Below are positions 1-64,000 of a stretch of DNA of 64,000 nucleotides, in pieces; within the stretch, counting starts at the first letter, position 1; each line of letters starts with the position of its first letter. The stretch spans positions 320,001 through 384,000 of the forward strand of contig CBDAOI010000004.1 of NCBI GenBank assembly GCA_965198005.1, given 5' to 3'. The position numbers and the translations under genes are program-made. A model generated the notes under the pieces. That model had not been told where the DNA came from. It saw nothing but the letters and a program-made list of their open reading frames with translations, and did not search any database. This DNA is from Spirochaetia bacterium. GTDB lineage: Bacteria; Spirochaetota; Spirochaetia; SZUA-6; Bin103.

Positions 1-1
1 C

Positions 2-709
2 CGCACCGACGAGTTCCTGGACAACCGACAGTTCCACGGCAACGCATTCACACTCCTGAGGAGTGCGGAACGCTTCTTCCGCGAGAACCTGCCCATCGCC
101 GGACGTATCGAGCCCGATCGCTTCGAACGGGTGGACGATCCGCTCTATCCGCCGCCGGCTTTACGCGAGGCACTTGCGAACGCTATCTGCCACCGGGACT
201 ACTCGATCGGCGGAGGATCCGTGGCCGCCGCGATTTACGACGACCGCCTTGAAGTGACATCTTCGGGGCCGCTGCACTTCGGGCTCACTCCCGAGGCTCT
301 GTTCCAGCCCCATGAGTCGTTGCCCTGGAACCCGCTCATCGCACGGGTCTTCTACCTGCGCGGAATCATCGAGCAGTGGGGCCGGGGAACCATCAAGATG
401 AGGGAACTTATCACAGATGCTGGACTACCGGCGCCGGAGATCGAGGACGCCGGCGGATGCGTGACCGTGCGTTTCAGACCGGGCGTCTACGTCCTCAGTC
501 GTGTCGAGCGGGACATATCCGATCGCCAGAGAGCCGTCCTTTCCCTGCTGGCGGGATCGCGCGACGGATACGCCCTGCGCGAGATTGTTCCGTTACTGAA
601 TAGCTTAGCCACTTCACGACAGGTACGAGAGGATCTGTGGATCTTGCGAACGCTGGGCTTGGCTGAATGCCGGGGACGTGGCCGTGGGGCGCGGTGGAAA
701 CGCCGATAG
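2..709 (+). CDS. ATP-binding protein, RecG-C-terminal/HATPase-like domain plus C-terminal HTH (5'-partial)
   Basis: Frame open from base 2; YPPPALREALANAICHRDY, IYDDRLEV.S.G, NPLIARVF and IEQWGRG motifs. Confidence 0.8.
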   Translation, partial: RTDEFLDNRQFHGNAFTLLRSAERFFRENLPIAGRIEPDRFERVDDPLYPPPALREALANAICHRDYSIGGGSVAAAIYDDRLEVTSSGPLHFGLTPEALFQPHESLPWNPLIARVFYLRGIIEQWGRGTIKMRELITDAGLPAPEIEDAGGCVTVRFRPGVYVLSRVERDISDRQRAVLSLLAGSRDGYALREIVPLLNSLATSRQVREDLWILRTLGLAECRGRGRGARWKRR

Positions 710-870
710 TTCCGGCGCATTCCGGCTTATTCTGTCTTATTCCGGCTCATTGATCGGCCATTTACGCCGGAGGCTTGCGTCCGCTCATTCTCATACCTTC
801 TCATACCGATTCTGTCGCGGTCCCCACGTAGTTCGACATGGTGATGACAGGCGCGCCACATAGCGCGACA

Positions 871-2472
871 ATGGCGGTCGTGCGCACGTTCAATACCGCG
901 GGCCCGGTGCGGGGGCACCGGCACTACCAGATCGCGCCGCTGTCGCGGATCGACCTTGAGGAAGTGCTCGGCCTGATCCGCGACGAGAAGTACTTCGTGC
1001 TGCACGCGCCGCGGCAGACCGGCAAGACCTCCGCGCTGCTGGCGCTGCGCGACCTGCTGAATGCCGGGGAGGCGGGCGACTTCCGCTGCCTGTACGCCAA
1101 CGTCGAAAACGGTCAGGCGATGCGCGAGAACGTGGCGGAAGCCATGCGCACCGTGCTTGCCGAGCTGGCGTACCAGGCGAGCGTGACGCTGGACGACGAG
1201 ACCCTGGAAGAGCTGTGGCCCGCGCTTCTGGAACGGGTCGGGCCGGCTCAGGCGCTACGCCAGGCGCTGGCGCGCTGGTGCATGGCCGACCCGCGTCCGC
1301 TGGTACTGCTGATCGACGAGATCGACGCGCTGGTGGGCGATACCCTGCTGTCGGTGCTGCGGCAGCTTCGTACCGGGTACGTCGACCGCCCGCAGCGCTT
1401 TCCGCACAGTATCGTCCTCTGCGGGCTGCGCGACGTGCGCGACTACCGCATCCACTCGTCAGCGGAGAATCGCCTGGTGCTTGGCGGCAGCGCGTTCAAC
1501 ATCAAGTCCGAGTCGTTGCGGCTCGGCGACTTCACCGAGCAGGAGATCCGCACGCTGACCGCGCAGCACACGGCACAGACCGGGCAGGCGTTCACCGAAG
1601 ATGCGCTGGAGTCGATCTGGCAGCGCACCGCAGGCCAGCCGTGGCTGGTGAACGCGCTGTGCTACGACGCCTGCTTTCGCCACAAGCCGGGCCGCGACCG
1701 TGCGCGCCCGATCACCGCGGCCGCCATCCTGGAGGCACAGGAGCGGTTGATCCTGCGTCGTGACACCCATATCGACGACCTGGCACACAAGCTGCGCGAA
1801 GAGCGCGTGCGGCGCGTGATCTCACCGATCCTGGCCGGCGCACGCCAGCAGGCGTGGTCGAACGAAGACCTCGCCTACGTCTGCGACCTGGGCCTGGTCA
1901 GGCAGGACGTGGGCGGCCGGCCGCGCATCGCCAACCCGATCTACGCGGAGGTGGTGCCACGCCACCTCAACTACGCGGTGCAGGCAGGACTGCCGCAGGA
2001 GATGGCGTGGTACGTGGACACTCACGGCGGGCTGGACGTGGCGGGGCTGATCGCGGCGTTTCAGACATTCTTCCGGGAGCACTCGGAGCACTGGGTGCAG
2101 CGCTTCGAGCAGTACCACGAGGCGGGGCCGCAGTTGCTGCTGCAGGCGCACCTGCAGCGGGTGGTGAACGGCGGCGGCCGGATCGAGCGGGAGTACGCGC
2201 TGGGGCGAGGCAGGACCGACCTGCTGATCGCGTGGCCGCAGGGTGGGCGCGAACGGCGCTGGGTGGTGGAGTGCAAGCTGCGGCGCGGCGACCTGGAGCG
2301 TACCATCGCGGAAGGACTGGCGCAGACGCGCGCCTACGTGGACCGGTGCGCTGCCGAGGCGGGCCACCTGGTCGTGTTCGACCGCTCGCCGGAGCGCACT
2401 TGGGAGCAGAAGATCTTCCGCCGCGCGGCGCCGCCCGGCATCGACATCCCGGTCACGGTGTGGGGTATGTAG
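871..2472 (+). CDS. AAA-family ATPase with C-terminal PD-(D/E)XK nuclease-like domain
   Basis: FNTAGP N-terminus, Walker A APRQTGKTS, Walker B LLIDEID, C-terminal REYALGRGRTDL..VVECK; start approximate. Confidence 0.85.
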   Translation: MAVVRTFNTAGPVRGHRHYQIAPLSRIDLEEVLGLIRDEKYFVLHAPRQTGKTSALLALRDLLNAGEAGDFRCLYANVENGQAMRENVAEAMRTVLAELAYQASVTLDDETLEELWPALLERVGPAQALRQALARWCMADPRPLVLLIDEIDALVGDTLLSVLRQLRTGYVDRPQRFPHSIVLCGLRDVRDYRIHSSAENRLVLGGSAFNIKSESLRLGDFTEQEIRTLTAQHTAQTGQAFTEDALESIWQRTAGQPWLVNALCYDACFRHKPGRDRARPITAAAILEAQERLILRRDTHIDDLAHKLREERVRRVISPILAGARQQAWSNEDLAYVCDLGLVRQDVGGRPRIANPIYAEVVPRHLNYAVQAGLPQEMAWYVDTHGGLDVAGLIAAFQTFFREHSEHWVQRFEQYHEAGPQLLLQAHLQRVVNGGGRIEREYALGRGRTDLLIAWPQGGRERRWVVECKLRRGDLERTIAEGLAQTRAYVDRCAAEAGHLVVFDRSPERTWEQKIFRRAAPPGIDIPVTVWGM

Positions 2473-2517
2473 ACTCGTTCTGTTGCACCGCGCGGCGTAT
2501 TACGATTACCCTGATGT

Positions 2518-2790
2518 ATGACAATGTTGAGTTTTCGGGTGCAGGAAGCGGACGCACAAGCGGCCACCCGCTGGGCGACCGCCCTGGGCATCGACCGCTC
2601 GGACCTATTGCGGGAGGCGCTCCATCGCCATCTGGTCAGCCTGGCAGCAGCGACGGAAGTGAGCGCGTACGCCCGGTCGCCGTTCGATGCCGGCGAGCTC
2701 TCGCTGTCCGCAATCGCCGACTGGGGGCCCGCCGAGGAGTGGTCTGACTGGTCGGATGCCATGGACCCCACAGAGCATGAGACGCGGTGA
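2518..2790 (+). CDS. ribbon-helix-helix antitoxin (MazE-like)
   Basis: MLSFRV...RSDLLREALHRHL RHH pattern, acidic DWGPAEEWSDW tail, overlaps the MazF-like ORF. Confidence 0.75.
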   Translation: MTMLSFRVQEADAQAATRWATALGIDRSDLLREALHRHLVSLAAATEVSAYARSPFDAGELSLSAIADWGPAEEWSDWSDAMDPTEHETR

Positions 2791-2959
2791 AGTCTGGTTC
2801 GCGGCCACGCCGGGCGGAGACCGACCGGTGCTGGTGCTGACCCGCGATCCGGTCGCCGCCCGGATCGGCGCCGTAGTGGTGGCCGCGCTCACGCGCACCG
2901 AACGCGGGCTGGTTATGGCGGAGGCATGCCGTACCCTCCGCGACGCTCTCGGCTGCTGA
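2777..2959 (+). pseudogene. MazF/PemK toxin with internal deletion
   Basis: MRRGEVWF...RPVLVLTRD N-terminus joined directly to C-terminal MAEACRTLRDALGC; only 60 aa. Confidence 0.75.
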
Positions 2960-3064
2960 GCTCAGCGCGTCAACCCGAAAACAGGTTCCGTCATACCGGG
3001 CTCCACTCGGTGCAAAGAGAGACGAAAGACCTCATGAGCCGCAGGTCCAGCAGTACCGTCGTTG

Positions 3065-3140
3065 CCGGCCACGGTGGCGGTGTCGCCGTCGGGCCGAAGC
3101 AGGGTCGCCAGGACGCGGATCAGCGTGGTCTTGCCGGCGC
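3065..3140 (-). pseudogene. ABC ATPase Walker A remnant
   Basis: AGKTTLIRVLATLLRPDGDTATVAG, a near-copy of 11175-11248. Confidence 0.55.
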
Positions 3141-3192
3141 GATGATGCCCGGCGCCACGGCGGCGCTGAATACTTCGTAAACGAACAGTACG

Positions 3193-4461
3193 ATGGGGCG
3201 CATGAGATTCATGCCGATTGTCCTGCTCTTTGGCTTGGTCGCCGCGAACGCTGTTGCCAGTCCCGCCGGGGAGGCCGCCGGCACGTCCCCGGCCGCCGAT
3301 GCTCTCGGCACGGTGGAGGTCGGCGCCGGTGAGGCGGTGCAGATCCGTTCGCTGCTGTCGCATACCGGCGCGGATTCCCTGGGCGCGTCGTTGCGCTACG
3401 GCGTCGAGTTGGCGGTACGCGACTACGGCGACCTCCTCGGCCACGCGATCGAGCTCGGCGACCCGCTGGACAGCGGATGCTCGCCCGAGACTGGCCGCGA
3501 AGGTGCGCGCCGGATCGCCGCCGACGCCCGGGTGATCGGCGTCATCGGCACCTCCTGCTCGGCTGCGGCGGTGGCCGTCTCGCCGCTGCTCAGCGCGGCG
3601 GGACTGGTGCTGGTGTCGCCATCCAACACCTCGCCGCGGCTCACCTCCGACTTGGCCGGCACCGCCGGCTCCGACCACCACCCGGGCTACTTCCGGGTGT
3701 CCAACAACGACCTCTACGGCGCCGTCGCCGTAGCCGACTTCGCCTACGGCGAGCTGGGCCGGCGGCGGATGGCGGCCATCCACGACGGCGACCCCTACAC
3801 CACGGCCCTGGTGAGCGCGTTCGGGGCCGCGTTCCGCGACCGCGGCGGCGAGCTGGTAGCCACCGTCGGCATCGACAAGGGCGACACCGACCTGACCGCG
3901 GTGCTCGCCCAGTTCGCAGCCGCCGAGCCCGACGGGCTATTCTTCCCGTTGTTCGTGGCGGAAGGCTCGGCGTTCGCCCTGCAGGCGCGCGCCTTCGACG
4001 GTCTGCAGGACGCGACGCTCATCACCGGCGCCGCCATGCTGGTCTCGGAGTTCCTCGGCATGGCCCACTCCGAGGGCATCTACTTCGCCGGGCCGGAGTC
4101 ATCCCACGGCGGCAGCGCCAACGTCGCCACCGGCAGGGACGCGGCCGCGGTGCTCGCCGATTTTCACGCCGCCTACGGCGCGCCCACCTCGCCCTACTGG
4201 GCCTTCGCCTACGACGCCGCCACCCTGCTCCTCAGCGCCATCGAGGCGGCCGCCGTGGCCGAGAGCGGCAAGCTCACCGTGAACCGGACCGCGCTGCGGG
4301 CGACGCTGACCGCCACACAGGGGTTTCGCGGCATCACCGGCGTCCTCTCCTGCGACGCCTTCGGCGACTGCGGCACCGGTCGTATCAACATCTACCACCA
4401 CCAGGACGCGGGCACCACCGACGCCGCCCAGCTCGCGGTGGTGTACCGCTTCTCCCCGTGA
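3193..4461 (+). CDS. branched-chain amino acid ABC transporter substrate-binding protein
   Basis: Signal peptide; GVIGTSCS, SPSNTSP, YFRVSNND, AYDAATLL and GITGVLSCD motifs (LivK-like). Confidence 0.9.
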   Translation: MGRMRFMPIVLLFGLVAANAVASPAGEAAGTSPAADALGTVEVGAGEAVQIRSLLSHTGADSLGASLRYGVELAVRDYGDLLGHAIELGDPLDSGCSPETGREGARRIAADARVIGVIGTSCSAAAVAVSPLLSAAGLVLVSPSNTSPRLTSDLAGTAGSDHHPGYFRVSNNDLYGAVAVADFAYGELGRRRMAAIHDGDPYTTALVSAFGAAFRDRGGELVATVGIDKGDTDLTAVLAQFAAAEPDGLFFPLFVAEGSAFALQARAFDGLQDATLITGAAMLVSEFLGMAHSEGIYFAGPESSHGGSANVATGRDAAAVLADFHAAYGAPTSPYWAFAYDAATLLLSAIEAAAVAESGKLTVNRTALRATLTATQGFRGITGVLSCDAFGDCGTGRINIYHHQDAGTTDAAQLAVVYRFSP

Positions 4462-4623
4462 CCCGCCGCCACAGACGCGGGCCCGGTCGAGTACCGGGAG
4501 CGTCAGCACGCACGGGATCTTCCCCGCCCAGATACGGCGGCGGTGCAATCCCGGCGCGGACCGGTCGCCGGATGCCGATCTCCCCAGGTTGTCATGCCGG
4601 CGCCGGCATTGTAGCATCCGAGG

Positions 4624-5976
4624 ATGAGTGCATCGTCGGCGCGAGAACGTCAGGGCCAATCCACCGGTTTGAACCTTGAGCCCTACTGGATGCCGTTTAC
4701 CGGCAACCGCTACTTCAAGAAGCACCCGCGGCTGATCGCCGCGGCGAGCGGTGTGCGCTGCACCACGGCCGACGGCCGCATACTCCTCGACGGAGCCGCC
4801 GGGATGTGGTGCTGCAACGCCGGCCACTGCCATCCCACGATCGTCGCGGCGGTGCAGGCGCAGGTGGCGAAGCTCGACTACGCGATGGCGTTTCAGGTCG
4901 GCCACCCCTCGGTATTCGAGCTGGCCGAGCGCCTTACCGCGATGGCGCCGTCGGAGTTCGACCATGCCTTCTTCGTCAACTCCGGCTCCGAGGCGGTGGA
5001 CACCGCGCTCAAGATCGCGCTCGGCTATCACCGTGCCCGCGGGGAGGGCACGCGGGTGCGGTTGATCGGACGGGAACGCGGCTACCACGGGGTCGGATTC
5101 GGCGGCATGTCGGTAGGGGGCATCACCCCGAATCGGAAGACCTTCGCGGGCGCGTTGCTGCCGGCGGTCGATCATCTGCCCCACACGCACGACCTGCAGC
5201 GGAATGCGTTCAGCCGTGGCCAGCCGCAGCACGGCGCCGAGCTTGCCGATGTCCTCGAGCAACTGGTCGCGCTGCACGACGCGTCGACGATCGCGGCGGT
5301 GATCGTGGAGCCGGTGGCCGGCTCGGCCGGCGTGCTGCTGCCGCCGCAGGGCTACCTGGAGCGTCTGCGCGAGATCTGCACGGCGCACGGCATCCTGCTG
5401 ATCTTCGACGAGGTGATTACGGGCTTCGGCCGCCTCGGCGCGAGCTTCGCCGCCGAGCGCTTCGGGGTGGTGCCCGACCTCATAACCGTCGCGAAGGGTC
5501 TGACCAGCGGCGTGGTGCCGATGGGCGGGGTGCTGGTGCGCAGGGAGCTCTACGACGCATTCATGAGCGGTCCCGAGGAAGCCATCGAGCTGTTTCACGG
5601 CCACACCTACTCCGGCCATCCCGTCGCCGCCGTGGCCGCGCTCGCCGCGCTGGAGGTCTACCGCGACCAGGACCTGTTCGCGCGCGCGCGGCGGCTCGAG
5701 CCGATTCTGGAGGACGCGCTGCACGCGTTGCGCGGGGCCCGTCACGTCATCGACGTGCGCAACCTGGGGCTGGTCGGGGCGGTCGAACTGGAGCCGGCTG
5801 CCGGCGCGCCCGGCAGACGTGGCGCAGCCGTGTTCCGCGGATGCTTCGACCGCGACGCCATCGTCCGGACCACGGGGGATACCATCGCGCTGTCACCGCC
5901 CCTCACTATGGAGCAGACCGAGATCCACCAGATCGTCGACACCGTCGGTCGGGTGTTGGGCGACCTCGACTACTAG
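4624..5976 (+). CDS. class III aminotransferase (omega-amino acid:pyruvate type)
   Basis: YWMPFT, NSGSEAVD, GYHG, LIFDEVITGFGR, AKGLTSG (PLP lysine), HGHTYSGHP. Confidence 0.92.
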   Translation: MSASSARERQGQSTGLNLEPYWMPFTGNRYFKKHPRLIAAASGVRCTTADGRILLDGAAGMWCCNAGHCHPTIVAAVQAQVAKLDYAMAFQVGHPSVFELAERLTAMAPSEFDHAFFVNSGSEAVDTALKIALGYHRARGEGTRVRLIGRERGYHGVGFGGMSVGGITPNRKTFAGALLPAVDHLPHTHDLQRNAFSRGQPQHGAELADVLEQLVALHDASTIAAVIVEPVAGSAGVLLPPQGYLERLREICTAHGILLIFDEVITGFGRLGASFAAERFGVVPDLITVAKGLTSGVVPMGGVLVRRELYDAFMSGPEEAIELFHGHTYSGHPVAAVAALAALEVYRDQDLFARARRLEPILEDALHALRGARHVIDVRNLGLVGAVELEPAAGAPGRRGAAVFRGCFDRDAIVRTTGDTIALSPPLTMEQTEIHQIVDTVGRVLGDLDY

Positions 5977-6169
5977 TCCGGGTCGGCGTCGGCGTGCGCT
6001 CAGGCGATGCCGAGGATCTGGCGAGCGTCGGCGGTGGTCGCCACCTCCATCTGCGCGTTGCTCTTGAGCGGCCGGGATGTTGGTCGCGCGTCGGCACCGA
6101 GCCGGTCAAGCTCTCAAGTCCCGTCGAATCGACCCGCATGTCCACCGGCGTACCGGCGAGACACTGCAG

Positions 6170-7774
6170 TCAGCCGCGCTGGGGGCGGTCGAGGGAGTCG
6201 TTGCGGTAGTGGCTGCCGAGGCTGCGCGGGTTGCGCAGCGCGGCGTAGGTCACCAGCAGCGCGGTCTGGACGGCGTTGCGCAGGGTGAGCAGGCGCGGCG
6301 TGAGGCGGTTGTCGGCGTAGAAGCTGTCGACCTCGCTCTTCAGCTCGCGCAGCAGGTTGGTGGCGCGGTCCAGCCGCTTGCCGGTGCGCACCAGCCCCAC
6401 GTAGTTCCACATGGTGTTGCGGATCAGGCTGAGGTCCTGGGTGACCAGCTCGTCGTCGGGCTCGGCGCCGGGCATCTCCCACGAGCGCACCTCGGGCAGG
6501 TGGAAGCCGGCGCCGCCGGCGATCTCGGCCGCGTGCTGCCGGGCGGCGCCGGTGCCCATCACCACGCACTCCAGCAGCGAGGTGCTGGCCAGCCGGTTGG
6601 CCCCGTGCAGCCCGGTGCAGGCGGTCTCGCCGATGGCGCTGAGGTGGGCGATGTTGGTGTTGCCGGCCATGTCGGTGTGGATGCCGCCGCAGGCGTAGTG
6701 GGCGGCGGGCACTACCGGGATCGGCGCGCGCGTCATGTCCACTCCGGCGGCCAGCAGGCGCGCGTTAATGGTAGGGAAACGGCTGCGCGCGTAGTCGGGG
6801 TCGACCTTGGCCAGGTCGATGTAGACCGAGTCGCTGGCGCTCCTGAGCAGCTCGGTGTGGATCGAGCGCGCGATCACGTCGCGCGGCGCCAGCGAACCCT
6901 GGGGATGGTAGCGCTCCATGAACGCCGTGCCCTCGTGGTTGACCAGCACCCCGCCCTCGCCCCGCACCGCCTCCGACACCAGGAACGGGCGTTCTCCCGG
7001 ACGGTGGAACACGGTGGGATGGAACTGCACGTACTCCAGGTCGATCACCCGCGCGCCCACCCGGTAGGCCATGGCGATGCCGTGGCCGAAGGCGCCGGTG
7101 TCGTTGGTGCTGTGCAGGTAGATCTGGCCGAGTCCACCGGTGGCCAGCACCGTCTTCCTGGCCACGATGGCGCGCACCTGCCCCTGCCCGGCGTCCAGCA
7201 CGTAGGCGCCGATGCAACTCAACGGGCGGTAGCGGTCGAGGAAGTCCACCGAGCTGTGCGAGAGCGTGAGCAGGTCGACCGCGAATGTCCCGGTGGCCAG
7301 CGTCAGGCTGCCGCCGGCGGGGAGCGGACCGGCGGCAGCCAGCTCCGCCAGGCGGGCGTGGAGGGCGCCGAGGATGGCGCGGCCGGTGTGGTCCTTGGCG
7401 TAGATGATGCGGTGGCGGGAGTGGGACGCCTCGCGGGTGAACCTGAGCGCCCCGCCGGCGTCGCGATCGAAGGCGACCTGAAGGTCCTCGATCAGCAGCT
7501 CGCGCACCACGCGCGGCCCCTGGTCGATCAGGGTGTCCACCGCCGCGGGGTTGGCGGAGTGGGCGCTGGCGGCGTCGAGGTCGGCGCGTAGCAGGTCGCC
7601 GTCCTCCTGGTCGAAGATGATGCCCCCCTGCGCCCACAGACTGTTGCTCGCCTGCAGCTCCTCGGCGCCGGTGATCAGGGTGACGTGGAGGCCGGCGCGG
7701 GCCGCCTGCAGCGCGTAGACCGCGCCCGCCACGCCGGCGCCGATCACCAGGCAGTCGGTGCGGGTGGTGGTCAT
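6170..7774 (-). CDS. nadB: L-aspartate oxidase
   Basis: GAGVAG FAD motif, SLWAQGGI, QFHPT, SEAVRGEG, GLHGANRLASTSLLE; start MTTTRTD overlaps the nadC stop. Confidence 0.93.
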   Translation of the reverse strand: MTTTRTDCLVIGAGVAGAVYALQAARAGLHVTLITGAEELQASNSLWAQGGIIFDQEDGDLLRADLDAASAHSANPAAVDTLIDQGPRVVRELLIEDLQVAFDRDAGGALRFTREASHSRHRIIYAKDHTGRAILGALHARLAELAAAGPLPAGGSLTLATGTFAVDLLTLSHSSVDFLDRYRPLSCIGAYVLDAGQGQVRAIVARKTVLATGGLGQIYLHSTNDTGAFGHGIAMAYRVGARVIDLEYVQFHPTVFHRPGERPFLVSEAVRGEGGVLVNHEGTAFMERYHPQGSLAPRDVIARSIHTELLRSASDSVYIDLAKVDPDYARSRFPTINARLLAAGVDMTRAPIPVVPAAHYACGGIHTDMAGNTNIAHLSAIGETACTGLHGANRLASTSLLECVVMGTGAARQHAAEIAGGAGFHLPEVRSWEMPGAEPDDELVTQDLSLIRNTMWNYVGLVRTGKRLDRATNLLRELKSEVDSFYADNRLTPRLLTLRNAVQTALLVTYAALRNPRSLGSHYRNDSLDRPQRG

Positions 7775-8610
7775 CGCCGTTCCAGAAAGTCGAGCCCCAG
7801 GTCGGGCCGGCGCGCGGCGGCGGTGATCGCGCTGGTCGAGATCACCTGGGCGCCGGCCGCGGCGTAGGCGGCCAGCGACTCCAGCGTGACGCCGCCCGAT
7901 ACCTCGACGAGCGCCCGGCCGGCCACCACGGCGACCGCCGCGCGCACCGTCTCCGGGCTCATGTTGTCGAGCAGAATGACGTCGGCCCCGGCGGCCACCG
8001 CCTCCTGCACCTGCGCCAGGGTGTCGGTCTCCACCTCGATGCGGGCGACGTGGGGTGCCCGCGCCCGCGCCCGGCGCACCGCGGCGGTGATGCCGCCCGC
8101 CACCGCGACGTGGTTGTCCTTGATCAGCACGCAGTCGGCCAGCGAGGCGCGGTGGTTGCGGCCGCCGCCGCAGCGCACCGCGTACTTCTCCAGCTCGCGC
8201 AGCCCGGGGGTGGTCTTGCGCGTCTCGCACACCACCGCCGCCGTTCCGCGCAGCCGCTCCACGTAGCCGCGGGTGGCGGTGGCGATGCCCGAAAGGTGCT
8301 GCAGCAGGTTGAGGGCGGTGCGTTCGGCGGCCAGGATCGGCTGCGCCCGCCCGGCCACGTACAGCACCCGCTCGCCGGCGTCCGCGGCGGCACCGTCGGC
8401 CAACGCCAGCTCCACGTTGAGGTCGGGGTCGAGCCGCCAGAACACGTGGGCCGCTAGCTCGCCGCCGCTCACCACCAGCGGCTCGCGCGCCACCACTGCC
8501 GCCCGGCACTCGGCGGCGGCGGGTATGACGGCCGAGCCGGTCACGTCCCCCAGTCCCAGGTCCTCCTCCAGCGCGTTTTCTATGACGCGCCGCGCGGAGA
8601 ATGGAATCAT
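7771..8610 (-). CDS. nadC: nicotinate-nucleotide diphosphorylase (quinolinate phosphoribosyltransferase)
   Basis: ERTALNLLQHLSGIAT, TRKTTPG, LIKDNH, ILLDNM. Confidence 0.95.
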   Translation of the reverse strand: MIPFSARRVIENALEEDLGLGDVTGSAVIPAAAECRAAVVAREPLVVSGGELAAHVFWRLDPDLNVELALADGAAADAGERVLYVAGRAQPILAAERTALNLLQHLSGIATATRGYVERLRGTAAVVCETRKTTPGLRELEKYAVRCGGGRNHRASLADCVLIKDNHVAVAGGITAAVRRARARAPHVARIEVETDTLAQVQEAVAAGADVILLDNMSPETVRAAVAVVAGRALVEVSGGVTLESLAAYAAAGAQVISTSAITAAARRPDLGLDFLERR

Positions 8611-8626
8611 CTGTGCGCGCTCCTCT

Positions 8627-9700
8627 TCAGTCCGTGAGCTCGAACATGCGCTCGATGGAGCGCAGCGCCGCCACCCGCAGCGGCTCGTCGAGCTCGATGA
8701 TCTGGTGCGGCTGCGGGTCGACCAGCACGTCGCGGATCTTCTTGAGGCTGTTGAGCTTCATGTAGGGACACAGCCGGCAGGAGCCGATGAACTGCTTGCC
8801 GGGGTTCTCCACCTCGACCCGGCTGACCAGCCCGCACTCGGTGAGCAGCATGAAGTAGGTGGCGTCGGTGGCGCGCACGTACTCCATCATCTTGCCGGTG
8901 CTGCCCACGAAGTCGCTGGCCGCGGTGACGTCGGTGGGACACTCCGGGTGGCTCACCACCTTGACCCCGGGGTAGCGGGCGCGCGCCTCGGCGATCGCCT
9001 TGACCGTGAACTGATCGTGCACCAGGCAGGTGCCGTCGGAGCTGTGGATCACCTTGTCGCTGCCGCGCGCGGCCAGTTCGCGGCGGATGTTGGCGGCCAT
9101 CAGGCGGTCGGGCACGAACAGGACCTCGCGCTGCGGCAGACGTTCGATGATCGAGTAGACGTTGCCGGAGGTGACGCACACGTCGCTGGCCGCCTTCACC
9201 TCGGCGGAGCTGTTGACGTAGCACACCACCGCCGCCTCCGGGTGGCGCGTCTTCAGCGCCCGCAGCTCGGCGCCCGTGAGGGAGTCGGCCAGGGAGCAGC
9301 CGGAGGCGATGTCGGGCACCACCACCAGCGCGTCGGGGCACAGGATCTTGGCGGTCTCGGCCATGAAGACCACGCCGGCGAACACGATCACGTCGGCTTC
9401 GGAGTTGCGCGCCTCCAGGCTCAGCGCGTACGAGTCGCTCTTGAAGTCGGCCACGCCGTACACGATCTCCGGGTTGACGTAGGAGTGAGCCAGGATGATG
9501 GCGTTCTTCTCCGCCTTGATGCGGTTGATTTCGTAGGTGAGAGGGGCGACCTCGTAGCAGCGCTCCAAAGTCCATTGGGCACCGGGCTGACACTCGACGT
9601 GCAACAGATTCGAGAACAGCCGTTCCGCTTCCTGTGCCACTGCGCCGGTAGGCATTTCGCGTGACCGTCGACCGTCTAGATACTCAGGCTTGGCGACCAT
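8627..9700 (-). CDS. nadA: quinolinate synthase
   Basis: ILAHSY, FMAETAK, GCSLAD, YVNSSA, CLVH, HPEC, CPYMKLN; start uncertain (9700 or 9655). Confidence 0.93.
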   Translation of the reverse strand: MVAKPEYLDGRRSREMPTGAVAQEAERLFSNLLHVECQPGAQWTLERCYEVAPLTYEINRIKAEKNAIILAHSYVNPEIVYGVADFKSDSYALSLEARNSEADVIVFAGVVFMAETAKILCPDALVVVPDIASGCSLADSLTGAELRALKTRHPEAAVVCYVNSSAEVKAASDVCVTSGNVYSIIERLPQREVLFVPDRLMAANIRRELAARGSDKVIHSSDGTCLVHDQFTVKAIAEARARYPGVKVVSHPECPTDVTAASDFVGSTGKMMEYVRATDATYFMLLTECGLVSRVEVENPGKQFIGSCRLCPYMKLNSLKKIRDVLVDPQPHQIIELDEPLRVAALRSIERMFELTD

Positions 9701-9764
9701 GTCAACGGCGCGCCGCAGGGGGGCAGCTCAGGGCGACAGGGGCCGGCCGGCGGCGGTGACTCCG

Positions 9765-9871
9765 CTACCAGAGGCGCGTCACGGCATACGCGTCGAATGC
9801 CTCGAATACCGGGGCGCCGCCGCGTGTTCCACGAACTACAGCACTGTATGGGTATCGAGCAGGAGCGTCAT
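9765..9871 (-). pseudogene. VapC/PIN toxin remnant
   Basis: MTLLLDTHTVL then TAG; typical C-terminus FDAYAVTRLW in another frame; most of the gene is deleted. Confidence 0.7.
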
Positions 9872-10104
9872 TTGCGGTAGTCGGCGAAGTCGTCCAACGG
9901 CGCGTCGAAGTCCGGCGCGACGTAGGTAAACGTCCCCCTGACGAAACCGGCCCGGCGCGCATGGCTTGGCGGCGCTACGGGCCTGAGCTCCGCGATCCGT
10001 TTGCCGCGGCGGGTCAGGTAGAAGGTCTTGCCCTCGAGCACCTGATTCAACAGCGCCGACAGGTTGGTCTTCGCTTCCAAAGTGCCGATCTCTTCCACGT
10101 ACAT
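9868..10104 (-). CDS. Phd/YefM antitoxin
   Basis: EAKTNLSALL...LTRRGKRIAEL, DFDAPLDDFADY tail. Confidence 0.85.
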   Translation of the reverse strand: MYVEEIGTLEAKTNLSALLNQVLEGKTFYLTRRGKRIAELRPVAPPSHARRAGFVRGTFTYVAPDFDAPLDDFADYRK

Positions 10105-10153
10105 GACAGCATGACAGTAACATAACATAGTCAGCAACGGTCGGTTTGCCGGG

Positions 10154-10830
10154 TTAGCTCACGGCGCGGCGGTAGAGGCGCACGGCCAGCGGCGCGGCCA
10201 CCACCAGGATGGCGAGCGACCACAGCACGGCGGCGGTGACCTCGCCGGCCACCGTCTGAGAGGGCGCCAGCGCACCCTCGCCGAGGATCAGGCCGCGCAC
10301 GGCGTTGGCGGTGCGGGTAACCCCGGCTGATGGTCGGCGAACACGCGCAGCCAGCCCGGCAGCGTTTCGGTCGGCACGAATATCGAGCTGGCGAACACCA
10401 TTGGAAAGATCGGAATCATGGCCGCCGGCTGCGCTGCCTCGGAGTTCTTGACGCTCAGACCGACGCAGGCCATCACCCACGACAGGGCAAAGGCGAACAT
10501 CATCGCCACCAGCAGCCCGCCGACCAGCGGCACGAACGAGGTCTGTGGTCGGAAGCCGAGCACGTAGCCCAACACGAACACCAGCCCGAGCACGAAGATG
10601 TTGCGGATCAGATCGGCGACCGTGCGCCCGGCGAGCACCGCGGAGCGCGCCATCGGCAGCGACCGGAAACGGTCGATCACGCCGTTGTTGAGGTCTTCGA
10701 TCAGCCCCATCCCGGTCTGGGTGGAACCGAACGCGGCCATCTGCAGCAGCACCCCCGGCAGCAGCCAGTTGAGGTACTGGCCGCCGGCCGCGGCCGGAAT
10801 CGAGCGGCCCACCGCGCCGCCGACGGCCAC
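10154..10830 (-). pseudogene. ABC-2 (DrrB-like) permease, 5'-deleted and frameshifted
   Basis: LLPGVL, GVIDRFRSLPMARSAVLAGR, FASSIFVP; the C-terminus continues in another frame. Confidence 0.8.
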
Positions 10831-10859
10831 GGCGGCCGCGCTGGCCGCCGCCCTTACCG

Positions 10860-11365
10860 GGATCCGCAGGCGCGGTGGCGCGCCCGGTCAGCGCGATGAA
10901 CACATCGTCGAGCGTCGGGCGGCGCAGGCCGATGTCGGTGGGCGTGATGCCGGCGGCGTCGAGCGTGCGCACCGCGGCCACCAGGGAGGCCGGACCCTCC
11001 GGGGCGGGCAGGGTGATGGGTCCCTCCGCGCCGCGCTTCGAGCCGTGCTCTGACAGCCGCCCGACCATTTCCACCGCCTCGCGGCCGGTCAGGTACTCGT
11101 CCACGGCGGCGAACTGGCCGGCCAGGCCGATGCGGTTGCGGACCGCCACCGGGTCGCGCACCACGTCGATGCCGGCCACGGTCGCGGTGCCGCCGTCCGG
11201 CCGCAGCAGCGTCGCCAGGACGCGGATCAGCGTGGTCTTGCCGGCGCCGTTCGGCCCCAGCAGGGCGTAGATGACGCCGGCCTCGATCTCCAGGCTGACC
11301 CCGGCCAGGGCCTGGATGTTGCCGAACCGCTTTTCGACCTGATCGGCGTGCACGACGGGTTGCAT
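10860..11365 (-). pseudogene. DrrA-like ABC ATPase with large internal deletion
   Basis: LLGPNGAGKTT and IGLAGQFAAVDE jump to C-terminal LRRPTLDDVF; signature motif and Walker B are missing. Confidence 0.8.
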
Positions 11366-11469
11366 CCGACGATCCGCGGCAAAGATACGCAATCGGGAGA
11401 TGCGGCGTCGCTGACTTCCTGGTATGGAAAGGTCCAATACTGATTATTCCATGGAGCCATTTTGATGCC

Positions 11470-11706
11470 ATGAGAGACCTCCACCAACTGCTGCCCGAGG
11501 TTGCTCCCGACCGCAGTTCCGGGGAGCCGCTGTATCGACAGATCTACCGGAGTCTGCGCGCCGCGATCCTGGCGGGGCGGCTCGAGCCCGGCACGCGCCT
11601 CCCTTCGAGCCGGGCCGCGGCGCTGGAGCTCGGAGTAGCGAGAAACACGGTGATCGCGGTCTTCGAGCAGCTCGCCGACGAGGGCTTCGTCTCGTCGCGG
11701 GTGTAG
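11470..11706 (+). pseudogene. GntR (MocR-like) regulator, wHTH domain only
   Basis: PLYRQIY..LRAAIL.GRL..G.RLPSSR..A.ELGVARNTV; stops at 78 aa. Confidence 0.7.
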
Positions 11707-11797
11707 ATTTCGGGTGAAGCAATGAAGCAAGAGCAATGCGCGCTATTGACGATCCGTGTCGCATCGTCAATAATGAGAATAATGAGCGGTAACCTAC

Positions 11798-12361
11798 GTG
11801 CACGGAATGCTGCAGCGTGCCGGCTTTCCGATTTCCCAAGCGATCTCCACCTTCGACGTCAAACACGCCTGCGCCAGCGGTGCGATCGCCTTGTTGAGCG
11901 TGGGCGCCATGCTGGGCGCGAGTCGTGCCGGTGGGGAGCGCGGTCTGATCATCTGCACCGACGAAGCGCGCTACGCGCCGGGCAGCAAGGCGGAGATCAC
12001 GCAGGGTGCGGCGGCGGTGGCCATCCTGGCGGAACCCGCCCCGCGCCTGCTTGCTATTGACTTGGGAGACGTAGGCTATTCCTCGCACGACGTAGACGAC
12101 TTCTTTCGCCCCCTCGGATCGCTTACGGCCCAGGTAAAGGGCCGCTTCTCCATCGAGTGCTACCAGACCACGGTCGAGGAGGCGCTGCTCGATCTGTGCG
12201 CCCGCACCGGGCGCAGCATGCCGGAGCTGCTGAGCTTGGCGGCGCTGCTGGCGGCACGCTGCCGGGAACTGCCGCTGGAGACCGAGATCCCCGCGCGCAG
12301 CTTCTACTTGCAGGAGGTTCGTGCCGACGGGTACCGCGTGTATGGGCTCCGGGGCGGGTGA
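11798..12361 (+). pseudogene. HMG-CoA synthase, N-terminal and internal deletions
   Basis: VKHACASG (catalytic Cys), AEITQGAAAVA, DVDDFFRPL, C-terminal GYRVY; lies upstream of the IPP isomerase. Confidence 0.75.
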
Positions 12362-12365
12362 GGGA

Positions 12366-14603
12366 ATGACTGCGCAACGCTCCGGAGACACCGAGATTGC
12401 GCTCCGCAAGGAGCATCATCTCGACATCTGTCTCGACGATCAACGCTACCCCGATCCCGCACCCATGGGCACCAGCCTCGATCAGGTGCAGTTCCTGCAC
12501 CAGGCACTGCCGGAGTTGGACAGCGCCCGGGTGGACACGACCCAACCGTTTCTGCACGCAACGTTGCGCCTGCCGCTGATGATCTCCTGCATGACCGGCG
12601 GGTCCGGGCGCGGCCGATCCGCCAACCGGGCGCTGGCCGCAGCCGCGCAGCGGGCGGGCGTTGCCGTAGGGCTGGGGTCGATCCGCCCACTGCTGCAGGA
12701 CGAGGCCACCTTCGGGGACTTCCACGTCAAGCCGCTGGCGCCGGACGTGCCGGTGCTGGCCAACCTCGGGGCGGTGCAACTCCGCGACCTGCACGTCCAC
12801 ACCGTGCGCCGGGTGCTGCAGCGTCTGGAGGTGCAGGCGTTGGTGGTGCATCTCAACGCCGGTCAGGAGCTGTTCCAGCCAGACGGCGACCGTGACTTCT
12901 GTGGCCTGTTGGGCGCCATCGAGCGCGTCACCGGAGAGTGCGGGCTGCCGGTGATCGTCAAGGAGACCGGATTCGGGATTCGGCCGGGGCTGGTGCGATC
13001 CCTGCTCGGCTGCGGCGTGCAGTACGTAGATCTGGCCGGCGCCGACGGCACCAATTGGGTAACGGTGGAGGGCCGGCGGCTGCCGGAGAGCCGCCAGGCG
13101 AGCGCCGAGACGTTTGCGGGGTGGGGCCTGCCTACCGGGGTGCTGCTGGCGCTTCTCCGAGACGTGGCCGGCAGCGTGATCGCTTCCGGCGGACTGCGTC
13201 ACGGGGTGCACCTGGCCAAGGCGGTGGCGATGGGCGCGGCCTGCGGCGCCATGGCCCTTCCCTTCATCCGCGCCGTCATGGCCGACGGCAGCGACGGCGC
13301 ACTGGCCCTGATCCACCGGGTCGAGCATGAGCTGAGGACCGCCATGACGCTGTGCGGTGCAACCTCGTTGGCCGCACTACGGCAGGCGCCCGTGCTCCAA
13401 TCGGCGTCCTTCCGGCACCAAGTGGCGGAACTCAAGCACGCCGACTCGGCGTTTCCCGCCTGCCACCGGCCGACGCGGAATGCAATAACGGCAGCGGCAG
13501 CGTTACGAGAACGGGCGAGCGACGATATCGCCTATCAGACAGGAATCCTGCCGGGTGTCTCGCGGACCTTCGCACTGACCATTCCCCAGCTACCCGAGCA
13601 GCTACGCCAGGTCGTCTGCAATACCTACCTCCTGTGTCGAATCGCGGACACGGTCGAAGACGAGCCGGAGCTTTCCGCGCCGCAGAAGCAGGAGTTCCTG
13701 TCCCGCCTGGTCCGCGTGGTGACCGGCCACCAAGAGCCAGAGTCGTTCGCGCGCGAGCTTCATCCTCTGCTGTCGTCCGCAACCCTGCCAAGCGAACGGG
13801 ATCTGGTTGCCAATACGCCCCGGATCGTCCGCATCACGCACCAGCTCCGTCCGGTTCAGCGCAACGCCGTGGAACGTTGCGTGTCCATCATGGCGCACGG
13901 CATGGCGGAGTTTCAGCACATGGCGACACTCGGCGGCTTGGCCGACCAGGCGCACCTCGATCGCTACTGCTATTACGTCGCCGGGGTCGTGGGAGAGACC
14001 CTCACCGAGCTGTTCTGTGACTACTCCGACGAAATCAACCAGCGTCGAGACGATCTGTTCCGGCTGTCGGTCGCGTTCGGCCAAGGATTGCAGATGACCA
14101 ACATCCTCAAGGACGTGTGGACCGATCGTCTTGTCGGGTCTTGCTGGCTGCCGCAGGACATCTTTCGCTCGACCGGGTTCGAACTTCGATCGTTGCCCAG
14201 CGGACGCTCGGATCCCAGATTCGCCGCGGGGATGCTCGATCTGGTGGCGGTCGCCTCCCGGCATCTGGAGGACGCGTTGCGATTCACCCTTCTCATTCCG
14301 GCCCGCGAGACCGGCATCCGCCGATTCTGCCTCTGGGCGCTGGGTATGGCCGTGCTCAGTCTCCGCCGCATCTACGCCCAACCGGACTTTGCCGAGGCGA
14401 GCCAAGTAAAGATCACCCGCCGCAGTGTGCGCGCGACCATGATCGCCGGCAGCGCACTGGCCGGCTCGGACCCGGCACTGAGGATGCTCTTCCGATCGCT
14501 CACGCGAAAGATTCGCAGGCGCCCCGGAAGCCGGAACGCGTGTTGTCTGCGTCCAGGCGAAACTAGCGCCGAGGAGGTGACCAGCGATGGCCATGCCGTC
14601 TGA
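12366..14603 (+). CDS. fni: type 2 isopentenyl-diphosphate isomerase fused in frame to squalene/phytoene synthase
   Basis: N-part: RKEHHL, MTGG, HLNAGQE, VKETGFG, SGGLR. C-part: VSRTF, DTVED, YCYYVAGVVG, LQMTNILKD. Confidence 0.8.
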   Translation: MTAQRSGDTEIALRKEHHLDICLDDQRYPDPAPMGTSLDQVQFLHQALPELDSARVDTTQPFLHATLRLPLMISCMTGGSGRGRSANRALAAAAQRAGVAVGLGSIRPLLQDEATFGDFHVKPLAPDVPVLANLGAVQLRDLHVHTVRRVLQRLEVQALVVHLNAGQELFQPDGDRDFCGLLGAIERVTGECGLPVIVKETGFGIRPGLVRSLLGCGVQYVDLAGADGTNWVTVEGRRLPESRQASAETFAGWGLPTGVLLALLRDVAGSVIASGGLRHGVHLAKAVAMGAACGAMALPFIRAVMADGSDGALALIHRVEHELRTAMTLCGATSLAALRQAPVLQSASFRHQVAELKHADSAFPACHRPTRNAITAAAALRERASDDIAYQTGILPGVSRTFALTIPQLPEQLRQVVCNTYLLCRIADTVEDEPELSAPQKQEFLSRLVRVVTGHQEPESFARELHPLLSSATLPSERDLVANTPRIVRITHQLRPVQRNAVERCVSIMAHGMAEFQHMATLGGLADQAHLDRYCYYVAGVVGETLTELFCDYSDEINQRRDDLFRLSVAFGQGLQMTNILKDVWTDRLVGSCWLPQDIFRSTGFELRSLPSGRSDPRFAAGMLDLVAVASRHLEDALRFTLLIPARETGIRRFCLWALGMAVLSLRRIYAQPDFAEASQVKITRRSVRATMIAGSALAGSDPALRMLFRSLTRKIRRRPGSRNACCLRPGETSAEEVTSDGHAV

Positions 14604-14865
14604 TTACATCTCGGGTTACGAGAACGCATGCGCTATCGATGCTCGGATGGCATCGAACTACGTCGCGCACACGCTCGTCGGAGATCCCGCCGCGGACGAG
14701 TTGGTGGCAAGCCTCGCCTCACGTCAGCCGGAAGAATCGGCACGGCTCGTGCGTACGGCAATGAACGATCCGGACGATCCTGCGCTCCGCGGTGCTCCGT
14801 CCATCTCCGGCGCGGGGGGCTCAAGGTTGCTCCCGGCAGGTTGCCTCGCCCGCCTGGGATTCTAG
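14587..14865 (+). pseudogene. truncated 5' end of a putative MpaB/ER-bound oxygenase-like gene
   Basis: NYVAHTLVGDPAADELV resembles N-termini of this family; coding character lost after ~14800. Confidence 0.4.
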
Positions 14866-15297
14866 CAGTCCCGGACGAACTTTCTACTCTCTAAAGGGTA
14901 CAGGGGGGGGTAGGATCGGCTGCGTCACCGCCAGCCGGTCGATGCTGGAAATCGAGTGCTCTCTGGGCAACACTTGTCGGTCCGGTCCGACCCAGCGATC
15001 CGGCATCCGAAGGGAGGCGCATATCAGGCCGATGACGTTCTGTTCCGGTATGCACCTGACCAAGGGCGCCTACCCCGCCGGGCGGTCCGTGCGCCACGCC
15101 CGAAGCGCCGCGACCAGAGACTCTGCCGACTCAGTGCGTTACACTTTCCGCCGCTGCCCTCCGGCAGCGAGAGTATAAGTAAGGCGCGCGGAGCACCGTC
15201 GGTTCGAATTCTGCGTTGCCGGCCTTCACCGAAATCGGCCGTTACGCCGGTGGTGGCGTACGGCCGCCCTGCCCTATAGTGAGAGCGGTGACTGGCC

Positions 15298-15561
15298 GTG
15301 CCGTACCCGGATGCCATCCTTACTCCACATGCCCAATCCCAGATGCGACGTCGCGGAGTCACCGAGACGGACGTTCGTGTGGTGCTCGCATCACCGGAGC
15401 AGGTGCTGGAAGTGCGACCAAATCGTGTCGTGTTGCAGTCTCGCGTGAACCTCGGTTCGACTGCGCAGCTGATCCGCGTGTTTGTCGACGTCGATCGAGT
15501 GCCCGAGGAGGTGGTAACGGTGTATCTCACGAGCCGAGTCGACAAGTACTGGGAGGCGTGA
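15298..15561 (+). CDS. DUF4258-like putative toxin
   Basis: LTPHAQSQMRRRGVT...VVTVY; upstream of a DUF2283-like gene. Confidence 0.7.
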   Translation: MPYPDAILTPHAQSQMRRRGVTETDVRVVLASPEQVLEVRPNRVVLQSRVNLGSTAQLIRVFVDVDRVPEEVVTVYLTSRVDKYWEA

Positions 15562-15568
15562 ACGAACC

Positions 15569-15769
15569 ATGAAAGCGACGTATGACGTCAAGACAGACTC
15601 GTTGACCGTGATCCTCAAGGAGAATGCCGCGATCGCGGAGAGCGACGAAGACAAGCCTGGTGTGATCCTTGATTACGACGAACACGGCAATCTTGTGTCA
15701 CTCGAGATTCTCGATGCATCCCGACGCGTGACTCAAGCGCAGAAGATGGAGTTCCAGACTACCGAGTAG
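15569..15769 (+). CDS. DUF2283-like putative antitoxin
   Basis: MKATYD...VILDYDEHGNLVSLEILDAS. Confidence 0.8.
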   Translation: MKATYDVKTDSLTVILKENAAIAESDEDKPGVILDYDEHGNLVSLEILDASRRVTQAQKMEFQTTE

Positions 15770-15989
15770 AAACCGACAACGCAGAGATCGCACTAGCCTA
15801 TCCGACATCGACGAAACCCAATTGTCGCGCGTACGGTGAGCTCGTGTCGAAGGGGCCTTCGCGCTCCCTCTCGCCGCCCGGGGCGGAATGCCCTCGGGCA
15901 CCACCGCCGAGGCGAACAGTCCCTCGGCCCGGCAGCGTCGTGCGTGCCGGCCGAACGCGCAGCCGACGAACACCTCGTCGGGGCCGCAC

Positions 15990-16465
15990 GCTGAGTGGGC
16001 CAGCGCCGCGCGGCTGGTCGACCAGCAACTCAAACAGGCGCACAGCCGGCTCGACGAACTGCTGGCCGAGATTGTGGCCGACGACGACTCGGGTGAACCA
16101 GAAGAGCAGCGTGACGCCGTCATCCTGCGTTCGATGCCCGGTGTTGGTCGGATCGTGCTCGCCACGCTGTTCGCGGAGGCCTCACAGCCTGTGGCTGAGC
16201 GAGACTACCACAGGTTGCGGATTCTGACCGGGGTGGCGCCGGTGACCAAGCGGTCGGGGAAGAGTTGCCAGGTGAGCATGCGCCGTGCCTGCAACCAGCG
16301 GCTGAGCAACGCGATGTATCACTGGGCGCGGGTGGCGATCCAGCACGATCCGGTGAGTCGGGAGCGGTATGCGGCGCTACGAGCGCGCGGGCAGCGCCAT
16401 GGCCGGGCGCTGCGTACGGTCGCGGACCGGTTGCTCGCGGTGGCGTGCGCGATGCTGCGTGACCG
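15990..16465 (+). mobile_element. IS110-family transposase, C-terminal fragment
   Basis: ILRSMPGVG, GVAPVTKRSGK, ALRTVADRLL; fused to an unrelated downstream fragment. Confidence 0.75.
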
Positions 16466-16733
16466 CACGGAACGACAACGGCGCTATCGAGAGCGTCGCA
16501 AGGCAGCGCAGCCCCGGGTGCAGTACCGCAGGCCGCAAGACCGCAGGTCCCGACCGCAGCAGGATGCGGTGGGCACCCTGCTCGACCTCCAGGGTGAGTA
16601 TCAAGCGTGGCTCGACCACTTGCCCGACAGTCTCCAGGAGTCCGCGCTCGCACAGCGGCTGGAGGCGATGTGCGGGCTTGATCTTGCCGAACTGGAGAGC
16701 GTCGAGCCGCCGCGCGGGTTTGGGCGCGACTGA
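16466..16733 (+). pseudogene. conserved hypothetical protein fragment (mobile-element associated)
   Basis: ERQRRYRER...EYQAWLDHLPDSLQES...PPRGFGRD. Confidence 0.5.
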
Positions 16734-16924
16734 GGGGGGTTCCGCAGCCCGCACCTCACGTCGTTCCTGACCTGCAAGCGCTGATCAGTGCCGGTCTCGG
16801 ATTGATGTTCGAGGTGGCACACGGGAGCCGGGGTGGCGGACCGCGCGGCGTCAGCGGTGTCAGCGGTGGTAGGAAACGGCTTTGACGGGCATTTTGCGGG
16901 ATTCCGGGGGGTACCCTGGGGTAT

Positions 16925-18260
16925 GAGCGCCAGGCTAACTGGCATATGACAGAGGGTGAAAGTCCCTCGGAACGAAGGAGCAGCCAATCCACGTTTCTCC
17001 GCGAGCCGTGCGTTGGCACCTGCGAGGGTGCAGGCGAAGCGTCGGCAGCGGTGCGTGCGGGCAGAGTTATGGAGCGCCGCAAAATACGACATCTGGAGTG
17101 CCGAGACTCTGTACTCGGTCGAAGGCAACACCGGTCGAGCCAGTATGGTGAGGATCGACCGGGCTCCACGGCGTCGAAGAACTCAGGCACGTACGTACGT
17201 CATATACCGGGACCTGGGAGGTCTTCGGGTCGTCCCGGCGGGTCGTCGCCGGGACCGCGGAGGGAAGGCGTGAGGCTGGACCAAAGATGAACGACCCGAA
17301 GGAGTCGGACATGGGCATAGTAGCGGCGAAGCCGGCGAACAAGGGAGCGCAAGCGACTGCGGAGACGGTGGAGCGAAGGCCCATGACCAACGGGAATTCG
17401 CAAGGTCAAAGCACGGGCCGGACGCAGAGTCGGGCAACCGTGACACAGGCGGCCGAGCGGATACGAACCGCAGGAGTACGACGTGACGGGCGTTGGAAGT
17501 GCGCGAAGCGGCTGGACGGGATTGTACGACGGGGTTGGAAGTGCGCTTGCACGACCTGCACCGGCGAGTACACACAGGAGCGTACCGAGCGACCCCGGTA
17601 CGGCGGGTCAACAAGCGGGACTGGTTGATCAGATTCCTGGAGCATCGGATTGGAGATCGGCGGGTGCTGCGGCTGATAAAGAAGTGGCTGCGCGCTGGGG
17701 TACTGGAAGAAGGCCGACAGATCGACGCGGGGCGGGGTACAGCGCAAGGGTCGGTGATTTCACCGATGCTCGCGAATATCTATCTGCACTACGTGTTGGA
17801 CCTGTGGGTCACCAAGAAGTGGCGGCCGCAGGAGGCGCGCGGAGACATGATCATAGTGCGCTACGCAGATGACTATGTCGCCGGGTTCGAGCATCGTGAC
17901 GATGCGGAACGCTTCCTGCGGGAACTGAAGGAGCGATTCAGAGGCTTCGAGCTGGAACTGAACGCCGACAAGACCCGACTCCTCGAGTTTGGACGGTATG
18001 CCGAAAGGAACCGCCTGGCGCGCGGGGAAGGGCGACCGGAGACGTTCGACTTTCTGGGTTTCACGCATTATTGCAGGAAGGACAGGAAAGGACGCTTCGG
18101 GCTGGGGCGGAAGCCAATTCGGAAGCGGATGAATCGTACGCTGAAGAGGATCAAGATCGAGCTCCGCAGACGAATGCATGATGACGTGATGGAAACCGGG
18201 CGCTGGCTGGGACGGGTACTGCGCGGATGGCTCAACTACTACGCGGTACCCGCGACCTCC
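16925..18260 (+). mobile_element. degenerate group II intron 1 with fragmented reverse transcriptase; 3' end lost
   Basis: 5' GAGCGCC and domain I-like motifs (GCGAAGCG, GTGCCGA..GAAGGC); RT pieces from 17287: AQGSVISPMLANIYLHYVLD, RYADD, FDFLGFTH. Confidence 0.8.
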
Positions 18261-18439
18261 CTGGGTTTGGAAGGCCGTCAGGGGGCCGCTATGAGGCCGC
18301 GAGCGGCCCGCCGCCGGCCAATCGGCGGTGAATGCCGGCCCTGAACGGGTCCGAGTGCCGAGATCGTCGCCGCGGCGGCGCTCGTGCTGCCGCTTCTGTC
18401 CGAGCAGCCTCGAACTCAACCGGCGAGCGGCTCGCGGTT

Positions 18440-19282
18440 GCACCTCCGGAGCGCCGCGACGGCCAAGCCGGAGGGTCACACCAGCCTGTACCAGGATATC
18501 GACGGGCTGCGCCGCGGTCGGCTGCTGGACCACCGCTGCACCATCGACGCGACCGGGGACCGGCATGAATACGAGTGGGTTACCGGGGTGCCGCTGAACG
18601 GCAAGCCCCGCAGTCCCAAGATCAACTTCGTGCACTACCGCATCGTACGGGCCGGCACGACCACCTATCACAACGCCTGGGTGACCGACTTGGTGCCCAG
18701 CGCTGGCAGCGTGGCGCGGATCGTGCGTGCGGGACGAGCACGCTGGAAGATCGAGAACGAGGGGTCGATACGCTGAAGCGCTGAAGCGCTGAAGAACCAG
18801 GGCTATCACCTGGAGCACAACTTCGGCCACGGTGACAAGTACTTGTCGGAGGCGTTCTTCGTGCCGGGCCTGCTGGCCTGTTTCATGCACCGGATATTCG
18901 AGCTGGTGGACGGTCTGTATCAGCAGGTGCGGGCTGGGTTCGGGTCGCGCCGGGAGTTCTGGGGCGCGATTCGCGCCACGTTCCGGCTATTCCTGTTCCG
19001 GTCGTGGGACCAGGTGCTGGTGCGGATGAATTCGCCGCCGCAGCCGCTGTCCGGGTAGCCGCTCCCTGGGGAACTGAACCTGCTCCCTGAACGATCCCTG
19101 ACTGGGGCTGCGGCGCAGGTGTGCCGGCGGCGCGCGGGCAACCGGCCCCGAAGGGCCGATCGCCGCACCGCGCCAGCCCGCGGCATCGGCCGAGCGGCGG
19201 TGGCTGACGGTGGTCAGGTCATCGCACGGGGCTGCATGACGGTGGCTAAATACGTCACCTGCAATCAGTTACAGAATTTCTG
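18440..19282 (+). mobile_element. ISNCY-like DDE transposase element, 3' part (copy 1)
   Basis: GRARWKIENE, LKNQGYHLEHNFGHG; near-identical to 34449-35270; left boundary approximate. Confidence 0.8.
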
Positions 19283-19302
19283 CCGGGTCGGGCCGTGGGT
19301 GC

Positions 19303-19596
19303 ATTCACTCGGTGGGCCAACAGGTGGGCATGGTCGCGTTTCACACTCGGAGGGCTTGAGCTTATGACAGGGCTTGCGATCTCGCCCTCGAAACTTTTCT
19401 GTAACCTTTCGGCGCCCAATGTTGCCATATCTGTTTACGATGCACCTCTGCCCCCCGTTCTCCGAGAATCGCTGTCGCGCCGTGCGGGTGCTTGCCTCCC
19501 ACGGGAAGAATGGGTATATTGAAGTCGTGTATTCACTTGGTGGGCCAACAGGTGGGCATGGTCGCGTTTCACACTCGGAGGGCTTGAGCTTATGAC
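19303..19596 (+). repeat. two 66-bp direct repeats (19303-19368, 19531-19596; 1 mismatch)
   Basis: ATTCACTYGGTGGGCCAACAGG...GAGCTTATGAC; the second copy follows TTGCCT-N17-TATATT. Confidence 0.9.
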
Positions 19597-19645
19597 CCTC
19601 TGCCCCTCTACCAGCGGTTCCCCGAGAATCGCTGCTGTTTGCCTG

Positions 19646-19861
19646 TTGACTTGTTTGCCGCAGGCGTGCCATACTAAAAGCCTCGGGTTTGAACGGATGC
19701 AAAAGATGGGTGATAACACTACTCAGCACTGCCACCGGTTAGCGGCAACGCAGCCGGCGCGTCCTATCCTCGCCTACCCCCCCCCCCCCCCCGGCGGGAG
19801 CTCCAAGAATTCGTTTCGCGGGGGTTGAAAAATGGTGAGGAGTCCCCCCCCCCCCCCCCCC
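19646..19861 (+). promoter_or_regulatory. diverged leader unit with promoter-like box and C16/C18 tracts upstream of SBP1
   Basis: TTGACT-N18-CATACT, GCCTC..GACGGAT-like and ACCGGTT..GCAGCC segments as in the other arrays; poly-C at 19777-19792 and 19844-19861. Confidence 0.6.
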
Positions 19862-20106
19862 GAGTTTCCAAGCATCCTGTAAGCCCAAGTCCTGACCGCT
19901 CACCGAGCCGCCTCCACCACTCCACGCCACCGACCACGCTGACGGCGTCGCGGCTGCACCACGCTCCCACGACGCGATTTCTCCGCGCCTTGCGCTCCGA
20001 GCCGGGCGGCGACCACCAGCACCATGTCAAACAGCCGGAGTATGCGGCCCAAGAAAAACACGGGTACGGGACCCAGTCCCGATCCCGAAACGAGGAGGAG
20101 TACGTT

Positions 20107-21912
20107 ATGACTCCAAGACTCATGTTGTTGCCGCTGGCGTTCGCGCTGGTGGCTACCGTTACGTTCGCCAGCGGCGAGAGCGACCAGCCGGCCGCCGCGG
20201 CCGAGAAGGAGATGGTGCGCGACCCGGCCACCGGCAAGATGGTGACCGCGCCCGAGTACGGCGGCACGATCAGATTGCTTACGACCGCCAAGCCGGAGGG
20301 CATCGACCCCTACTTCAATTACACGGCTGGGATGTGGATCGGGCTGGTCAACGAGAAGCTGGGCATCGGCGACTGGGCATTCGACCGGAGTGTGTACGGC
20401 TTCAACACGCTCTACTTGCCCGAAGAGGTGGTCAGGGGACAGCTGGCTGAGAGCTGGGAGAACCCGGATCCGCTCACCTACGTGTTCAAGATCCGCGATG
20501 ACGTGTTCTGGCACGACAAGGCCCAGGTAAACGGCCGGCAGCTGACCGCCCACGATATCGCCTACAGCTTCAACCGGGTCCTGGGCCTTGACGGCGGCGA
20601 GCCGGGGCAGGATATAGGCATCGGTCCGCTGCCTAAGGTGGAGTGGGATTCGATCACCGCTCCCGACGATTCGACGGTCGTGGTCAAGTTGAAAGCGCCC
20701 TTTCTCGATGCCTTGAAGACACTCACCGTTTGTGCTCATTGCTACATCGTCGCCCGCGAGGTCGTCGAGCAATTCGGGGATATTCAAGACTGGCGCAACG
20801 TGACCGGAACGGGTCCCTACCAGCTCACCGACGTGGTGGAGGGAAGCTCGTGGACCTACACCAAGATCGATGACTACTGGGGCTTCGACGAGAAGTACCC
20901 CGACAACCGTTTGCCCTACGCCGATCAGATCGAGTTCCTGATCGTCTTTGACCCGGCTACCAGGCTGTCCCTGATGCGCTCTGGGCAGGCGGATTGGATG
21001 GGGTGGGGAACGAACTCGCACCTCTCCAGCGTCGACCAGGCCCTGAGTCTGCAGAAGACCAATCCCGACTTGGTGCTTACCACGTTTTCGTTTCGTGCGG
21101 AGACGGGGTTCACGTTTGACAACCAGAGCGAACCCTGGAACGACATCCGCGTGCGCCGTGCCCTCAACATGGCCATAGACTTCGACGCCATCTCCGAGTC
21201 CTACCATCAGGGGTGGTCCGATACGACGCCGGTCGGCGGTTTCGGCAGGGCTGTGCTCGGGTATGCGGTGCCGTTCGCGGAGTGGCCCGAGGAGATCGCG
21301 CAGTGGTATCGGTTCGACCCCGACGCGGCCGAGCTGCTGCTGGACGAGGCCGGCCTTCCGCGCGACGCGGACGGCGTCCGTTTCAAGACCGTCTACGAGC
21401 ACTACGAGTTCTTCGACCTCGGCTACTACCAGATTGCCATGGATTACCTCAGGCAGATCGGCATCGACGTCGAGATCCGGGAGATTACCCGCTCGACACA
21501 CCAACAGGGGGGCAACGAGTGCAGTTCGAACCCGTTTGACTGTCCCTATCTCGGGTTGAGAACGGATGTACATGGCGCCGAGTATCCCAGTGCGACCGCT
21601 GTCATCCAGGATACGTCGTCGACGGCTGGGTGGCGGGACCAGAACGTCATCGACGCTGAGTTTGACGAATACTTCCAGAACATGCTGGCCGCCACCACGC
21701 TAGAGGAGCAGCAGGAGTGGGCGCGAAAGGCCGACCTGCGCATCGCCGAGGGGATATGGGTGATACGGGGGCCGAGAGCTCCCCTGTTCAATGTTGGCCA
21801 GCCATGGCTCAAGGGCTACAACGGGGAAGGTGATCTCGGCAATCTCCAGAGAATGCCGATCTACGCCCGCCTCTGGATCGACCAGGATCTGAAGCGCGAG
21901 ATGGGATCCTGA
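20107..21912 (+). CDS. family 5 ABC substrate-binding protein (SBP1)
   Basis: SD GAGGAGG, signal peptide, PEYGG, LAESWE, GTGPY, NRLPY, DIRVRRAL, ARLWID. Confidence 0.92.
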   Translation: MTPRLMLLPLAFALVATVTFASGESDQPAAAAEKEMVRDPATGKMVTAPEYGGTIRLLTTAKPEGIDPYFNYTAGMWIGLVNEKLGIGDWAFDRSVYGFNTLYLPEEVVRGQLAESWENPDPLTYVFKIRDDVFWHDKAQVNGRQLTAHDIAYSFNRVLGLDGGEPGQDIGIGPLPKVEWDSITAPDDSTVVVKLKAPFLDALKTLTVCAHCYIVAREVVEQFGDIQDWRNVTGTGPYQLTDVVEGSSWTYTKIDDYWGFDEKYPDNRLPYADQIEFLIVFDPATRLSLMRSGQADWMGWGTNSHLSSVDQALSLQKTNPDLVLTTFSFRAETGFTFDNQSEPWNDIRVRRALNMAIDFDAISESYHQGWSDTTPVGGFGRAVLGYAVPFAEWPEEIAQWYRFDPDAAELLLDEAGLPRDADGVRFKTVYEHYEFFDLGYYQIAMDYLRQIGIDVEIREITRSTHQQGGNECSSNPFDCPYLGLRTDVHGAEYPSATAVIQDTSSTAGWRDQNVIDAEFDEYFQNMLAATTLEEQQEWARKADLRIAEGIWVIRGPRAPLFNVGQPWLKGYNGEGDLGNLQRMPIYARLWIDQDLKREMGS

Positions 21913-21920
21913 CGCCAATC

Positions 21921-21947
21921 ATGGAGCCCGCCTTCAGGCGGCTCCAT
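21921..21947 (+). terminator. intercistronic stem-loop after SBP1
   Basis: ATGGAGCC-CGCCTTCAGGCG-GCTCCAT inverted repeat; no U-tract. Confidence 0.5.
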
Positions 21948-22039
21948 GAGTTCATTGCCCCGTAGACGCGAGCCAGGGCGCGTCTTCCTGCTCTCATTCT
22001 GAATTGAGAGCAACATCGAGACACGGCATCTGAGTCGAC

Positions 22040-23005
22040 ATGAGAGCCTACGTCATCCGCCGCGTGCTCCTCCTGATCCCCACCTTCTTCCTGCTGACGA
22101 TTCTGGTGTTCATCTCGGTGCGGTTCATACCGGGGGATGCCATAGACACGCTTCTGTACCGGATGGAGGATGGGGCAGGCGGCGGCACCCACATCGACCG
22201 TGCGGAGCTCGAGCGGCGGCTCGGGCTGGACGTGCCGGTGCCCTTGCAGTACGGCCGTTGGATGGGAGGGATATTGCTGCGCGGCGATCTGGGCACGCCG
22301 CTCCTACGCCCCGAGTCGGTTGGCGAGCTGATCGCCGGCCGGCTGCCGACCACCGCCGAGCTCGGCCTGGTGGCGCTGATCGTAGGCGTGCTGATCGGCG
22401 TGCCGATCGGCATCTACTCGGCGGTGCGGCAAGACACGGTGGGCGACTACGTCGGTCGCTCCTTCGCCATCTTCGGCCTGGCGACGCCCAACTTCTGGCT
22501 GGCCACCATCATCCTCATCTTCCCGGCGATCTGGTGGGGTTGGTCGCCGCCGCTGCGGCTGGTGCGCCTGACTGACGACTTCGTCGGCCACTTTGGCATC
22601 TTCATCGTGCCGGGTCTGATCCTGGGCACCTATCTGGCCGCCAGCACCATGCGCATGACCCGCACCATGATGCTCGAGGTGCTCCGGCAGGACTACATTC
22701 GCACCGCCTGGGCCAAGGGGCTGCGCGAGCGCCTGGTCATCCTGCGCCACGTGATCAAGAACGCGCTCATTCCGGTGGTGACGCTGGTGGGGCTGCAAGT
22801 GCCTATCTTGGTCGGGGGCGCGGTCATCATGGAGCAGATGTTCGCCATCCCCGGCCTGGGACGCCTGATGATCGGTGCCCTGATCGACCGCGACTACCCG
22901 TTGATCTCGGGGATCAACCTGTTCTTCGCCGGCGCGGTCATGGTCATCAACCTGCTGGTCGACGTGCTGTACGCCTACCTGGACCCACGCGTCCAGTACG
23001 GGTGA
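22040..23005 (+). CDS. DppB-like ABC permease
   Basis: MRAYVIRR, PGD, RTMMLEVLRQDYIRTAWAKGL, LDPRV. Confidence 0.93.
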   Translation: MRAYVIRRVLLLIPTFFLLTILVFISVRFIPGDAIDTLLYRMEDGAGGGTHIDRAELERRLGLDVPVPLQYGRWMGGILLRGDLGTPLLRPESVGELIAGRLPTTAELGLVALIVGVLIGVPIGIYSAVRQDTVGDYVGRSFAIFGLATPNFWLATIILIFPAIWWGWSPPLRLVRLTDDFVGHFGIFIVPGLILGTYLAASTMRMTRTMMLEVLRQDYIRTAWAKGLRERLVILRHVIKNALIPVVTLVGLQVPILVGGAVIMEQMFAIPGLGRLMIGALIDRDYPLISGINLFFAGAVMVINLLVDVLYAYLDPRVQYG

Positions 23006-23173
23006 GGGGATACGACCGCTGCGTGACATGGAAGACGATGAAATCGAAACACTTGCGTTGCCCGCTGGCCGGCACCTTCGGACTAGGGCACGGTTACTCC
23101 GTGACACGGACGACGATGACAACGACGCACGCGGCCGGGCACGGCGACCGGCACGTTCGGAGCGGGAGCCGCT

Positions 23174-24151
23174 ATGGGTGACGTAACCGCCGCGCACGCG
23201 CCACCGGCGCAGGGGGCGAAGGGGCAGTCGTTCCTGCGCGACCTGCTGCGCCGGCTGATCAGGGAGCGGCCGGTGGGCGCGGTCAGCGGCGTGATCGTGC
23301 TGCTGCTGTGCCTGGTGGCGATCTTCGCCGACCTGCTGGCGCCGTATCACTTCATGGACATGACCATGATCGACCGGCTCAAGGGGCCGTCGGGCACCTA
23401 CCCGCTGGGCACCGACCACATCGGCCGCGACCTGTTCAGCCGCCTGCTGTATGGGGCGCGGGTGTCGCTGGGGGTGGGGTTCGCCGCCACCACCCTGAGC
23501 GTGGTGGTGTCGCTGCTGATCGGCGGGGTGGCGGGGTTCGTGGGCGGCAAGCTCGACCTGGCGGTGCAGCGCTTCGTCGACGCCTGGATGTCGTTCCCGG
23601 GCCTGCTGCTGCTGCTGACCATCATGACCATCATCGGCCAGGGCATCCCGCAGATCATCGGCATGCTGGGGCTGGCCTCCGGGGTGGCCAACTCGCGGGT
23701 GGTGCGCGGGGCGGTGATCGGCATCAAGGGCAACCCCTACTTCGAGGCGGCGCATGCGATCGGCAGCCCGTCGTGGCGGACGCTGCTGCGCCACGTGTGG
23801 CCGAACATCACGGCGCCGATCATCATCATCTACTCGATCACCATCGGCTGGGCGATCATCGCGGAGGCGTCTTTGAGCTTTCTGGGGTTCGGGCTGCCGC
23901 CGGACGTGCCGAGCTGGGGCACGATGCTGAGCCGCGAGGGTCGGCAATACATGGAGATGGCGCCGCGGCTGGCGATGTGGCCGGGTGTCGCCCTGACCAT
24001 CGTCGTCTACTGCCTGAACATGGTAGGCGACGCGCTGCGCGACCTGCTGGACCCGCGGCTGCGCGGCGGCGGCGGGGTGGCCGGCGGGGTAGGCGCCCGC
24101 GCCGCCGAGCGCGCCACGAAGGCCCTGCAGAAGCTGGAACGCTCGCGCTGA
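23174..24151 (+). CDS. DppC-like ABC permease
   Basis: LGTDHIGRD, EAA loop, EASLSFLGFG, SWGTML, GDALRDLLDPR. Confidence 0.93.
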   Translation: MGDVTAAHAPPAQGAKGQSFLRDLLRRLIRERPVGAVSGVIVLLLCLVAIFADLLAPYHFMDMTMIDRLKGPSGTYPLGTDHIGRDLFSRLLYGARVSLGVGFAATTLSVVVSLLIGGVAGFVGGKLDLAVQRFVDAWMSFPGLLLLLTIMTIIGQGIPQIIGMLGLASGVANSRVVRGAVIGIKGNPYFEAAHAIGSPSWRTLLRHVWPNITAPIIIIYSITIGWAIIAEASLSFLGFGLPPDVPSWGTMLSREGRQYMEMAPRLAMWPGVALTIVVYCLNMVGDALRDLLDPRLRGGGGVAGGVGARAAERATKALQKLERSR

Positions 24152-24169
24152 GCCTCGGTTGTCCCCGGC

Positions 24170-24354
24170 GGTGCGACTATGTCAATGCGACGATCGGCTT
24201 TCAGGAACTTGGCGGGTTGACCGACAAATCGCCCAAGAGCCTGATGCGCATGTTCGGCCCCAGCGGCAATCCGCAAGCCCGTAACCTGTTCGAGATCATC
24301 GGCTGCCTTCAGGAACGCGAAGGGCTTCACCTCAGAGTCCAGGCGGTTCGCTAG
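24170..24354 (+). pseudogene. HTH antitoxin/transcriptional regulator, C-terminal remnant
   Basis: DYVNATIGFQEL...KSLMRMFGPSGNPQARNLF; no start codon. Confidence 0.6.
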
Positions 24355-24406
24355 CGGGTGGCAGGCTTTGTTGTCGGACGTGATCGGAATCCGTAGACTG
24401 CATCTC

Positions 24407-24652
24407 ATGGCGGGCGATCTCAACGGCGAGTTGCGCGGGTTCGTCGAACGGTGGCGTATTGCCGGTGCCCGGCTGGCGGCGTTGCGCCGCGCGGAACTCC
24501 GCAATGTCGAGGTGGCCGACCACATCGAGTCTCTTGACGGTGCGTTCGAAGCGACGCTCGCCGGTCCGGTACGAACCACGTCCGGGCTGGTGCAGCAGCA
24601 GGCGATGTTTGCCAGACTGCGGGATGCGCGACCTCTTTCTCCTGGCGAATGA
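24407..24652 (+). CDS. small hypothetical protein, probable partner of the downstream nucleotidyltransferase
   Basis: VERWRIAG..L...SGLVQQQAMF; overlaps the NTase start. Confidence 0.6.
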   Translation: MAGDLNGELRGFVERWRIAGARLAALRRAELRNVEVADHIESLDGAFEATLAGPVRTTSGLVQQQAMFARLRDARPLSPGE

Positions 24653-25202
24653 GATCCAGTCGTTCTGCGGGGAGCGCGGCTGGGAATTCTGTTTCATCGG
24701 TGGCTTGGCGCTCCAGCGGTGGGGAGAGCCGCGCCTCACCGGGGACGTGGATCTCACCATTCTTACCGGCTTCGGCCGAGAAACCGCATATGTCGAGCAG
24801 CTCTGCCGCGCGTATCCCGGACGCATTGCGGGCGCTGCCGAATTCGCCCACCGTACCCGGGTGCTCCTGCTCCGATCCGCGCGCGGCATCCCGATCGACA
24901 TTTCACTTGGTGCGCTGCCGTTCGAGCAGCGGGTAATCGAACGAGCGACCCTCTACGAATTCCTGCCCGAAGTCCGTCTGAACACGTGCTCGGCGGAGGA
25001 TCTGGTAGTGCTCAAAGCATTCGCGGATCGCTCGCGCGACTGGGCGGATATTGAGGGCATCGTGCTGCGCACCGGCGCCCGGCTCGACTGGGCGATGATT
25101 GAAGCCGAGTTGCAACCGCTCTGCGAGGCGAAGGAAGCGCCGGACATTCCAGCGCGGTTGAGCGCGCTGCGCGTCTCGCACGGAGACGGACCCGCATCAT
25201 GA
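24624..25202 (+). CDS. nucleotidyltransferase (AbiEii/DUF6036-like)
   Basis: FIGGLAL..WGEPRLTGDVDL, SAEDLVVLK, R.RDWADI. Confidence 0.8.
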   Translation: MRDLFLLANEIQSFCGERGWEFCFIGGLALQRWGEPRLTGDVDLTILTGFGRETAYVEQLCRAYPGRIAGAAEFAHRTRVLLLRSARGIPIDISLGALPFEQRVIERATLYEFLPEVRLNTCSAEDLVVLKAFADRSRDWADIEGIVLRTGARLDWAMIEAELQPLCEAKEAPDIPARLSALRVSHGDGPAS

Positions 25203-25215
25203 TGGCGGAAAGCGG

Positions 25216-25391
25216 GGAGATATTGGGAAGATCGAGTGGGACTCGATCACCGCCACCGACGATTCGACCGTAGTGTTCAGGCTCGCCGCGCCCAGTCTCG
25301 ACGCCCTGAGGACCATACTCCTCGGAAGCCACTCGACTACGTACGTCGTCGCCCGCGAGGTGGTCGAGCAATTCGGAGACATCACCCACTA
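25216..25391 (+). pseudogene. isolated internal fragment of a family 5 SBP gene
   Basis: KIEWDSITATDDSTVVFRL...VAREVVEQFGDI aligns with SBP1 20635-20785. Confidence 0.8.
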
Positions 25392-25426
25392 AACCTCCAC
25401 TAAACCCCACTAAACCGCAACCGCCA

Positions 25427-25816
25427 TTGTTCTCAGTGCAAGAAAGCGCTACGTTTTGTCGCGACACCATGGGAGGAACAACCGTGCGCAATATTGAAGT
25501 GTTCTCGGTGCGGGACCTGCGGTTGCGTTCCAGTGAACTGGTGCGCGAGGCCGAGGGCCGGCAAGTCTCAATCATAACCAAGCGCGGTAAGCCCGCCGTG
25601 CTGGCACTGCCCTTCGGCGGCCGCCTGCTTGACCTGGGCGTCGACAAGGACTTGGCGATTGCCCTGTTCGAGCGCAGGCTCCTCACTCTGGCCAAGGCCG
25701 CGAAGCTTGCAGGTGTCACCCAGGACGCGTTCATGGACGTGCTCGGGTCAGCCGGCATCGTGGCAGTCGACTATCCCCCGGAGGAATTGGACGAGGAGCT
25801 GCAGGTCGAGATCTGA
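25427..25816 (+). CDS. Phd-like/UPF0175 antitoxin
   Basis: FSVRDLR..SELVR, IITKRGKP, LTLAKAAKLAG, YPPEELDEEL; start may be 25469. Confidence 0.75.
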   Translation: MFSVQESATFCRDTMGGTTVRNIEVFSVRDLRLRSSELVREAEGRQVSIITKRGKPAVLALPFGGRLLDLGVDKDLAIALFERRLLTLAKAAKLAGVTQDAFMDVLGSAGIVAVDYPPEELDEELQVEI

Positions 25817-25821
25817 CCGCG

Positions 25822-26297
25822 ATGATCGTGTCGGACGCGGGTCCGCTGATCGCCTTGCGCGAATTGGGCAGCTGCTCCTTCTCCGCACGCTGTTCGGGGA
25901 GGTGGTCGTACCGCAGACCGTGCTGCGCGAGCTGCAGCTCGATGCGCCGCGTGTCGGCGTAACTGCACTGGCCGAAGCTGTCCAGTGTCAACGCTGGATA
26001 CGTTCCGTGACGCAACCCGATGATCGTCCGATTCCTGGCCTTGATGCAGGCGAATGGGCAGCGATCCGGCTCGCTCGGCACCGGGGAATTCTGCTGCTCA
26101 TCGACGAGCGCCGGGGACGCGCCGCTGCGCGCAAGCAGGGGGTGGAGATTATCGGCACCGGGCGCGTCCTGATTGCTGCCAAAGACAAAGGGTTGATCGA
26201 GTCGGTTGCCGGAGCGCTGGACGACCTCCAAGGGGCCGGCTATCGCCTGTCCGACGACCTTCGTTCACGGCTATTGAGCATCGCCGGTGAGGGATGA
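25822..26297 (+). pseudogene. DUF3368 PIN toxin with a 1-nt frameshift near the 5' end
   Basis: MIVSDAGPLIAL then a frame change to RIGQL..., LDAGEWAAI, LLIDERRGR, IIGTG. Confidence 0.75.
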
Positions 26298-26419
26298 AGA
26301 GATCGTGCTGCGGGGCGACGGCGCTCCCGGCAGGTGGTTTGAATTCCTGGGGACACCGAATCAGCTATTATGGTGAAGTGATCAGATGAGCACGTTTTGG
26401 GAGCAGGTGGGGGGATACC

Positions 26420-26852
26420 TCGAGCGCGAGCTTTTTGAGGGAGCCGAGGACGGCGGCGACGTGGCCGTGGGGGTAGCTGCGGAGGCAGGTGAAGGCGGTT
26501 TCGGGATTGACCAGGGATTCGCCTTTGAGAGCTCTGCGGACGAGATCGATGATGTGGAGGGGGAGGTGGGAGATGTTGCCGAGGGTTTCATGCTTGACCT
26601 TGCCGTCCTGGCGGAAGGTTCGGCGCAGCAGATGGGTGCGGTAGGTTTGGTTGTTGTGGTGGCGGGTAGTGGTGGCTACGTGGACAGCGCCGTTTCTAGG
26701 TGGCATGGGGCAAATATGGACATAGAAGGCCATAGTAGTCAACAGAAATCGAAAAGTATTAGTGGCTACACTTTGCACATTCAGATAGCACCTAACTATC
26801 GTACAAGAAAGCAAGAAAGGAATTAAGGCCGATTTAGCCTCTGGAACTTCGG
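26420..26852 (-). mobile_element. IS1634-family element, left end and transposase 5' fragment
   Basis: End CCGAAGTTCC; HLLRRTFRQDGKVKHETLGNISHLP, HGHVAAV. Confidence 0.75.
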
Positions 26853-26910
26853 GAGTCCCAGTAGTTATCGTTCCTGGTGTAGGTCCACGAGCTGCCCTCC
26901 ACCACGTCGG

Positions 26911-27930
26911 TCAGCTGATAGGGACCCGTTCCGACCACGTTGCGCCAGTCTTGAATGCGCCTTGGCTGGCGGAGGAGACCAGGCGCGCGTACTTGGCCAG
27001 GGCGCCGCGGCTGTAGGGGATGGGACGCTCCGGCAGGGAGGCCAGGCGCCGCTCGATCTCGGCCGCGGGCAGCGCCACGTCGATCGACTTGTGCTCGAGG
27101 TCGATGGTGATGAGGTCGCCCTCGCGGATCGCCGCGATCGGGCCGCCGGCCTGCGCCTCCGGGGCGATGTGGCCGACCACGATGCCGTGGCTGCCGCCGG
27201 AGAAGCGGCCGTCGGTGATCAGCGCCACGTCTGCGATCAGGCCGGCGCCGGCGATGGCCGAGGTCAGGGCCAGCATCTCGCGCATGCCGGGCCCGCCGCG
27301 CGGCCCCTCGTAGCGGATCACCAGCACGTCGCCCTTGCGCACCTGACCCGTCAGAATCGCCTGCAACGCGCCCTCCTCCGCCTCGAACACCCGCGCCGGG
27401 CCGCGGTGGCGGCGCACCGTCACGCCGGAGGACTTCAGCACCGCCCCTTCGGGCGCCAGGTTGCCCTTGATCACCAGGATGCCGCCGCTCTCCTTGAGTG
27501 GTCGGTCCACCGGGTAGACCACGTCCTGCCCGTCGAGCCGCACCTCCACGTCGGCCAGGTTCTCGGCCATGGTGCGGCCGGTGACCGTGATGCAGTCGCC
27601 GTGCAGCAGGCCGGCGTCGAGCAGCATGCGCAGTACCATGGATACGCCGCCCACCTGATCCAGGTCCTTCATCACGTAGCGGCCGGCCGGCTTGAGGTCG
27701 GCCAAGGTCGGGGTGCTTTCGGCGATCGGGTTGAAGTCGTCGATGGTCAGGTCCACCTCCGCCTCGTGGGCCATCGCCAGCAGGTGCAGCACCGCGTTGG
27801 TGGAGCCGCCCAGCGCCATCACGACGCGGATCGCGTTCAGGAACGCCTCGCGGGTCATGATGTCGCGTGGCTTGAGGCCGCGGCGCAGGCAGGCGATAAC
27901 CGCCTGCCCGGCGGCGATCAGATCCTGCTC
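26911..27930 (-). pseudogene. ilvD: dihydroxy-acid dehydratase, C-terminal half only
   Basis: GGSTNAVLHL, GNLAPEGAV, YEGPRGGPGMREML, TDGRFSG; 5' half replaced at a junction near 27925. Confidence 0.85.
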
Positions 27931-28575
27931 GGCATCGGATACAAATATCTGTTTGACACCACCGCCGGCTTCAACGACGATCCCCCGGCCATACGGGAGC
28001 GCGAGCGTGTACTCCGTGAGACCGGACGCCTCAGCGGAGTAACGCTCGGCGCCGGGGTATCGAGCGCCATCCCGATTACCGCCCTCCAAACCGACGCCCC
28101 CATGCGCGCCTTCCTCAACGTTCCGCCGACCATCGCCTTTAATCCCGATATCAGCGTCGGCTTCCACATTCACAAGATTGACGCGGAAGTCCGCTCCACC
28201 TTCCGCTTCATGTATCTCCAACAGGACGGCGGTTTCGGCGTCAACCAGACCTTTCTGCGCTTCGCGGCCTCCCTGGAGTTGATCAAGTTTCTCTTCGACT
28301 ACCACGGCTTCGTGCCCTTCTTCGGCGTCGGCGCCGAATTCAATTACCTCACCTATCGGGAGCGCTCCGCCTCCTCCCTCAAACTTGAGGGTTCCCGTTT
28401 CGGTGTCCCGATCGTGTTCGGCTGGGATATCCGCCCGCACGTTGCCGTAAACTGGCTGCTCAGAACCAATCTGCGCTACAACCCTCTGCTCAACTTGGAG
28501 GGTAACGGCGTCCGCGCCCCCTTCGACCACTTCGAGTTCAACTTTATCCAGTTTGTCTACTACCTCGGGCGTTGA
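27925..28575 (+). pseudogene. outer-membrane beta-barrel-like protein, C-terminal part
   Basis: Aromatic alternating strands (FVPFFGVGAEF, VFGWDIRP, FEFNFIQFVYY); no start; abuts the ilvD fragment. Confidence 0.6.
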
Positions 28576-28642
28576 GCAGCGCCCGCGCCGAGCGGAGTGG
28601 ATGAGCCGTGCTGGCAGGCCGACGCGGCGACCGCGTTTCCGG

Positions 28643-29254
28643 TCAGCCCGCGAACGCGTTCAGGTAGGGTAGCCGCGCGGTGACGGCGGCGATCTCGCTG
28701 CGGTTGGCCAGCAGCAGGGCGGTGGAATCCCAGGTGCCGCGCACCAGGGCGTGGCGTGCTCCTGCGGGCAGGTCGACCGCGCAGCTCAGCGCCCCGGCGG
28801 TGACCTGCTTGGCCTCCAGGTCCACCGTCACCTCGGTGGCGGGGTCCTGCTTGACCAGCGCCTGCAGCCGCTCCACGTCGGCGCCGCCGGCGCGCACCAC
28901 GGGCAGCCCCAACACCGTGCAGTTACCTGAAAAAATCTCCGCGAACGACTCGCCGACGATGGCGCGGATCCCGAACCGCTGCAGCGCCTGCGGCGCGTGC
29001 TCGCGCGAGGAGCCGCAGCCAAAGTTGCGCCCCACCAGCAGGATCGAGCCGCCACTGTAGCGGGGGTCGTCGAACGGGTGGGTGCGGCCCGCCCCGCGGT
29101 CGGCGGCGCGCGCGTCGATGAACGCCCCCTCCCCCAGGCCGTCGAAGGTGATACTCTTCAGGTAGCGGGCGGGGATGATGCGGTCGGTGTCGATGTCGTT
29201 GCCGCGCATCGGAATGGCGCGGCCGGTGGTAACGGCGCGAACGGCATTACTCAT
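28643..29254 (-). CDS. leuD: 3-isopropylmalate dehydratase small subunit
   Basis: DIDTDRIIPARYL, NFGCGSSREHAPQAL, SFAEIF. Confidence 0.92.
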   Translation of the reverse strand: MSNAVRAVTTGRAIPMRGNDIDTDRIIPARYLKSITFDGLGEGAFIDARAADRGAGRTHPFDDPRYSGGSILLVGRNFGCGSSREHAPQALQRFGIRAIVGESFAEIFSGNCTVLGLPVVRAGGADVERLQALVKQDPATEVTVDLEAKQVTAGALSCAVDLPAGARHALVRGTWDSTALLLANRSEIAAVTARLPYLNAFAG

Positions 29255-29342
29255 CGCACGCCACTGCCAGCGGCCGCGCTCCCGGCCGTAACCGGTCAAT
29301 CAGTTTGCTCGGGTACATGTGGCCAACAGCCTATCCTGATTA

Positions 29343-29696
29343 TCAAGCGAGAGGGAAGTAGATAACCTGGTCTGCCCAGTCCTCCGCACTGCTGCACTGC
29401 ACGACGAGAAGCATTTCATCAATCGCGTGCGCGACCGGCATTTGGGTCTGGACGACGAAGACTCCCGGCATCGGCTTTCCTTCCGTTACTCGGTCAAGGG
29501 CAAAACCCGGCACGGTGCGCCGATCGTGCGTGAGCAGGATCCTGCCGTGATCGGCCGCCCAATGCAGTATCGTCCGATCGTCGGTACCCCCCAATCCCAC
29601 GTCCTGCACGCGTATCAGGTCGATGGTCAGCAGTCGCCGGACCAAGCCGCGCACGATGTGGTTGTCGAAGTTTTCGTCACTCAGCAGGCGGAGCAA
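29343..29696 (-). CDS. DUF5615 PIN-like toxin
   Basis: LLSDENF, DDRTILHWA, RILLTHD. Confidence 0.8.
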   Translation of the reverse strand: MLRLLSDENFDNHIVRGLVRRLLTIDLIRVQDVGLGGTDDRTILHWAADHGRILLTHDRRTVPGFALDRVTEGKPMPGVFVVQTQMPVAHAIDEMLLVVQCSSAEDWADQVIYFPLA

Positions 29697-30052
29697 TTCC
29701 GCTCGCCCTTGGCGCGCTGTATGAGGCGTTCGCGCACGCCGCTCTGATCCGCTTGCGTTGCCTGGACGCGGCGGCGCACGTCCAGGGCCTCGGCATCACA
29801 GCGGCACATGTACTCGTCGATCTGTTCTCGATGAGTCAAGCAATAGGCGAGCACGGCGTAGACGTCAGCGAGGCTCAACGTATCGTACGACTGGACGATC
29901 GTCTCGGGGGTCGCGCCGCACTGAAAGGCATGAACCACGAGCTCCAGCAACACGCGGGTGTCGCCTACGCGCAGGACCCCCGCTGGATCCTCTCTGAGAG
30001 GGACGGTCACGGGCTCGACCGCCGACCTGCCGGAAGGATGCGGGCTTGCCAT
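29681..30052 (-). CDS. DUF433 antitoxin
   Basis: LRVGDTRV.LE, GATPETI..Y..LSLADVY. Confidence 0.8.
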   Translation of the reverse strand: MASPHPSGRSAVEPVTVPLREDPAGVLRVGDTRVLLELVVHAFQCGATPETIVQSYDTLSLADVYAVLAYCLTHREQIDEYMCRCDAEALDVRRRVQATQADQSGVRERLIQRAKGERNCSAC

Positions 30053-30154
30053 AGCAGGGCCATCATACTGTGCCGGCATCCGGAGCGCAAATGCTGGACC
30101 CGCTGGACCAGGCTCGACGGCTATACCGCCCCCGCTGACCACCGGCACCAGCGA

Positions 30155-31009
30155 TTAGGCGCCCAGACGGCCCACCCCACCCCGCAGCCGCGGGTCGAGC
30201 ATGTCCCGGACAGCGTCGCCGAACATGTTGATGCCATACACGACAATCGTCAGGCACAGGCCCGGCCAAATCGCCAAGCGCGGCGCGATTGACATGTACT
30301 GGCGCCCCTCGCGGCTGAGCATGCCGCCCCAGCTCGGTACCGTGGTCGGCAGACCGAACCCCAGGAAGCTCAACGATGCCTCGGCGACGATGATGGCGCC
30401 GATGGTGATCGAGAAGATGATGATGATGGGCGGCATGACATTCGGCAGCACGTGTCGCCACAGGATCTGCGCGGCTGGGCTGCCAACCGCCCGGGCCGCC
30501 TGGAAGTAGTCGTTCTCCTTGATGGCGATGACGGCACTGCGCACCACCCGGGAATTGCTGATGCCCGAGGAGATGCCGAGCACGAGAATGATCTGCAGCA
30601 GACCGCGGCCGGCCAGCGACATGATCGTCAGCAACACCAGCAGCCCCGGCATCGACATCCACGCGTCGACGAAGCGCTGCACCACCAGATCGAATCTTCC
30701 GCCGAGAAACCCGGCGACGCCGCCGACCAGCGCCGCGACCACCACGTGCAAGGTGGTCGCCGCCAGCCCGACGAACAGCGACAGGCGGGCGCCGTGGATC
30801 AGGCGGCTCAGGAAGTCGCGTCCCAACTGGTCGGTGCCGAGCGGATGCAGGCTCGATGGCTCGGCCAGGCGATCGTCGAGGTTCATCTCGCCGAAGCGAA
30901 ATGGCGCCAGAACATCGGCCAAGATACTCACCAGGATCAACACCAGGATGATGGCGGCCCCGACGGTACCCAACGGATGCTCCCGGAACAGTCTCTTCAG
31001 CAGCACCAT
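30155..31009 (-). CDS. DppC-like ABC permease
   Basis: LGTDQLGRD, EASLSFLGFG, GDAVRDMLDPR. Confidence 0.93.
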   Translation of the reverse strand: MVLLKRLFREHPLGTVGAAIILVLILVSILADVLAPFRFGEMNLDDRLAEPSSLHPLGTDQLGRDFLSRLIHGARLSLFVGLAATTLHVVVAALVGGVAGFLGGRFDLVVQRFVDAWMSMPGLLVLLTIMSLAGRGLLQIILVLGISSGISNSRVVRSAVIAIKENDYFQAARAVGSPAAQILWRHVLPNVMPPIIIIFSITIGAIIVAEASLSFLGFGLPTTVPSWGGMLSREGRQYMSIAPRLAIWPGLCLTIVVYGINMFGDAVRDMLDPRLRGGVGRLGA

Positions 31010-31014
31010 GCTCG

Positions 31015-31977
31015 CTACCGGTAGCGCACGCGCGGGTCGAGGAACCCGTAGAGCAGATCGACCACCAGGTTGATGACCACCACGCCGGCGGCAAAGACCA
31101 AGTTTACGCCGGAGACCATCGGGTAGTCTCGGTCGAGGAGGGCATTCACCAAGAGACGCCCGATCCCCGGCAGGTTGAAGATGTTCTCCATTATTACCGA
31201 TCCGCCGATCAGGATGGGGAGCTGCAGACCGGTGAGGGTGATGACGGGAATGAGGGCATTCTTGATGGCGTGCCTGACCACGACCACTCGTTCCCGCAGG
31301 CCCTTGGACCAGGCGGTTCGTACGTAGTCTTGCCTGAGCACCTCCAGCATCATGGTGCGGGTCATGCGCATGGTCGCGGCGGCGAAGTAGGTGCCCAGAA
31401 TCAGACTGGGGATGATGAACACGCCGAGATTGCCCAGCAGGTCATCCGAGAGGTCAATCATCCGAATCGGCGGGGTCCAGTTCCACCAGATCGCCGGAAA
31501 GACAATAACCAGCAGACCCAGCCAGAAGTTGGGAGTCGCCAATCCGACGATGGCTAGGGAACGCCCGGCGTAGTCGGCGAGCGTGTTGCGGCGGATCGCC
31601 GAGTAGATGCCCACCGGCAGCGCGATGATGAGCCCGATGGCGATTGCCAGAAGGCCAAGCTCGAGGGTGACCGGCAACCTCCGGAGAATCTGCTCCTCGA
31701 TCGTGATGGCGCTGCCAAGCAGCGACTTCCCGAGCGTGCCGTGCAGCACGATGCCGCCGATCCAGCGCGCGTACTGCACGTGCGCAGGCACATCGAGGCC
31801 GAGAAAGCGCTCGAGCTCTGCGCGAGTTTCAACAGTTCCTCCAGAAATACTGCTGGTCAAAAGCATCGCGTCGACAACATCACCGGGGATGAAACGGATG
31901 AGCAGGAACACCAGGATGCTGACCAACAACAACGTCGGGATCATCAGCAGCAGCCGTCTAATGATGTAGGCTCTCAT
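31015..31977 (-). CDS. DppB-like ABC permease
   Basis: MRAYIIRR, RTMMLEVLRQDY, LDPRVRY. Confidence 0.93.
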   Translation of the reverse strand: MRAYIIRRLLLMIPTLLLVSILVFLLIRFIPGDVVDAMLLTSSISGGTVETRAELERFLGLDVPAHVQYARWIGGIVLHGTLGKSLLGSAITIEEQILRRLPVTLELGLLAIAIGLIIALPVGIYSAIRRNTLADYAGRSLAIVGLATPNFWLGLLVIVFPAIWWNWTPPIRMIDLSDDLLGNLGVFIIPSLILGTYFAAATMRMTRTMMLEVLRQDYVRTAWSKGLRERVVVVRHAIKNALIPVITLTGLQLPILIGGSVIMENIFNLPGIGRLLVNALLDRDYPMVSGVNLVFAAGVVVINLVVDLLYGFLDPRVRYR

Positions 31978-32003
31978 GAAGTGTGGTGCTGGAGGGGTAG
32001 CCG

Positions 32004-32129
32004 TGGACCCCGCCCGTAGGCGGGGTCCATTGGAACCGCCTTCGGCGGTTCCCTAAGCCAACGGCGAAGCCGCTGGCTCAGCAGCCGCGCGGAGCGCTGC
32101 TGCAATGGAAACCGCCTCCGGCGGTTTCC
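32004..32129 (-). repeat. three REP-like stem-loops between SBP2 and its permease
   Basis: GGACCCCGCC/GGCGGGGTCC, GGAACCGCC/GGCGGTTCC, GGAAACCGCC/GGCGGTTTCC; the last recurs at 50214. Confidence 0.7.
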
Positions 32130-33911
32130 TCAGAACCCCATCGATTTCTTCAGATCGAGGTCGAGCCAGAGACGCGCCAAGACAGGGCCGCGACTCCAAT
32201 TTACGTACTCGCCGTCGTAGCCCTTGACCCAGGGCTGGTTCACATTGAGATTCGGTGCCTTGCCGCCCCACACGTAATAGTGGTTTCGCAACATGAGTAG
32301 GAGCGCTTCCTGCGAAGCCCTCTGCTGCTCCTCGAGAGTAGACGCGCTTTGCGCGGCCTGAAACAGGGCATCGAACTCCGGGTTCGACACACCGGCGGGG
32401 TTCCATCCCGCGGTTGAGAGGCTCTGCGCCAACGGAGACAGCTCACCCCACGTATTCCCCACCGGATAGGAGGTCATGCTTTGGTAATCATGATTATTGA
32501 TCCCAGCCGCCCAATCAGCGGTGGACGTGACCTGTACCTCGACGTCGATACCAACCTCGAGAAGCTGCTCCGCCATGATCTCGAATATGTTCACATCGTA
32601 GACATCTCTTGCCTCGATGTTGGTTTTGAACCTGATACCATCGGCGCCGCGCGGGTAGCCGGCATCGTCGAGGAGCTTCTCTGCCTCGGCCGGGTTGTAC
32701 CGGTAGAACTTCTTGATCTCCTCGGGCCACTCGTCGAATGGCGGTGAATACCCTACGATGTCGATCGCCGTGTGGGCCTCAGGCGTCGCTCTTCCCCTGC
32801 CCTTCCAGTAGGAGTCGTTGATCGCTTCCACATCGAGTGCCATCTGGACCGCGTGGCGAACTCTGAGGTCGTTGGTCGGCTCCACGGCGAGATTCATCGC
32901 AAGACCCATTCCGCTCTCATAATACTCCGTGACCTGGGTTTCGGGATTGGTCCGCGTGAGATCCTCAACAACGTCGAGACTGTATATGTGCGAATAGGAG
33001 AGCCCACCCAAGTAGTCGATCTGGCCCGACCGGAATGCTGCCAAACGCGTCGACTCCTCGGGCATCACCAACCACACGATCTCGTCGATATAGGGCAGGC
33101 GATTGTCCGGGTACTTCTCGTCGAACGCCCAGTAGTTGGGGTTCTTGGTGTAGCTCAGGGAGCTGCCCTCGACCCAGTCGACCAGCTCATAGGGGCCGGT
33201 GCCAACCAGGTTGCGCCAATCCAAGAGGTCGCCGTGCTCTTCGATGACCTCTGGCGGCATGATGTTACTGGTGTAATGGTAGAGGATCGTCCGCTCCGCG
33301 GCGAAATTGGGCTCCTTTAGCCGAAAGACGACCGTATGGTCGTCGGTGGCCGTTACCGATTCGATGCCGATGTCGTCGAGCTGCGACTGCTGCGCCACGA
33401 AGGGGCTGCCTTCGGTGTAGCCACTGCCCAGCCCCAAATAGCGGTGCCAGTTGTATTCCACATCCTTGGCAGTGAGCTCGCGGCCATTCATCGGCGCCTT
33501 GTCGTGCCAGTGGACGCCGCTTCGGATCCGGACCGCAAGCGTCACCGGGGCGGTCCATTCCCAGCTCTCGGCCAACTCACCGGCTATCGCGAAGAGAGGC
33601 AGATACCCCGATTGAAAACCGAATCGCTGCCTGTCTATCGCCCAGTCCGCCTCCGCCAGCTTCTCGTTCGTGAACATCACGGCAACGTGAGCCAGGTGCC
33701 CTTGCCAGGGGTCGGAATTCGCAGGCTCGCTGACCGACCCGAAGGTGATGGTGCCGCCGTACTCGGGCGCGGTCACCATCTTGCCGGTGGCTGGGTCGCG
33801 CACCATTTCCTTCTCGGCCGCCGCCGAGTCGCTGTCGCTGCCGCCAGCGGCAAACGCAACGGTCGCCACCAGCGCGAACGCCAGTGCTATCGATAAAAAC
33901 TTTGAAACCAT
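32130..33911 (-). CDS. family 5 ABC substrate-binding protein (SBP2)
   Basis: SD GAGGAGG, signal peptide, same motif set as SBP1. Confidence 0.93.
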   Translation of the reverse strand: MVSKFLSIALAFALVATVAFAAGGSDSDSAAAEKEMVRDPATGKMVTAPEYGGTITFGSVSEPANSDPWQGHLAHVAVMFTNEKLAEADWAIDRQRFGFQSGYLPLFAIAGELAESWEWTAPVTLAVRIRSGVHWHDKAPMNGRELTAKDVEYNWHRYLGLGSGYTEGSPFVAQQSQLDDIGIESVTATDDHTVVFRLKEPNFAAERTILYHYTSNIMPPEVIEEHGDLLDWRNLVGTGPYELVDWVEGSSLSYTKNPNYWAFDEKYPDNRLPYIDEIVWLVMPEESTRLAAFRSGQIDYLGGLSYSHIYSLDVVEDLTRTNPETQVTEYYESGMGLAMNLAVEPTNDLRVRHAVQMALDVEAINDSYWKGRGRATPEAHTAIDIVGYSPPFDEWPEEIKKFYRYNPAEAEKLLDDAGYPRGADGIRFKTNIEARDVYDVNIFEIMAEQLLEVGIDVEVQVTSTADWAAGINNHDYQSMTSYPVGNTWGELSPLAQSLSTAGWNPAGVSNPEFDALFQAAQSASTLEEQQRASQEALLLMLRNHYYVWGGKAPNLNVNQPWVKGYDGEYVNWSRGPVLARLWLDLDLKKSMGF

Positions 33912-34179
33912 AATGGTTCCTCCTCAAGGGTCAACGTGTGACCCATATTTCTATAGCCGGCTATGCCGACTTCAAATACTTGATGATGGTGATGGACGCG
34001 CGGACGCGTTGCGGCCGGCGCGGACGTCAGCCGAATCAGAACGGGCGCGAGGCGCGCGGACGCGTGGCGGCCGACGGGGTCGGCCGTTGGGGACACGGAT
34101 GCGTGGCGGGTGGGCGCCACGCGGATCGATGGTGCTGCGGTCAGCACCGGCGCCGAGCGAACGGCTGTCGCGCGGTTGT

Positions 34180-34395
34180 CACAGCGAACCGGTCACTGCG
34201 CTGCCTGTCATCGTGACGCTTCATGACCATCCGTCGAACCCCAAGTGAGGCACGCTAGCATAGGCGCGGCGCGCCGTCAACGACTCGTGGGGGTCACCGG
34301 CAACCCGTCACTGCGCTGACTGTCATCATGGCGCTTCATCGGCATCCGTCGCCCCAAGCCAGGCATGATAGCGTGGGCGCGACGACCCTTTCAAC
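34180..34395 (-). repeat. leader repeat array (2 units) upstream of SBP2
   Basis: Reverse complement of the 38-kb units; TTGAAA-N18-TATCAT and TTGACG-N17-TAGCGT on the minus strand. Confidence 0.85.
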
Positions 34396-34448
34396 CCATT
34401 CCTCCCGTGAAAGGCATGCACCGGACGGCCCGACCCGGCCCGACCCGG

Positions 34449-35864
34449 CCGAACTTCTATAACTGATTGCAGGTGAAGTAGTTAGCCACCGTCAAGCAGC
34501 CCGGTGCGATGACCTGACCACCGTCAGCCACCGCCGGTCGGCCGATTCCGCGGGCTGGCGCGGTGCGGCGATCGGCCTTCGGGGGCGGTGCTCAGCCGCG
34601 GCCGGCACACCTGCGCCGCAGCCCCAGTCAGGGATCGTTCAGGGAGCAGGTTCAGTTCTCCAGGGAGCGGCTACCCGGACAGCGGCTGCGGCGGCGAGTT
34701 CATCCGCACCAGCACCTGGTCCCACGACCGGATCAGGAATAGCCGGAACGTGGCGCGGATCGCGCCCCAGAACTCCCGGCGCGACCCGAACCCAGCCCGC
34801 ACCTGCTGATACAGACCGTCCACCAGCTCGAATATCTGGTGCATGAAATAGGCCAGCAGGTTGAGTAGGAAGAACGCCTCCGACAGGTACTTGTCACCGT
34901 GGCCGAAGTTGTGCTCCAGGTGATAGCCCTGGTTCTTCAGCGCTTCAGCGCTTCAGCGTATTGAACCCCTCGTTCTCGATCTTCCAGCGTGCTCGTCCCG
35001 CACGCACGATCCGCGCGACGCTGCCAGCGGTGGGTACCAAGTCGGTCACCCAGGCGTTTTGATAGGTGGGCGTGCCGGCCCGTACGATGCGGTAGTGCAC
35101 GAAGTTGATCTGGGGACTGCGGGGGTTGCCGTTCAGCGGCACCCCGGTAACCCACTCGTATTCATGCCGGTCCCCGGTCGCGTCGATGGTGCAGCGGTGG
35201 TCCAGCAGCCGACCGCGGCGCAGCCCGTCGATATCCTGGTACAGGCTGGTGTGATCCTCCGGCTTGGCCACCAGCAGAAACGAGAAGCGGGCGGCGCGCA
35301 ACTGTTCGATGAACGGTTGCTTGGAGTACAGACTATCGGCGACGATCACCGCAGCCAGCCGGGGATGGTCGTTACGGATGCGCTGCACGGCACGGTAGCC
35401 GGCTTTTATTTCACAGTCCTGCTTGCGGCGTTTGGCGCTCTTGGCGCCAGAGCCATCGGCGTTGTGAATGAACACGGGAGCCAACGGCAGCACCTGCCGC
35501 TTGTCGGGGTGGACGATGGCGGTCTGCAGGATGTCGTGGTGGTAGCGTACGGTGCCGTTCTTGGTGGCGGTCAGACAGCACTCACAGTTCACCTTGTACG
35601 AGCTGAAGTACTGGGAGCCGTCCATGGTGATGAGGTAGCGACCGTCGAGGAACTGATAGTGCTGCAGCCATTTGGCGTCCTGCATGCGCCCTATCCAGTC
35701 GCCGAAGCAGCCGAGCAGCGGTTCATAGTCATGGCTGTCGAGCAGATCGCGGAACTGGGAGTCGGCAGGGATCCGAGCGACGCCAAACGTAGAGTTGAGG
35801 TTGTTGGTGCGGAGTTGGTCCTGGAAGCGGCGTTGGAACTCCAGCACGGAAGGGTCTTGGAGGT
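34449..35864 (-). mobile_element. ISNCY-like DDE transposase element (copy 2), frameshifted, 5' end interrupted by a RIT element
   Basis: QDPSVLEFQRR, DGSQYFSS, KQDCE, ADSLYS, RWKIENEGFN; (CGCTGAAG)3 frameshift. Confidence 0.85.
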
Positions 35865-35958
35865 AATATGTTGCGGTGCTCGTTATGTTGCGTTCGAGCC
35901 GTTTCTCCTTGTGGAGTAAGGAACCGGGCTCCGATCAACGCAACATAACGGCGTGCGC

Positions 35959-36966
35959 TCACAGCGTTCGCAAGAACGCCATCAGACCGGTGTCCTCCCG
36001 CCACGGTTTGGTCGTTTGCGGTTCGGTCGCGTCGCACAGAGAGATTGCCTTGGCCTTCGTCTCAAGGTCGATTTCGACGTAGACATTCGTTGTGTCCAGC
36101 TTGGCGTGGCCGAGCCATGCCCGAATCGTGTTGAGGTCCACGCCGGCACGCAACAGGTGAGTCGCCGTGGTGTGGCGAATCACGTGCGGGCTGACGCGCT
36201 TGCCGACCAGCGACGATACCCGGGCTGAGGCGACGGTCGCGCAGCGACCGACCAAGCGGCCGATGCCGAAGCGGGTGATCGGTTGTCCGTGCCGGTTGAG
36301 GAAGACCTGCTCCGCGGCAGGGCGCCCATCGACCAAAGCTGCCAGCAGGCGCGCCGTGCGCGGCCAGAGCGGGCACTGACGGACCTTGCCGCCCTTTCCG
36401 CGTACCGTTGCCAGAGAAGGATGCGACCCGGGGACGGTCAGTTGTAGATCGCCGACCGTGAGTTGCGCGGCCTCGGACGCCCGGACGCCGGTGTTGTAGA
36501 GGAACAGCAGCAGGGCACGCTCGCGGCGGCCCTGCCGCGTGCCGTGGTTGGGAGCGTCGAGTAAGGCGTCGATCTCGGACTTCTCCAGATAGGAGATCGG
36601 CTTGGGGGCCGCCTTCTTGCGGGGCAGAGCACGGATCTGCGTGCACCATTCGACGTGCTCGGGACTGCGGCTGCCGACGAAGCGGGCAAACGAACAGATG
36701 GCCGTGAGCCGCTGATTGCGGGTCTGCGGGGAGCAGCCCCGCGCATCTTCAAGATGTGCGAGGAACTGCAGCACACGCTCGGAGGTGAGATCGAAGACGG
36801 CCAGCCGGTCGACCGGTTTGCGCCGCGCGCGGCTGACGAAGGGGAGCAGCAAAACCAGCGTGTCACGGTAGCTGCGTTGAGTGTTGCGGGCCAGATTACG
36901 CTCACTCACCAGATGCTCCGCGAGGAAGCGTCGCAGCCAAGGGCCCAGAGTACGGGTATCAGTCAT
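35959..36966 (-). CDS. tyrosine recombinase (RitC-like)
   Basis: SYRDT, YNTGVRASE, GKGGK.R, SPHVIRHT, WLGH..LDTTNVY. Confidence 0.9.
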   Translation of the reverse strand: MTDTRTLGPWLRRFLAEHLVSERNLARNTQRSYRDTLVLLLPFVSRARRKPVDRLAVFDLTSERVLQFLAHLEDARGCSPQTRNQRLTAICSFARFVGSRSPEHVEWCTQIRALPRKKAAPKPISYLEKSEIDALLDAPNHGTRQGRRERALLLFLYNTGVRASEAAQLTVGDLQLTVPGSHPSLATVRGKGGKVRQCPLWPRTARLLAALVDGRPAAEQVFLNRHGQPITRFGIGRLVGRCATVASARVSSLVGKRVSPHVIRHTTATHLLRAGVDLNTIRAWLGHAKLDTTNVYVEIDLETKAKAISLCDATEPQTTKPWREDTGLMAFLRTL

Positions 36967-37905
36967 CGCGGCCTCCGGTTGCGGTCTCTGCGTAGCGCTC
37001 GAAGCGGAGCGAAGCCTCGCGCAGCAACTCAGGGGTCATGCTGAGATAGACAGCGGTTCCTGCGATGTTGACGTGGCCCAGGTAGGTGGAGAGGAATGGC
37101 AGCAAGCGTTGCACGTCCTTCCCTTGGCGGTACCAGGAGGTCAGTCGATGGACGGCGAACGAATGTCGCAGGTCGTGCAGGCGCGGCTGACGGCGGGCTC
37201 CGACCGGGTTCTGCACTCCAGCCGCTTGGCGCAAAGCGGCGAACGCCGTGTGCACGGTTGTGCGCGCCAGCGGCGTGCCATCGCGATTCGCAAGGAAAGG
37301 CAAATCGTGCGCTGCAGGGGCGGTGTAGGGCGCCCGCCGCGCGACGTATTCCGCGAGCACCTGGGTAAGGTGCGACCCCAGCGGCACGAGCCGGCTCTTG
37401 TAAAACTTGGTCGCGCACGGTGAGCAGCCCGGCCGGCAGGTCGACGTCGGCCGCGTGAGCCGCCGCGCTTCGCCGTGCCGCAAGCCGGCTCCGCCAACAG
37501 CAGCAGCGCGCGGAACGTGTGCGCCTGCAACTGCACCGCTCGCTTGCGACAGCCATCCACGGCGTCGAACAGGCGGCGCAGTTCGTCACGCGAATAGATG
37601 TACGCCGGTGCGGACGGGGGCTCCTTCGGTTCGTCCGCAGGCAACGGCGAATGGGTCGCGTGGCCGCGGCTGATCGCATAGCGGTAGAAACCGACGAGCA
37701 CCGTACGCTTGTTGGCCCGGTAGCGGGTGAGGAAGCCGTTGCCTGCGAGGAAGGCACGCGCCTGTTCGGTGCCTGCGGCGTCGCAGCCGACCTCGCCGCC
37801 GACGCTGCGGCAGTAGAGGTGCAGAATGCTGGCGCCGGACCTGAAGTGCGCACCCCGCGCTTGCCGCCAAGCGATGTATTGATCAACGACCTCAGCGAGC
37901 GTCAT
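36959..37905 (-). pseudogene. tyrosine recombinase (RitB-like), frameshifted
   Basis: MTLAEVVDQYIAWRQARG...YIYSRDEL; TKFYKSRLVP, LHDLRHSFA, STYLGH in another frame. Confidence 0.8.
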
Positions 37906-38060
37906 ATCAGCCACTCCAGGTCGATGTCCGCCACTTGGCGCAGTCCGGCGAGGTCGACCTTGGCGTATACCGCCGTTGTGGTCGGGCTGCGATGCCCGAG
38001 ATGGTCTCCGATCTCCTTGAACGACAGCCCTTGGTCCAACAGGCGCTGCGCGCATGCGTG
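37902..38060 (-). pseudogene. tyrosine recombinase (RitA-like), C-terminal remnant
   Basis: HACAQRLL..G.SFKEIGDHLGHRS..TT.VYAKVD. Confidence 0.8.
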
Positions 38061-38516
38061 GACGCGCCAGGATGGCGTAAGCGTAGTGACCGGTGGCCGG
38101 TGATGTTCGGTGACGTGCGAGTCGTTGACAGGCTGGTCGCGTCCATAGCAAGCTTGCCTCGCCTCGGCTTCGACGGATCGATGATGACGCGCCATGACGA
38201 CAGTCAGCGCAGTGACCGGTTGGCGGTGACGTTCGGTGACCGCCGAGTCGTTGACAGGCGCGCCGCGCCTATGCTAGCGTGCCTCGCTTGGGGCGACGGA
38301 TGCCGATGAAGCGCCATGATGACAGTCAGCGCAGTGACGGGTTGCCGGTGACCTTCGCTCACCCCGGTGACCCCCACGAGTCGTTGACGGCGCGCCGCGC
38401 CTATGCTAGCGTGCCTCACTTGGGGTTCGACGGATGGTCATGAAGGGTCACGATGACAGGCAGCGCAGTGACCGGTTAGTTGTGACGCAGCCAGTGCATC
38501 CTGCTACCCCCCCCCC
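38061..38516 (+). repeat. leader repeat array (3 full units plus a partial) ending in TA(C)10
   Basis: TTGAC at 38125, 38251, 38384 (periods 126, 133). Confidence 0.9.
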
Positions 38517-38728
38517 ATTACGCACCGAGAAACAACTAACCGCCCCGGCTGATCGCTCCGTACGCGACCCCGCGCACGCCGTCGCCTTCACCACCGCCGT
38601 AGCTGTCGGTGGTGCCGGCTCGGTCCATCGCCGAACCGGCATGCGGACCGCCCGCGCCCTTCCCGCCGACCGCAACGGTGCCGGATCCCCGCCTGCGACT
38701 AACTGCGAGGGCACCCTGTGCCCCAAGA

Positions 38729-40352
38729 GTCGGACTACCGCACCGGGCTCCTGCCTCAGGTATGACGCCAAGGCGGTACAAGGGATAGGGATGGCACACT
38801 CGGGGCGGTGGCAACCAGTGGTCGAGCAGACGGCTCATCCGCTCCCAGGTAAGCCGGGTTTTCTGACTGCGCCGCCGCATCGACCGATACCAGAGCCGAC
38901 CAACCCGGAGGCGGAACAGGCGGAGTGCGCGGGAGTTCGTGGGTACCCCGTAGTAGCGCAGGTGCCCACCCACAACCGAGCGCAGCCAGCTTCCCACCTC
39001 CGGGACCGGATCGTGCAGGCGCCGCCGAAGCTCGGCATCCGAGCGGTGTCGGAATCCGACGACGATGTCATCCGCGTAGCGCACGACGATCACCTCGCCA
39101 CGCGCCTGCGTCTGCCGCCAGCGCCGGACCCACAGGTCGAACACGTAGTGCAGGTAGATGTTGGCAAGAAGCGGCGAAGCGCTGCCTCCCTGCGGCGTCC
39201 CCTGTTCGCTGCGTGTCCGCGTCCCACCGTGGTCGATGGCATCGAAGAACCCACGGATGTCCATGTCGAGCACCCAGTTCACCTTCCGTGTCAGCAGGCC
39301 CACATAGAGTGCGTCCAACGCATTGTGTTGGCTGCGCCCCGGGCGGAACCCGTAACTGAACCCGAGAAAATCGGTCTCGTAGATGGCGTTCAGCACCTCG
39401 ACCGTCGCACGCTGGACGATCTTGTCTTCCAGCGCCGTCACGCCGAGCGGTCGTTGCCGCCCGTCGGTCTTGGGGACGAACACCCTCCGCACCGGCTTCG
39501 CCCGGTACGCTCCTCGCTGCAGCCGTCCACAGAGGTCCAGGAGGTTGCCCTCCAGGTCCCCTCCGTACTGCCGCCACGTCACCCGGTCCACCCCCGGCGC
39601 GGCTTCCCGCTTGAGGCTGAAGTACGCCTCCCGGAGGATCGCGGGGTTGTCGACGTGGTGCATGAGCGCGGTGAACCGCAGCGTCCTATCCCGTCGCGCT
39701 GCTTGACGTATCCGCTCCAGCGCACTGAGCGCGCCCTCCCGGCGCAGTGTCCGGGGCGCGTTTTGCTGGCGCGGATTCCCTTTGGCCAGGCCCCTTTCCT
39801 CCACCCGCTCCGCGGCCCGGTTGCTGCCGGCCGGCGTGACCGTAGGTTCTCCCTTGGCTGTATCCGGCGTTTCCGCCTGCGTGCCCGTGTAGGGTTCACC
39901 ATAGCCGCGCCGCCTGAGGCAGCTCCCGTCCTTGTTCGCGGGCTTCTCAGGTACTACGGGCCTGTCCGACTTCCCAGCTCCGTTCATCGTCGGCGTCCGT
40001 CCTTGGACTTCCCGACACGGCCTGCGGCGCCATCCGCCACAGGCGAAGCTGGGATCTCCCGGCTCCCGCGCAAGGTGTTTCCGTACGTGCCCGGGGTCTG
40101 TGACCGCGCAGGGTCCCGTGGCGCCTCGCGATATCGGCGCCCCGGGTGTGGCCTTCCGCCTCCTCCTAAGGCGTCGGCACCCCGAAGTAATCTCGTTTCG
40201 CGGCTCGATACCCGGCCCGCACGTACCCCTGTCAACGCTTCACCCCCGCCCTCGCGAGCGGCGGCGCATGACTCGGGGCCGTCGTGGGTCGCTAGCCCTT
40301 CGACGTATGACTCTCTCATTCACAACAACCTTGCCGGTTTTTGCCGGCGCAC
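38729..40352 (-). mobile_element. group II intron 2 (class E-like) with internally deleted RT and damaged domain V/VI
   Basis: Starts GTGCGCC (40352), ends GAC (38729); boundaries fixed by the empty site at 53581-53600; RT motifs PQGGSASP, YADD. Confidence 0.9.
38750..39987 (-). pseudogene. ltrA: intron-encoded reverse transcriptase/maturase with two internal deletions
   Basis: AAPGVD, RPLGV, SYGFRP, DIRGFFD then a jump to GTPQG; YADD then a jump to domain X. Confidence 0.85.
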
Positions 40353-40363
40353 AGGAGGTGAAG

Positions 40364-40399
40364 ATGATACTGAAAGAACCGCACGCGCGCGCGGTGTGA
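40364..40399 (+). CDS. putative 11-aa leader peptide MILKEPHARAV
   Basis: SD AGGAGGTGA; four homologous copies in the window. Confidence 0.55.
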   Translation: MILKEPHARAV

Positions 40400-40485
40400 G
40401 CCGGGGTGAACTACGGGCCTGGTTCCCGCTCCCCCTGTGAGTCACCCGCCGCGCGCTTTTCGTGTATTGGACTCAGACTGGCAGA

Positions 40486-40543
40486 GCCCGCGTTGCGGGC
40501 GCGAGAGTAGCCAGGGAGCGCAAGTCGCTCCGCAATACTCTCG
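40486..40543 (+). ncRNA. candidate cis-regulatory two-hairpin RNA motif (copy 1)
   Basis: GCCCGC-GTT-GCGGGC plus CGAGAGTA...GGAGCG/CGCTCC...TACTCTCG just before the SBP3 start. Confidence 0.6.
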
Positions 40544-40567
40544 AAAAATCCACATAGGGAGAAACCT

Positions 40568-42364
40568 ATGAACATTGCAATAATTAGAATGACCTTCGCG
40601 ATTGCGTTGGTCCTGATTCTGAGCGCAACCGGCCTGTGGGCCGCCGGCTCAGAAGAGGAGCCGGCAGCCGCTGCCGACAAGAAGTATGTGACCGACCCCA
40701 CCACCGGCAAAGCGGTGAGCGCGCCAGAGTATGGCGGGACATTGACCTGGGCTGGTGCTTACAATCCTTCGACTACTGATTCCTGGAACTATGGCGGGAC
40801 TGTCGCCACCGCCGGCGTTCTACAGATGCTAGCAATGGCGGACTGGGGAGTGGACAGGAGTGTCTTTAACCTCAAGACCATGTACGTACCTATGTCTCAC
40901 ATGAAAGGGGTGCTGGCGGAAAGCTGGGAGCAGCCCGACGACACAACGATAATCTTCCACATCCGGAAGGGCGTTCACTGGCACAATAAGCCACCGGTGA
41001 ACGGTCGGGAGCTAACTGCCGATGATGTCGTATATAACTGGCACCGTCTATTGGGACTGGGCAAGTTCAGTGAAGCCGGACCTACCCCAGCACATAGATT
41101 CGTAGCGAGATTCGAATCGGTAACGGCCACCGACGATTGGACGGTTGTTTTTAAGCTCGAGAAGCCATCCCTCGCTGGAATGTTTGATATCCTCCTCAAC
41201 TCCCGTGCTGCTATAAACTCCCCCGAGGTAATCGAGGAACACGGTGATGTTGCGGACTGGAGGAACCTGGTCGGCACCGGGCCCTTTATGCTGACTGACT
41301 GGACCGAGGACGTCTCTCTGACCTGGACCAAGAATCCTGACTACTGGGGCTTTGACGAAAAATACCCGGAGAACCGCCTGCCCTATGTTGACGAGACCAT
41401 AGCTCTGATCATGAAAGATGAGGCAACACGAATAGCGGCACTGCGCACGGGTGTGGTCGATGCCCTGGAAAATGCTGGCTCTGCTCAAATAAAATCTATC
41501 GACGCGGCGGAGAGGCTCAAGGAGACCAACCCCGAACTCGTGTTCTGGCCTTTTTCGATTCGGTCGGAGACGTCTGGTGCCTATAACACTACGAAGCCGC
41601 TCTTTGACGACATCAGGGTGCGCCACGCGATGCAGATGGCACTAGACCTCGAGACGATTAACAATACCTACTATAAGGGTTACGCAGATTGGATACCTCA
41701 GGGGATTGTAGGGACAGGCCTTACGGAGTATTTCGTCCCATTTGAAGAGTGGCCTGAAGAGGTCAAGCAATACTATATCTATGACCCGGAAGGGGCAGAA
41801 GCGTTGCTTGATGAGGCTGGATATCCGCGCGGCGCCGACGGCATTAGATTCAAGACCACATTCGAATGCTCGGAAACTCTTGATGTAGGCGGTTTTGAAT
41901 TATTCGCTGGGTACTGGCGTGAGATTGGCGTTGATGTAGAGGTCATGCCACTCGAGAGCGCCACTCATGTGGCTAATATACAGACCCATGCTTATGAAGG
42001 TCTGGTCGGTGTACCGCAGGGCCTCGATTATACCGAACCCCTTGGGGTTTTCAAATCATTTCTTTACACGGATGCGCTATGGAACCAATCGGGGATTAGC
42101 ATCCCGGAACTGGACGCCATGATTGACGCCGCCGGAGCGACTCTGGACATGCAAGAGAAAATCAGGTTGTCTAAAGAGATCAATATGTACGCGTTAGAGA
42201 ACCACTGGTACTTGTGGGGTCCTAGAGTTCCAAACTTTCTGGTGTACCAGCCGTGGATTATAGGTTTCAACGGTGAATATGACTTGGGGGTTAATCAAAG
42301 ATTTGCTAACCTCTTCGCCCGTCTCTGGATTGATAGTGAGCTGAAGAAATCCATGGGTCATTAG
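40568..42364 (+). CDS. family 5 ABC substrate-binding protein (SBP3)
   Basis: Signal peptide LWAAG, PEYGG, LAESW, GTGPF, ARLWID. Confidence 0.93.
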   Translation: MNIAIIRMTFAIALVLILSATGLWAAGSEEEPAAAADKKYVTDPTTGKAVSAPEYGGTLTWAGAYNPSTTDSWNYGGTVATAGVLQMLAMADWGVDRSVFNLKTMYVPMSHMKGVLAESWEQPDDTTIIFHIRKGVHWHNKPPVNGRELTADDVVYNWHRLLGLGKFSEAGPTPAHRFVARFESVTATDDWTVVFKLEKPSLAGMFDILLNSRAAINSPEVIEEHGDVADWRNLVGTGPFMLTDWTEDVSLTWTKNPDYWGFDEKYPENRLPYVDETIALIMKDEATRIAALRTGVVDALENAGSAQIKSIDAAERLKETNPELVFWPFSIRSETSGAYNTTKPLFDDIRVRHAMQMALDLETINNTYYKGYADWIPQGIVGTGLTEYFVPFEEWPEEVKQYYIYDPEGAEALLDEAGYPRGADGIRFKTTFECSETLDVGGFELFAGYWREIGVDVEVMPLESATHVANIQTHAYEGLVGVPQGLDYTEPLGVFKSFLYTDALWNQSGISIPELDAMIDAAGATLDMQEKIRLSKEINMYALENHWYLWGPRVPNFLVYQPWIIGFNGEYDLGVNQRFANLFARLWIDSELKKSMGH

Positions 42365-42588
42365 TGTCTGGTCTCGGGGATAACTGAACCGTCTAAGGGA
42401 GCTGGGGGGCTCAGGCCTCCCGGCTCCGACACACATGTCATTGCGAGGCGCGCTTCCTCACTGTCATTCCGGCGGTCCGCCGAAGCGGCGGAGACCCGGA
42501 ATCCAGAAAACGCAACCATTTGAAATGGGAATGACGAAAGAGGGCTGGCAATGACGGGGGAAATCGCAATGACAAGGAGTAGTGTCAC

Positions 42589-43587
42589 ATGAGAGCCTAT
42601 ATCATCAGGCGGTTATTGCTGATAATCCCCACGCTGTTCATATTGACCATCCTGGTCTTTCTCTCGGTGCGCTTCATCCCCGGCGATGCAATAGACGCAA
42701 TGTTAGGCAGGCTGAGCTACGAGGCTGCCTTCCTTGACCGGGAAGCTCTTGTGCGTATACTGGGATTGGACGTGCCTGCCCACGTGCAGTATGGACGCTG
42801 GCTAGGAGTGTTGCCGACCCCTGACGTTTTTACCGGTGAGTCCCACTTTAAAGGTCTCCTCCAGGGCACCCTTGGCGAATCACTGATGGGCGGTTTTACA
42901 GTAGAGGAGAAGATAATAGCCAGACTGCCGGTAACCATCGAGCTTGGCGTCCTGGCAATCGTGATCGGGCTGATGATAGCCCTGCCGGTCGGCATCTACT
43001 CGGCGATTCGCCAAGATACAGCCGCCGACTACGTGGGGCGCAGCATCGCCATCATCGGCCTGGCAACGCCTAACTTCTGGCTGGCACTTATGGTCATGAT
43101 ATACCCGGCAATCTGGTGGGGCTGGGCGCCACCGATGAAGCTGATTCCTTTCACGGAAGACCCGCTGGGGAATCTCGGGCTGTTCATCATTCCCAGCCTA
43201 ATTCTGGGGACGGCTGCTTCTGCAGCCACCATGCGGATGGCGCGCACCATGATGCTGGAGGTGCTCAGGCAAGACTACATCAGGACTGCCTGGTCAAAGG
43301 GTCTCAACGAGAGGGTAGTTGTTATAAGACACGCCATCAAGAATGCCCTCATCCCGGTAGTTACCCTGGTAGGCCTGCAGTTGCCTATCCTGGTAGGTGG
43401 CTCAGTCATTATCGAGAGCATTTTTAACCTGCCGGGGGCGGGTCGCCTTATGTTAAGCGCACTCCAGGACAGAGACTACCCGGTGATCTCTGGAGTGAAC
43501 CTATTCTTCGCAACCGTGGTTATGGCGAACAATCTATTTATCGACCTGATTTATCCTTATTTGGATCCTCGGGTCCGCTATAGATAA
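42589..43587 (+). CDS. DppB-like ABC permease
   Basis: MRAYIIRR, EVLRQDYIRTA, LDPRVRY. Confidence 0.93.
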   Translation: MRAYIIRRLLLIIPTLFILTILVFLSVRFIPGDAIDAMLGRLSYEAAFLDREALVRILGLDVPAHVQYGRWLGVLPTPDVFTGESHFKGLLQGTLGESLMGGFTVEEKIIARLPVTIELGVLAIVIGLMIALPVGIYSAIRQDTAADYVGRSIAIIGLATPNFWLALMVMIYPAIWWGWAPPMKLIPFTEDPLGNLGLFIIPSLILGTAASAATMRMARTMMLEVLRQDYIRTAWSKGLNERVVVIRHAIKNALIPVVTLVGLQLPILVGGSVIIESIFNLPGAGRLMLSALQDRDYPVISGVNLFFATVVMANNLFIDLIYPYLDPRVRYR

Positions 43588-43605
43588 AGGGGAGAAATCA
43601 GCAAT

Positions 43606-44538
43606 ATGAGTGATGGGAGACCATCAGCAGAAAGTGAGCCAAAGAGACATGCCGGGCCGGCTGGTTTCTTTATCAGACTGGTCAAGGAGAAGCCACTGGG
43701 TACTGCCGGCGGGATTATCATATTGCTCTTGATTCTGGTGGCTATCTTTGCCGATTTTCTGGCTCCTTATCCATATTATGAAGTGCACCCGGCAGACAGG
43801 CTGCAGGGCCCATTCTCATCAGCCCAGTATCTGCTGGGTACCGACCATCTGGGGCGAGACTTCTTAAGCCGCCTTATCTACGGGGCTCGTCTTTCGTTAG
43901 TTGTCGGTCTGGCGGCGACGACGCTGAACGTGGCGGTCGCCGGGCTGATCGGCGGCAGCTCCGGATTCTTCGGCGGCAAACTGGACCTGGCGGTGCAGCG
44001 ATTCGTCGATGCGTGGATGGCGTTCCCGGGACTGCTGCTGTTGTTGACGGTGATGTCGATAGTGGGGCGGGGTATGCTGCAGATAATAGTGGTGCTGGGG
44101 ATAATGGGAGGCATCGCGGGCTCGAGAACGGTCAGAGGCGCTGTTATCGACATAAAGGAGAACACCTATTTTCACGCGGCGGAGTCGATCGGCTCCGCCA
44201 GATGGAGAACATTTGTCCGCCACGTGCTGCCCAATATCGCGCCTGTCGTGATTGTCATCTTCACCATCAACATCGGCGGGGTGATCATCAGTGAGGCGTC
44301 TTTGAGCTTTCTCGGATTCGGTCTGCCGCCGAGCATTCCGAGCTGGGGTGCAATGCTGAGCCGGGAAGGACGTCAGTATATGGAGATTGCGCCATGGCTG
44401 GCTCTCTGGCCTGGCCTTTGCCTGACGATTGTCGTGTACTGTTTTAACATGTTCGGCGACGCGGTGCGGGATCTGCTTGACCCGAGGCTCAGGGGTGGCG
44501 GTGGTGCTCTCGGTGCCGGAGCCGCCGGGTCGGTTTAA
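43606..44538 (+). CDS. DppC-like ABC permease
   Basis: LGTDHLGRD, EASLSFLGFG, GDAVRDLLDPR. Confidence 0.93.
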   Translation: MSDGRPSAESEPKRHAGPAGFFIRLVKEKPLGTAGGIIILLLILVAIFADFLAPYPYYEVHPADRLQGPFSSAQYLLGTDHLGRDFLSRLIYGARLSLVVGLAATTLNVAVAGLIGGSSGFFGGKLDLAVQRFVDAWMAFPGLLLLLTVMSIVGRGMLQIIVVLGIMGGIAGSRTVRGAVIDIKENTYFHAAESIGSARWRTFVRHVLPNIAPVVIVIFTINIGGVIISEASLSFLGFGLPPSIPSWGAMLSREGRQYMEIAPWLALWPGLCLTIVVYCFNMFGDAVRDLLDPRLRGGGGALGAGAAGSV

Positions 44539-44696
44539 GAGGGTTTAAGAGAGCCCGCCTGGGAGCCACGCGCCTGCGCCCGGGCGGCCGTCCAGCCCAG
44601 TCAGCAAGGCGAGGTGCGACGGATCGGGCCCAGATGTCTTCGCGCTCGATCACCCCGGCGCCGGCAGCCTTCGGCTTCGCCATCGCCGCGCCGACC

Positions 44697-45000
44697 CACG
44701 GGTGCGCGCGAACGAAGTTCGCGCCGCCGACCGGTAGCCGGGGCGGTGTCACGCCGCATGCACGGTGACCTCCACCTGGGCTCCTGGTAGCCCTGAACCA
44801 TTTCCCCGCATCGTGTTGAATACTCGGATGATCCTGACACTCACGGCACGCTCACTCTGGAGGACGTTGCGCCACGGGTGTGCATGCGCCGTCGGCTACT
44901 CCGGAGGCGCGCCCGGAACGCGCCCGAGCAGGTCTGTGTATGGGCGTGAGCTGGCCGGTCAGCTCGGAGCCGAGGCCCGTGGCGTATTGGACCCAAGTCG
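44697..45000 (+). repeat. dispersed repeat family B (copy 1, interrupted at 44780-44868)
   Basis: GCGCGAACGAAGTTCGCGC palindrome; TGACCTCCACC and CCGGAGGCGCGCCCGGAACGCG shared with the 51845 and 59085 copies. Confidence 0.7.
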
Positions 45001-45067
45001 CCGCTCGTGAACTGAGGGCAGTGGTAACCACGGAGTCCAGACCGCACGAAGCGGCGTGGACGGGACT

Positions 45068-45260
45068 TCACTCGAACGCCTTCTGTTGGAGCATCCGGAT
45101 GGCTTTCCAGATCTCCTTGCTCTCAATGTCCTGTCGGCGCTCGAGTTTCTTCAGCCGGTCGATGAGCTCCTGGTAGCCCTGAACCATTTCCCCGCATCGT
45201 GTTGAATACTCGGATGATCTGGATGCTGACACTCACGGCACGCTCACTCTGGAGGACGGC
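45068..45260 (-). pseudogene. ORF6N-family protein C-terminal remnant; ~85 bp of it duplicated at 44780-44866
   Basis: VLQSERAVSVSIQIIRVFNTMR/MVQGYQELIDRLKKLE...; direct repeat CTCCTGGTAGCCCTGAACC...CTGGAGGACG. Confidence 0.55.
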
Positions 45261-45691
45261 ATCAAGATCCCGGTCGAGCATCACCCGCGGACCTCGTAGA
45301 TCCTCTGGCGATCACCTGCTGCGAAACGATGTCAGGCACGGCCGGCCACTCCCACTGCATCGCAATCATAGGCCCCGACATCAGCCGCCTCAACGGCCGG
45401 CACACGCACCTCCCTCACGTGGCGGCCGTCCTGTCTCACCTTCTGCGTCGCCAGGCTGTAGCGAGGCACCACCTCAAACGGGGCTGGCTGCGTTTCGGGC
45501 ACCTCTCTCAAACGGCAGACATGAGCGACATCGTCGTCCTATCCCAGCGGCGCTGACGCGCGCCGGGTCCTCGGGGAATCGCCACCGCTGCTGCAATCGT
45601 GCCCATCCCCCGTTCATCAACCGGCAATCACGAAACTGTTGCATAAGCCGCGCGACCATCAACTTCGAGTCTCGATAAGACATGCGGGCAC

Positions 45692-46022
45692 TCAGCGTAG
45701 CGCGAGGAAGGCAGTCTCCGACTGGTCATCAAACTCGAGGAGCCGCTGGTGGCGGAGTTCGAGGAGGCGTACGACGTCACCGGTAGTGCAGTTTCCGAGA
45801 CGGACCCAAGCCACCTTGGGCGGGGCTCCGTGCACCAGGCTCATTTGGTGGAAGTCAGCGTCCTTCGAGACCAATGTGAACCCATGCTGTTTGCCGTATT
45901 CCCAGACCGCGAGGTCATCAGCACGCGAAAGACCGACCGCTCGAACGTGCTGGGATCCGGGGAATAGATGCTTGAGCTCGTCGACTAGGCGGTGCCAGGT
46001 TCTGATCGAAGAGCAGCTTTAC
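45692..46022 (-). pseudogene. DUF5615 PIN-like toxin, start codon lost and frameshifted
   Basis: GTA-KLLFDQNL then a frameshift; VSKDADF, PPKVAWVRLGN. Confidence 0.75.
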
Positions 46023-46246
46023 TCTGGCGGTATTGAGACCAACCTGCGCTCGCGATCCGCAGCGAATTGCAGGCAGGCCCGAATGTCCGCAGCTTCCAGG
46101 TCCGGGAAGTCCTGAAGAATCTGCTGTTCAGTCATTCCCGACGCAAGGTAGTCCAGCACATCGTACACAGTGATCCGCAGCCCACGTATACAGGGCTTGC
46201 CGCCGCGCTTGCCAGGCTCAATGGTGATCCGGTCCGCGTACGTCAT
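46019..46246 (-). CDS. DUF433 antitoxin
   Basis: GKRGGKPCIRGLRITVYDVL..LASG...FPDL. Confidence 0.9.
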   Translation of the reverse strand: MTYADRITIEPGKRGGKPCIRGLRITVYDVLDYLASGMTEQQILQDFPDLEAADIRACLQFAADRERRLVSIPPE

Positions 46247-46349
46247 GTGACCAGCATACATCAACAGCCGCGTCCGCGAACTAGGGGCCTTCGCGCTCCC
46301 TCTGAATCGGCCAATGGGCCCTTTTGCCGGATCACAGGTATCGCCATTT

Positions 46350-47290
46350 CCTATGGTCGGTTACGAAGCCGGTCCAGCTGGCTTTTCACTGTACCGGTTC
46401 CTCACCGAGCTGAATGTGCAGTGCGCGGTGATCGCACCAGGGAGTCTGGTCAGGAGACCGGCGGATCGGGTGAAGACCGATCGACGCGACGCCCGGATGA
46501 TCGCTCATGGGCTGAGGAACGGTGACGTGGATCGTGTGGCCATCCCCACGCCCGAGAACGAGGCGACGCGGGACTTCTTGCGCGCCCGTGACGATCTGCG
46601 TGAAGAGCTCAAGCACTACAAGCAGAGACTCAATCAGCTGCTGCTTCGGCATGGGCTGCAGTACACCGACGGGAGTAAATGGACGCGCGGCCACCGCCAG
46701 TGGATCCAGAACCTGGAGTTCGCGGTCGATCGTCTCAAGCAGACCGCTGAGCTGTACTACTACCGGATCGTTGAGCTCGAGGAGAAGATCTTGCAGATGG
46801 ATCAAGAGATCCAGCAGATCGCGCAGAGCGAACCCTACGCTGAGCCTGTGGGACGGCTCCGCTGCTTCCGCGGCATCGATTGGCTGGTCAATGAGCGCCG
46901 GCGCGGTCAACCCGAGCAGTTCATCGCCTACGCCGATCGCGCCGCTCGCAGGCTCTCCAAGAAGTTCTTTCGTTTGGTGTTCCGCGGCAAGCGCAGCCAA
47001 GTCGCCGTTACCGCGGTCGCTCGTGAGCTGGCCGGATTCGTCTGGGGCGCCATGGTAGGTCAGACCGACGGGATCGAGGCGATCGACGCCGCTTGACCTC
47101 CGGCAACTCATCCCGCGTTCCGGGTACAGCGATGGGCAGAGAACGACAAACGCCGGTGGAGAACCCTCGAGGTAACTATGAGGTGCCACGGGTGGAGGTC
47201 ACCGAGCATCCGGCGTGATACGCGCGGGCTCGCCGCATGCGGTGTGGTGAGGCTCACCGCTTTCCAGACTGGCGCGCGCTCGAACCGTAT
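46350..47290 (+). mobile_element. IS110-family element, internally deleted transposase plus downstream non-coding end
   Basis: YEAGPAGF, VKTDRRDA, GI then a jump to VAVTAVARELAGFVW; GAGAACCCTCG non-coding tail. Confidence 0.8.
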
Positions 47291-47359
47291 GCACGCCAGC
47301 TGCCGAGCAAGTGGATTCTGGAATGCTGGGGCCGGATCGATGGGACGATGGGATCGGAG

Positions 47360-48052
47360 CTGTTGGCAGGATTGTCGCGCTCGCGAGAGAGTGCACCGTT
47401 CGGGGTTAGCAGAGTCGACGAGTATGAAGTGCCATGATGACAGTCAACGCAGTGGCCAGTGGGCAGTTGGCGGTCACGTTCGGTGATCCGACCTATCCGA
47501 CCTCCGAGTGGTTGACCGGGTGGTCGCGTCCATAGCAAGCTTGCCTCGCTTGGGGTCGGACGGATCGGAGATGAAGCGCCATGACTACGCGCCAGGATGG
47601 CGGCAGCGCAGTGGCCGGTGGCCGATGATGTTCGGTGACGTCCGAGTCGTTGACAGGGTGGCCGCGCCCACGCTATCATGTCTGGCTTGGGGCGACGGAT
47701 GCCGATGAAGCGCCATGATGACGCGCCAGGATGGCGGCAGCGCAGTGGCCGGTTGGCCGTGATGACCTCCGATGGGTTGACAGGGTGGGCCGCGGCCATG
47801 CAAGCTTGCCTCGCTTGGGGTCGGACGGAACGGTGATGACGCGTCATGACGACAGTCAGCGCAGTGGCCGGTTAGCGGTCACGTTCGGTGACCTCCGGGT
47901 CGTTGACAGGTTTCCGGCCGCATGCGACGGTTCACCGCTCCGGGTTGGATGGATGAGGCGCCAGGATGGCATGATGCGACATGACGCGCCAGGATGGCGT
48001 AAGCGCTGTAGCCGGTTGGCGGTGACGCGACCGGTGGATCATACCCCCCCCC
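47360..48052 (+). repeat. leader repeat array (~5 units) ending in TA(C)9
   Basis: TTGAC at 47512, 47650, 47777, 47903; TTGACA-N18-TATCAT at 47650. Confidence 0.9.
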
Positions 48053-48237
48053 TGTACCCAACTTTTCGAACCGAGCAACAACTAACCGCTCCGGCTGATC
48101 GCCCCGTACGCGCCTCCGCGCACCCCGTCCCCTTCACTACCGCCGCATCTGTCCGTGGCGCCGGCTCGGCCATCGCTGAGCCACACCCGAAACAGACAAC
48201 ATCCGTCTCGTGTAACTCACCAAAAGAGGAGGTCAAG

Positions 48238-48273
48238 ATGATACTCAAAGAGCCGCACGTGCGCGCGGCGTGA
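48238..48273 (+). CDS. putative leader peptide MILKEPHVRAA
   Basis: SD GAGGAGGT; two synonymous changes relative to the other copies. Confidence 0.55.
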   Translation: MILKEPHVRAA

Positions 48274-48334
48274 GCCCGGGTGAGCCCGGATGAGTCACAC
48301 GCCGCGCGCTTCAGCCATTTGACTCAAACTGGCC

Positions 48335-48393
48335 GTCTGCGTTGCGGGCGCGAGAGTAGCCAGGGAGCGGCAAGTCGCTCCGCAATACTCTCG
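48335..48393 (+). ncRNA. candidate cis-regulatory RNA motif (copy 2)
   Basis: GTCTGC-GTT-GCGGGC (G-U compatible) plus CGAGAGTA...TACTCTCG. Confidence 0.6.
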
Positions 48394-48416
48394 AAATAAC
48401 ATTCAAGGAAGAAACG

Positions 48417-50213
48417 ATGAAGATATTTTTTGCAAGGACCTTCGCGATTGCGTTGGTCCTGATTCTGAGCGCGACCGGCCTGTGGGCCGCCGGCGCAGAT
48501 GAAGAGGGGTCGGCAGCGGCCGCCGACAAGAAGTATGTGACCGACCCCACCACGGGCAAGGTGGTGACCGCGCCAGAGTACGGCGGGACATTGACCCTCC
48601 CCTATGTCCTAGTAGGCGACACTACTGACCCCTTTGTTACTGGCCACTATGCGGGCTTCATCATAGACGGTGTTAATGAGCAACTCGCCTACGGGGACTG
48701 GGGAATAAATAGGCAAGAATTTGACTTTAGAAACCCTTACCTCCCTGTGTTTGCCTTCACAGGGGCTCTGGCTGAAAGCTGGGCAAGGCCTGACCCACTG
48801 ACTTATATCTTCCACATCCGCAAGGGCGTTCACTGGCACGATAAGGCACCGATGAACGGTAGGGAGCTAAATGCCAACGATGTCGTATATACCTATCAGC
48901 GTAATTTGGCTCTGGGTGACTTCACCAAACGTGCCGAGCAGCCTAGCCAGATTATCGACCTGCCATGGGAATCGATAGAGGCCACCGACAAATATACGGT
49001 TGTTATGAAGTTGACGAAGCCGTCCCTCGGTGCGCTGAGGAGTATCCTCGACGACCCGTTTTTTTCTTGGATATACCCCCCCGAGGTAATCGAGAAATAC
49101 GGCGACTATACGGATTGGAGGAACGTGGTGGGCACCGGACCCATGATGCTGACTGACTATGCCGAAGGCGTCTCCAAAACCTATACCAGGAATCCTGACT
49201 ACTGGGGCTACGACCCAAAATACCCGCAGAACCGACTGCCCTATATTGACCAGTTAAGGTCCCTGTATATGGCAGACGAAGCAACACGTATATCGGCGCT
49301 ACGCACGGGTAAGGTTGATATGCTACATCAAGCCGGCGCCGTTAACATAAGAGCCGTCGACGTGGTAAGGAGCCTCCGGAAGACCAACCCCGAAATCGAG
49401 GTGCACAGTTATTACTCGCGGGCGAGCGGGGTCTTTGGTCTGAACATGCACAAGCCGCCCTTTGACGACGTCAGGGTGCGCCACGCTATGCAGATGGCAC
49501 TGGACCTCGAGACGATTAACGATACCTACTTTGCCGGTTATGGAAGGTGGGAACCTATGGGGGGGATTGCCGTCAAGCCGTATGTCAACACATTTAAAGA
49601 CTTTCCCGAAGGGCTCAAGCAATACTACAGGTATGACCCGGAAGGTGCCGAGAAGCTGCTTGATGAGGCGGGATATCCGCGCGGCGCGGACGGCGTTCGA
49701 CTCAAGGTCAACTATGACCACCGCGACGTGGTAGATTTGGGCTATGCGGAAATAGCTGCCAGCTACTGGGCTGATATAGGTGTTGAGGTAACGACTAATA
49801 TTCTTGACACGGCGACTTGGGTCGCTAATAGAGGAGAACATAACTATGAGATGACCGTTGGTGACTCGGGCTTTTACCTGGCCCCTTCCATATGGGTTAA
49901 CCATTATCGCACGGACGTCCTATTTCTGCGCGAATACGTGGGCGGAGTCCAGACCCCTGAGCTGACCGCCGCCTATGATGCCTTTTTCGCCGCTACCACC
50001 GAGGAGGAGCGGGTGAGGGCATATAAAGAGTATGATATGCTCATTCTAAAGCAGCACAATCAGATATGGGGTCCTATGGCTCCAGGGTTTGAGGTGAACC
50101 AGCCGTGGGTCAAAGGTTTTAACGGTGAATTCTCGATAGGAAACATGCTGTATAATAGCGTCCTCGTCCGCCTTTGGATTGACCAGGATCTGAAGCGAGA
50201 AATGGGCTTCTGA
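48417..50213 (+). CDS. family 5 ABC substrate-binding protein (SBP4)
   Basis: Same motif set as SBP3. Confidence 0.93.
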   Translation: MKIFFARTFAIALVLILSATGLWAAGADEEGSAAAADKKYVTDPTTGKVVTAPEYGGTLTLPYVLVGDTTDPFVTGHYAGFIIDGVNEQLAYGDWGINRQEFDFRNPYLPVFAFTGALAESWARPDPLTYIFHIRKGVHWHDKAPMNGRELNANDVVYTYQRNLALGDFTKRAEQPSQIIDLPWESIEATDKYTVVMKLTKPSLGALRSILDDPFFSWIYPPEVIEKYGDYTDWRNVVGTGPMMLTDYAEGVSKTYTRNPDYWGYDPKYPQNRLPYIDQLRSLYMADEATRISALRTGKVDMLHQAGAVNIRAVDVVRSLRKTNPEIEVHSYYSRASGVFGLNMHKPPFDDVRVRHAMQMALDLETINDTYFAGYGRWEPMGGIAVKPYVNTFKDFPEGLKQYYRYDPEGAEKLLDEAGYPRGADGVRLKVNYDHRDVVDLGYAEIAASYWADIGVEVTTNILDTATWVANRGEHNYEMTVGDSGFYLAPSIWVNHYRTDVLFLREYVGGVQTPELTAAYDAFFAATTEEERVRAYKEYDMLILKQHNQIWGPMAPGFEVNQPWVKGFNGEFSIGNMLYNSVLVRLWIDQDLKREMGF

Positions 50214-50390
50214 GGAAACCGCCTCTGGCGGTTTCCATTGCAGGCGCGCTGGGCGCGCCTGCGCCGACTTGCATTGCAGCAGCGCTCCGCGCGGCTGCTC
50301 CGAATCAACTCGCCCCTTGGGCGATTGAATCAGCCTGTTTGCCCCTCTCACCTCCCAGGGTGGGAGGGGCCGGGTCGCGGTGACTGCGTC

Positions 50391-51344
50391 GTGAGAGCCT
50401 ACATCATCCGGCGGCTGCTGCTGGTCATCCCCACCCTGTTCATCCTGAGCGTGCTGGTATTCCTGTCGGTACGCTTCATCCCCGGCGACGTCATCGACGT
50501 CATGGTCAGTCGTATGGATTTCGGCGGCGCAGTCGACCGGGAGCTCGTAGAACGAAGACTCGGCCTGCACCTGCCGATCCATGTACAGTACGGCCGCTGG
50601 ATCGACGGCATCCTCCTGCGCGGCACCCTCGGCGAGTCGCTGATTGGCGGTTGGCGGATCGAGGAGCGCATGCTGGGACGACTGCCGGTCACCACCGAGC
50701 TCGGGCTGCTGGCCATCTTCATCGGCCTGGTCATCGCACTGCCGGTAGGCATCTACTCGGCGGTGCGCCAGTACACCGCCGCCGACTATCTGGGACGGTC
50801 GGTCGCCATCATGGGGCTGGCGACGCCCAACTTCTGGCTGGGAACGATGGTGATGATCTACCCGGCCATCTGGTGGGCGTGGTCGCCACCGATGGAGCTG
50901 GTCCCGTTCGCCCAGGACCCACTCGGCAACCTCGGCATGTTCCTCATCCCCAGCCTGATCCTGGGCACCTACCTGGCGGCCAGCACCATGCGCATGACGC
51001 GCACCATGATGCTGGAGGTGCTGCGCCAGGACTACATTCGCACGGCCTGGGCCAAGGGTCTGCTGGAGCGGTCGGTGATTCTGCGCCACGCGGTCAAGAA
51101 CGCCATCATCCCGGTGGTGACGCTGGTGGGCATGCAGCTGCCGATTCTGGTGGGCGGCTCGGTCATCATCGAGAACATCTTCAACCTGCCGGGGCTGGGG
51201 CGGCTGATGCTCGACGCGCTCCAGACCCGCGACTACCCGGTGGTGTCGGCGGTGAACCTGTTCTTCGCGACGGTGGTGGTGTTCGTGAACCTGCTGACCG
51301 ATCTGCTGTACGCGTCGCTGGACCCGCGGATTCGCTACGAATGA
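50391..51344 (+). CDS. DppB-like ABC permease
   Basis: GTG start (MRAYIIRR), LDPRIRY. Confidence 0.92.
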   Translation: MRAYIIRRLLLVIPTLFILSVLVFLSVRFIPGDVIDVMVSRMDFGGAVDRELVERRLGLHLPIHVQYGRWIDGILLRGTLGESLIGGWRIEERMLGRLPVTTELGLLAIFIGLVIALPVGIYSAVRQYTAADYLGRSVAIMGLATPNFWLGTMVMIYPAIWWAWSPPMELVPFAQDPLGNLGMFLIPSLILGTYLAASTMRMTRTMMLEVLRQDYIRTAWAKGLLERSVILRHAVKNAIIPVVTLVGMQLPILVGGSVIIENIFNLPGLGRLMLDALQTRDYPVVSAVNLFFATVVVFVNLLTDLLYASLDPRIRYE

Positions 51345-51369
51345 GGCAATGAGGCAGTGAGGCAAGCCC

Positions 51370-51738
51370 ATGGGTGACGTATCACAGCTGACGCCGGCCG
51401 TCGGCGAGCCCGCCGCTGGGGCGGCTGGGCAGGCTGGAGCGCGGCGGTTCTTCGGCCGGCTGCTCCGCGAGCAGCCGTTGGGGACCGCCGGCGGCATCGT
51501 CATCCTGCTCCTGGTGCTGATCAGCATCTTCGCCGATGGGCTGGCGCCCTATCGCTTCGAGGAGATCCACCTGCGCGACCGTCTGCAGGCCCCCTCGGCC
51601 CAGTACCTGCTGGGCACCGACCACGTCGGGCGCGACCTGTTGAGCCGCCTCATCCACGGGGCGCGGCTGTCGCTGACGGTGGGGCTGGCCGCCACGGCGC
51701 TCAACGTCGTGGTGGCGGTGCTGACCAAGGCCACCTGA
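51370..51738 (+). pseudogene. DppC-like permease, 3'-truncated
   Basis: LGTDHVGRD; stops at 122 aa. Confidence 0.85.
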
Positions 51739-51844
51739 CCCCCAACCCCGACCATCGCGGCGTTGGACGCCGGCGCCGCTACGGCAAGGGGCACCGGTCG
51801 ATCACCTCTACCCCGACGCCGAGATTCTTGATGCCGACCCTTCG

Positions 51845-52147
51845 CCCGGGGCGGTATGACGCCGGATGCATGTTGACCTCCACCCGTGGCTCCATCCGTG
51901 GCCCCACGGGTGGCATACAGCTCCCAGGCCGCGACAGGGACGTCGTGGGCTGGGAGCGGTTTTGCTGTTCCGGAGGCGCGCCCGGAACGCGTCCGACCAG
52001 GTCGACGGAGCGCCGGACTGGGTATGGGCGTGACCTGACCGGTCAGCCCGAAGCAGCGCCTGGCATCATTTTGTCGGCGCATCATCTTGCACCGCAGACC
52101 GAGTCGGCGGAGTGTACAGGTACCTCATCACACGACTGACGCGTCGT
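51845..52147 (+). repeat. dispersed repeat family B (copy 2)
   Basis: Inverted homology to 59085-59375. Confidence 0.8.
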
Positions 52148-52153
52148 GATGGC

Positions 52154-52774
52154 CTACCGCACTGCAAGGGTGCGGAGAATGTCCTTCATGAGCAGCAGCA
52201 GGTGTAGCTCATCTGTCGGCGAGGGCTCGAACTCCGGGATCAGATGCCGGTAGAAGTCGCTGGCCTCAGAGGTCTCGGCATGGACCAAGAGCCCCCGACA
52301 GCCGATCTCGGTGCCAAGGGCGGCGGTGCGCTTGATTACGTCTTTCAGCATCCCTGCACCCAAACCACGCCGTTCGTGTTGGATACTGACGCCAAGTCGC
52401 GCCAGCAGAGCAACCGGCTGCGGATAACGTCCAGCTCCCTTCCTCAGCCGCTGCGGGGCGGCCTCCACAGCGATGCTTGCCATGCACCATGCGGTAGCGA
52501 AGGGTGAGGCACGCTTCATCAGCTTGCGGAGTCCGGGCAGGTCCCGGGCTTGGCGCTTGTTGATGGCCTCCCAGACCTTGGCAACTTTGGGGGACATGAT
52601 GAACTCGGTGCGATCCGCGAGCACGCGGCGCGCGGCGGTTGTGACGCTGCTCACGACGAACGCAGTGAGATCAGTTCCCACCGCAGCCACGGCTCGGTCG
52701 ATGAGAGCGCGATCCTCTGGCGTTGTCCTGACTTCCAAACGCTCGCTGCAGCGACGGCTCGTGACTGTCAGCAT
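52154..52774 (-). pseudogene. DUF1778 antitoxin fused in frame to an N-terminally deleted GNAT toxin (TacA/TacT-like)
   Basis: ERLEVRTT...LADRTEF...SPF joined to AWCMASI, LLARLGV..HERRGLG, FY. Confidence 0.8.
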
Positions 52775-52800
52775 GTACGGCCAATGTACGTCCTGAGGCG

Positions 52801-53212
52801 TTGACAGGATGGCCGCGTCCATAGCAAGCTTGCCTCGCCTCGGCTTCGACGGATCGATGATGACGCGCCATGACGACAGTCAGCGCAGTGACCGGTTGGC
52901 GGTGACGTTCGGTGACCGCCGAGTCGTTGACAGGCGCGCCGCGCATATGCTAGCGTGCCTCGCCTGGGGCGACGGATGCCGATGAAGCGCCATGATGACA
53001 GTCAGCGCAGTGACGGGTTGCCGGTGACCTTCGCTCACCCCGGTGACCCCCACGAGTCGTTGACGGCGCGCCGCGCCTATGCTAGCGTGCCTCACTTGGG
53101 GTTCGACGGATCGGTGATGAACTGCCATGATGACGCGTCAGGATGGCGTAAGCGCAGTGACCGGTTAGTTGTGACGCAGCCAGTGCATCCTGCTACCCCC
53201 CCCCCCCCCCCC
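52801..53212 (+). repeat. leader repeat array (3 units) ending in TA(C)17
   Basis: TTGAC at 52801, 52927, 53060 (periods 126, 133); near-identical to 38125-38516. Confidence 0.9.
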
Positions 53213-53603
53213 ACTTTTTCGAACCGAGAAACAACTAACCGCTCCGGTTGATCGCCGCGTACGCGACCCCGCGCACGCGGGCGCCTTCACCACCGCCGTA
53301 GCTATAGCTATCGGTTGCGCCGGCTCGGTCCATCGCCAAACCGGCATGCGGACCGGCCACGCCCTTCCCGGCGATCGCAACCGTCCCGGATCCCCGCCCG
53401 CGACTGACTGCCGGCAAAACCCACCGCCGGCGTCGCCAGCCATTCAGACTCGCTGCTTCGCCGACTACGACCCCGCGTGGCGTTGTGACGCAGGTCCCGA
53501 CGTCCGCCGAGCGGTGGGCGTTTGCATGATGGGGCGCGCACGCGGATCCCATGTTACGTCAGCCATCTGGCAGGGCACCATGTGCCCCAAGAAGGAGGTG
53601 AAG

Positions 53604-53639
53604 ATGATACTGAAAGAACCGCACGCGCGCGCGGCGTGA
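53604..53639 (+). CDS. putative leader peptide MILKEPHARAA (intron-free site)
   Basis: Perfect SD AAGGAGGTGA. Confidence 0.55.
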   Translation: MILKEPHARAA

Positions 53640-53716
53640 GCCCGGGTGAACCCGGTGAGTCACACGCCGCGCGCATCACAAATTGACTCAGACTGGCCGT
53701 CCGCGTTGGCGGGCGC

Positions 53717-53775
53717 GCCCGCGTTGCGGGCGTCAGAGTAGCCAGGGAGCGGCAATCCGCTCCGCAATACTCTCG
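53717..53775 (+). ncRNA. candidate cis-regulatory RNA motif (copy 3)
   Basis: GCCCGC-GTT-GCGGGC plus AGAGTA...GGAGCGG/CCGCTCC...TACTCT. Confidence 0.6.
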
Positions 53776-53798
53776 AAATAACATTCAAGGAAGAAACG

Positions 53799-55598
53799 AT
53801 GAAGATATTTTTTGCAAGGACCTTCGCGGTTGCGTTGGTCCTAGTTCTGACCGCAACCGGCCTGTGGGCCGGCGGTGGCACAGAAGACGCACCGGCAACC
53901 GCTGCCGACAAGAAGTATGTGACCGACCCCTCCACCGGCAAGGTGGTGGTGGCGCCACAGTACGGCGGGACATTGACCTTTGCCTGGGCGATCGAGCTAG
54001 CACATGCTGACTGCTATTTCTCCCATGTCCCATGTCTGGCCGTCGGTGGCGTTAATGAGAAGCTAGGAATCATGAACTGGGCAATAGATAGGGATGAATT
54101 TTCCTTTGGAAGCACGTACGACCCTCCATTTACCCTAATACCGCACCTGGCGGAAAGCTGGGATATTTCCCCGGACGGCCTCACCTATACCTTCAACATC
54201 CGTAAGGGCGTTAACTGGCACAATAAGCCACCGATGAACGGTCGGGAGTTTACTGCCGAGGACTTCGTATTTAACTGGCATCGTTATGTGGGTCTGGGCA
54301 GCGGCTACACCGAACCTGCTGCCTATTACGCCTCGGCTCCGCCCGTTGTTCTGCCATACGAATCGGTAACGGCCACCGATAAATATACGGTTGTCGTTAA
54401 GCTGACGGAGCCAGCCCCCAAGGCGCTGGATACTATCCTCGACGGCAACGTCTTTTTTCTATACCCCCCCGAGGTAATCAAGGAACACGGGGACGTTAGG
54501 GATTGGAGGAACCTGGTCGGTACCGGGCCCTATATGCTGACTGACTGGGTGGAGGGCAGCTCTATCACCTATAACAAGAATCCTGACTACTGGAAAAACG
54601 ACGAGAAGTACCCGGAGAATCGTCTGCCCTACATTGACGAGTTGCAGCTCTTTTTCATCAAAGAGGAAGCAACACGTCTGGCGGGACTGCGCGCCGGTAG
54701 GATTGATTTACTGGGTTTCCCTACTGATATCACGTCGGTCGACGAGGTTGATAGCCTCCGGAAGACCAACCCTGAAATCGTGCTGCTCCCGTGGTGGGAC
54801 CGTTCGGAAACGTCTTATGGCATTGACGCAAGCAAGCCGCCCTTTGACGACATCAATGTGCGCAAGGCAATGCAGATGGCATTGGACCTCGAGGGCATTG
54901 ACCGCAGCTTCTACAAGGGCGCCGCATTGTGGCAGCCTCAGGGTATGGTAGGGGAAGCTATCAGCGCGTACCACACCCCATTTGAAGAGTGGCCCGAAGA
55001 GGTCAAGAAGGGCTATATGTACGATCCCGCAGGGGCGGAAGCTTTGCTGGATGAGGCCGGATATCCGCGCGGCGCGGACGGCACTCGATTCAAGACCGTG
55101 TTGAACCATTTCTATCGGTTTGATTTAGGCTATAGTGAATTAGCTGCCACCTACTGGGCGGATATTGGCGTTGATGTGGAGATAAACGTATTGGATGAGG
55201 CTAGTGCTCCCGCTGTTCGAACGGAACGTACTTGGGAAGGTCTGATATCTCACGCTCTGGGCAACAATACTGAGCCAGTGGGGGCTATACGCCGCAATGC
55301 ACACTCGACCGGCGACGATAACTTACACCGAGTCGGGTACCCTGAGTTGGACGCCCTTGTTGAAGCCGCCGAAGCCACTACCTCCATCGAAGAGCAGACG
55401 AGGCTGGTTAAAGAGATAGATATGTACATGATGGAGAACCACTGGTGGGTATGGGGTCCTAAAACTGGAAAGTACATGGCGCACCAGCCGTGGGTCATAG
55501 GTTTTAACGGTGAAGTTTGGCTTACAGTACTGGGCCGAATGGAAGTCTTCGCCCGCCTCTGGATTGATAGTGAGCTAAAGGAGGCAATGGGTCGTTAG
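53799..55598 (+). CDS. family 5 ABC substrate-binding protein (SBP5)
   Basis: Same motif set as SBP3. Confidence 0.93.
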   Translation: MKIFFARTFAVALVLVLTATGLWAGGGTEDAPATAADKKYVTDPSTGKVVVAPQYGGTLTFAWAIELAHADCYFSHVPCLAVGGVNEKLGIMNWAIDRDEFSFGSTYDPPFTLIPHLAESWDISPDGLTYTFNIRKGVNWHNKPPMNGREFTAEDFVFNWHRYVGLGSGYTEPAAYYASAPPVVLPYESVTATDKYTVVVKLTEPAPKALDTILDGNVFFLYPPEVIKEHGDVRDWRNLVGTGPYMLTDWVEGSSITYNKNPDYWKNDEKYPENRLPYIDELQLFFIKEEATRLAGLRAGRIDLLGFPTDITSVDEVDSLRKTNPEIVLLPWWDRSETSYGIDASKPPFDDINVRKAMQMALDLEGIDRSFYKGAALWQPQGMVGEAISAYHTPFEEWPEEVKKGYMYDPAGAEALLDEAGYPRGADGTRFKTVLNHFYRFDLGYSELAATYWADIGVDVEINVLDEASAPAVRTERTWEGLISHALGNNTEPVGAIRRNAHSTGDDNLHRVGYPELDALVEAAEATTSIEEQTRLVKEIDMYMMENHWWVWGPKTGKYMAHQPWVIGFNGEVWLTVLGRMEVFARLWIDSELKEAMGR

Positions 55599-55960
55599 TA
55601 TTTGCTGGTTGGCCGGATCGTACTATAACTGATTTCTCGTCACGCCGACGTGACGAGCCCATACTCACGAGGCGGTGATATGGGCTTAGCCAGGCGGGCA
55701 GCAATTGTGGGATGGCGGGCTTATGCCGCCATCCCACAATTATTGATGCCAATTACGAGCTAGAATTGCTCTTGTTAAATCAATGTATTGAAAAATGGCA
55801 ACTTGTTATTCCGGGCGAAGACCCGGAATCCGGAATACGCAACCCTCTGGACTCCCGCTTTCACGGGAATGACGCGGCTTTCAACCCGTAATTCGCATTA
55901 TGGTAAGAAATCGCCGGGAAGAGATTCAGTGCTAGTCCGAAGAATGATGAGGTGTGTCAC

Positions 55961-56527
55961 ATGAGAGCCTATATCATGAGGCGGTTATTGCTGGTAATTC
56001 CCACCCTGTTTATATTGAGTATCATAGTCTTTCTTTCGGTCCGCTTCATCCCGGGGGATGTGATCGACGTAATGGTGGGAAGGATGAAAGGCTACCTTGT
56101 CGGGGGCGATATTGACCGTGAAGCTGTTGAGCGTATGCTGGGATTAGATGTGCCTGTGTACGTGCAGTATGGACGCTGGATAGGGGATATTTTCCTTCGC
56201 GGCACCCTTGGCGAATCACTGCTTGGCTATTGGTCGGTAGAGGAGAGGATACTAGGTAGATTGCCGGTAACCATTGAGCTCGGTGTCCTGGCAATCATCA
56301 TCGGGCTGGTGATCGCGCTGCCGGTGGGCATCTACTCGGCGATTCGCCAGGATACCGCCGTCGACTACGTGGGGCGCTCCATCGCCATCATCGGCCTGGC
56401 AACCCCTAACTTCTGGCTGGCAATTATGGTCATGCTCTACCCGTCAATCTGGTGGGGCTGGGCGCCACAGATGACGCTGATTCCCTTCGCCGAAGACCCG
56501 TTGGGCAATCTCGGGACGGCATGGTAA
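55961..56527 (+). pseudogene. DppB-like permease, 3'-truncated at a junction near 56515
   Basis: MRAYIMRR...DPLGNLG, then runs into the opposite-strand LLM gene. Confidence 0.85.
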
Positions 56528-57242
56528 TGGTCTTGGCGATCTCAGCCGGGTCGCGACCCGCCTTCTCGCAGTGGCGATCGAGCACACCAACCTTGTGACG
56601 ATAGATCTCCATCGACATCCCCTGGCCGGCCCAGCCATCCAGGTTCATCATGTCGCCGTGCAGGGCCAGCGTCTTGAGCGTGCGCTTCTCGCCGGTGCCT
56701 CCCACCAGGATCGGGATGTGCGGTTTCTGGTAGCACCCCGGCGACAGCGGCGCGTCGGCCAGCTGATAGTAGGTGCCCTTGTAGTCGACCGGCCCGTCGG
56801 CGGTAAACAACATGCGGATCAGCTCACACGCTTCCTGGAAGCGGTCTGAGCGTTCGCGCATCGTCGGGAACTCCCAGCCATAAGCTTCGTGCTCGCGCTC
56901 GCACCACGCCGCGCCGAGCGACAGGATGAAGCGGCCCTTGGATGCCTGGTCGAGCGTCGTCGCCATCTTGGCCAGCAGCGCCGGGTTGCGATAGGTGTTG
57001 CCGAGCACCAGGTGGCCCATGCGCAGCCGCTGCGTCATGCCGGCGGCCACCGCGATGAGCGTGTAGCCCTCGAAGGCGGTCTTGTGCTGGTTGGGGCGAT
57101 CGCCCTTCGGCCCGCCCCACGGCGGCATAAAGTGGTCGGCAAACCACACACTATCCCAACTGCCGGCCTCCATCGTTTCGATGGAGGTGCGGATCTGATC
57201 CCACGTAACGTCGTAGCAATTCACTTGTACGCCAAATTTCAT
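56515..57242 (-). pseudogene. LLM-class (F420-dependent-like) oxidoreductase, 3'-truncated
   Basis: SVWFADHF, NTYRNPALLAKMATTLD, PILVGG.GEK.TL. Confidence 0.85.
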
Positions 57243-57437
57243 ATGCGGCGCACGCTATCGTGCCTGGCAGCTTTGCGCAAACTGCGGTGCGTGCGGGCGT
57301 GCGCGGCGTTGGATGCCCTCCAGGCAGCGGGAGCGTTGCTGCCCGGCCCGCTCGAGCGTCCGGTCTTTGGCGGGTCCCGGTCTTTCTGGGGGCCAAACGG
57401 GCGTGCGCGCCGATCAAGAGTGGGCGCGCGCGCCGGC

Positions 57438-57930
57438 TTACGGGACCAGACGTCGTCGTCTCCTCGCCGTCGAGCAACGTCCGCCGGCTAATTCTTGGCC
57501 AGGCGTCTGCCACTCACCGCCCACCGCGACATCGGGATACAGCCCGCTGAGCGCATCGCGCATCTGCTGCGCGGTGAGCTCCCCGGACTCGTCAGTGGCG
57601 CCGAGGATACAGCGGGATCCATTCTTGGCGACGCTGCTGGTGGCCATCAGGCGCTGCGCCTGGCCGATGTCGCGCACGTCGATGACGCTCCACAGAAAGC
57701 CGGGCGCCGCGCCCTCCAGATCCGGGATCGCCTGCCCGAAGGCCAGGCCGGTCCAGCTACCCGAAGCGTCTTGCCCGCTCTGCCCCGACAGCGCCCGGCC
57801 GATCCTCTTCTGCCACACGGCGTCCACCTTGCCCTTGGCATAGGGTGTCTTCTCGACGTTCCACAGCTGCTCGTCGGTGTCGTGGCCACCCCAGTCCTCC
57901 TCGCTAAACTCGTGGCCGCTGGGGTCGGCA
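57438..57930 (-). pseudogene. extended SDR (NAD-dependent epimerase-like) fragment
   Basis: FSEEDW, PYAKGK (YxxxK), VIDVRDIGQA; N-terminus missing. Confidence 0.6.
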
Positions 57931-58025
57931 CCACCGCGCCACCCGCCCGACCAGTGGCCGATTCAGAACGTGTCCCAAGGCCCCTTGTCGTGACGTGGGC
58001 CGTCGCGCGTAGTCCGTCTTGCGCG

Positions 58026-58373
58026 TCAGGTGTTCAGGAAGTTCCGCTCGGAATACGCCTGTGCTGTCGGTGCCGCCTCTCGCAGTACCACCACTTCCTT
58101 ACTGAGGCGTCCCTTCAGTCGTGCTTTCTCGACCTCGAGCACGTAGCGCGTTTGCAGGTTGAGCCAGAAGCGCTCGGTCGTGCCGAAGTAGCGCGCAAGC
58201 CGGAGCGCTGTATCGGCCGTGATCGCCCGCTTGCCATGCACGATCTCGTTGATCCGCCGAGGGGGAACGCTGATGTCCTTCGCAAGCCGATACTGGCTGA
58301 GTTCCATCGGCTCCAGAAACTCCTGTAGCAGGATCTCGCCAGGGTGAATCGGGGGGTGGGCCTTCCTTGCCAT
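58026..58373 (-). CDS. higA: HigA antitoxin
   Basis: PIHPGEIL, SQYRLA, RINEIVHGKRAITADTALRL, FWLNLQ. Confidence 0.92.
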   Translation of the reverse strand: MARKAHPPIHPGEILLQEFLEPMELSQYRLAKDISVPPRRINEIVHGKRAITADTALRLARYFGTTERFWLNLQTRYVLEVEKARLKGRLSKEVVVLREAAPTAQAYSERNFLNT

Positions 58374-58383
58374 GTCTCGCTCC

Positions 58384-58665
58384 TTAATGATAGTCCGTGA
58401 TCTCCACATCGAAGGCGTCGCCCCGGTTCCACCGGAAGCAGATCCGCCACTGATCGTTGATGCGGATGCTGTATTGCCCGACCCGATCTCCTGAGAGCCG
58501 TTCCAAGCGATTCCCGGGGGGTATCCGCAACTCTTCCAATACATCTGCCGCGTCCAGGACCAGAAGTTTCCTGTGCGCTCGGCGCTGCAGATCGGGCGGA
58601 AGCCGCCGCGACGGATCTCGCCGGAACACCTTCTCGGTTTCCGCGTCGCGGAAGCTTCGGATCAC
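58384..58665 (-). CDS. higB: HigB (RelE/ParE) toxin
   Basis: [33 protein letters not shown]. Confidence 0.92.
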
Positions 58666-59084
58666 TCACGAATAGTAACGTAGCTTGTTATTATTGTCGA
58701 GCGTTATCGGCGTACCCGGCGGCCTCTAACTCTCGGAGGTCGGTGGTCGATCGAGAACATTCCCAAGTGCTGCGTTGAGCCGACGGGCTGACGGCCGCGA
58801 AGTTTCCTGGTCGCGCCACTTATGCAACGGTTCGAGATTCCTCACCAGCGTCCACCGTCGTAGTAAACTAACGAGTATCCCGCTGGGACGGACCTGGCTG
58901 ATGTGTTACTCAGAGAGTGCCGGACAGGCGGCATCGACGACAGCTGACCGGTTCGGTCAGCGGGTTCCATGACTCGGCGCTGGTGAGCGTGATGGTGCAC
59001 GTGACTCCGGACGCGCCCAATCGCCCGCGCCCTCCATGGCGCGGGAACGCCTGTGTTGGGCCCCATGGACGGGGCCCACGAACG

Positions 59085-59420
59085 GACGACACGTCAGTCG
59101 TGTGAAGAGTCACTTCGCCGACTCGGTCTGCGGTGCAAGATGATGCGCCGACAAAATGATGCCAGGCGCTGCTTCGAGCTGACCGGCCAAGTCACGCCCA
59201 TCCACAGCCCGGCGCTCGTTGACCTGGTCGGGCGCGTTCCGGGCGCGCCTCCGGAGCAGCCAACGGGCTCCCAGCCCACGACGTCCCTGTCGCGGGCCGG
59301 GAGCTACATGCCACCCGTGGGGCCATGGAGGGTGCCTCGGGTGGAGGTCACCGTTCACCCGGTGTGATACCGCGGGACGTGCCGGTCTCCGGCGCGAACT
59401 TCGTTCGCGCACAGCCACGG
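59085..59420 (-). repeat. dispersed repeat family B (copy 3)
   Basis: Inverted homology to 51845-52147; includes GCGCGAACTTCGTTCGCGC. Confidence 0.8.
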
Positions 59421-59449
59421 GTCCACGGGTCCACGGGATCCACGGGTCG

Positions 59450-60075
59450 GCGCTGTTGACAGGGTGGCCGCGCTCGCGAGAGAGTGCACCGTTAGGAGTT
59501 CGGCGAATGCGGATGATGCGCCACGACGACCGCCAGCGCAGTGAAGGGCTGAGGTGCGCAAGTTCAGCCGATCACAGAGCCGGGCGTGGCAAGGTGCACC
59601 ATGCCAGAATCGCTGTTGACTTTTTCTGACATTCGGGTTGATCAGCGCAGTGGCCGGTCGGCGGTCACGGTCGGTGACCTCGGTGACCTCCGAGTCGTTG
59701 ACAGGGTGGTCGCGTCCATAGCAAGCTTGCCTCGCTTGGGGTTCGACGGATCGATGATGACGCGCCATGACGACAGTCAGCGCAGTGACCGGTTGGCGGT
59801 GACGTTCGGTGACCGCCGAGTCGTTGACAGTGCGCCGCGCCTATGCTAGCGTGCCTCGCTTGGGGCGACGGATGCCGATGAAGCGCCATGATGACAGTCA
59901 GCGCAGTGACGGGTTGCCGGTGACCTTCGCTCACCCCGGTGACCCCCACGAGTCGTTGACGGCGCGCCGCGCCTATGCTAGCGTGCCTCACTTGGGGTTC
60001 GACGGATGCCGATGAAGCGCCATGATAACAGTCAGCGCAGTAGCCGGTTGGCGGTGACGCAGCCGATGTACCCCC
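59450..60075 (+). repeat. leader repeat array (4-5 units) ending in TA(C)5
   Basis: TTGAC at 59456, 59616, 59698, 59824, 59956. Confidence 0.9.
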
Positions 60076-60278
60076 TAACCGCTCGGGCTGATCGCCCCGT
60101 ACGCGACCCCGCGCACACCGTCGCCTTCACCACCGCCGTAGCTATCGGTGGCGCCCGCTCGGTCCATCGCCGAACCGGCATGCTGGCCGCCCGCGTCCTT
60201 CCAGGCGACCGCAACCGTCCCGGATCCCCGCCCGCGACTAACTGCGCGCAAAACCCACCGCCTGCGTTGGCGGCCATT

Positions 60279-61124
60279 CAGGAGGTTGCCCTCCAGGTCC
60301 CTGCCGTACTGGCGCTTCCGCCACGTCACCCGGTCCACCCCCGGCGCGGCTTCCCGCTTGAGGCTGAAGTACGCCTCCCGGAGCATCGCGGGGTTGTCGA
60401 CGTGGTGCATGAGCGCGGTGAACCGCAGCGTCCTATCCCGTCGCGCTGCTTGACGTATCCGCTCCAGCGCACTGTGCACGCCATATTGCCGGCGCGGTGT
60501 CCGGGGCGCGTTTTGCTGGCGCGGATTCCCTTTGGCCAGGCCCCTTTCCTCCGCCCGCTCCGCGGCCCGAGGACTACCGGCCGGCGTGGCCGTAGGTGCT
60601 CCCTTGGCTGTGTCCGGCGTTTCCGCCTGCGTGCCCGTGTAGGGTTCACCATAGCCGCGCCGCCTGCGGCAGCTCCCGTCCTTGTTCGCGGGTTTCCCAG
60701 GTACCCCGCAGGGCGGCCGCCAGGCCGGGGGCCTGTCCGACTTCCCAGCTCCGTTCATCGTCGGCGTACGTCCTTGGACTTCCCGACACGGCCTGCGGCG
60801 CCATCCGCCACAGGCGAAGCTGGGATCTCCCGGCTCCCGCGCAAGGTGTTTCCGTACGTGCCCGGGGTCTGTGACCGCGCAGGGTCCCGTGGCGCCTCGC
60901 GATATCGGCGCCCCGAGTGTGGCCTTCCGCGTCCTCCTACAGCGTCGGCACCCCGAAGTAATCTCCTTTCGCGGCTCGATACCCGGCCCGCACGTACCCC
61001 TGTCAACGCTTCACCCCCGCCCTCGCGGGCGACGGCGCATGACTCGGGGCCGCCGTGGGTCGCTAACCCTTCGACGTATGACTCTTTCATTCACAACAAC
61101 CTTGCCGGTTTTTTGCCGGCGCAC
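60279..61124 (-). mobile_element. group II intron 3 (sister of intron 2), 3' part deleted
   Basis: GTGCGCC start at 61124 abutting AGGAGGTG; highly similar to 39538-40352. Confidence 0.9.
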
Positions 61125-61135
61125 AGGAGGTGAAG

Positions 61136-61171
61136 ATGATACTGAAAGAACCGCACGCGCGCGCGGCGTGA
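61136..61171 (+). CDS. putative leader peptide MILKEPHARAA
   Basis: SD AGGAGGTGA; fourth copy. Confidence 0.55.
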   Translation: MILKEPHARAA

Positions 61172-61251
61172 GCCCGGGTGAACCCGGATGAGTCACACGC
61201 CGCGCGCTTCCGAGAACTTGACTCAGACTGGCAGCCCGCTCTGGCGGGCGC

Positions 61252-61440
61252 GCCCGCGTTGCGGGCCCGAGAGTAGCCAGGGAGCGACAACGCGCCCCGC
61301 AATACTCTCGAGATAACATTCAAGGAAGAAACGATGAAGATACTGCGATTTAGGGTTCGAGGTTGTCGCCCCTGTTTCGTCGCCTGCATTGCAGGCGTGA
61401 GAGTAGGCAGGGAGCGGCAAATCGCTAAGCAATACTCTCA
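61252..61440 (+). ncRNA. candidate cis-regulatory RNA motif, tandem copies 4 (61252-61310) and 5 (61381-61440)
   Basis: Copy 5 shows compensatory changes CGCCTGC-ATT-GCAGGCG and TGAGAGTA/TACTCTCA. Confidence 0.65.
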
Positions 61441-61465
61441 AAATGAGCAATAAGGAGAAAAAAGA

Positions 61466-63262
61466 ATGACTATTTCAAGATTCGAAAAAACCTTCGCGGT
61501 TGTACTCGTCCTCATCTTTGCCGCCGGCGCCCTCTGGGCGGCCGGAGCGACCGACCAGCCGACTACCGCGGCCGCCGCTGCAATAAAGTATGTGACGGAC
61601 CCCGCAACCGGCGAAGTGGTGGAGGCCCCACGATATGGCGGGAAACTGACCCATGCGTGGGGTCGGGCCGATTATGATGCAAGTCTTGACGGCTATGATT
61701 ATCATGGTGCGGGAGTTGTTGTCACTGTCGTTTTAGAGAAGCTGGGCATCGCGGACTGGGCAATCGATAGGGACGAAGTCGTTTTTCTGGGCGGCGCCGC
61801 GCGGCCTATGCATGCCTATCGAGGGGCGTTGGCTGAAAGCTGGGACACGCCCGACCCGCTGACGTATATATTCCACATCCGCCAGGGCGTTCACTGGCAT
61901 GATAAGGCACCGATGAACGGTCGGGAACTGACTGCCAAAGATGTCGAATATAACTTTCACCGGCTAACGGGTCTGGGAAGCGGCTTCACAGAACCGACTA
62001 AAGCCCCAGGTATGATTCAAGACGTGCCAATCGAGTCGATAACAGCCACCGACAAATGGACGGTTGTTTTTAAGCTGAAAGAGCCATACCTTAATGCCCC
62101 GATCATTATCCAGGACAATAGCGTTAATTGGATATACCCCCCGGAGGTAATCGAAGAACACGGCGGCTTGACGGATTGGAGGCACTTGGTCGGTACAGGC
62201 CCCTTTGAGCTGACTGACCGCGTCGAGGGTAGCTCCTGGACCTGGACCAAGAATCCTGATTACTGGGGCCACGACGAGAAGTTCCCGGAGAACCGTCTGC
62301 CTTATGTCGACGAGTTCAAGATGGTGACCATGCCAGAGGAAGCGACACGCCTGGCGGCACTGCGCACGGCTAAGATCGATTACGTAGGTATACAGGGGAT
62401 AGCCCATATAAGCAATATCGATTTGGCAGAGAGCCTCAAGCGGACAAATCCCGAGCTCGTGTTCTACCCGTGGGCGGAAAAGTCGGATTATTCTTTCGCT
62501 CTCAACTCGAGTAGGCCGCCCTTTGACGACGTCAGGGTGCGCAAGGCCATGCAGATGGCACTGGACCTTGAGACAATTCACAATACCTTCTTTAAGGGTG
62601 CAGGAGACCCAACACCCAAAGGGCCGGGAGGAAAGCCAGGGTATTTCATCCCGTATGACGAGTGGCCTCAGGAAGTCAAGGATGGTTTTGCTTATAACCC
62701 TAAGGGGGCCGAAAAGCTGCTTGATGAGGCCGGATATCCTCGCGGCTCGGACGGAATTAGATTCACGGTCACGCTTTCCGGGGGGGAAGGGCAGGCGAGC
62801 TTTTATGAGTTGTCCATAGCATACTGGAGTGATATTGGCGTCGATGTGGAGCTTGAGATAACTACGGGTGCCGAACACCATACCTTAGTTAGAGAACAAA
62901 GTCATGACATGATTACTGCGTTATTGGGTACTAAGTGGGATCCACTCTATGCTGCAAGTTTCGTTTACTCGAAACAACCCGATAACAAAGCTGCAGTCAA
63001 TGACCCGGTGTATGACGCCATGTACGAGGCAGCCGGGGACGCCACCTCCTTTGAGCAGCTGAAGGAGATGATAATAGAGATGGATATGTACGTGATAGAG
63101 CATTTCTGGCATATATGGGGTCCTGAGGGCCCATCGTTTACTGTGACCCAGCCATGGGTCAAGGGGTATAACGGCGAAGGCAACTTTGGATGGATGCAGA
63201 TGCAAACCATTTTCTCCCGCCTCTGGGTTGACCAGGAGCTGAAGAAAGCAATGGGTCATTAG
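61466..63262 (+). CDS. family 5 ABC substrate-binding protein (SBP6)
   Basis: SD AAGGAG, signal peptide LWAAG, same motif set as SBP3. Confidence 0.93.
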   Translation: MTISRFEKTFAVVLVLIFAAGALWAAGATDQPTTAAAAAIKYVTDPATGEVVEAPRYGGKLTHAWGRADYDASLDGYDYHGAGVVVTVVLEKLGIADWAIDRDEVVFLGGAARPMHAYRGALAESWDTPDPLTYIFHIRQGVHWHDKAPMNGRELTAKDVEYNFHRLTGLGSGFTEPTKAPGMIQDVPIESITATDKWTVVFKLKEPYLNAPIIIQDNSVNWIYPPEVIEEHGGLTDWRHLVGTGPFELTDRVEGSSWTWTKNPDYWGHDEKFPENRLPYVDEFKMVTMPEEATRLAALRTAKIDYVGIQGIAHISNIDLAESLKRTNPELVFYPWAEKSDYSFALNSSRPPFDDVRVRKAMQMALDLETIHNTFFKGAGDPTPKGPGGKPGYFIPYDEWPQEVKDGFAYNPKGAEKLLDEAGYPRGSDGIRFTVTLSGGEGQASFYELSIAYWSDIGVDVELEITTGAEHHTLVREQSHDMITALLGTKWDPLYAASFVYSKQPDNKAAVNDPVYDAMYEAAGDATSFEQLKEMIIEMDMYVIEHFWHIWGPEGPSFTVTQPWVKGYNGEGNFGWMQMQTIFSRLWVDQELKKAMGH

Positions 63263-63578
63263 GGGTTTTGAGCAGCCGACAAGACTGCATTCCAGCCGGG
63301 GAAGGACCGGCCGTATCACGATTCTACCCGGCCACCCCCCCCCTGTGGCTTAGCTCAGGGAAAAAGGGAGCTGGGAGGTTCAGGCTTCCCAGCTCCATTA
63401 AAGAAGTAAGATCGAAACCTGAGTACTACAGCCTGGCATTAACAGACACATAGTTAGAGTATTATATATCGTGCATTGCGGTTGAAATTACTCTGGATTC
63501 CGCCTTTGGGCGGAATGATGGGGGAGAGAGGGCGACGAGATTGCCACGGTCGCCAAAGGCGACAAGGAGGAGTGTCAC

Positions 63579-64000
63579 ATGAGAGCCTATATCATCAGGC
63601 GGTTATTGCTGATAATCCCCACCCTGTTTATATTGAGCATCCTGGTCTTTCTCTCGGTCCGCTTCATCCCGGGCGATGTAATAGATGCGATGATGGCTGA
63701 CATGGGATACATGGCCGGTCATATAGAGCGTGAAGCGCTTGAGCATATGCTGGGATTAGACGTGCCTGTGCACGTGCAGTATGGACGCTGGTTGGGAGAT
63801 ATTTTCCTGCACGGTACCCTTGGCGAATCACTGCTTGGCGATTGGACGGTAGAGGAGAAGATATTAGGTAGACTGCCAGTAACCATTGAGCTTGGTGTCA
63901 TGGCAATCGTAATCGGGCTGGTGATAGCGCTGCCAGTCGGCATCTACTCGGCGATTCGCCAGTATACGGCCGCCGACTACCTGGGGCGTAGCATCGCCAT
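63579..64000 (+). CDS. DppB-like ABC permease (3'-partial)
   Basis: SD AAGGAGG, MRAYIIRRLLL...; runs off the window. Confidence 0.9.
   Translation, partial: MRAYIIRRLLLIIPTLFILSILVFLSVRFIPGDVIDAMMADMGYMAGHIEREALEHMLGLDVPVHVQYGRWLGDIFLHGTLGESLLGDWTVEEKILGRLPVTIELGVMAIVIGLVIALPVGIYSAIRQYTAADYLGRSIA

Follow-up and report, generated by a model that had tools for sequence, protein, structure and literature searches.

A leader module shared by about 80 solute-binding protein operons of a sponge-associated spirochaete: a candidate for repeat-driven phase variation

We describe a leader module common to about 80 transporter operons in the genome of a sponge-associated spirochaete. We lean towards reading it as an exchangeable 5' expression module of a hugely expanded operon family, that of the family-5 solute-binding proteins (SBP) and their ABC transporters in one Spirochaetia genus, which would undergo repeat-driven phase variation by translation-coupled attenuation, probably Rho-dependent. 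The parts of this model established at the level of the sequence are the promoter motifs, the maintenance of a leader frame, the enrichment and length variation of a repeat, the coding selection on a mini-ORF, the decoupling of module and gene body, and the site of an intron.

Results

A leader tied to one transporter family

The window, a stretch of 64,000 nucleotides, contains the genes SBP1 to SBP6 (Table 1). A sequence-only reading had proposed that one order of blocks precedes SBP3 to SBP6 (units, C-run, spacer, SD with mini-ORF, stem, hairpins, SBP start), and we recovered this order. The inverted units claimed before the minus-strand SBP2 are present as well, and the diverged array claimed before SBP1 is one unit (19644-19750). 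By profile search of the window, SBP1 and SBP2 are without spacer, mini-ORF or hairpin block, and the SBP1 leader is of a different type. Every profile match of the five blocks precedes one of SBP1 to SBP6, in line with the claimed restriction to these genes. Among SBP3 to SBP6 the leader is also better conserved than the genes, as had been said: identity is 83-92% (nt) in the spacer and 83-93% (nt) in the mini-ORF/RNA part, against 70-72% (nt) and 50-53% (aa) in the bodies.

Other parts of that description had to be amended. The proposed length of about 1 kb holds for SBP4 and SBP5 only, the leaders of SBP3 (2.5 kb) and SBP6 (2.0 kb) having a group II intron inside. The C-run was confirmed before SBP3, SBP4 and SBP5 (C10, C9 and C17) and is merely C5 before SBP6. 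The leader cannot be called non-coding, given that a long frame is maintained in it. The putative translation through the C-run, the parasitic intron in two of the four copies, and the extension of the exchanged unit to about codon 57 had been overlooked.

The genome has 142 near-full-length SBP loci. When the sub-blocks were tabulated over the whole genome, mini-ORF blocks lay within 400 nt upstream of an SBP locus on the same strand in 78 of 82 cases and hairpin blocks in 75 of 76; with a limit of 2.6 kb instead, the same held for 52 of 61 unit arrays. Closer inspection of the nine other arrays and of two stray mini-ORF blocks showed that most either stand before a damaged SBP or permease gene or are interrupted by an IS element; one of these arrays precedes an unrelated gene. 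The reading of the leader as a dedicated multi-layer expression cassette for an expanded transporter family is thus supported, because its position and orientation are locked to SBP genes of a 142-locus family and because of the promoter units and the coding selection on the mini-ORF. Copies scattered in random orientation, as a MITE-like repeat would leave them, were not found.

An assembly artefact is unlikely, since the leader occurs in 7 of 10 genomes of the genus and is covered by contigs from each of the four sequencing runs compared (4/4). Its copy number is 33-83 in five genomes, with a patchy distribution within the genus and rapid turnover at orthologous genes. No leader was found in 13 genomes of the sister genus. 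Among a set of 58 loci, SBP homologs in records titled Dehalococcoidia or "bacterium" likewise stood without it, with two exceptions: an Aggregatilineales record has a partial spacer, and a short contig with the title "bacterium" holds one full copy.

Table 1. Coordinates of the leader modules and SBP genes in the window
Feature	Position	Strand	Remarks
SBP1 upstream region	19644..19861	+	Diverged single promoter unit; C16 (19777-19792), C18 (19844-19861); SBP1 ATG 20107
Units before SBP2 (33911-32130)	34177..34395	-	Two promoter units
SBP3 promoter array	38106..38487	+	Three full units, -35 at 38125, 38251, 38384; partial unit from 38061
SBP3 leader ORF	38434..40440	+	668 codons across last unit, C10, spacer and entire antisense intron; stop within stem, 74 nt past mini-ORF ATG
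SBP3 poly-C tract	38507..38516	+	C10; head in frame with spacer
SBP3 C-rich spacer	38518..38728	+	Blocks S/X; 44% C, 25% G around anchor
SBP3-leader group II intron	38729..40352	-	Decayed, antisense, directly before SD
Its RT ORF as called	39987-38536	-	
Its ribozyme match	40314-40094	-	
Its AGGAGG loop	40168-40162	-	Putative EBS1
SBP3 SD and mini-ORF	40353..40399	+	MILKEPHARAV, ATG 40364
SBP3 structured RNA	40387..40542	+	12-bp GC stem, possible pseudoknot, two hairpins
SBP3	40568..42364	+	Family 5 solute-binding protein
SBP3 codons 1-57	to 40738 (YGG)	+	Part of exchanged 5' module
SBP4 promoter array	47354..48027	+	Five unit matches; -35/-10 pairs at 47512, 47650, 47777, 47903
SBP4 leader ORF	47953..48273	+	Crosses C9 (48044-48052) and spacer and joins mini-ORF in frame; predicted ON
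SBP4 mini-ORF	48238-48273	+	MILKEPHVRAA
SBP4 structured RNA	48261..48392	+	
SBP4	48417..50213	+	PF00496
SBP5 promoter array	52793..53176	+	Three units, -35 at 52801, 52927, 53060
SBP5 leader ORF	53117..53251	+	Out of frame at C17 (53196-53212), ending after 44 codons; predicted OFF
SBP5 C-rich spacer	53216..53587	+	S/X, full-length form
SBP5 mini-ORF and structured RNA	53604..53774	+	MILKEPHARAA (53604-53639)
SBP5	53799..55598	+	
SBP6 promoter array	59451..60059	+	-35 at 59456, 59698, 59824, 59956
SBP6 leader ORF	60006..61133	+	375 codons, through spacer and intron remnant; C-run only C5; stop inside mini-ORF SD
SBP6-leader intron remnant	60279..61124	-	5' remnant (~846 nt) of same antisense group II intron as in SBP3 leader
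SBP6 mini-ORF and structured RNA	61136..61459	+	Mini-ORF 61136-61171; second copy of last hairpin 61394-61459
SBP6	61466..63262	+	

Promoter units and a maintained leader frame

The units of about 130 bp mostly carry a TTGACA-like -35 box, a spacer of 16-18 nt and a -10 box with A2 and T6. Such a -10 box (nAnnnT, spacer 16-18) accompanies 77 of the 87 distinct TTGAC 30-mers of the arrays against 1178 of 7006 genome-wide (16.8%), and spacer lengths in the units peak at 17-18. The units look like tandem sigma-70 promoters, from which the leader would be transcribed. A stricter promoter scan called only one of them, because most -10 boxes are weak.

A reading frame runs from the last unit through the poly-C tract and the C-rich spacer to the mini-ORF. 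Since strict anchor patterns missed some copies, its frame counts rest on relaxed anchors. Spacer and mini-ORF are in frame in 29 of 43 copies of this genome and 21 of 28 in relatives. The frame is open from the spacer to at most 20 nt before the mini-ORF ATG, or beyond, in 45 of 48 copies, against null expectations of 43-63% (random deletion) and 33% (in-frame). Over 79 copies it stays open upstream for a median of 115 codons, compared with 36 and 33 for the two other frames. These observations suggest that the frame is translated. A functional protein product was ruled out, with substitution types equal across the three codon positions. The spacer (44% C, 27% G) is free of amino-acid selection, synonymous changes in the leader ORF are not favoured (73/157 vs 158/383 possible; p=0.29), and small indels in the first 200 nt have no clear bias to multiples of three (12/29). 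Head and spacer share a frame in no more than 13 of 22 copies of this genome and 9 of 20 from relatives; short and long tracts differ (10/11 vs 3/11, p=0.0075, a value whose significance, like that of all our p-values, is overstated because the copies are related by descent and conversion), with no clear repeat of this in relatives.

A homopolymer concentrated in the leaders

The genome has 95 C/G runs of at least 10, and 75 of these are sense-strand poly-C at most 1.3 kb upstream of an SBP locus, none being poly-G; the 75 fall in 2.8% of the strand space. Tract length behind an identical 3' flank varies from 7 to 20 C, and relatives have other repeat units at the same site. In the SBP5 leader, tract length sets whether the frame has 170-174 codons and ends in the stem arm or has 37-45 codons: C13, C16 or C19 lets it reach the mini-ORF stop over 172-174 codons, and C17 leads to an early stop. 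The in-frame state would be the ON state, and tract lengths may switch within a population. Contigs of the sequencing runs break at the tract, and assembly errors in long homopolymers may mimic OFF states. No C-run of at least 9 lies within 1.3 kb of 32 of the 73 full-length SBP loci with a mini-ORF block, SBP6 among them.

A mini-ORF and a structured RNA

The mini-ORF is under coding selection: its codons 3-6 have 66 synonymous and 3 non-synonymous variants among 113 copies, and the start codons are only ATG, GTG or TTG. At least 100 of the 113 copies have their own strong SD, because of which ribosomes could load here independently of the long frame. A stop at codon 7 is found in 18 of the 113, nearly always straight after Glu-Pro, an ending reported as stall-inducing in E. 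coli constructs (PMC2481249). Two copies in relatives (L008 and L056) have kept the RNA block with SD and ATG absent.

In the RNA block, 93.6% of cells are paired and 10 of 47 pairs have changed on both sides. Two crossing helices, candidates for an H-type pseudoknot, are 90% and 96% paired with 1 and 0 two-sided changes (25 sequences), and a second candidate pseudoknot is conserved without compensatory change. Our RNA search model (R1, 17 pairs) is largely sequence-based. The U-tail of the stem is weak, with at most two T in 8 nt in 64 of 113 copies and at least four in 37, and the stem was not called as a plus-strand terminator. The genome has a rho gene scoring over the cut-off, and we infer that Rho acts as the terminator. 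Rut sites favour regions with more C than G (PMC12360218); the spacer is GC-rich enough to fold and is not an ideal Rut site.

Rfam 15 at gathering thresholds gave intron matches only, with no riboswitch or cis-regulatory RNA, and no riboswitch appeared at E values up to 10. The best match there (osmY, E 0.81, SBP5 leader) was rejected as it covers the RBS region alone. Suggested resemblances to a T-box, SRP loop, ZTP, HDV-like RNA, yybP-ykoY and CsrA sites were dropped, with no support from any analysis.

Antisense group II introns in the leader

The leaders of SBP3 and SBP6 carry an antisense group II intron that the first reading had missed. Its ribozyme (RF02005) scores 186 and 181 bits, the reverse transcriptase domain RVT_1 matches, and the GUGYG 5' ends and the YADD motif are present. 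TIGR04416 scores 220 bits, below its cut-off, as expected because the copy carries a deletion. The intron lies antisense at the mini-ORF SD and has an AGGAGG loop; it would seem to be a parasite that homes to this SD. An intact intron contributes one stop to the leader frame. In the SBP3 leader, part of domains V/VI is deleted, which removes the only antisense stop. Of 14 leaders that have both an intron and a spacer anchor, 12 contain a decayed intron and read through to the mini-ORF; the other two, with an intact intron, stop in its domain VI. Random-deletion trials gave read-through in 32-53%, with a joint value of 2.7e-4 for 8 selected remnants. The decayed introns are a natural test of whether the leader must be translated end to end.

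Module exchange at the YGG motif

The exchanged unit extends through the first ~57 codons, signal peptide included, and ends near a YGG motif. After collapsing 9 of 220 items identical over 730 nt, which removes fully identical whole-operon duplicates, 31 non-identical pairs have bodies at least 95% identical; the N-terminus reaches 95% in 2 of them and the leader in 3. At the YGG motif, identity rises abruptly to 92-100% in all 10 pairs listed, from a set of 12. At fourfold sites it is 0.77 in the signal-peptide region, against 0.49-0.68 in most well-populated body windows. Some SBP bodies recur, at 85-94% (aa), in other sponge-type bacteria without the leader.

Discussion

The working model can be stated as follows. 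One to seven tandem sigma-70 promoters would initiate the leader transcript, which would be translated from an ATG in the last unit, via the slippage-prone poly-C and the C-rich spacer, to the mini-ORF, whose stop sits in the 5' arm of the strong stem. With the frame kept, at one repeat length in three, ribosomes would shield the C-rich leader all the way to the stem, and the operon would be read. In the other two frames, translation would end about 40 nt or less from the tract, leaving some 350 nt of naked C-rich RNA and causing premature transcription end, most likely via Rho. Each operon would be switched stochastically and independently of the others, and such random on/off switching is what the leaders probably bring about. 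Recombination or gene conversion among copies may yield new combinations of promoters, leader alleles and the signal-peptide segment that ends at YGG.

The sequence-only reading recognised no described element with this layout. Our search of a largely open-access literature agrees, giving no description of the leader, the SBP expansion or an SD-homing intron. The working principle does have a precedent in pil1 of Streptococcus gallolyticus, where a frame-shifting repeat in a leader ORF decides whether the ribosome reaches a stem or stops early, resulting in stochastic transcription attenuation (PMC3894217). The likeness is one of principle, and we claim no sequence relation. The spirochaete differs from that account: its repeat is a homopolymer, and the place of a single pilus locus is taken by ~80 paralogous transporter operons. 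Its leader also has stacked promoters, a C-rich spacer of 350 nt and, at the end, a mini-ORF equipped with an SD; modules are exchanged, and the stem has a weak U-tail, so that Rho rather than an intrinsic terminator would act. In tnaC, speFL, mgtL and cruR, ribosome occupancy of a leader ORF likewise shields C-rich RNA from Rho, although these four respond to a ligand; among the phase-variation cases consulted in PMC12360218, Rho follows DNA inversion (fim, flgB) or CsrA binding, not slippage of a leader-ORF repeat. The poly-G tracts of Treponema pallidum tpr genes also combine a spirochaete, a paralog family and a homopolymer upstream of the gene; there, the tract lies in the promoter and alters its activity (PMC7864442), whereas ours lies inside a reading frame, some 100 nt or further past the -10 box.

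Could the leader instead be a metabolite- or ribosome-sensing attenuator? The LKEP peptide and the RNA, acting as a tnaC-like mini-ORF or a riboswitch, would then sense a shared signal and control all operons jointly, the long frame would merely prevent polarity, and the poly-C would be a mutable passenger or a Rho-loading rheostat. The peptide-level selection on the LKEP codons, the potentially stalling Glu-Pro endings, the pairing and two-sided changes of the RNA block, and the many copies without a long C-run all fit this idea. Yet it leaves unexplained why 75 of 95 long C/G runs occupy one position within a length-shifted frame, and no Rfam family matches. We regard it as unlikely, and note that sensing is compatible with phase variation as an added layer.

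Still less probable, in our view, is ordinary concerted evolution with no switch, in which a strong promoter and a long leader spread along with the expanding operons and conversion kept the copies alike. The tandem promoters, the C-runs and what is left of the introns would be by-products, and the open frame would only avoid Rho polarity. Recombination among 80-140 paralogs is expected to give leader/body decoupling and mosaic arrays, and the leader ORF is indeed without amino-acid constraint; but a long slippery run is costly in a frame that must stay open unless switching is useful, and the C-runs are strongly enriched, always sense-strand C, and replaced by other repeats in relatives. A selfish mobile or MITE-like promoter element inserting before SBP genes would suit the copy numbers, patchiness and rapid turnover. 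It is largely refuted by position and seems to us highly improbable: no terminal repeats or target duplications were seen, the orientation is fixed, the exchanged unit takes in the signal peptide and has its end inside the gene, close to YGG, and almost no copies lie elsewhere in the genome.

Repeat-driven phase variation is known mainly from pathogen surface antigens and affects few loci at once. Here about four-fifths of the long C/G homopolymers of a symbiont genome lie in leaders belonging to a single transporter family. This points to bet-hedging in the uptake of nutrients, which we did not find described at such scale in our literature search. A bolder reading, which we offer tentatively and hold to be rather doubtful, is genome-wide plug-in nutrient uptake. 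SBP bodies would be joined at YGG to interchangeable 5' modules bringing promoter dose, a stochastic Rho-mediated translational switch, a sensing mini-ORF/RNA and an export signal, perhaps by means of a mechanism dedicated to exchange at this junction, and the population would sample combinations of ~100 uptake systems. If true, this would be a contingency repertoire for feeding, not for immune escape. That the exchange boundary is sharp suggests a way in which paralog families of very large size can be rewired and acquired genes connected to host expression.

Occurrence of the leader module

The window (C4:320001-384000 in a genome of 4.89 Mb, 66% GC) encodes six family-5 solute-binding proteins, SBP1 to SBP6 (PF00496; mutual identity 41-53%). 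Among titled records sharing these genes, Spirochaetia MAGs are the closest, and sponge metatranscriptomes are among the sequencing runs containing the stretch, so we infer that the source is a sponge-associated spirochaete. Genome-wide, SBP-like loci number 213, and 142 of these are close to full length.

The sequence-only reading had described a leader of ordered blocks ahead of SBP3 to SBP6: promoter-like units, poly-C run, spacer, Shine-Dalgarno (SD) sequence with a mini-ORF (a short leader peptide), and stem/hairpin RNA block. This order was found as described. The unit arrays reported ahead of SBP2 and SBP1 are also there, as units alone, and no block precedes any other gene in the window. 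When sub-blocks were tabulated genome-wide by downstream gene and strand, as had been proposed, 78/82 mini-ORF and 75/76 hairpin blocks lay just upstream of a same-strand SBP gene, and 52 of the 61 unit arrays lay at most 2.6 kb upstream of an SBP locus. The leader is indeed better conserved than the SBP bodies. The description of a non-coding leader of about 1 kb failed on both points: the SBP3 and SBP6 leaders hold a minus-strand group II intron, and a reading frame is kept through the spacer to the mini-ORF. Within the genus, 7 of 10 genomes carry the element, four of them with 33-62 copies each, and the 13 genomes examined from the sister genus have none; a literature search found no description of it.

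Features of the window and of two homologous loci
Feature	Positions	Strand	Remark
SBP1 leader	19644-20106	+	other type; two C-runs (C16, C18), short ORFs, no mini-ORF block
Group II intron, AGGAGG-loop family	38729-40352; 60279-61124	-
Group II intron, second family	~16920-18340	+	~20 genome copies
XerC-like tyrosine recombinase gene and frameshifted neighbour	35959-38151	-	directly upstream of SBP3 promoter array
DDE transposase fragments, upstream of SBP1/SBP2	18461-19295; 34436-35269	+; -	92-97% alike; gene-oriented
Inverted ~260-nt repeat, upstream of SBP5/SBP6 arrays	51851-52114; 59111-59373		87-93%; partial copy near 47170
TacA-like antitoxin fused/frameshifted to GNAT-like sequence	52154-52822	-	adjoins SBP5 promoter array
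Homologous leaders, records L008 and L056	L008:1488-1670; L056:2300-2485		RNA block kept; SD and start codon gone

Among the neighbouring features, the XerC-like gene pair is possibly a recombinase-in-trio element, and the ~260-nt repeat is likely a small mobile element.

Probable promoters, RNA block and putative termination

The units are probably promoters. Each opens with TTGAC, and in 77 of 87 distinct units a hexamer carrying A2 and T6 lies at a spacer of 16-18 (peak 17-18), a -10 pattern shared by 16.8% of all genomic TTGAC. Arrays of 1-7 units (up to 5 in relatives) are mosaics of distinct alleles. In the RNA block, 93.6% of cells are paired and 10/47 pairs show two-sided changes, a level reached in 0/500 shuffles; its two crossing helices are conserved and hardly covary. 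It matches no Rfam family. The U-tail 3' of the stem is weak. Rho is encoded in the genome and the spacer is 44% C and 27% G; by the polarity and uORF principles in PMC12360218, these features favour Rho-dependent termination.

Probable translation of the leader

Several patterns suggest that the leader is translated end to end. The frame from the spacer anchor is that of the mini-ORF in 29/43 genome copies and 21/28 copies in relatives, across many differing spacer lengths, and in 45/48 copies it meets no stop until the last 20 nt before the mini-ORF, or reaches further (random deletions, 43-63%). The encoded amino-acid sequence is under no constraint; therefore the passage of ribosomes, not the peptide, would matter. 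The mini-ORF, unlike the rest of the leader frame, is under coding selection at LKEP, its codons 3-6, with 66 synonymous vs 3 non-synonymous variants among 113 copies. Its SD lies 5-6 nt upstream, and it ends after codon 6 (18 copies) or inside the 5' arm of a 12-bp stem. From L008 and L056, its start sequence may double as an RNA element.

The AGGAGG-loop introns, with at least 14 antisense copies genome-wide, insert directly at the SD sequence. All recognisable 5' ends are preceded by CCTCCT, which is complementary to the SD of the mini-ORF, and the AGGAGG loop, at the expected EBS1 position, probably acts as EBS1. The second family apparently starts with GAGCG, not GTGCG, and targets a different repeat. 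Splicing cannot remove an antisense intron from the SBP message. The antisense strand of this intron has one frame that, apart from a single stop in domain VI, is stop-free over 1.9 kb; in the second family even the best frame contains 4-5 stops, and 78/1042 control windows are fully open. Fourteen intron-bearing leaders have a spacer anchor. Two intact introns halt the leader frame in domain VI, and all 12 decayed copies, both window copies among them, read through to the mini-ORF; a few of the 12 belong to a second, diverged type of intron. The copies are not fully independent, and random deletions give the same read-through in about a third of trials. Of all the indirect evidence, this result speaks most strongly for a need to translate the whole leader.

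Exchange between leaders and bodies

The histories of leaders and bodies are decoupled. Two genome copies share 97.7% identity from -626 to +172 and only 53% in the body, and bodies of 97-99% identity between genomes have differing leaders; in 10 such pairs the YGG motif, close to codon 57, marks the point where identity climbs to 92-100%. Among 31 non-identical pairs with near-identical bodies, the N-terminus is common at 95% in only 2 and the leader in 3. Across paralogs the signal-peptide region is more similar than the bodies. Such decoupling is the mark left by conversion or recombination between copies, and it shows that the export signal belongs to the module.

Whole leader-SBP duplicates of 3.9-4.4 kb and >99.7% identity (C2:7726 vs C3:799084; C1:4929 vs C4:1735504) reflect either very recent duplication or assembly redundancy. 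Bodies of 84-94% identity are also present in leaderless records, some of them titled Dehalococcoidia. Those in L013, L014, L015, L016 and L052 (titled Dehalococcoidia, Aggregatilineales or "bacterium"), mostly lacking the leader, are 85-94% identical to bodies of this genome, which may point to genes moving between sponge-type symbionts, or to misbinned records.

Poly-C repeats and the choice of model

The genome holds 95 C/G runs of at least 10, of which 75 are sense-strand poly-C situated no more than 1.3 kb upstream of SBP loci; no sense-strand poly-G of at least 10 lies in that interval, and the whole genome has one A/T run of that length. C-runs of at least 9 are also found at 36/69 full-length SBP loci without the mini-ORF block. 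C-run length varies from 7 to 20 with identical 3' flanks, and in relatives 7- or 8-mer repeats occupy the site. At SBP5, one C-length in three keeps the frame open for 170-174 codons, up to the stop of the mini-ORF; with the other lengths it closes after 37-45. The predicted frame is in for SBP4, out for SBP5, in through the intron for SBP3, and in for SBP6, which has C5 only.

On balance we lean towards phase variation by repeat slippage, acting through translation-coupled, probably Rho-dependent attenuation. Against this model count the head, the leader frame before the C-run, which is in frame in only 13/22 scorable genome copies and 9/20 in relatives, the lack of a long C-run at 32/73 mini-ORF loci (the block being present at only 73/142 full-length SBP loci), and assembly errors that may affect long tracts. 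A sensing attenuator is a distinctly less probable reading; a neutral by-product is somewhat less probable still, and a mobile element, given blocks placed ahead of same-strand SBP genes, is very improbable.

Phase variation with attenuation resembles the working principle of the pil1 leader (PMC3894217) and adds Rho-type uORF control; a pil1-kind terminator in the SBP leaders is putative at most, and we claim no homology. In the Treponema pallidum poly-G promoters (PMC7864442), the repeat position differs from that of the SBP-leader poly-C.

Follow-up and report, generated by a model that had tools for sequence, protein, structure and literature searches.

A decayed group II intron antisense to an SD sequence in a repeated SBP leader and its probable SD-targeting relatives

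How does an intron that lies antisense to a gene come to sit exactly at the edge of that gene's translation signal, and does the intron itself read the signal? The question is raised by a Spirochaetia bacterium genome (contig CBDAOI010000004.1, positions 320,001 to 384,000; this stretch of 64,000 nucleotides is referred to here as the window), in which a group II intron, copy A, occupies positions 38729–40352 of the minus strand. The explanation that we consider highly probable is that copy A is a dead member of an SD-targeting, endonuclease-less lineage that homed repeatedly into the leader of SBP genes and subsequently decayed.

The intron and the leader that it occupies

Copy A comprises 1624 bp of inserted DNA and fills exactly the site whose empty version is found in the same window at 53592/53593, as a preliminary description of this DNA had claimed. 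On the intron strand, the upstream junction reads ...CATCTTCACCTCCT|GTGCGCCGGC... (40353/40352) and the downstream junction ...GTAGTCCGAC|TCTTGGGGCACA (38729/38728), while the unfilled target reads TGTGCCCCAAGA|AGGAGGTGAAGATG. The features of the locus and of its empty and filled counterparts are as follows.

38729–40352, minus strand: decayed group II intron, copy A (exact site fill; Rfam RF02005)
40094–40314, minus strand: domain I core, group-II-D1D4-6 match (RF02005 model positions 1–225)
40151–40178, minus strand: EBS1 hairpin GCCGA-CGCC-TTAGGAGGA-GGCG-GAAGGC, with the CGCC-to-GGCG loop hairpin at 40173–40157 and the hexamer AGGAGG at 40167–40162 (RF02005 structure line; covariation)
40190–40194, minus strand: GAGAT in an internal loop, the EBS2 candidate of the preliminary description (sequence reading)
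38729–39987, minus strand: RT/maturase remnant of the intron (TIGR04416, 220 bits; alignment to the intact relative in locus L038)
38734–38750, minus strand: 5' half of domain V, GAGCCCGGTGCGGTAGT (comparison with copy B)
40353–40358, plus strand: SD AGGAGG of the leader mini-ORF, which is IBS1 CCTCCT on the intron strand (junction reading)
40364–40399, plus strand: leader mini-ORF MILKEPHARAV*, first element of the 81-copy SBP leader (ORF reading; leader census)
40568–42364, plus strand: SBP gene behind the filled leader, SBP_bac_5 (PF00496, 230 bits)
53593–53639, plus strand: empty target, with SD AGGAGG at 53593–53598 and mini-ORF at 53604–53639 (sequence comparison)
53622–53638, minus strand: terminator-like hairpin with a TTCTTT tail, read on the intron strand (hairpin scan)
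60280–61124, minus strand: sister intron, 3'-truncated past an internal CCTCCT, with EBS1 AGGAGG at 60938–60933 (RF02005; junctions)

The presence of an intron at this position was confirmed by RF02005, the covariance model of domains I–IV, which matched copy A over its full length with 185.9 bits (gathering score 49). The copy begins with GTGCG, in agreement with GUGYG, and ends with CCGAC. Its deletions were read against copy B (C4:409954–411884), which has both domain V and domain VI and is the only copy matched by RF00029 (C4:409954–410028, 37.1 bits; gathering score 40); the relatives likewise carry complete domains V and VI, ending CCTACTCCGAC. Copy A has only the 5' half of domain V and no domain VI, but the last five bases of the intron (38733–38729) are retained; therefore, its 3' boundary is genuine. 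Two in-frame deletions have shortened the RT/maturase, one removing 30 aa in the interval from RT3 to RT4 (near 39226) and the other 84 aa beyond YADD (near 39034); the end of the intron is reached before any stop codon. Because of these two deletions the TIGR04416 score falls to 220.1 bits, below the 300-bit cut-off, compared with 350.5 bits for an intact sister family.

The ATG located 5 nt past the SD had been taken for the SBP start codon. It instead opens an 11-codon mini-ORF, and the SBP ORF begins only at 40568. The mini-ORF belongs to a leader that heads SBP (ABC transporter) genes 81 times in this genome, and an Rfam search of the leader (E up to 1) returned only a chance-level match to osmY (16.2 bits; gathering score 46.9). 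The promoter array that had been placed upstream was likewise not borne out, as scans of 53250–53900 and 38000–40600 gave no sigma-70-like site, although the promoters of this organism may differ from that consensus.

Pairing of the EBS1 loop with exon sequence

The claim that AGGAGG is EBS1 and pairs with IBS1 CCTCCT could be examined in relatives of the intron. Among 80 relative loci, 23 had no 5' junction by pattern and one (L076) was dropped as a likely mis-call; alignment A1 comprises 56 introns. Between exon positions −6 to −1 and the loop, 98.2% of the cells were paired and compensatory changes occurred in all six pairs. Covariation was also present within the stem of the EBS1 hairpin, whose seven pairs bring the number of tested pairs to 13. 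None of 500 shuffles matched the observed pairing and covariation, and sliding the partner by one column gave 39–59% pairing for all 13 tested pairs together, stem pairs included. At the mapped junctions, all six EBS1–IBS1 pairs formed in 50 of the 56 introns, five in another five and four in the remaining one, and the pairing ends at the 5' splice site. The exon follows the loop in register, as in AGGAGA/TCTCCT, AAGGAG/CTCCTT, CAGGAG/CTCCTG, AGGAGC/GCTCCT, ATGCAT/ATGCAT and CCGAAG/CTTCGG, and in low-GC, more distant members of the Rfam family the same loop pairs with non-SD exons. The AGGAGG of copy A lies within the loop that acts as EBS1, and its pairing with CCTCCT is established by this in-register covariation.

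A second pairing had been proposed between GAGAT and ATCTT, the latter overlapping the start codon. The best helix between the internal loop and the intron's own exon averaged 4.04 bp, compared with 3.89 bp for mismatched intron/exon pairs, and helices of at least 5 bp were found in 16/56 own pairs versus 25% of mismatched pairs. EBS2/IBS2 pairing was therefore rejected as a target determinant, there being no excess over chance in this clade. It is seen in this internal loop in low-GC relatives. In family A, the intron family of these leaders, GAGAU occurs with AUCUU in copy A and the sister, and GGAAU with AUUC in copy B, a hint too weak to count.

Relatives were found in Acidobacteriota, Planctomycetota, Gemmatimonadota, Alphaproteobacteria, Ignavibacteria and a Methylomirabilis MAG. 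Some are intact at 1915–1918 nt, for example in loci L038, L060 and L043, and the genomes behind L058/L060/L065 and L042/L043/L045 are among the MAGs rich in copies. GGAG is present in the EBS1 hexamer of 52 of the 74 relatives with a recognisable hairpin, and in the midpoint-rooted domain I tree SD-like loops occur to either side of the root. SD targeting does not extend to every member of the clade: the other 22 relatives have non-SD loops, and fourteen of these group together (GACACA/G, exon ...CGTGTC|). In 39 of the 47 relatives with at least 330 nt of flank, the intron is antisense to an ORF of at least 50 aa whose start codon lies 7–21 nt from the junction, compared with 19.8% of 10,087 control positions. 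The start codon is at 12–14 nt in 37 of these 39 and is ATG in 35, and eight of ten tested target ORFs matched unrelated Pfam families. An SD-like EBS1 hence appears, on comparative grounds, to be a trait of the whole lineage in many phyla, which was absent from the preliminary description.

These observations are consistent with a mechanism in which living members would excise as an RNA–protein particle and reverse-splice into DNA, choosing their site mainly by the six-base loop EBS1. This loop is an SD-like word (AGGAGG here; AGGAGA, AAGGAG or CAGGAG in relatives) and would therefore pair with the SD complement on the template strand of the gene. The intron would enter at the precise upstream boundary of the SD, pointing away from the gene, and would leave SD, spacer and start codon together and the coding sequence intact. 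Its landing places would lie in non-coding DNA and be plentiful in any genome, a putative 'safe harbour'. In this sponge-associated genome, one sub-lineage would then have homed repeatedly into the mini-ORF SD of the 81-copy leader, filling 18 copies, before the family decayed. We see an even chance that the wider reading holds jointly in both its parts, namely that a widespread endonuclease-less lineage with an SD-mimic loop homes into the template strand at the upstream edge of the RBS, and that the register of the loop moves along the SD (AGGAGA, AAGGAG, CAGGAG, AGGAGC, AGGAGG) with the exon following. One may also speculate that an SD-mimic loop meets the anti-SD tail of 16S rRNA.

Selection against insertions in genes, rather than recognition, may account for much of the enrichment at real RBSs. 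A quite possible, if tentative, alternative is that only the hexamer and the following T are read, purifying selection accounts for the placement at RBSs, and the lineage is of low specificity rather than RBS-directed. This would agree with the chance level of EBS2 pairing, with T as the first 3' exon base in 38 of 50 cases, and with exon conservation outside −6 to −1 being limited to CAT at the natural SD spacing and T-richness at −7/−8. It leaves the pairing mechanism uncontradicted and concerns only why the sites are RBSs.

Filled and empty leaders in the genome

The leader is filled in 18 of its 81 copies. AGGAGG is found at the insertion in all 18 and in 44 of the 63 empty leaders (Fisher p = 0.0048). 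Collecting the copies genome-wide, a check that the preliminary description had proposed, showed that every family A copy with a 5' end follows CCTCCT (18/18) and none occupies a site without it. The genome contains 2925 AGGAGG hexamers, of which 12–14% are RBS-like and most others lie in coding DNA. All 18 junctions are nevertheless inside the leader, and 407 AGGAGG at other RBS-like places are empty. Family A thus does not read SDs generally in this genome, and placement by selection on a bare hexamer would have to be supplemented by extra recognition or by stronger tolerance at redundant SBP paralogues.

The sister intron has the same 5' junction as copy A, at 61125/61124, and retains AGGAGG, both as previously noted; its RF02005 match spans 60865–61085(−) with 181.1 bits, and the GAATGG... 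flank at its truncated side is part of the normal upstream module. The introns at these two filled sites are 97% identical, whereas the adjacent SBP genes are 71% identical, so the two sites are not one duplicated insertion. Similarly, over its first 400 nt the intron is 95–99% identical between copies beside SBP genes that are 68–78% identical, which indicates repeated homing into leaders rather than duplication, as far as sequence comparison can tell. The leaders of copies A and B belong to different subfamilies, and for each copy the flanks on either side match empty paralogues from the subfamily concerned.

An unlikely alternative is that retrohoming did not recur and that a single insertion was copied to the other sites through segmental duplication or through gene conversion among leaders that closely resemble one another. 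Two pairs of copies, C1_4928/C4_1735505 and C2_7727/C3_799083, are indeed 100% identical across intron and SBP gene, the leader cores are ~90% identical and would permit conversion, and conversion may have produced the copies that share a spacer (B, C3_979368 and C3_760776 among them). However, besides the pairs with diverged SBP genes and the separate subfamilies of copies A and B, the filled sites display at least six SD–ATG spacers (TGAAG, TTCGA, TTCAAA, TGCAAA, CCCGA and TGCAC), and several diverged intron sub-lineages (71–88% identical) sit at the same position. Repeated homing and the EBS1 target are the parts of the preliminary reading that we retain, while its SBP start codon, EBS2 and promoter array are not.

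Every family A copy in the genome is dead, with RT deletion. As no intact copy was found anywhere in it, mobility cannot be shown here. A second intron family in this genome does have an intact IEP, of 493 aa. The copies are cut off at positions 22, 107, 180, 203, 441 and 815 and also carry internal deletions. An intron antisense to the SBP transcript cannot splice out of that transcript, and the insert might in principle have been co-opted as a regulatory element that silences or re-wires particular SBP paralogues. We regard this as very improbable: the intron does lie between a variable upstream module and the constant leader, and two weak terminator-like hairpins within it face the SBP direction, but the copies decay differently from one another, which is the pattern of neutral decay.

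In contigs of RNA-type libraries labelled as sponge metagenome, stretches unique to the SBP gene and to the intron were present at similar low depth (~8–25), for which DNA carry-over is possible, and these contigs are no guide to SBP3/6 expression. A joint of 38728 to 40353 occurred in all four runs and was considered as a sign of splicing or of an empty allele. It is uninformative on both because its shorter side, of 21 letters, is a stretch common to paralogous empty leaders.

Intron class and known target niches

The intron is most probably, as part of the same joint explanation, an IIB-like compact endonuclease-less intron with hallmarks of class E/F. The loop of domain V has 5 nt (GCGG-UAGUU-CCGC in copy B, GCGG-GAAAC-CCGC in relatives), the RF02005 structure places a second terminal hairpin after the EBS1 hairpin, and the catalytic triad is AGC. 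The parts of PMC3753933 that describe class E/F (IIE/IIF) ribozymes give a domain V loop of 5 nt, a terminal DId3 stem-loop bearing alpha' and a ribozyme of 450–700 nt without the IEP; at ~435–440 nt, the non-coding length here is slightly below that range. The likeness lies in small size, the 5-nt loop and a putative extra terminal stem-loop in DId3. In the same account, EBS1 is essential and EBS2 dispensable for splicing, and its available text makes no mention of an SD-like EBS1 or of RBS targeting.

Among the solved IEPs in the PDB, which comprise only IIA, IIB (CL) and IIC enzymes, the nearest were IIC (150.9 and 148.6 bits), followed by IIB (123.4) and IIA (115.5). Assignment to class C, as small size and these top matches might imply, was rejected on the 6-bp EBS1, the EBS2 of the family and the AGC triad. 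Least probable of all is a IIC-like, structure-directed insertion that reads the terminator-like hairpin and TTCTTT on its own strand, with complementarity to AGGAGG secondary: a T-tailed hairpin does stand shortly upstream of the insertion point (stem ending 23 nt and T-rich tail ~13 nt before it) and the best solved IEP relatives are IIC enzymes, but the full 6-bp IBS1 covaries in register, the RBSs occupied by relatives are unrelated and share no upstream sequence, and IIC introns, in the sections of PMC4424553 and PMC12584367 devoted to them, use short pairings and enter at the terminator motif or immediately past it.

The SD-targeting reading nonetheless has parallels in several known systems. 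Group IIC introns after intrinsic terminators are, as portrayed in those sections, likewise endonuclease-less and compact, use a generic non-coding signal spread over the genome, in place of a single homing site, with a short pairing and may reach many copies per genome (PMC4424553, PMC12584367). They recognise a DNA hairpin plus a 3–5-nt IBS1, with no EBS2 in the accounts given there (PMC4424553, PMC12584367). Here, the insertion does not directly follow a terminator or attC hairpin, since the hairpin is 23 nt away, IBS1 has 6 nt with covariation and EBS2 occurs in other members of the Rfam family; the 6-bp EBS1–IBS1 pairing is with the functional signal itself, the SD complement, and the RNA is IIB-like with an AGC triad. 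Group IIC-attC introns, in the excerpts of PMC7923331 and PMC3001079, also lie opposite to the transcription of the neighbouring gene in a repeated non-coding intergenic motif; however, they target the bottom strand of a folded attC, with TTGT/T, rather than an SD, and are of another intron class. RmInt1 of Sinorhizobium meliloti is another endonuclease-less IIB-like intron that multiplies through a repeated homing site, ISRm2011-2, according to the portion of PMC1802570 concerned, and this parallels family A on the 81-copy leader. Its site is inside an insertion sequence and is read by EBS1, EBS2 and EBS3 (same portion of PMC1802570), whereas the repeat occupied by family A is a regulatory leader of the cell, with no evident EBS2 pairing. 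The IIB1 start/stop-codon lineage reported in 2007 is, as summarised in part of PMC12584367, monophyletic and tied to translation signals of protein genes. In vitro, the member studied in most detail is spliced out of the groEL transcript (PMC12584367, same part), which implies a sense orientation. Those introns lie in or beside the codon with a 300–700-nt insertion at the base of domain I (PMC12584367, same part); the present ones are antisense, at the SD edge 12–14 nt from the start, with a minimal domain I.

Bacterial group II introns are thought to persist by sparing their hosts damage. The strategies listed in the relevant parts of reviews are unique homing sites in mobile DNA, terminators, attC sites and the small start/stop-codon lineage. 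No description of an SD-antisense target niche was found in the literature searched, and earlier intron compilations could list such sites. If the SD-targeting reading is true, antisense reading of RBSs would extend the known generic-signal niches, namely terminators, attC sites and start/stop codons, by one more, through a simple strategy in which a six-base guide finds a signal upstream of hundreds of genes. It would explain why some MAGs of soil Acidobacteriota have so many copies. Targetron design could draw on it as a natural, minimal form of programmable targeting by EBS1 alone. It would further provide a marker for functional RBSs and a means of studying how expression responds when a 1.9-kb insert in antisense separates promoter and SD. 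The 81-copy transporter-gene leader would be dated and marked by the introns as an old, repeatedly invaded target. The gene was on the G-rich strand in 15 of the 18 filled leaders, two filled sites being duplicates, and in 36 of the 63 empty ones (p = 0.054); with the weak GC skew of this genome, a replication-strand bias of the filled leaders is suggestive only.

Boundaries and state of the introns

On the minus strand, copy A is joined to its exons at 40353/40352 (...GGTTCTTTCAGTATCATCTTCACCTCCT / GTGCGCCGGCAAAAACCGG...) and at 38729/38728 (...GCGGTAGTCCGAC / TCTTGGGGCACAGGGTGCCCT...). Because the paralogous site at 53581–53606 is uninterrupted, these junctions define the 1624 bases as a precise insertion, and the preliminary description was right that the intron fills the site left empty there and that the sister has an identical 5' junction (61125/61124).

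38729–40352, minus strand: copy A, a group II intron; RF02005 (group-II-D1D4-6) matched full length at 40094–40314 (minus), 185.9 bits, gathering score 49
61124, start of the sister, a 3'-truncated relative; RF02005 at 60865–61085 (minus), 181.1 bits
C4:409954–411884: copy B, a longer copy of the same family (family A)
53581–53606: empty paralogous site, TGTGCCCCAAGA / AGGAGGTGAAGATG
40353, 48227, 53593 and 61125: copies in the window of the leader, a repeat ahead of SBP genes

The host genome comprises 4.9 Mb in four contigs, the window being C4:320001–384000. In copy B the ORF is followed by domain V (GAGCCCGGTGCGGTAGTTCCGCTCGCCGGGATC), by domain VI with a bulged A and by the end CTACTCCAAC / TCTT, and this domain V/VI region scores 37.1 bits with RF00029, slightly below the cut-off. 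Of domain V, copy A retains only the 5' half; its final five bases (CCGAC) also survive, and all in between is lost. Compared by alignment with L038, a relative whose protein is intact, the intron-encoded proteins (IEPs) of both copies lack 30 residues between RT3 and RT4, and that of copy A, which reaches 220 bits with TIGR04416 against a 300-bit cut-off, lacks 84 more after YADD. No family A copy free of the RT deletion was found in the genome. Family A is a fossil. As a dead intron the local element is unremarkable; of interest is a guide mimicking the Shine-Dalgarno (SD) sequence across the lineage.

The sister breaks off at 60280/60279, immediately past a CCTCCT inside its ORF; self-targeting and a deletion hotspot are candidate causes. 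The truncated introns at 60280/60279 and in the C3:977688 and C4:418984 regions abut one hairpin-bearing part of an upstream module (GAATGGCCGCCAACGCAGGCGGTGGGTTTT...).

Pairing of the EBS1 loop with the exon

The AGGAGG motif lies within a 9-nt hairpin loop (GCCGA-CGCC-UUAGGAGGA-GGCG-GAAGGC) that is unconserved in the consensus of the Rfam alignment. RF02005 is present in 9 of 151 genomes of the same phylum, both counts including the host genome. Among the low-GC members, those that clearly begin with GTGYG have, as read by eye, a loop complementary to the last 5–6 exon bases, and the internal loop before it complements more upstream exon bases, corresponding to EBS2.

Pairings in low-GC members (intron-bearing loci)
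L004, loop with exon: GACUAG with CUAGUC
L007, loop with exon: UUAUAC with GUAUGA
L014, loop with exon: GGAAGC with GCUUCU
L007, EBS2: AACCCAA with UUGGGUU
L004, EBS2: GCGCGU with ACGCGU

Relatives were taken from public genomes as the best 80 of 543 confirmed loci, with the copy B protein as query. The 5' junction was found by pattern in 57 loci; of the others, six lacked a recognisable hairpin and 17 showed one but gave no matching 5' end; L076 was left out as a probable mis-call, leaving 56 introns. The hexamer formed by the six EBS1 loop bases pairs with exon positions -6 to -1 at all six positions in 50 of these 56, at five in 5/56 and at four in 1/56. An alignment of 56 introns, made up of 51 of the junction-mapped relatives and five copies from the host genome, showed the IBS1–EBS1 helix to be 98.2% paired, with two-sided changes at 6/6 pairs and further covariation in the EBS1 hairpin stem. 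The observed values were reached by none of 500 shuffles, and a one-column slide of the partner left 39–59% paired (13 tested pairs jointly, stem included). AGGAGG had been proposed as an EBS1 pairing with IBS1 CCTCCT, and this assignment is correct.

The relatives among these best 80 of 543 are full-length introns, mostly of 1915–1918 nt, ending in CCTACTCCGAC, and the first base of the 3' exon is T in 38 of 50. The hexamer contains GGAG in 52 of the 74 with a recognisable EBS1 hairpin; 14 of the 22 without it form one subgroup (GACACA/G) with the exon end ...CGTGTC.

Hexamers containing GGAG among 74 relatives
AAGGAG: 22
AGGAGA: 16
CAGGAG: 4
AGGAGC: 3
AGGAGG: 2
Others: 5

In the 47 loci where the 5' exon extends over 330 nt or more, the reverse complement of the exon carries an SD-like word at its very start. 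In 39/47 of these loci a start codon 7–21 nt from the junction opens a reading frame of 50 aa or more, compared with 19.8% of 10,087 positions taken as controls from these flanks. Among the passing loci, the start lies at 12–14 nt in 37/39 and is ATG in 35/39, and the ORF has at least 100 aa, or is open to the locus end, in 30; the eight failing loci include all five non-SD loops of that set. Since eight of the ten longer target ORFs scanned match unrelated Pfam families (aldo/keto reductase, amidase, periplasmic binding protein, alpha/beta hydrolase, TrbL, methyltransferase, glyoxalase and 3-demethylubiquinone-9 3-methyltransferase), the insertion sites are genuine ribosome-binding sites of ordinary genes. 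No conserved exon position was found beyond -6 to -1 except CAT at its natural spacing and T-richness at -7/-8.

In a quick FastTree analysis of domain I, with exon and EBS1 columns removed and an arbitrary midpoint root from which no direction of change was inferred, SD-like loops fall on either side of the root and non-SD loops form scattered tips or small groups. This distribution fits an SD-like guide that is putatively ancestral, has been maintained and was retargeted now and then. Tandem introns occur at the 3' end of locus L058, where the end ...CTCCGAC is followed by a single T and the next copy's 5' end, and at the 5' end of L069, where the two are directly joined and the second lacks its first G; both suggest repeated insertion at one putative ribosome-binding site.

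What the analysis shows is the loop–exon pairing with its covariation, a position flush with the upstream border of the SD and an antisense orientation, with SD, spacer and start codon all kept. Group II introns reverse splice into the DNA strand carrying IBS1, their cDNA is made by the IEP and, for endonuclease-less IEPs, replication supplies the priming, according to the accessible portions of two accounts (PMC4424553, PMC12584367). An IBS1 that is the SD complement would place the element in non-coding DNA beside a gene with the SD–start codon link intact, and only the antisense orientation would permit entry without parting the two. The bias towards ribosome-binding sites may reflect recognition by the guide, selection against genic insertions or both; in the host genome, such hexamers are RBS-like in only 12–14% of cases.

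Repeated homing to one leader

The ATG following AGGAGG had been taken for the SBP start, which is wrong: placed five bases after AGGAGG, it opens an 11-codon mini-ORF (MILKEPHARAV, then stop) at 40364–40399, and the ORF of the SBP_bac_5 protein begins at 40568. The SD, the mini-ORF and a GC-rich (nested) hairpin region form the leader, which has 81 copies in the genome, 79 of them followed within 700 nt by a reading frame of 200 codons or more; some 79 paralogous SBP_bac_5 genes lie behind it. The leader core is ~90% identical, in contrast to ~49% for the SBP proteins (2551 of 3081 frame pairs align over >300 aa; median identity 49%). Because it ends after six codons (CCG TAG) in some copies, the mini-ORF is perhaps not maintained for its peptide. 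Homology between leaders often ends at, or no more than 4 bases from, the insertion point, also in empty copies, and upstream of that point several alternative modules are joined to the leader no farther than 4 nt from the SD. On the opposite strand, the RBS of the SBP gene itself (GGGAGAAACCTATG; 40553–40570, minus) forms a hairpin that resembles a terminator and has a T-run.

An intron 5' end fills 18 of the 81 leaders, with AGGAGG in 18/18, compared with 44/63 empty leaders, the others having variants such as AGGGGG and TGGAGG (Fisher p = 0.0048). All ten copies with intron base 1 found by BLAST are positioned after ...CCTCCT. Two pairs of filled loci that are 100% identical, SBP gene included, are duplications or assembly redundancy. 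In the other filled loci the first 400 intron bases are 95–99% identical, against only 68–78% for the SBP genes; for copy A and the sister the values are 97% and 71%. The filled sites have at least six different SD–ATG spacers, the 3' flank matches an '...GTAGATCTAGAGAAGA' upstream module in copy B and '...CCTGTGCCCCAAGA' in copy A, each with empty paralogues, and more diverged remnants (71–88% identical) occupy the same leader position. This identity gap, the varied spacers and flanks and the diverged remnants show that introns entered the leader again and again over a long time, and the earlier proposal of repeated homing is upheld.

The genome contains 2925 AGGAGG hexamers, and no family A intron was found at the 407 that are RBS-like outside the leader. 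Family A is leader-specific, and EBS2 does not account for the restriction. On the intron strand, a hairpin resembling a terminator, with the tail TTCTTT, ends ~13 nt upstream of the site. The gene lies on the G-rich (putative leading) strand at 15/18 filled and 36/63 empty leaders (p = 0.054); an antisense intron would then be in the putative leading-strand template, opposite to the second intron family described below, which is only a lead, as the GC skew is weak.

GAGAU (40194–40190) could pair with AUCUU at -13 to -9, overlapping the complement of the ATG, and had been read as an EBS2 recognising the start codon. This reading is unsupported, because the best helix between the internal loop and an intron's own exon (-15 to -7) averages 4.04 bp and that of mismatched pairs 3.89 bp, helices of at least 5 bp occur in 16/56 own pairs versus 25% of mismatched pairs, and identical intron variants adjoin differing -7 to -15 sequences. 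For class E/F introns, EBS2 is described as dispensable for splicing in the accessible part of PMC3753933. The proposed promoter array is likewise unproven: scans of 38000–40600 and 53250–53900 gave no sigma-70-like sites, and none was found in the 126-bp tandem repeat at 38064–38477 (3.3 copies, 80% matches), which has the recombinase genes on one side and the intron on the other, with similar units at ~59700–60100.

Known specificities and neighbouring elements

Hallmarks given for class E/F (PMC3753933, as far as accessible) recur in the family: domain V has a 5-nt loop, the RNA is small and a further terminal hairpin follows that of EBS1, a likeness by described features, not phylogeny. 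Group IIC is ruled out by the 6-bp EBS1, the EBS2 of family members and the AGC catalytic triad, and the IIB1 start/stop-codon lineage by its large domain I insertion and an orientation taken as sense from a self-splicing groEL member (PMC12584367, accessible portion). The available portion of a 2015 review names homing sites, terminators and attC as the three bacterial target specificities (PMC4424553), and that of a 2025 introduction adds the start/stop-codon lineage (PMC12584367). In a full-text literature search, which took in the accessible portions of PMC3552965, PMC7923331 and PMC4028801 but neither several older subscription papers nor the intron database, SD- or RBS-antisense targeting was nowhere described; an earlier description is possible.

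Tyrosine-recombinase ORFs, overlapping and adjacent, occupy 35959–38151 (minus); two match Phage_integrase, one further frame (336 aa) has no Pfam match, and the frames look disrupted. The arrangement resembles a 'recombinase in trio' element.

A third, different intron in the window matches RF02005 at 16959–17183 (plus, 169.5 bits). It belongs to a second family (16921/16925–18256, plus) with ~20 copies genome-wide (for example, at locus L001, 168–2087), ~70% identical to family A; the 493-aa IEP is intact in 12/12 copies examined, and the window copy is internally deleted. Alignment with relatives suggests a GAGCGCC start rather than GUGCG, and GAGCG also occurs in three relatives from other phyla; given this start, the loop GUACUC pairs with exon ends GGGUAC, GGGUAU or GGGUGC. 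Seventeen of 19 copies are on the G-rich strand. An ORF-less intron of ~630 nt from the same RNA family lies at C3:29295–29926 (minus) in the host genome (RF02005, 155 bits; RF00029, 31.8 bits), and its loop UGCUGC is complementary to the exon end GCAGUG.

Follow-up and report, generated by a model that had tools for sequence, protein, structure and literature searches.

A Predicted Translated, Structured 5′ Leader RNA in Front of Opp/Dpp-Type ABC Importer Operons of a Spirochaetia Sponge Symbiont

The two hairpins that recur upstream of binding-protein genes in the window (the whole stretch of DNA that was analysed, 64,000 nucleotides of Spirochaetia bacterium, GCA_965198005.1 CBDAOI010000004.1:320001-384000) are the 3′ module of a leader of about 200 nt, called here the type-1 leader. 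We propose, with a probability of roughly 0.6, that this is a translated, structured 5′ leader RNA common to a large family of Opp/Dpp-type ABC importer operons and that it acts by translation-coupled cis-regulation. It is probably a shared on/off device for about 75 uptake operons, rather than a classic tandem riboswitch. By Rfam and the literature searched it is a new RNA element, a genus-restricted form of the uORF-coupled structured leader. A preliminary description of the window had seen in the hairpins a riboswitch-like cis-regulatory RNA. The results support the general part of that claim, a structured sense-strand cis-regulatory RNA that lies 5′ of transporter genes and has no Rfam family.

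Two Recurring Hairpins in the Window

The preliminary description listed five copies of the motif and all five were found, with hairpin 1 at 40486-40500, 48335-48349, 53717-53731, 61252-61266 and 61382-61396 and hairpin 2 directly 3′ of it in each copy. Hairpin 1 has 6-7 bp. Hairpin 2, which follows immediately, consists of an outer stem (C/U)GAGAGUA/UACUCUC(G/A), an internal loop GCCAG/GCAA and an inner stem-loop. The five copies fold as the two predicted hairpins, with energies between -29.3 and -35.2 kcal/mol and z between -3.7 and -4.7, at most one of 200 shuffles being equally good; the antisense fold of one copy has a z of -1.6. The hairpin variants quoted earlier (GCCTGC/GCAGGC, GUCUGC/GCGGGC and UGAGAGUA/UACUCUCA) are all present, and the internal-loop bases, which had been called invariant, are nearly so, GCCAG being matched in 113-117 of about 118 leaders. 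Covariation at the outermost C/U-G/A pair of hairpin 2 did not hold up, as by eye several copies pair CGAGAGUA with UCUCAA (C.A) or UGAGAGUA with UCUCGA (U.G). Each copy had also been placed 23-25 nt before a binding-protein start codon. For the two copies counted (start codons at 40568 and 48417) the distance from the end of hairpin 2 to the start codon is indeed 23-24 nt, but the copy at 61252 fronts only a stump of 39 codons (61335-61454).

A search of the window with the Rfam 15 covariance models returned at gathering score only three matches, all to group II introns (RF02005). At E ≤ 10 the leader gave only noise, with a best weak match of 17.2 bits against a cut-off of 88. The suggested likeness to the Mn2+-sensing yybP-ykoY family finds no backing here: the family is absent from the matches both at gathering score and at E ≤ 10 (61080-61500 and 48180-48450). 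Other readings of the hairpins were tried and rejected. ANTAR targets are defined by two hairpins with hexaloops that carry A1 and G4, and the loops here are GUU and CAAU/GCAAGU. The internal loop misfits in sequence the consensus of K-turns, loop E and CsrA sites. For an anti-SD role of the 3′ arm of hairpin 2, the SD variants GGAG, GGAAG, GGAU and GGAC were compared by eye and lose the complementarity.

Architecture of the Type-1 Leader

The elements of the type-1 leader follow each other in the order SD, uORF (MILKEP...), S0 stem, box, hairpin 1, hairpin 2, and the SD and AUG of the gene. Using nhmmer, 81 copies were found in the 4.9-Mb genome (G000, 66% G+C), far above chance. Almost every copy carries the SD and uORF (ATGATACTCAAAGAACCG...), S0, a variable linker and the box UUGACUCAGACUGGC (in short GACUC..CUGGC) 5′ of the hairpins. 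Hairpin 2 is followed by a variable A/C-rich spacer, an SD and the start codon, and this start codon lies inside a stem of at least 4 bp in 43 of the 74 distinct spacers, against 21% of shuffles. Hairpin 1 occurs zero, one or two times per leader. The hairpin that caps S0 is variable, with a 21-nt insert in some copies.

The reference copy spans 48225-48416 (+), from the uORF SD to the last base before the binding-protein start; it is matched by R1, the covariance model of the whole type-1 leader, at 48210-48430 (230 bits), and its MFE fold has a z of -3.2. Its predicted uORF (48238-48273, +) has 11 codons and a stop, MILKEPHVRAA*, with the SD GGAGG upstream. S0 (48261-48309, +) is a 12-bp all-GC stem, GCGCGCGGCGUG/CACGCCGCGCGC, with a variable hairpin cap. 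The stop codon UGA of the uORF lies in its 5′ arm, and across copies S0 is near-invariant with 98-99% of its cells paired. The box (48318-48333, +) reads UUUGACUCAAACUGGC, and its CUGGC (48329-48333) is the 5′ strand of a long-range helix, Px. Hairpin 1 (48335-48349, +) is predicted by folding as GUCUGC-GUU-GCGGGC and has U.G and U-A variants. Hairpin 2 (48351-48393, +) is likewise predicted by folding, with the outer stem CGAGAGUA/UACUCUCG, the loop GCCAG (48359-48363) that provides the 3′ strand of Px, the inner stem-loop and GCAA.

Copy 1 (40353-40567, +; R1 match 40336-40581, 199 bits) has its uORF at 40364-40399, S0 at 40387-40456 with the 21-nt insert in the cap, hairpin 1 at 40486-40500 and hairpin 2 at 40502-40543. 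Copy 3 (53593-53798, +; R1 match 53576-53812, 220 bits) has its uORF at 53604-53639 and a duplicated hairpin 1, the second one at 53717-53731, before hairpin 2 at 53733-53775. The two remaining copies lie close together. Copy 4A (61125-61334, +; R1 match 61108-61347, 206 bits) is complete, with the uORF at 61136-61171, hairpin 1 at 61252-61266 and hairpin 2 at 61268-61310. Copy 4B (61382-61440, +; nhmmer E 1.2e-23) is partial, with hairpin 1 at 61382-61396 and hairpin 2 at 61398-61440 and without uORF, S0 or box.

Downstream Genes and the Double Locus

In 77 of the 81 copies the leader is directly followed by a same-strand ORF matching SBP_bac_5, of which 64 encode 585-652 aa and 13 are truncated. 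These genes head Opp/Dpp-type ABC operons, and the proteins behind type-1 leaders share 28-67% identity. In the window the SBP_bac_5 gene at 40568-42364 (+; PF00496, E 5.6e-68) is followed by two permease genes (42589-43587 and 43606-44538; PF00528, PF12911). The gene at 48417-50213 (+), with HbpA, OppA and DppA as nearest solved proteins (E 1e-25 to 1e-21), precedes a permease (50238-51344) and a truncated OppC-like ORF (51370-51738). The two others were identified with Pfam, at 53799-55598 (+) with a truncated permease ORF behind it (55952-56527) and at 61466-63262 (+) with a permease from 63579 onward. Pfam E-values for SBP_bac_5 in the window are around 1e-68, and the NCBIfam matches are all far below the equivalog cut-offs. 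The genome contains about 153 near-full-length and 52 partial SBP_bac_5 loci, and 75 of the near-full-length ones carry the type-1 leader. As a side observation, this expansion is unusually large for 4.9 Mb, and many of the genes and permeases are truncated.

The two neighboring copies at 61252-61440 had been read as a tandem arrangement. This locus is a rearrangement, made of a full leader, a gene stump and a partial leader, and a recombination product of this kind is not a pair of tandem aptamers. The stump (61335-61454, +; 39 codons) begins with the 9 nt that start the genes at 48417 and 53799, continues with unrelated sequence and has no SBP match. It reads through copy 4B and stops at a UAA 11 nt before the real start. 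Two complete aptamers in series, as in tandem riboswitches, do not recur, since copy 4B is partial and the stump intervenes. Two other irregular loci in the genome have partly duplicated leader sequence and all remaining copies are single. Solitary uORF/S0 modules, fused to unrelated sequence or lying in the middle of an SBP gene, were seen at C1:43555, C3:782740, C3:676518 and C4:462180 of G000; they are remnants of deletion or rearrangement at leaders.

The uORF

Codon variation among 111 distinct leaders (G000 and five other genomes) indicates that the uORF is selected at the peptide level. The start is ATG in 101 of them, and codons 3-6 (LKEP) have 71 synonymous and 6 non-synonymous variants, which are counts of sequences and not of independent events. 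Codon 3 is CTC in 81 leaders, CTG in 27 and another codon in 3; codon 4 is AAA in 106, AAG in 3 and another in 2; and codon 5 is GAA in 87, GAG in 23 and GAC in one. Codon 6 encodes proline in 111 of 111 leaders, using all four proline codons (CCG 93, CCT 9, CCC 6, CCA 3). Codon 7 is free, with CAC (His) in 76 leaders, the stop TAG in 16 and TAC (Tyr) in 10. The conserved product is MILKEP, and the continuation HARAA corresponds to the S0 arm. At the sequence level the uORF thus has the SD and the start codon of a leader-peptide attenuator. A cluster of regulatory codons for a sensed amino acid was not found, no codon being repeated in MILKEPHARAA.

Pairing Within Type 1 and the Long-Range Helix

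Two type-1 alignments were compared, A3 with 80 copies from G000 and A4 with 46 copies from other genomes, and in both 93.7% of helix cells pair. Double changes were counted in 20 of 2683 cells in A3 (shuffles 6.4±2.1) and in 14 of 1696 cells in A4 (shuffles 5.1±2.0), and in neither case did any of 500 shuffles reach the observed number. The frequent changes that are tolerated are mostly G.U on the sense strand, with 98 cells against 34 for A.C in A3 and 77 against 24 in A4. Frequent G.U changes occur at two pairs of hairpin 1 and at the loop-closing pair of hairpin 2, and roughly one copy in three has G.A at one inner-stem pair. Pairing is therefore well kept in type 1, and variation is too scarce for more than weak covariation within the type. 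This weakness follows from the exchange of leaders and signal peptides between paralogs, which deprives the copies of independence. With a MAFFT alignment, mutual information was swamped by subfamily signal, and RNAalifold on the same gappy alignment was uninformative.

In Px, the CUGGC of the box and the GCCAG of the hairpin 2 loop are paired in 578 of 589 cells (98.1%); there are 7 wobble variants, about 10 disruptive ones and no double changes. An alternative helix between the box and UGAGUCA is 97.1% complementary, with 2 double changes among about 35 variant rows. S0, Px and this alternative helix are near-invariant in type 1, and their rare variants are mostly uncompensated. Since Px and the outer stem of hairpin 2 interleave (a-b-a′-b′), they are predicted to make an H-type pseudoknot in which both helices would form simultaneously and which would leave about 24 nt between its 3′ end and the start codon. 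Neither the pseudoknot nor the upstream half of the leader, with uORF, S0 and box, had been noticed in the preliminary description.

Related Leader Types

The covariation proposed in the preliminary description is sparse within the type-1 leader, but it is clear for hairpin 1 and the outer stem of hairpin 2 when sister types are compared, and both are real RNA helices. There are 64 family members that have an N-terminus and lack the type-1 leader, and 28 of these carry a related leader. The uORFs of the sister types encode MQPKTGYD and variants or, in type 3, read ATG CAG AAC TGA or ATG TAG. The equivalent of hairpin 1 is variable in sequence and length, and an unrelated single strand stands in place of the inner hairpin. 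The outer stem GAGAGnn/nnCUCUC and a CGGCA(G/A)U motif are common to all leader types. Px in the sister types joins an upstream CCCUCGC to GCGAGGG just inside hairpin 2; the type-1 Px is homologous to it, with a C-G to G-C flip. A type-2 leader of the same genome, at a locus 1.27 Mb away, has the uORF MQPKTGYD and is without S0 and box.

Cross-type alignments made with MAFFT (A5, A6) were misregistered and we therefore used A7, which was aligned with a second covariance model, R2, and holds 65 sister copies from seven genomes with the pseudoknot added. A7 misplaces the 3′ arm of four type-5 rows and the 5′ arm of five rows with an inserted hairpin, so that its pair counts are conservative. In A7, 92.0% of cells are paired, against 88.8±0.3 in shuffles, and double changes occupy 59 cells against 26.7±3.8, a number reached in 0 of 500 shuffles. 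The covariation score of 0.165 was also not reached in 500 shuffles (0.115), and with slid partners it is at most 0.081. In the outer stem of hairpin 2, pair 6 is UA in 43 rows, CG in 10 and UG in 3, and pair 7 is AU in 30, GC in 20 and GU in 3. Px is 96.7% paired, one of its pairs being CG in 48 rows, UG in 8 and UA in 2. A regex count agrees with this picture, and from an unfitted alignment RNAalifold recovers hairpin 1 together with the hairpin 2 outer stem. Across the sister types the structure is thus backed by covariation, as is generally asked of a riboswitch. Rfam searched at E ≤ 1 gave no match for eight sister-type leaders.

In the type-3 leaders of G000 the strand that contains the stop of the three-codon uORF is complementary to the 3′ interior of hairpin 2 and could pair with it, and this pairing is not kept in the type-3 copies of genome G001. 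SD-led mini uORFs with one to three sense codons, including the start-stop ATG TAG, were seen in several type-3 leaders (L134, L138, L146, L154, L172-L178 and others). Between their uORF and the structured domain, type-2 leaders, in the region of G000 C2:761977 and at the locus 1.27 Mb away, contain long poly-C or poly-G runs, with as many as about 20 C, as well as short tandem repeats, GACACGACCAAGACACGAC.

A Proposed Mechanism and Competing Readings

A ribosome that finishes or pauses on the uORF would have to open S0. The freed 3′ strand of S0, UGAGUCA, could then pair with UGACUCA of the box and withdraw CUGGC from Px. Occupancy of the uORF would in this way toggle the domain between pseudoknot and plain hairpins and set the translation or the stability of the operon mRNA. 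When the end of the uORF was blocked in folding, all three window leaders tested were predicted to refold to the pairing of UGAGUCA with UGACUCA..CUGG of the box. The direction is a guess: slow translation of the uORF during starvation may break the pseudoknot and turn uptake on. A protein or a small ligand may additionally bind the invariant loop.

About half of the roughly 150 family-5 binding-protein loci have the type-1 leader and at least 28 more have sister types. The element would rank among the largest single-motif cis-regulons of bacteria, in an uncultured sponge symbiont whose niche involves the uptake of host- or seawater-derived compounds. The leader types form a natural series with a constant outer stem and with differences in uORF peptide, long-range helix and loop content, and the link between uORF translation and pseudoknot is therefore directly testable with reporters.

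A more far-reaching reading, which we regard as unlikely though worth stating, is that the pseudoknot of hairpin 1 and Px/hairpin 2 serves as the sensor in a regulatory RNA of a new class, either as a riboswitch that responds to a global signal or as the place where a dedicated regulator binds, and that it is gated by translation of the type-specific, arrest-like uORF peptides MILKEP.., MxPKTGYD and MQN. If this were true, more than 100 nutrient-uptake operons per genome would be under one switch, and recombination of the leader heads would let the symbiont rewire which transporters respond.

That the pseudoknot is a small-molecule aptamer, for an alarmone-like global signal or a common peptide-derived compound, with uORF and S0 as expression platform or second input, seems improbable to us. 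The compact pseudoknot with its covarying helices and near-invariant unpaired GCCAG, GCAA and CGGCA(G/A)U would fit a metabolite riboswitch, as would its position beside the ribosome site of functionally coherent genes and its lack of an Rfam match. There is also reported precedent for the interplay of riboswitches and uORFs, in mycobacterial leaders (PMC11260477). However, one nearly identical element stands in front of about 75 binding proteins with presumably different substrates, and because these proteins are only 28-67% identical a metabolite riboswitch is less likely than a leader that senses translation or a factor. Moreover, the putative pocket is not conserved, given the swap of the inner hairpin for an unrelated single strand in the sister types, the element was found in one genus only, and the tandem copy is a rearrangement.

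We also have strong doubts that hairpin 2 and its invariant loop are the site of one RNA-binding protein or small RNA that controls the regulon in trans. In enterobacteria, the small RNA GcvB controls the mRNAs of binding proteins. The stem sequences of the leader are conserved beyond the needs of pairing and its loops are invariant, and the outer stem GAGAG../..CUCUC is kept in all leader types, as a shared binding site would be. On the other hand, a search of the genome outside the leaders, on both strands and with at most one mismatch, gave 0 matches for the 5′ half of hairpin 2, two for the box and six for the 3′ half of hairpin 2. No candidate protein was identified, and such a regulator leaves the uORF and S0 unexplained.

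Comparison With Known Systems

Leader-peptide attenuators and stalling leaders include the trp/his type, tnaC-tna, mgtL and ermC. Like these, the type-1 leader has a short SD-led uORF with an end that overlaps a strong helix, and the position of the ribosome is predicted to select one of two exclusive pairings. It departs from them in that regulatory codons do not occur in a row, about 150 nt separate the uORF from the gene, the output module takes the form of a pseudoknot at the ribosome site, and a single device serves about 75 operons per genome. It also has no U-tract terminator: as a canonical terminator S0 would need a T-rich tail, and at least five T in the 8 nt after S0 were found in only 9 of 122 leaders. 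No terminator-like site was found on the + strand of the two leaders scanned. The alternation of an intrinsic terminator with an antiterminator, which defines attenuators, was thus not found, though an alternative pairing is predicted.

H-type pseudoknots occur in the SAM-II and preQ1-II riboswitches and in ribosomal-protein operators. The type-1 leader resembles these in its two interleaved helices, a hairpin embedded in a loop and its place directly 5′ of the SD. It differs from them in that no sequence or model match exists and the loop content differs between leader types. In Borrelia, the upstream homology box and erp-type families are promoter or operator DNA of plasmid-borne lipoprotein genes. 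These too are spirochaete paralogs with a near-identical upstream region and signal peptide, diverged mature proteins and recombination, whereas the type-1 leader is a structured RNA leader with a predicted uORF in front of chromosomal ABC operons.

The combination of a structured RNA with a short uORF has a parallel in the metE and ppe2 leaders of Mycobacterium tuberculosis, where a riboswitch and short translated uORFs are reported to modulate the downstream gene (PMC11260477). As described there, the aptamer of those leaders belongs to the known B12 class and the uORFs lie within the domain or are coupled to the start, whereas the type-1 leader has no Rfam family and its uORF is upstream of the structured domain. 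Bacterial leaders with SD-led uORFs are also described for Sinorhizobium meliloti, where uORFs and uRBSs are reported to alter main-ORF expression by translational coupling or occlusion of the RBS (PMC13285730). Those uORFs act at close range, whereas among the leaders studied here only the rearranged ORF at 61335-61454 ends near the main start (11 nt).

Distribution and Transcription Signals

Among the genomes searched, the type-1 leader appears confined to one Spirochaetia genus. Of 10 further genomes of the genus, 7 have R1 matches, and none of 30 genomes from elsewhere does. With stricter filters, R2 found its target in 3 of 4 sampled members of the genus and in none of the 146 genomes that represent 86 other genera of the class. 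The public records in which exact matches occur bear the title “MAG: Spirochaetia bacterium”. A complete type-1 leader (L030) was also seen on a 4-kb contig from a MAG with the label Acidobacteriota, for which a binning error is the simplest explanation. Pattern matches in two genomes of a sister genus (L007, L008) and in a betaproteobacterial record (L044) were rejected as chance, with no leader around them. In the literature on binding-protein expansions of sponge spirochaetes and on uORF, pseudoknot and ABC leaders we found no description of the element.

The stretch 47500-50300 is present, whole or in part, in 20 of 22 listed public runs, 11 of which are recorded as RNA. Contigs from four sponge metatranscriptome studies match the gene exactly, where DNA carry-over into such assemblies is possible. 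Some contigs from RNA libraries extend upstream past the uORF SD into paralog-specific sequence. These data are assembled contigs of a leader that is repeated about 80 times, so that depth is summed over paralogs and starts and strand are not readable from them.

A scan of two leaders, each with about 300 nt of upstream sequence, gave no sigma-70-like promoter. A sigma-54 reading of CUGG..UUGC was rejected, since by our own count the spacing is GG-N11-GC and not N10. At 12 leaders a group II intron lies antisense between any upstream promoter and the uORF, and for most of these the downstream ORF looks intact; a promoter inside the leader therefore fits better than one further upstream. Given the introns at the uORF SD and the lack of a sigma-70-like site, the position of the promoter is the main point against the model of translation-coupled regulation.

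These intron insertions would also agree with a DNA-level element, in which the box (TTGACT..) and the palindromes are promoter or operator and the hairpins incidental. TTGACT resembles a -35 hexamer, and the palindromic sites TGAGTCA and TGACTCA lie about 28 bp from each other. We nevertheless consider this very unlikely. Firstly, the hexamer has no -10 partner, and the sigma-54 spacing is off by one. Secondly, no fixed spacing is kept, because the box and hairpin 2 can have no hairpin 1, one or two of them in between. Lastly, G.U is tolerated on the sense strand only, and the variation of the uORF is codon-periodic.

Head Exchange and Group II Introns

The identity of leaders from uORF to hairpin 2 is about 88% regardless of how far the genes have diverged. 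Its median is 89.9% for 17 pairs with coding sequences 90-100% identical, against 87.5% for 5958 pairs without detectable nucleotide similarity. Orthologs from different genomes differ in leader, ribosome site and N-terminus although their mature coding sequences are about 98% identical (L120 versus L025, L091 versus L033), the 5′ module having been exchanged by recombination inside the conserved region of the signal peptide. Third codon positions of the signal peptide vary about threefold less (0.128) than those just downstream (0.345). These comparisons suggest that leader and signal peptide form a recombining “head” that is swapped between paralogs. Recombination can mimic purifying selection in repeat-rich leaders. 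Because much of the leader conservation reflects recombination, it is not by itself functional evidence; the evidence is the filtered variation. Elsewhere in the genome there are further leaders that are chimeric or truncated.

One lineage of group II introns appears to use the leader as homing site. The 5′ part of such an intron lies antisense at 40094-40352 (-; RF02005, 185.9 bits) and ends exactly at the uORF SD of copy 1 (GGCGCAC|AGGAGG), with the RT ORF at 38536-39987. A second copy of the same intron occupies the same site of leader 4A (60865-61124, -; RF02005, 181.1 bits). By comparison of coordinates by eye, 12 of the 37 RF02005 matches in G000 abut leaders, those ending at 40352 and 61124 included, and the same junction is present in 6 of 46 leaders of other genomes.

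Least probable of all is that the leader has no regulatory role and is a homogenised recombination tract or a mobile REP- or MITE-like cassette travelling with the gene family: the swapped heads, the reduced synonymous variation in the signal peptide, the chimeric and truncated leaders and the homing intron would agree with it, but position and orientation are fixed in 77 of 81 copies, directly 5′ of an SBP_bac_5 ORF on the same strand, which also speaks against the REP element named as an alternative in the preliminary description, the variation has passed a filter (synonymous changes in the uORF, G.U changes in helices and compensatory ones between types), and neither terminal repeats nor a transposase accompany the leader.

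Beside the 3′ end of the intron at copy 1, two to three direct repeats of about 120 nt (..gatgacagtcagcgcagtgac..gcgccgcgcctatgctagcgtgcctc..) were seen by eye at 38200-38480. Two other elements lie near the transporter operons, a fragment of an IS110-family transposase at 46314-47096 (+) and a tyrosine recombinase gene at 35959-36966 (-). The ORF at 52154-52822 (-), of 222 aa, has a TacA-like antitoxin domain (E 1.3e-15) and a weak match to GNAT acetyltransferases, and may be a fused or adjacent TacAT-type module.
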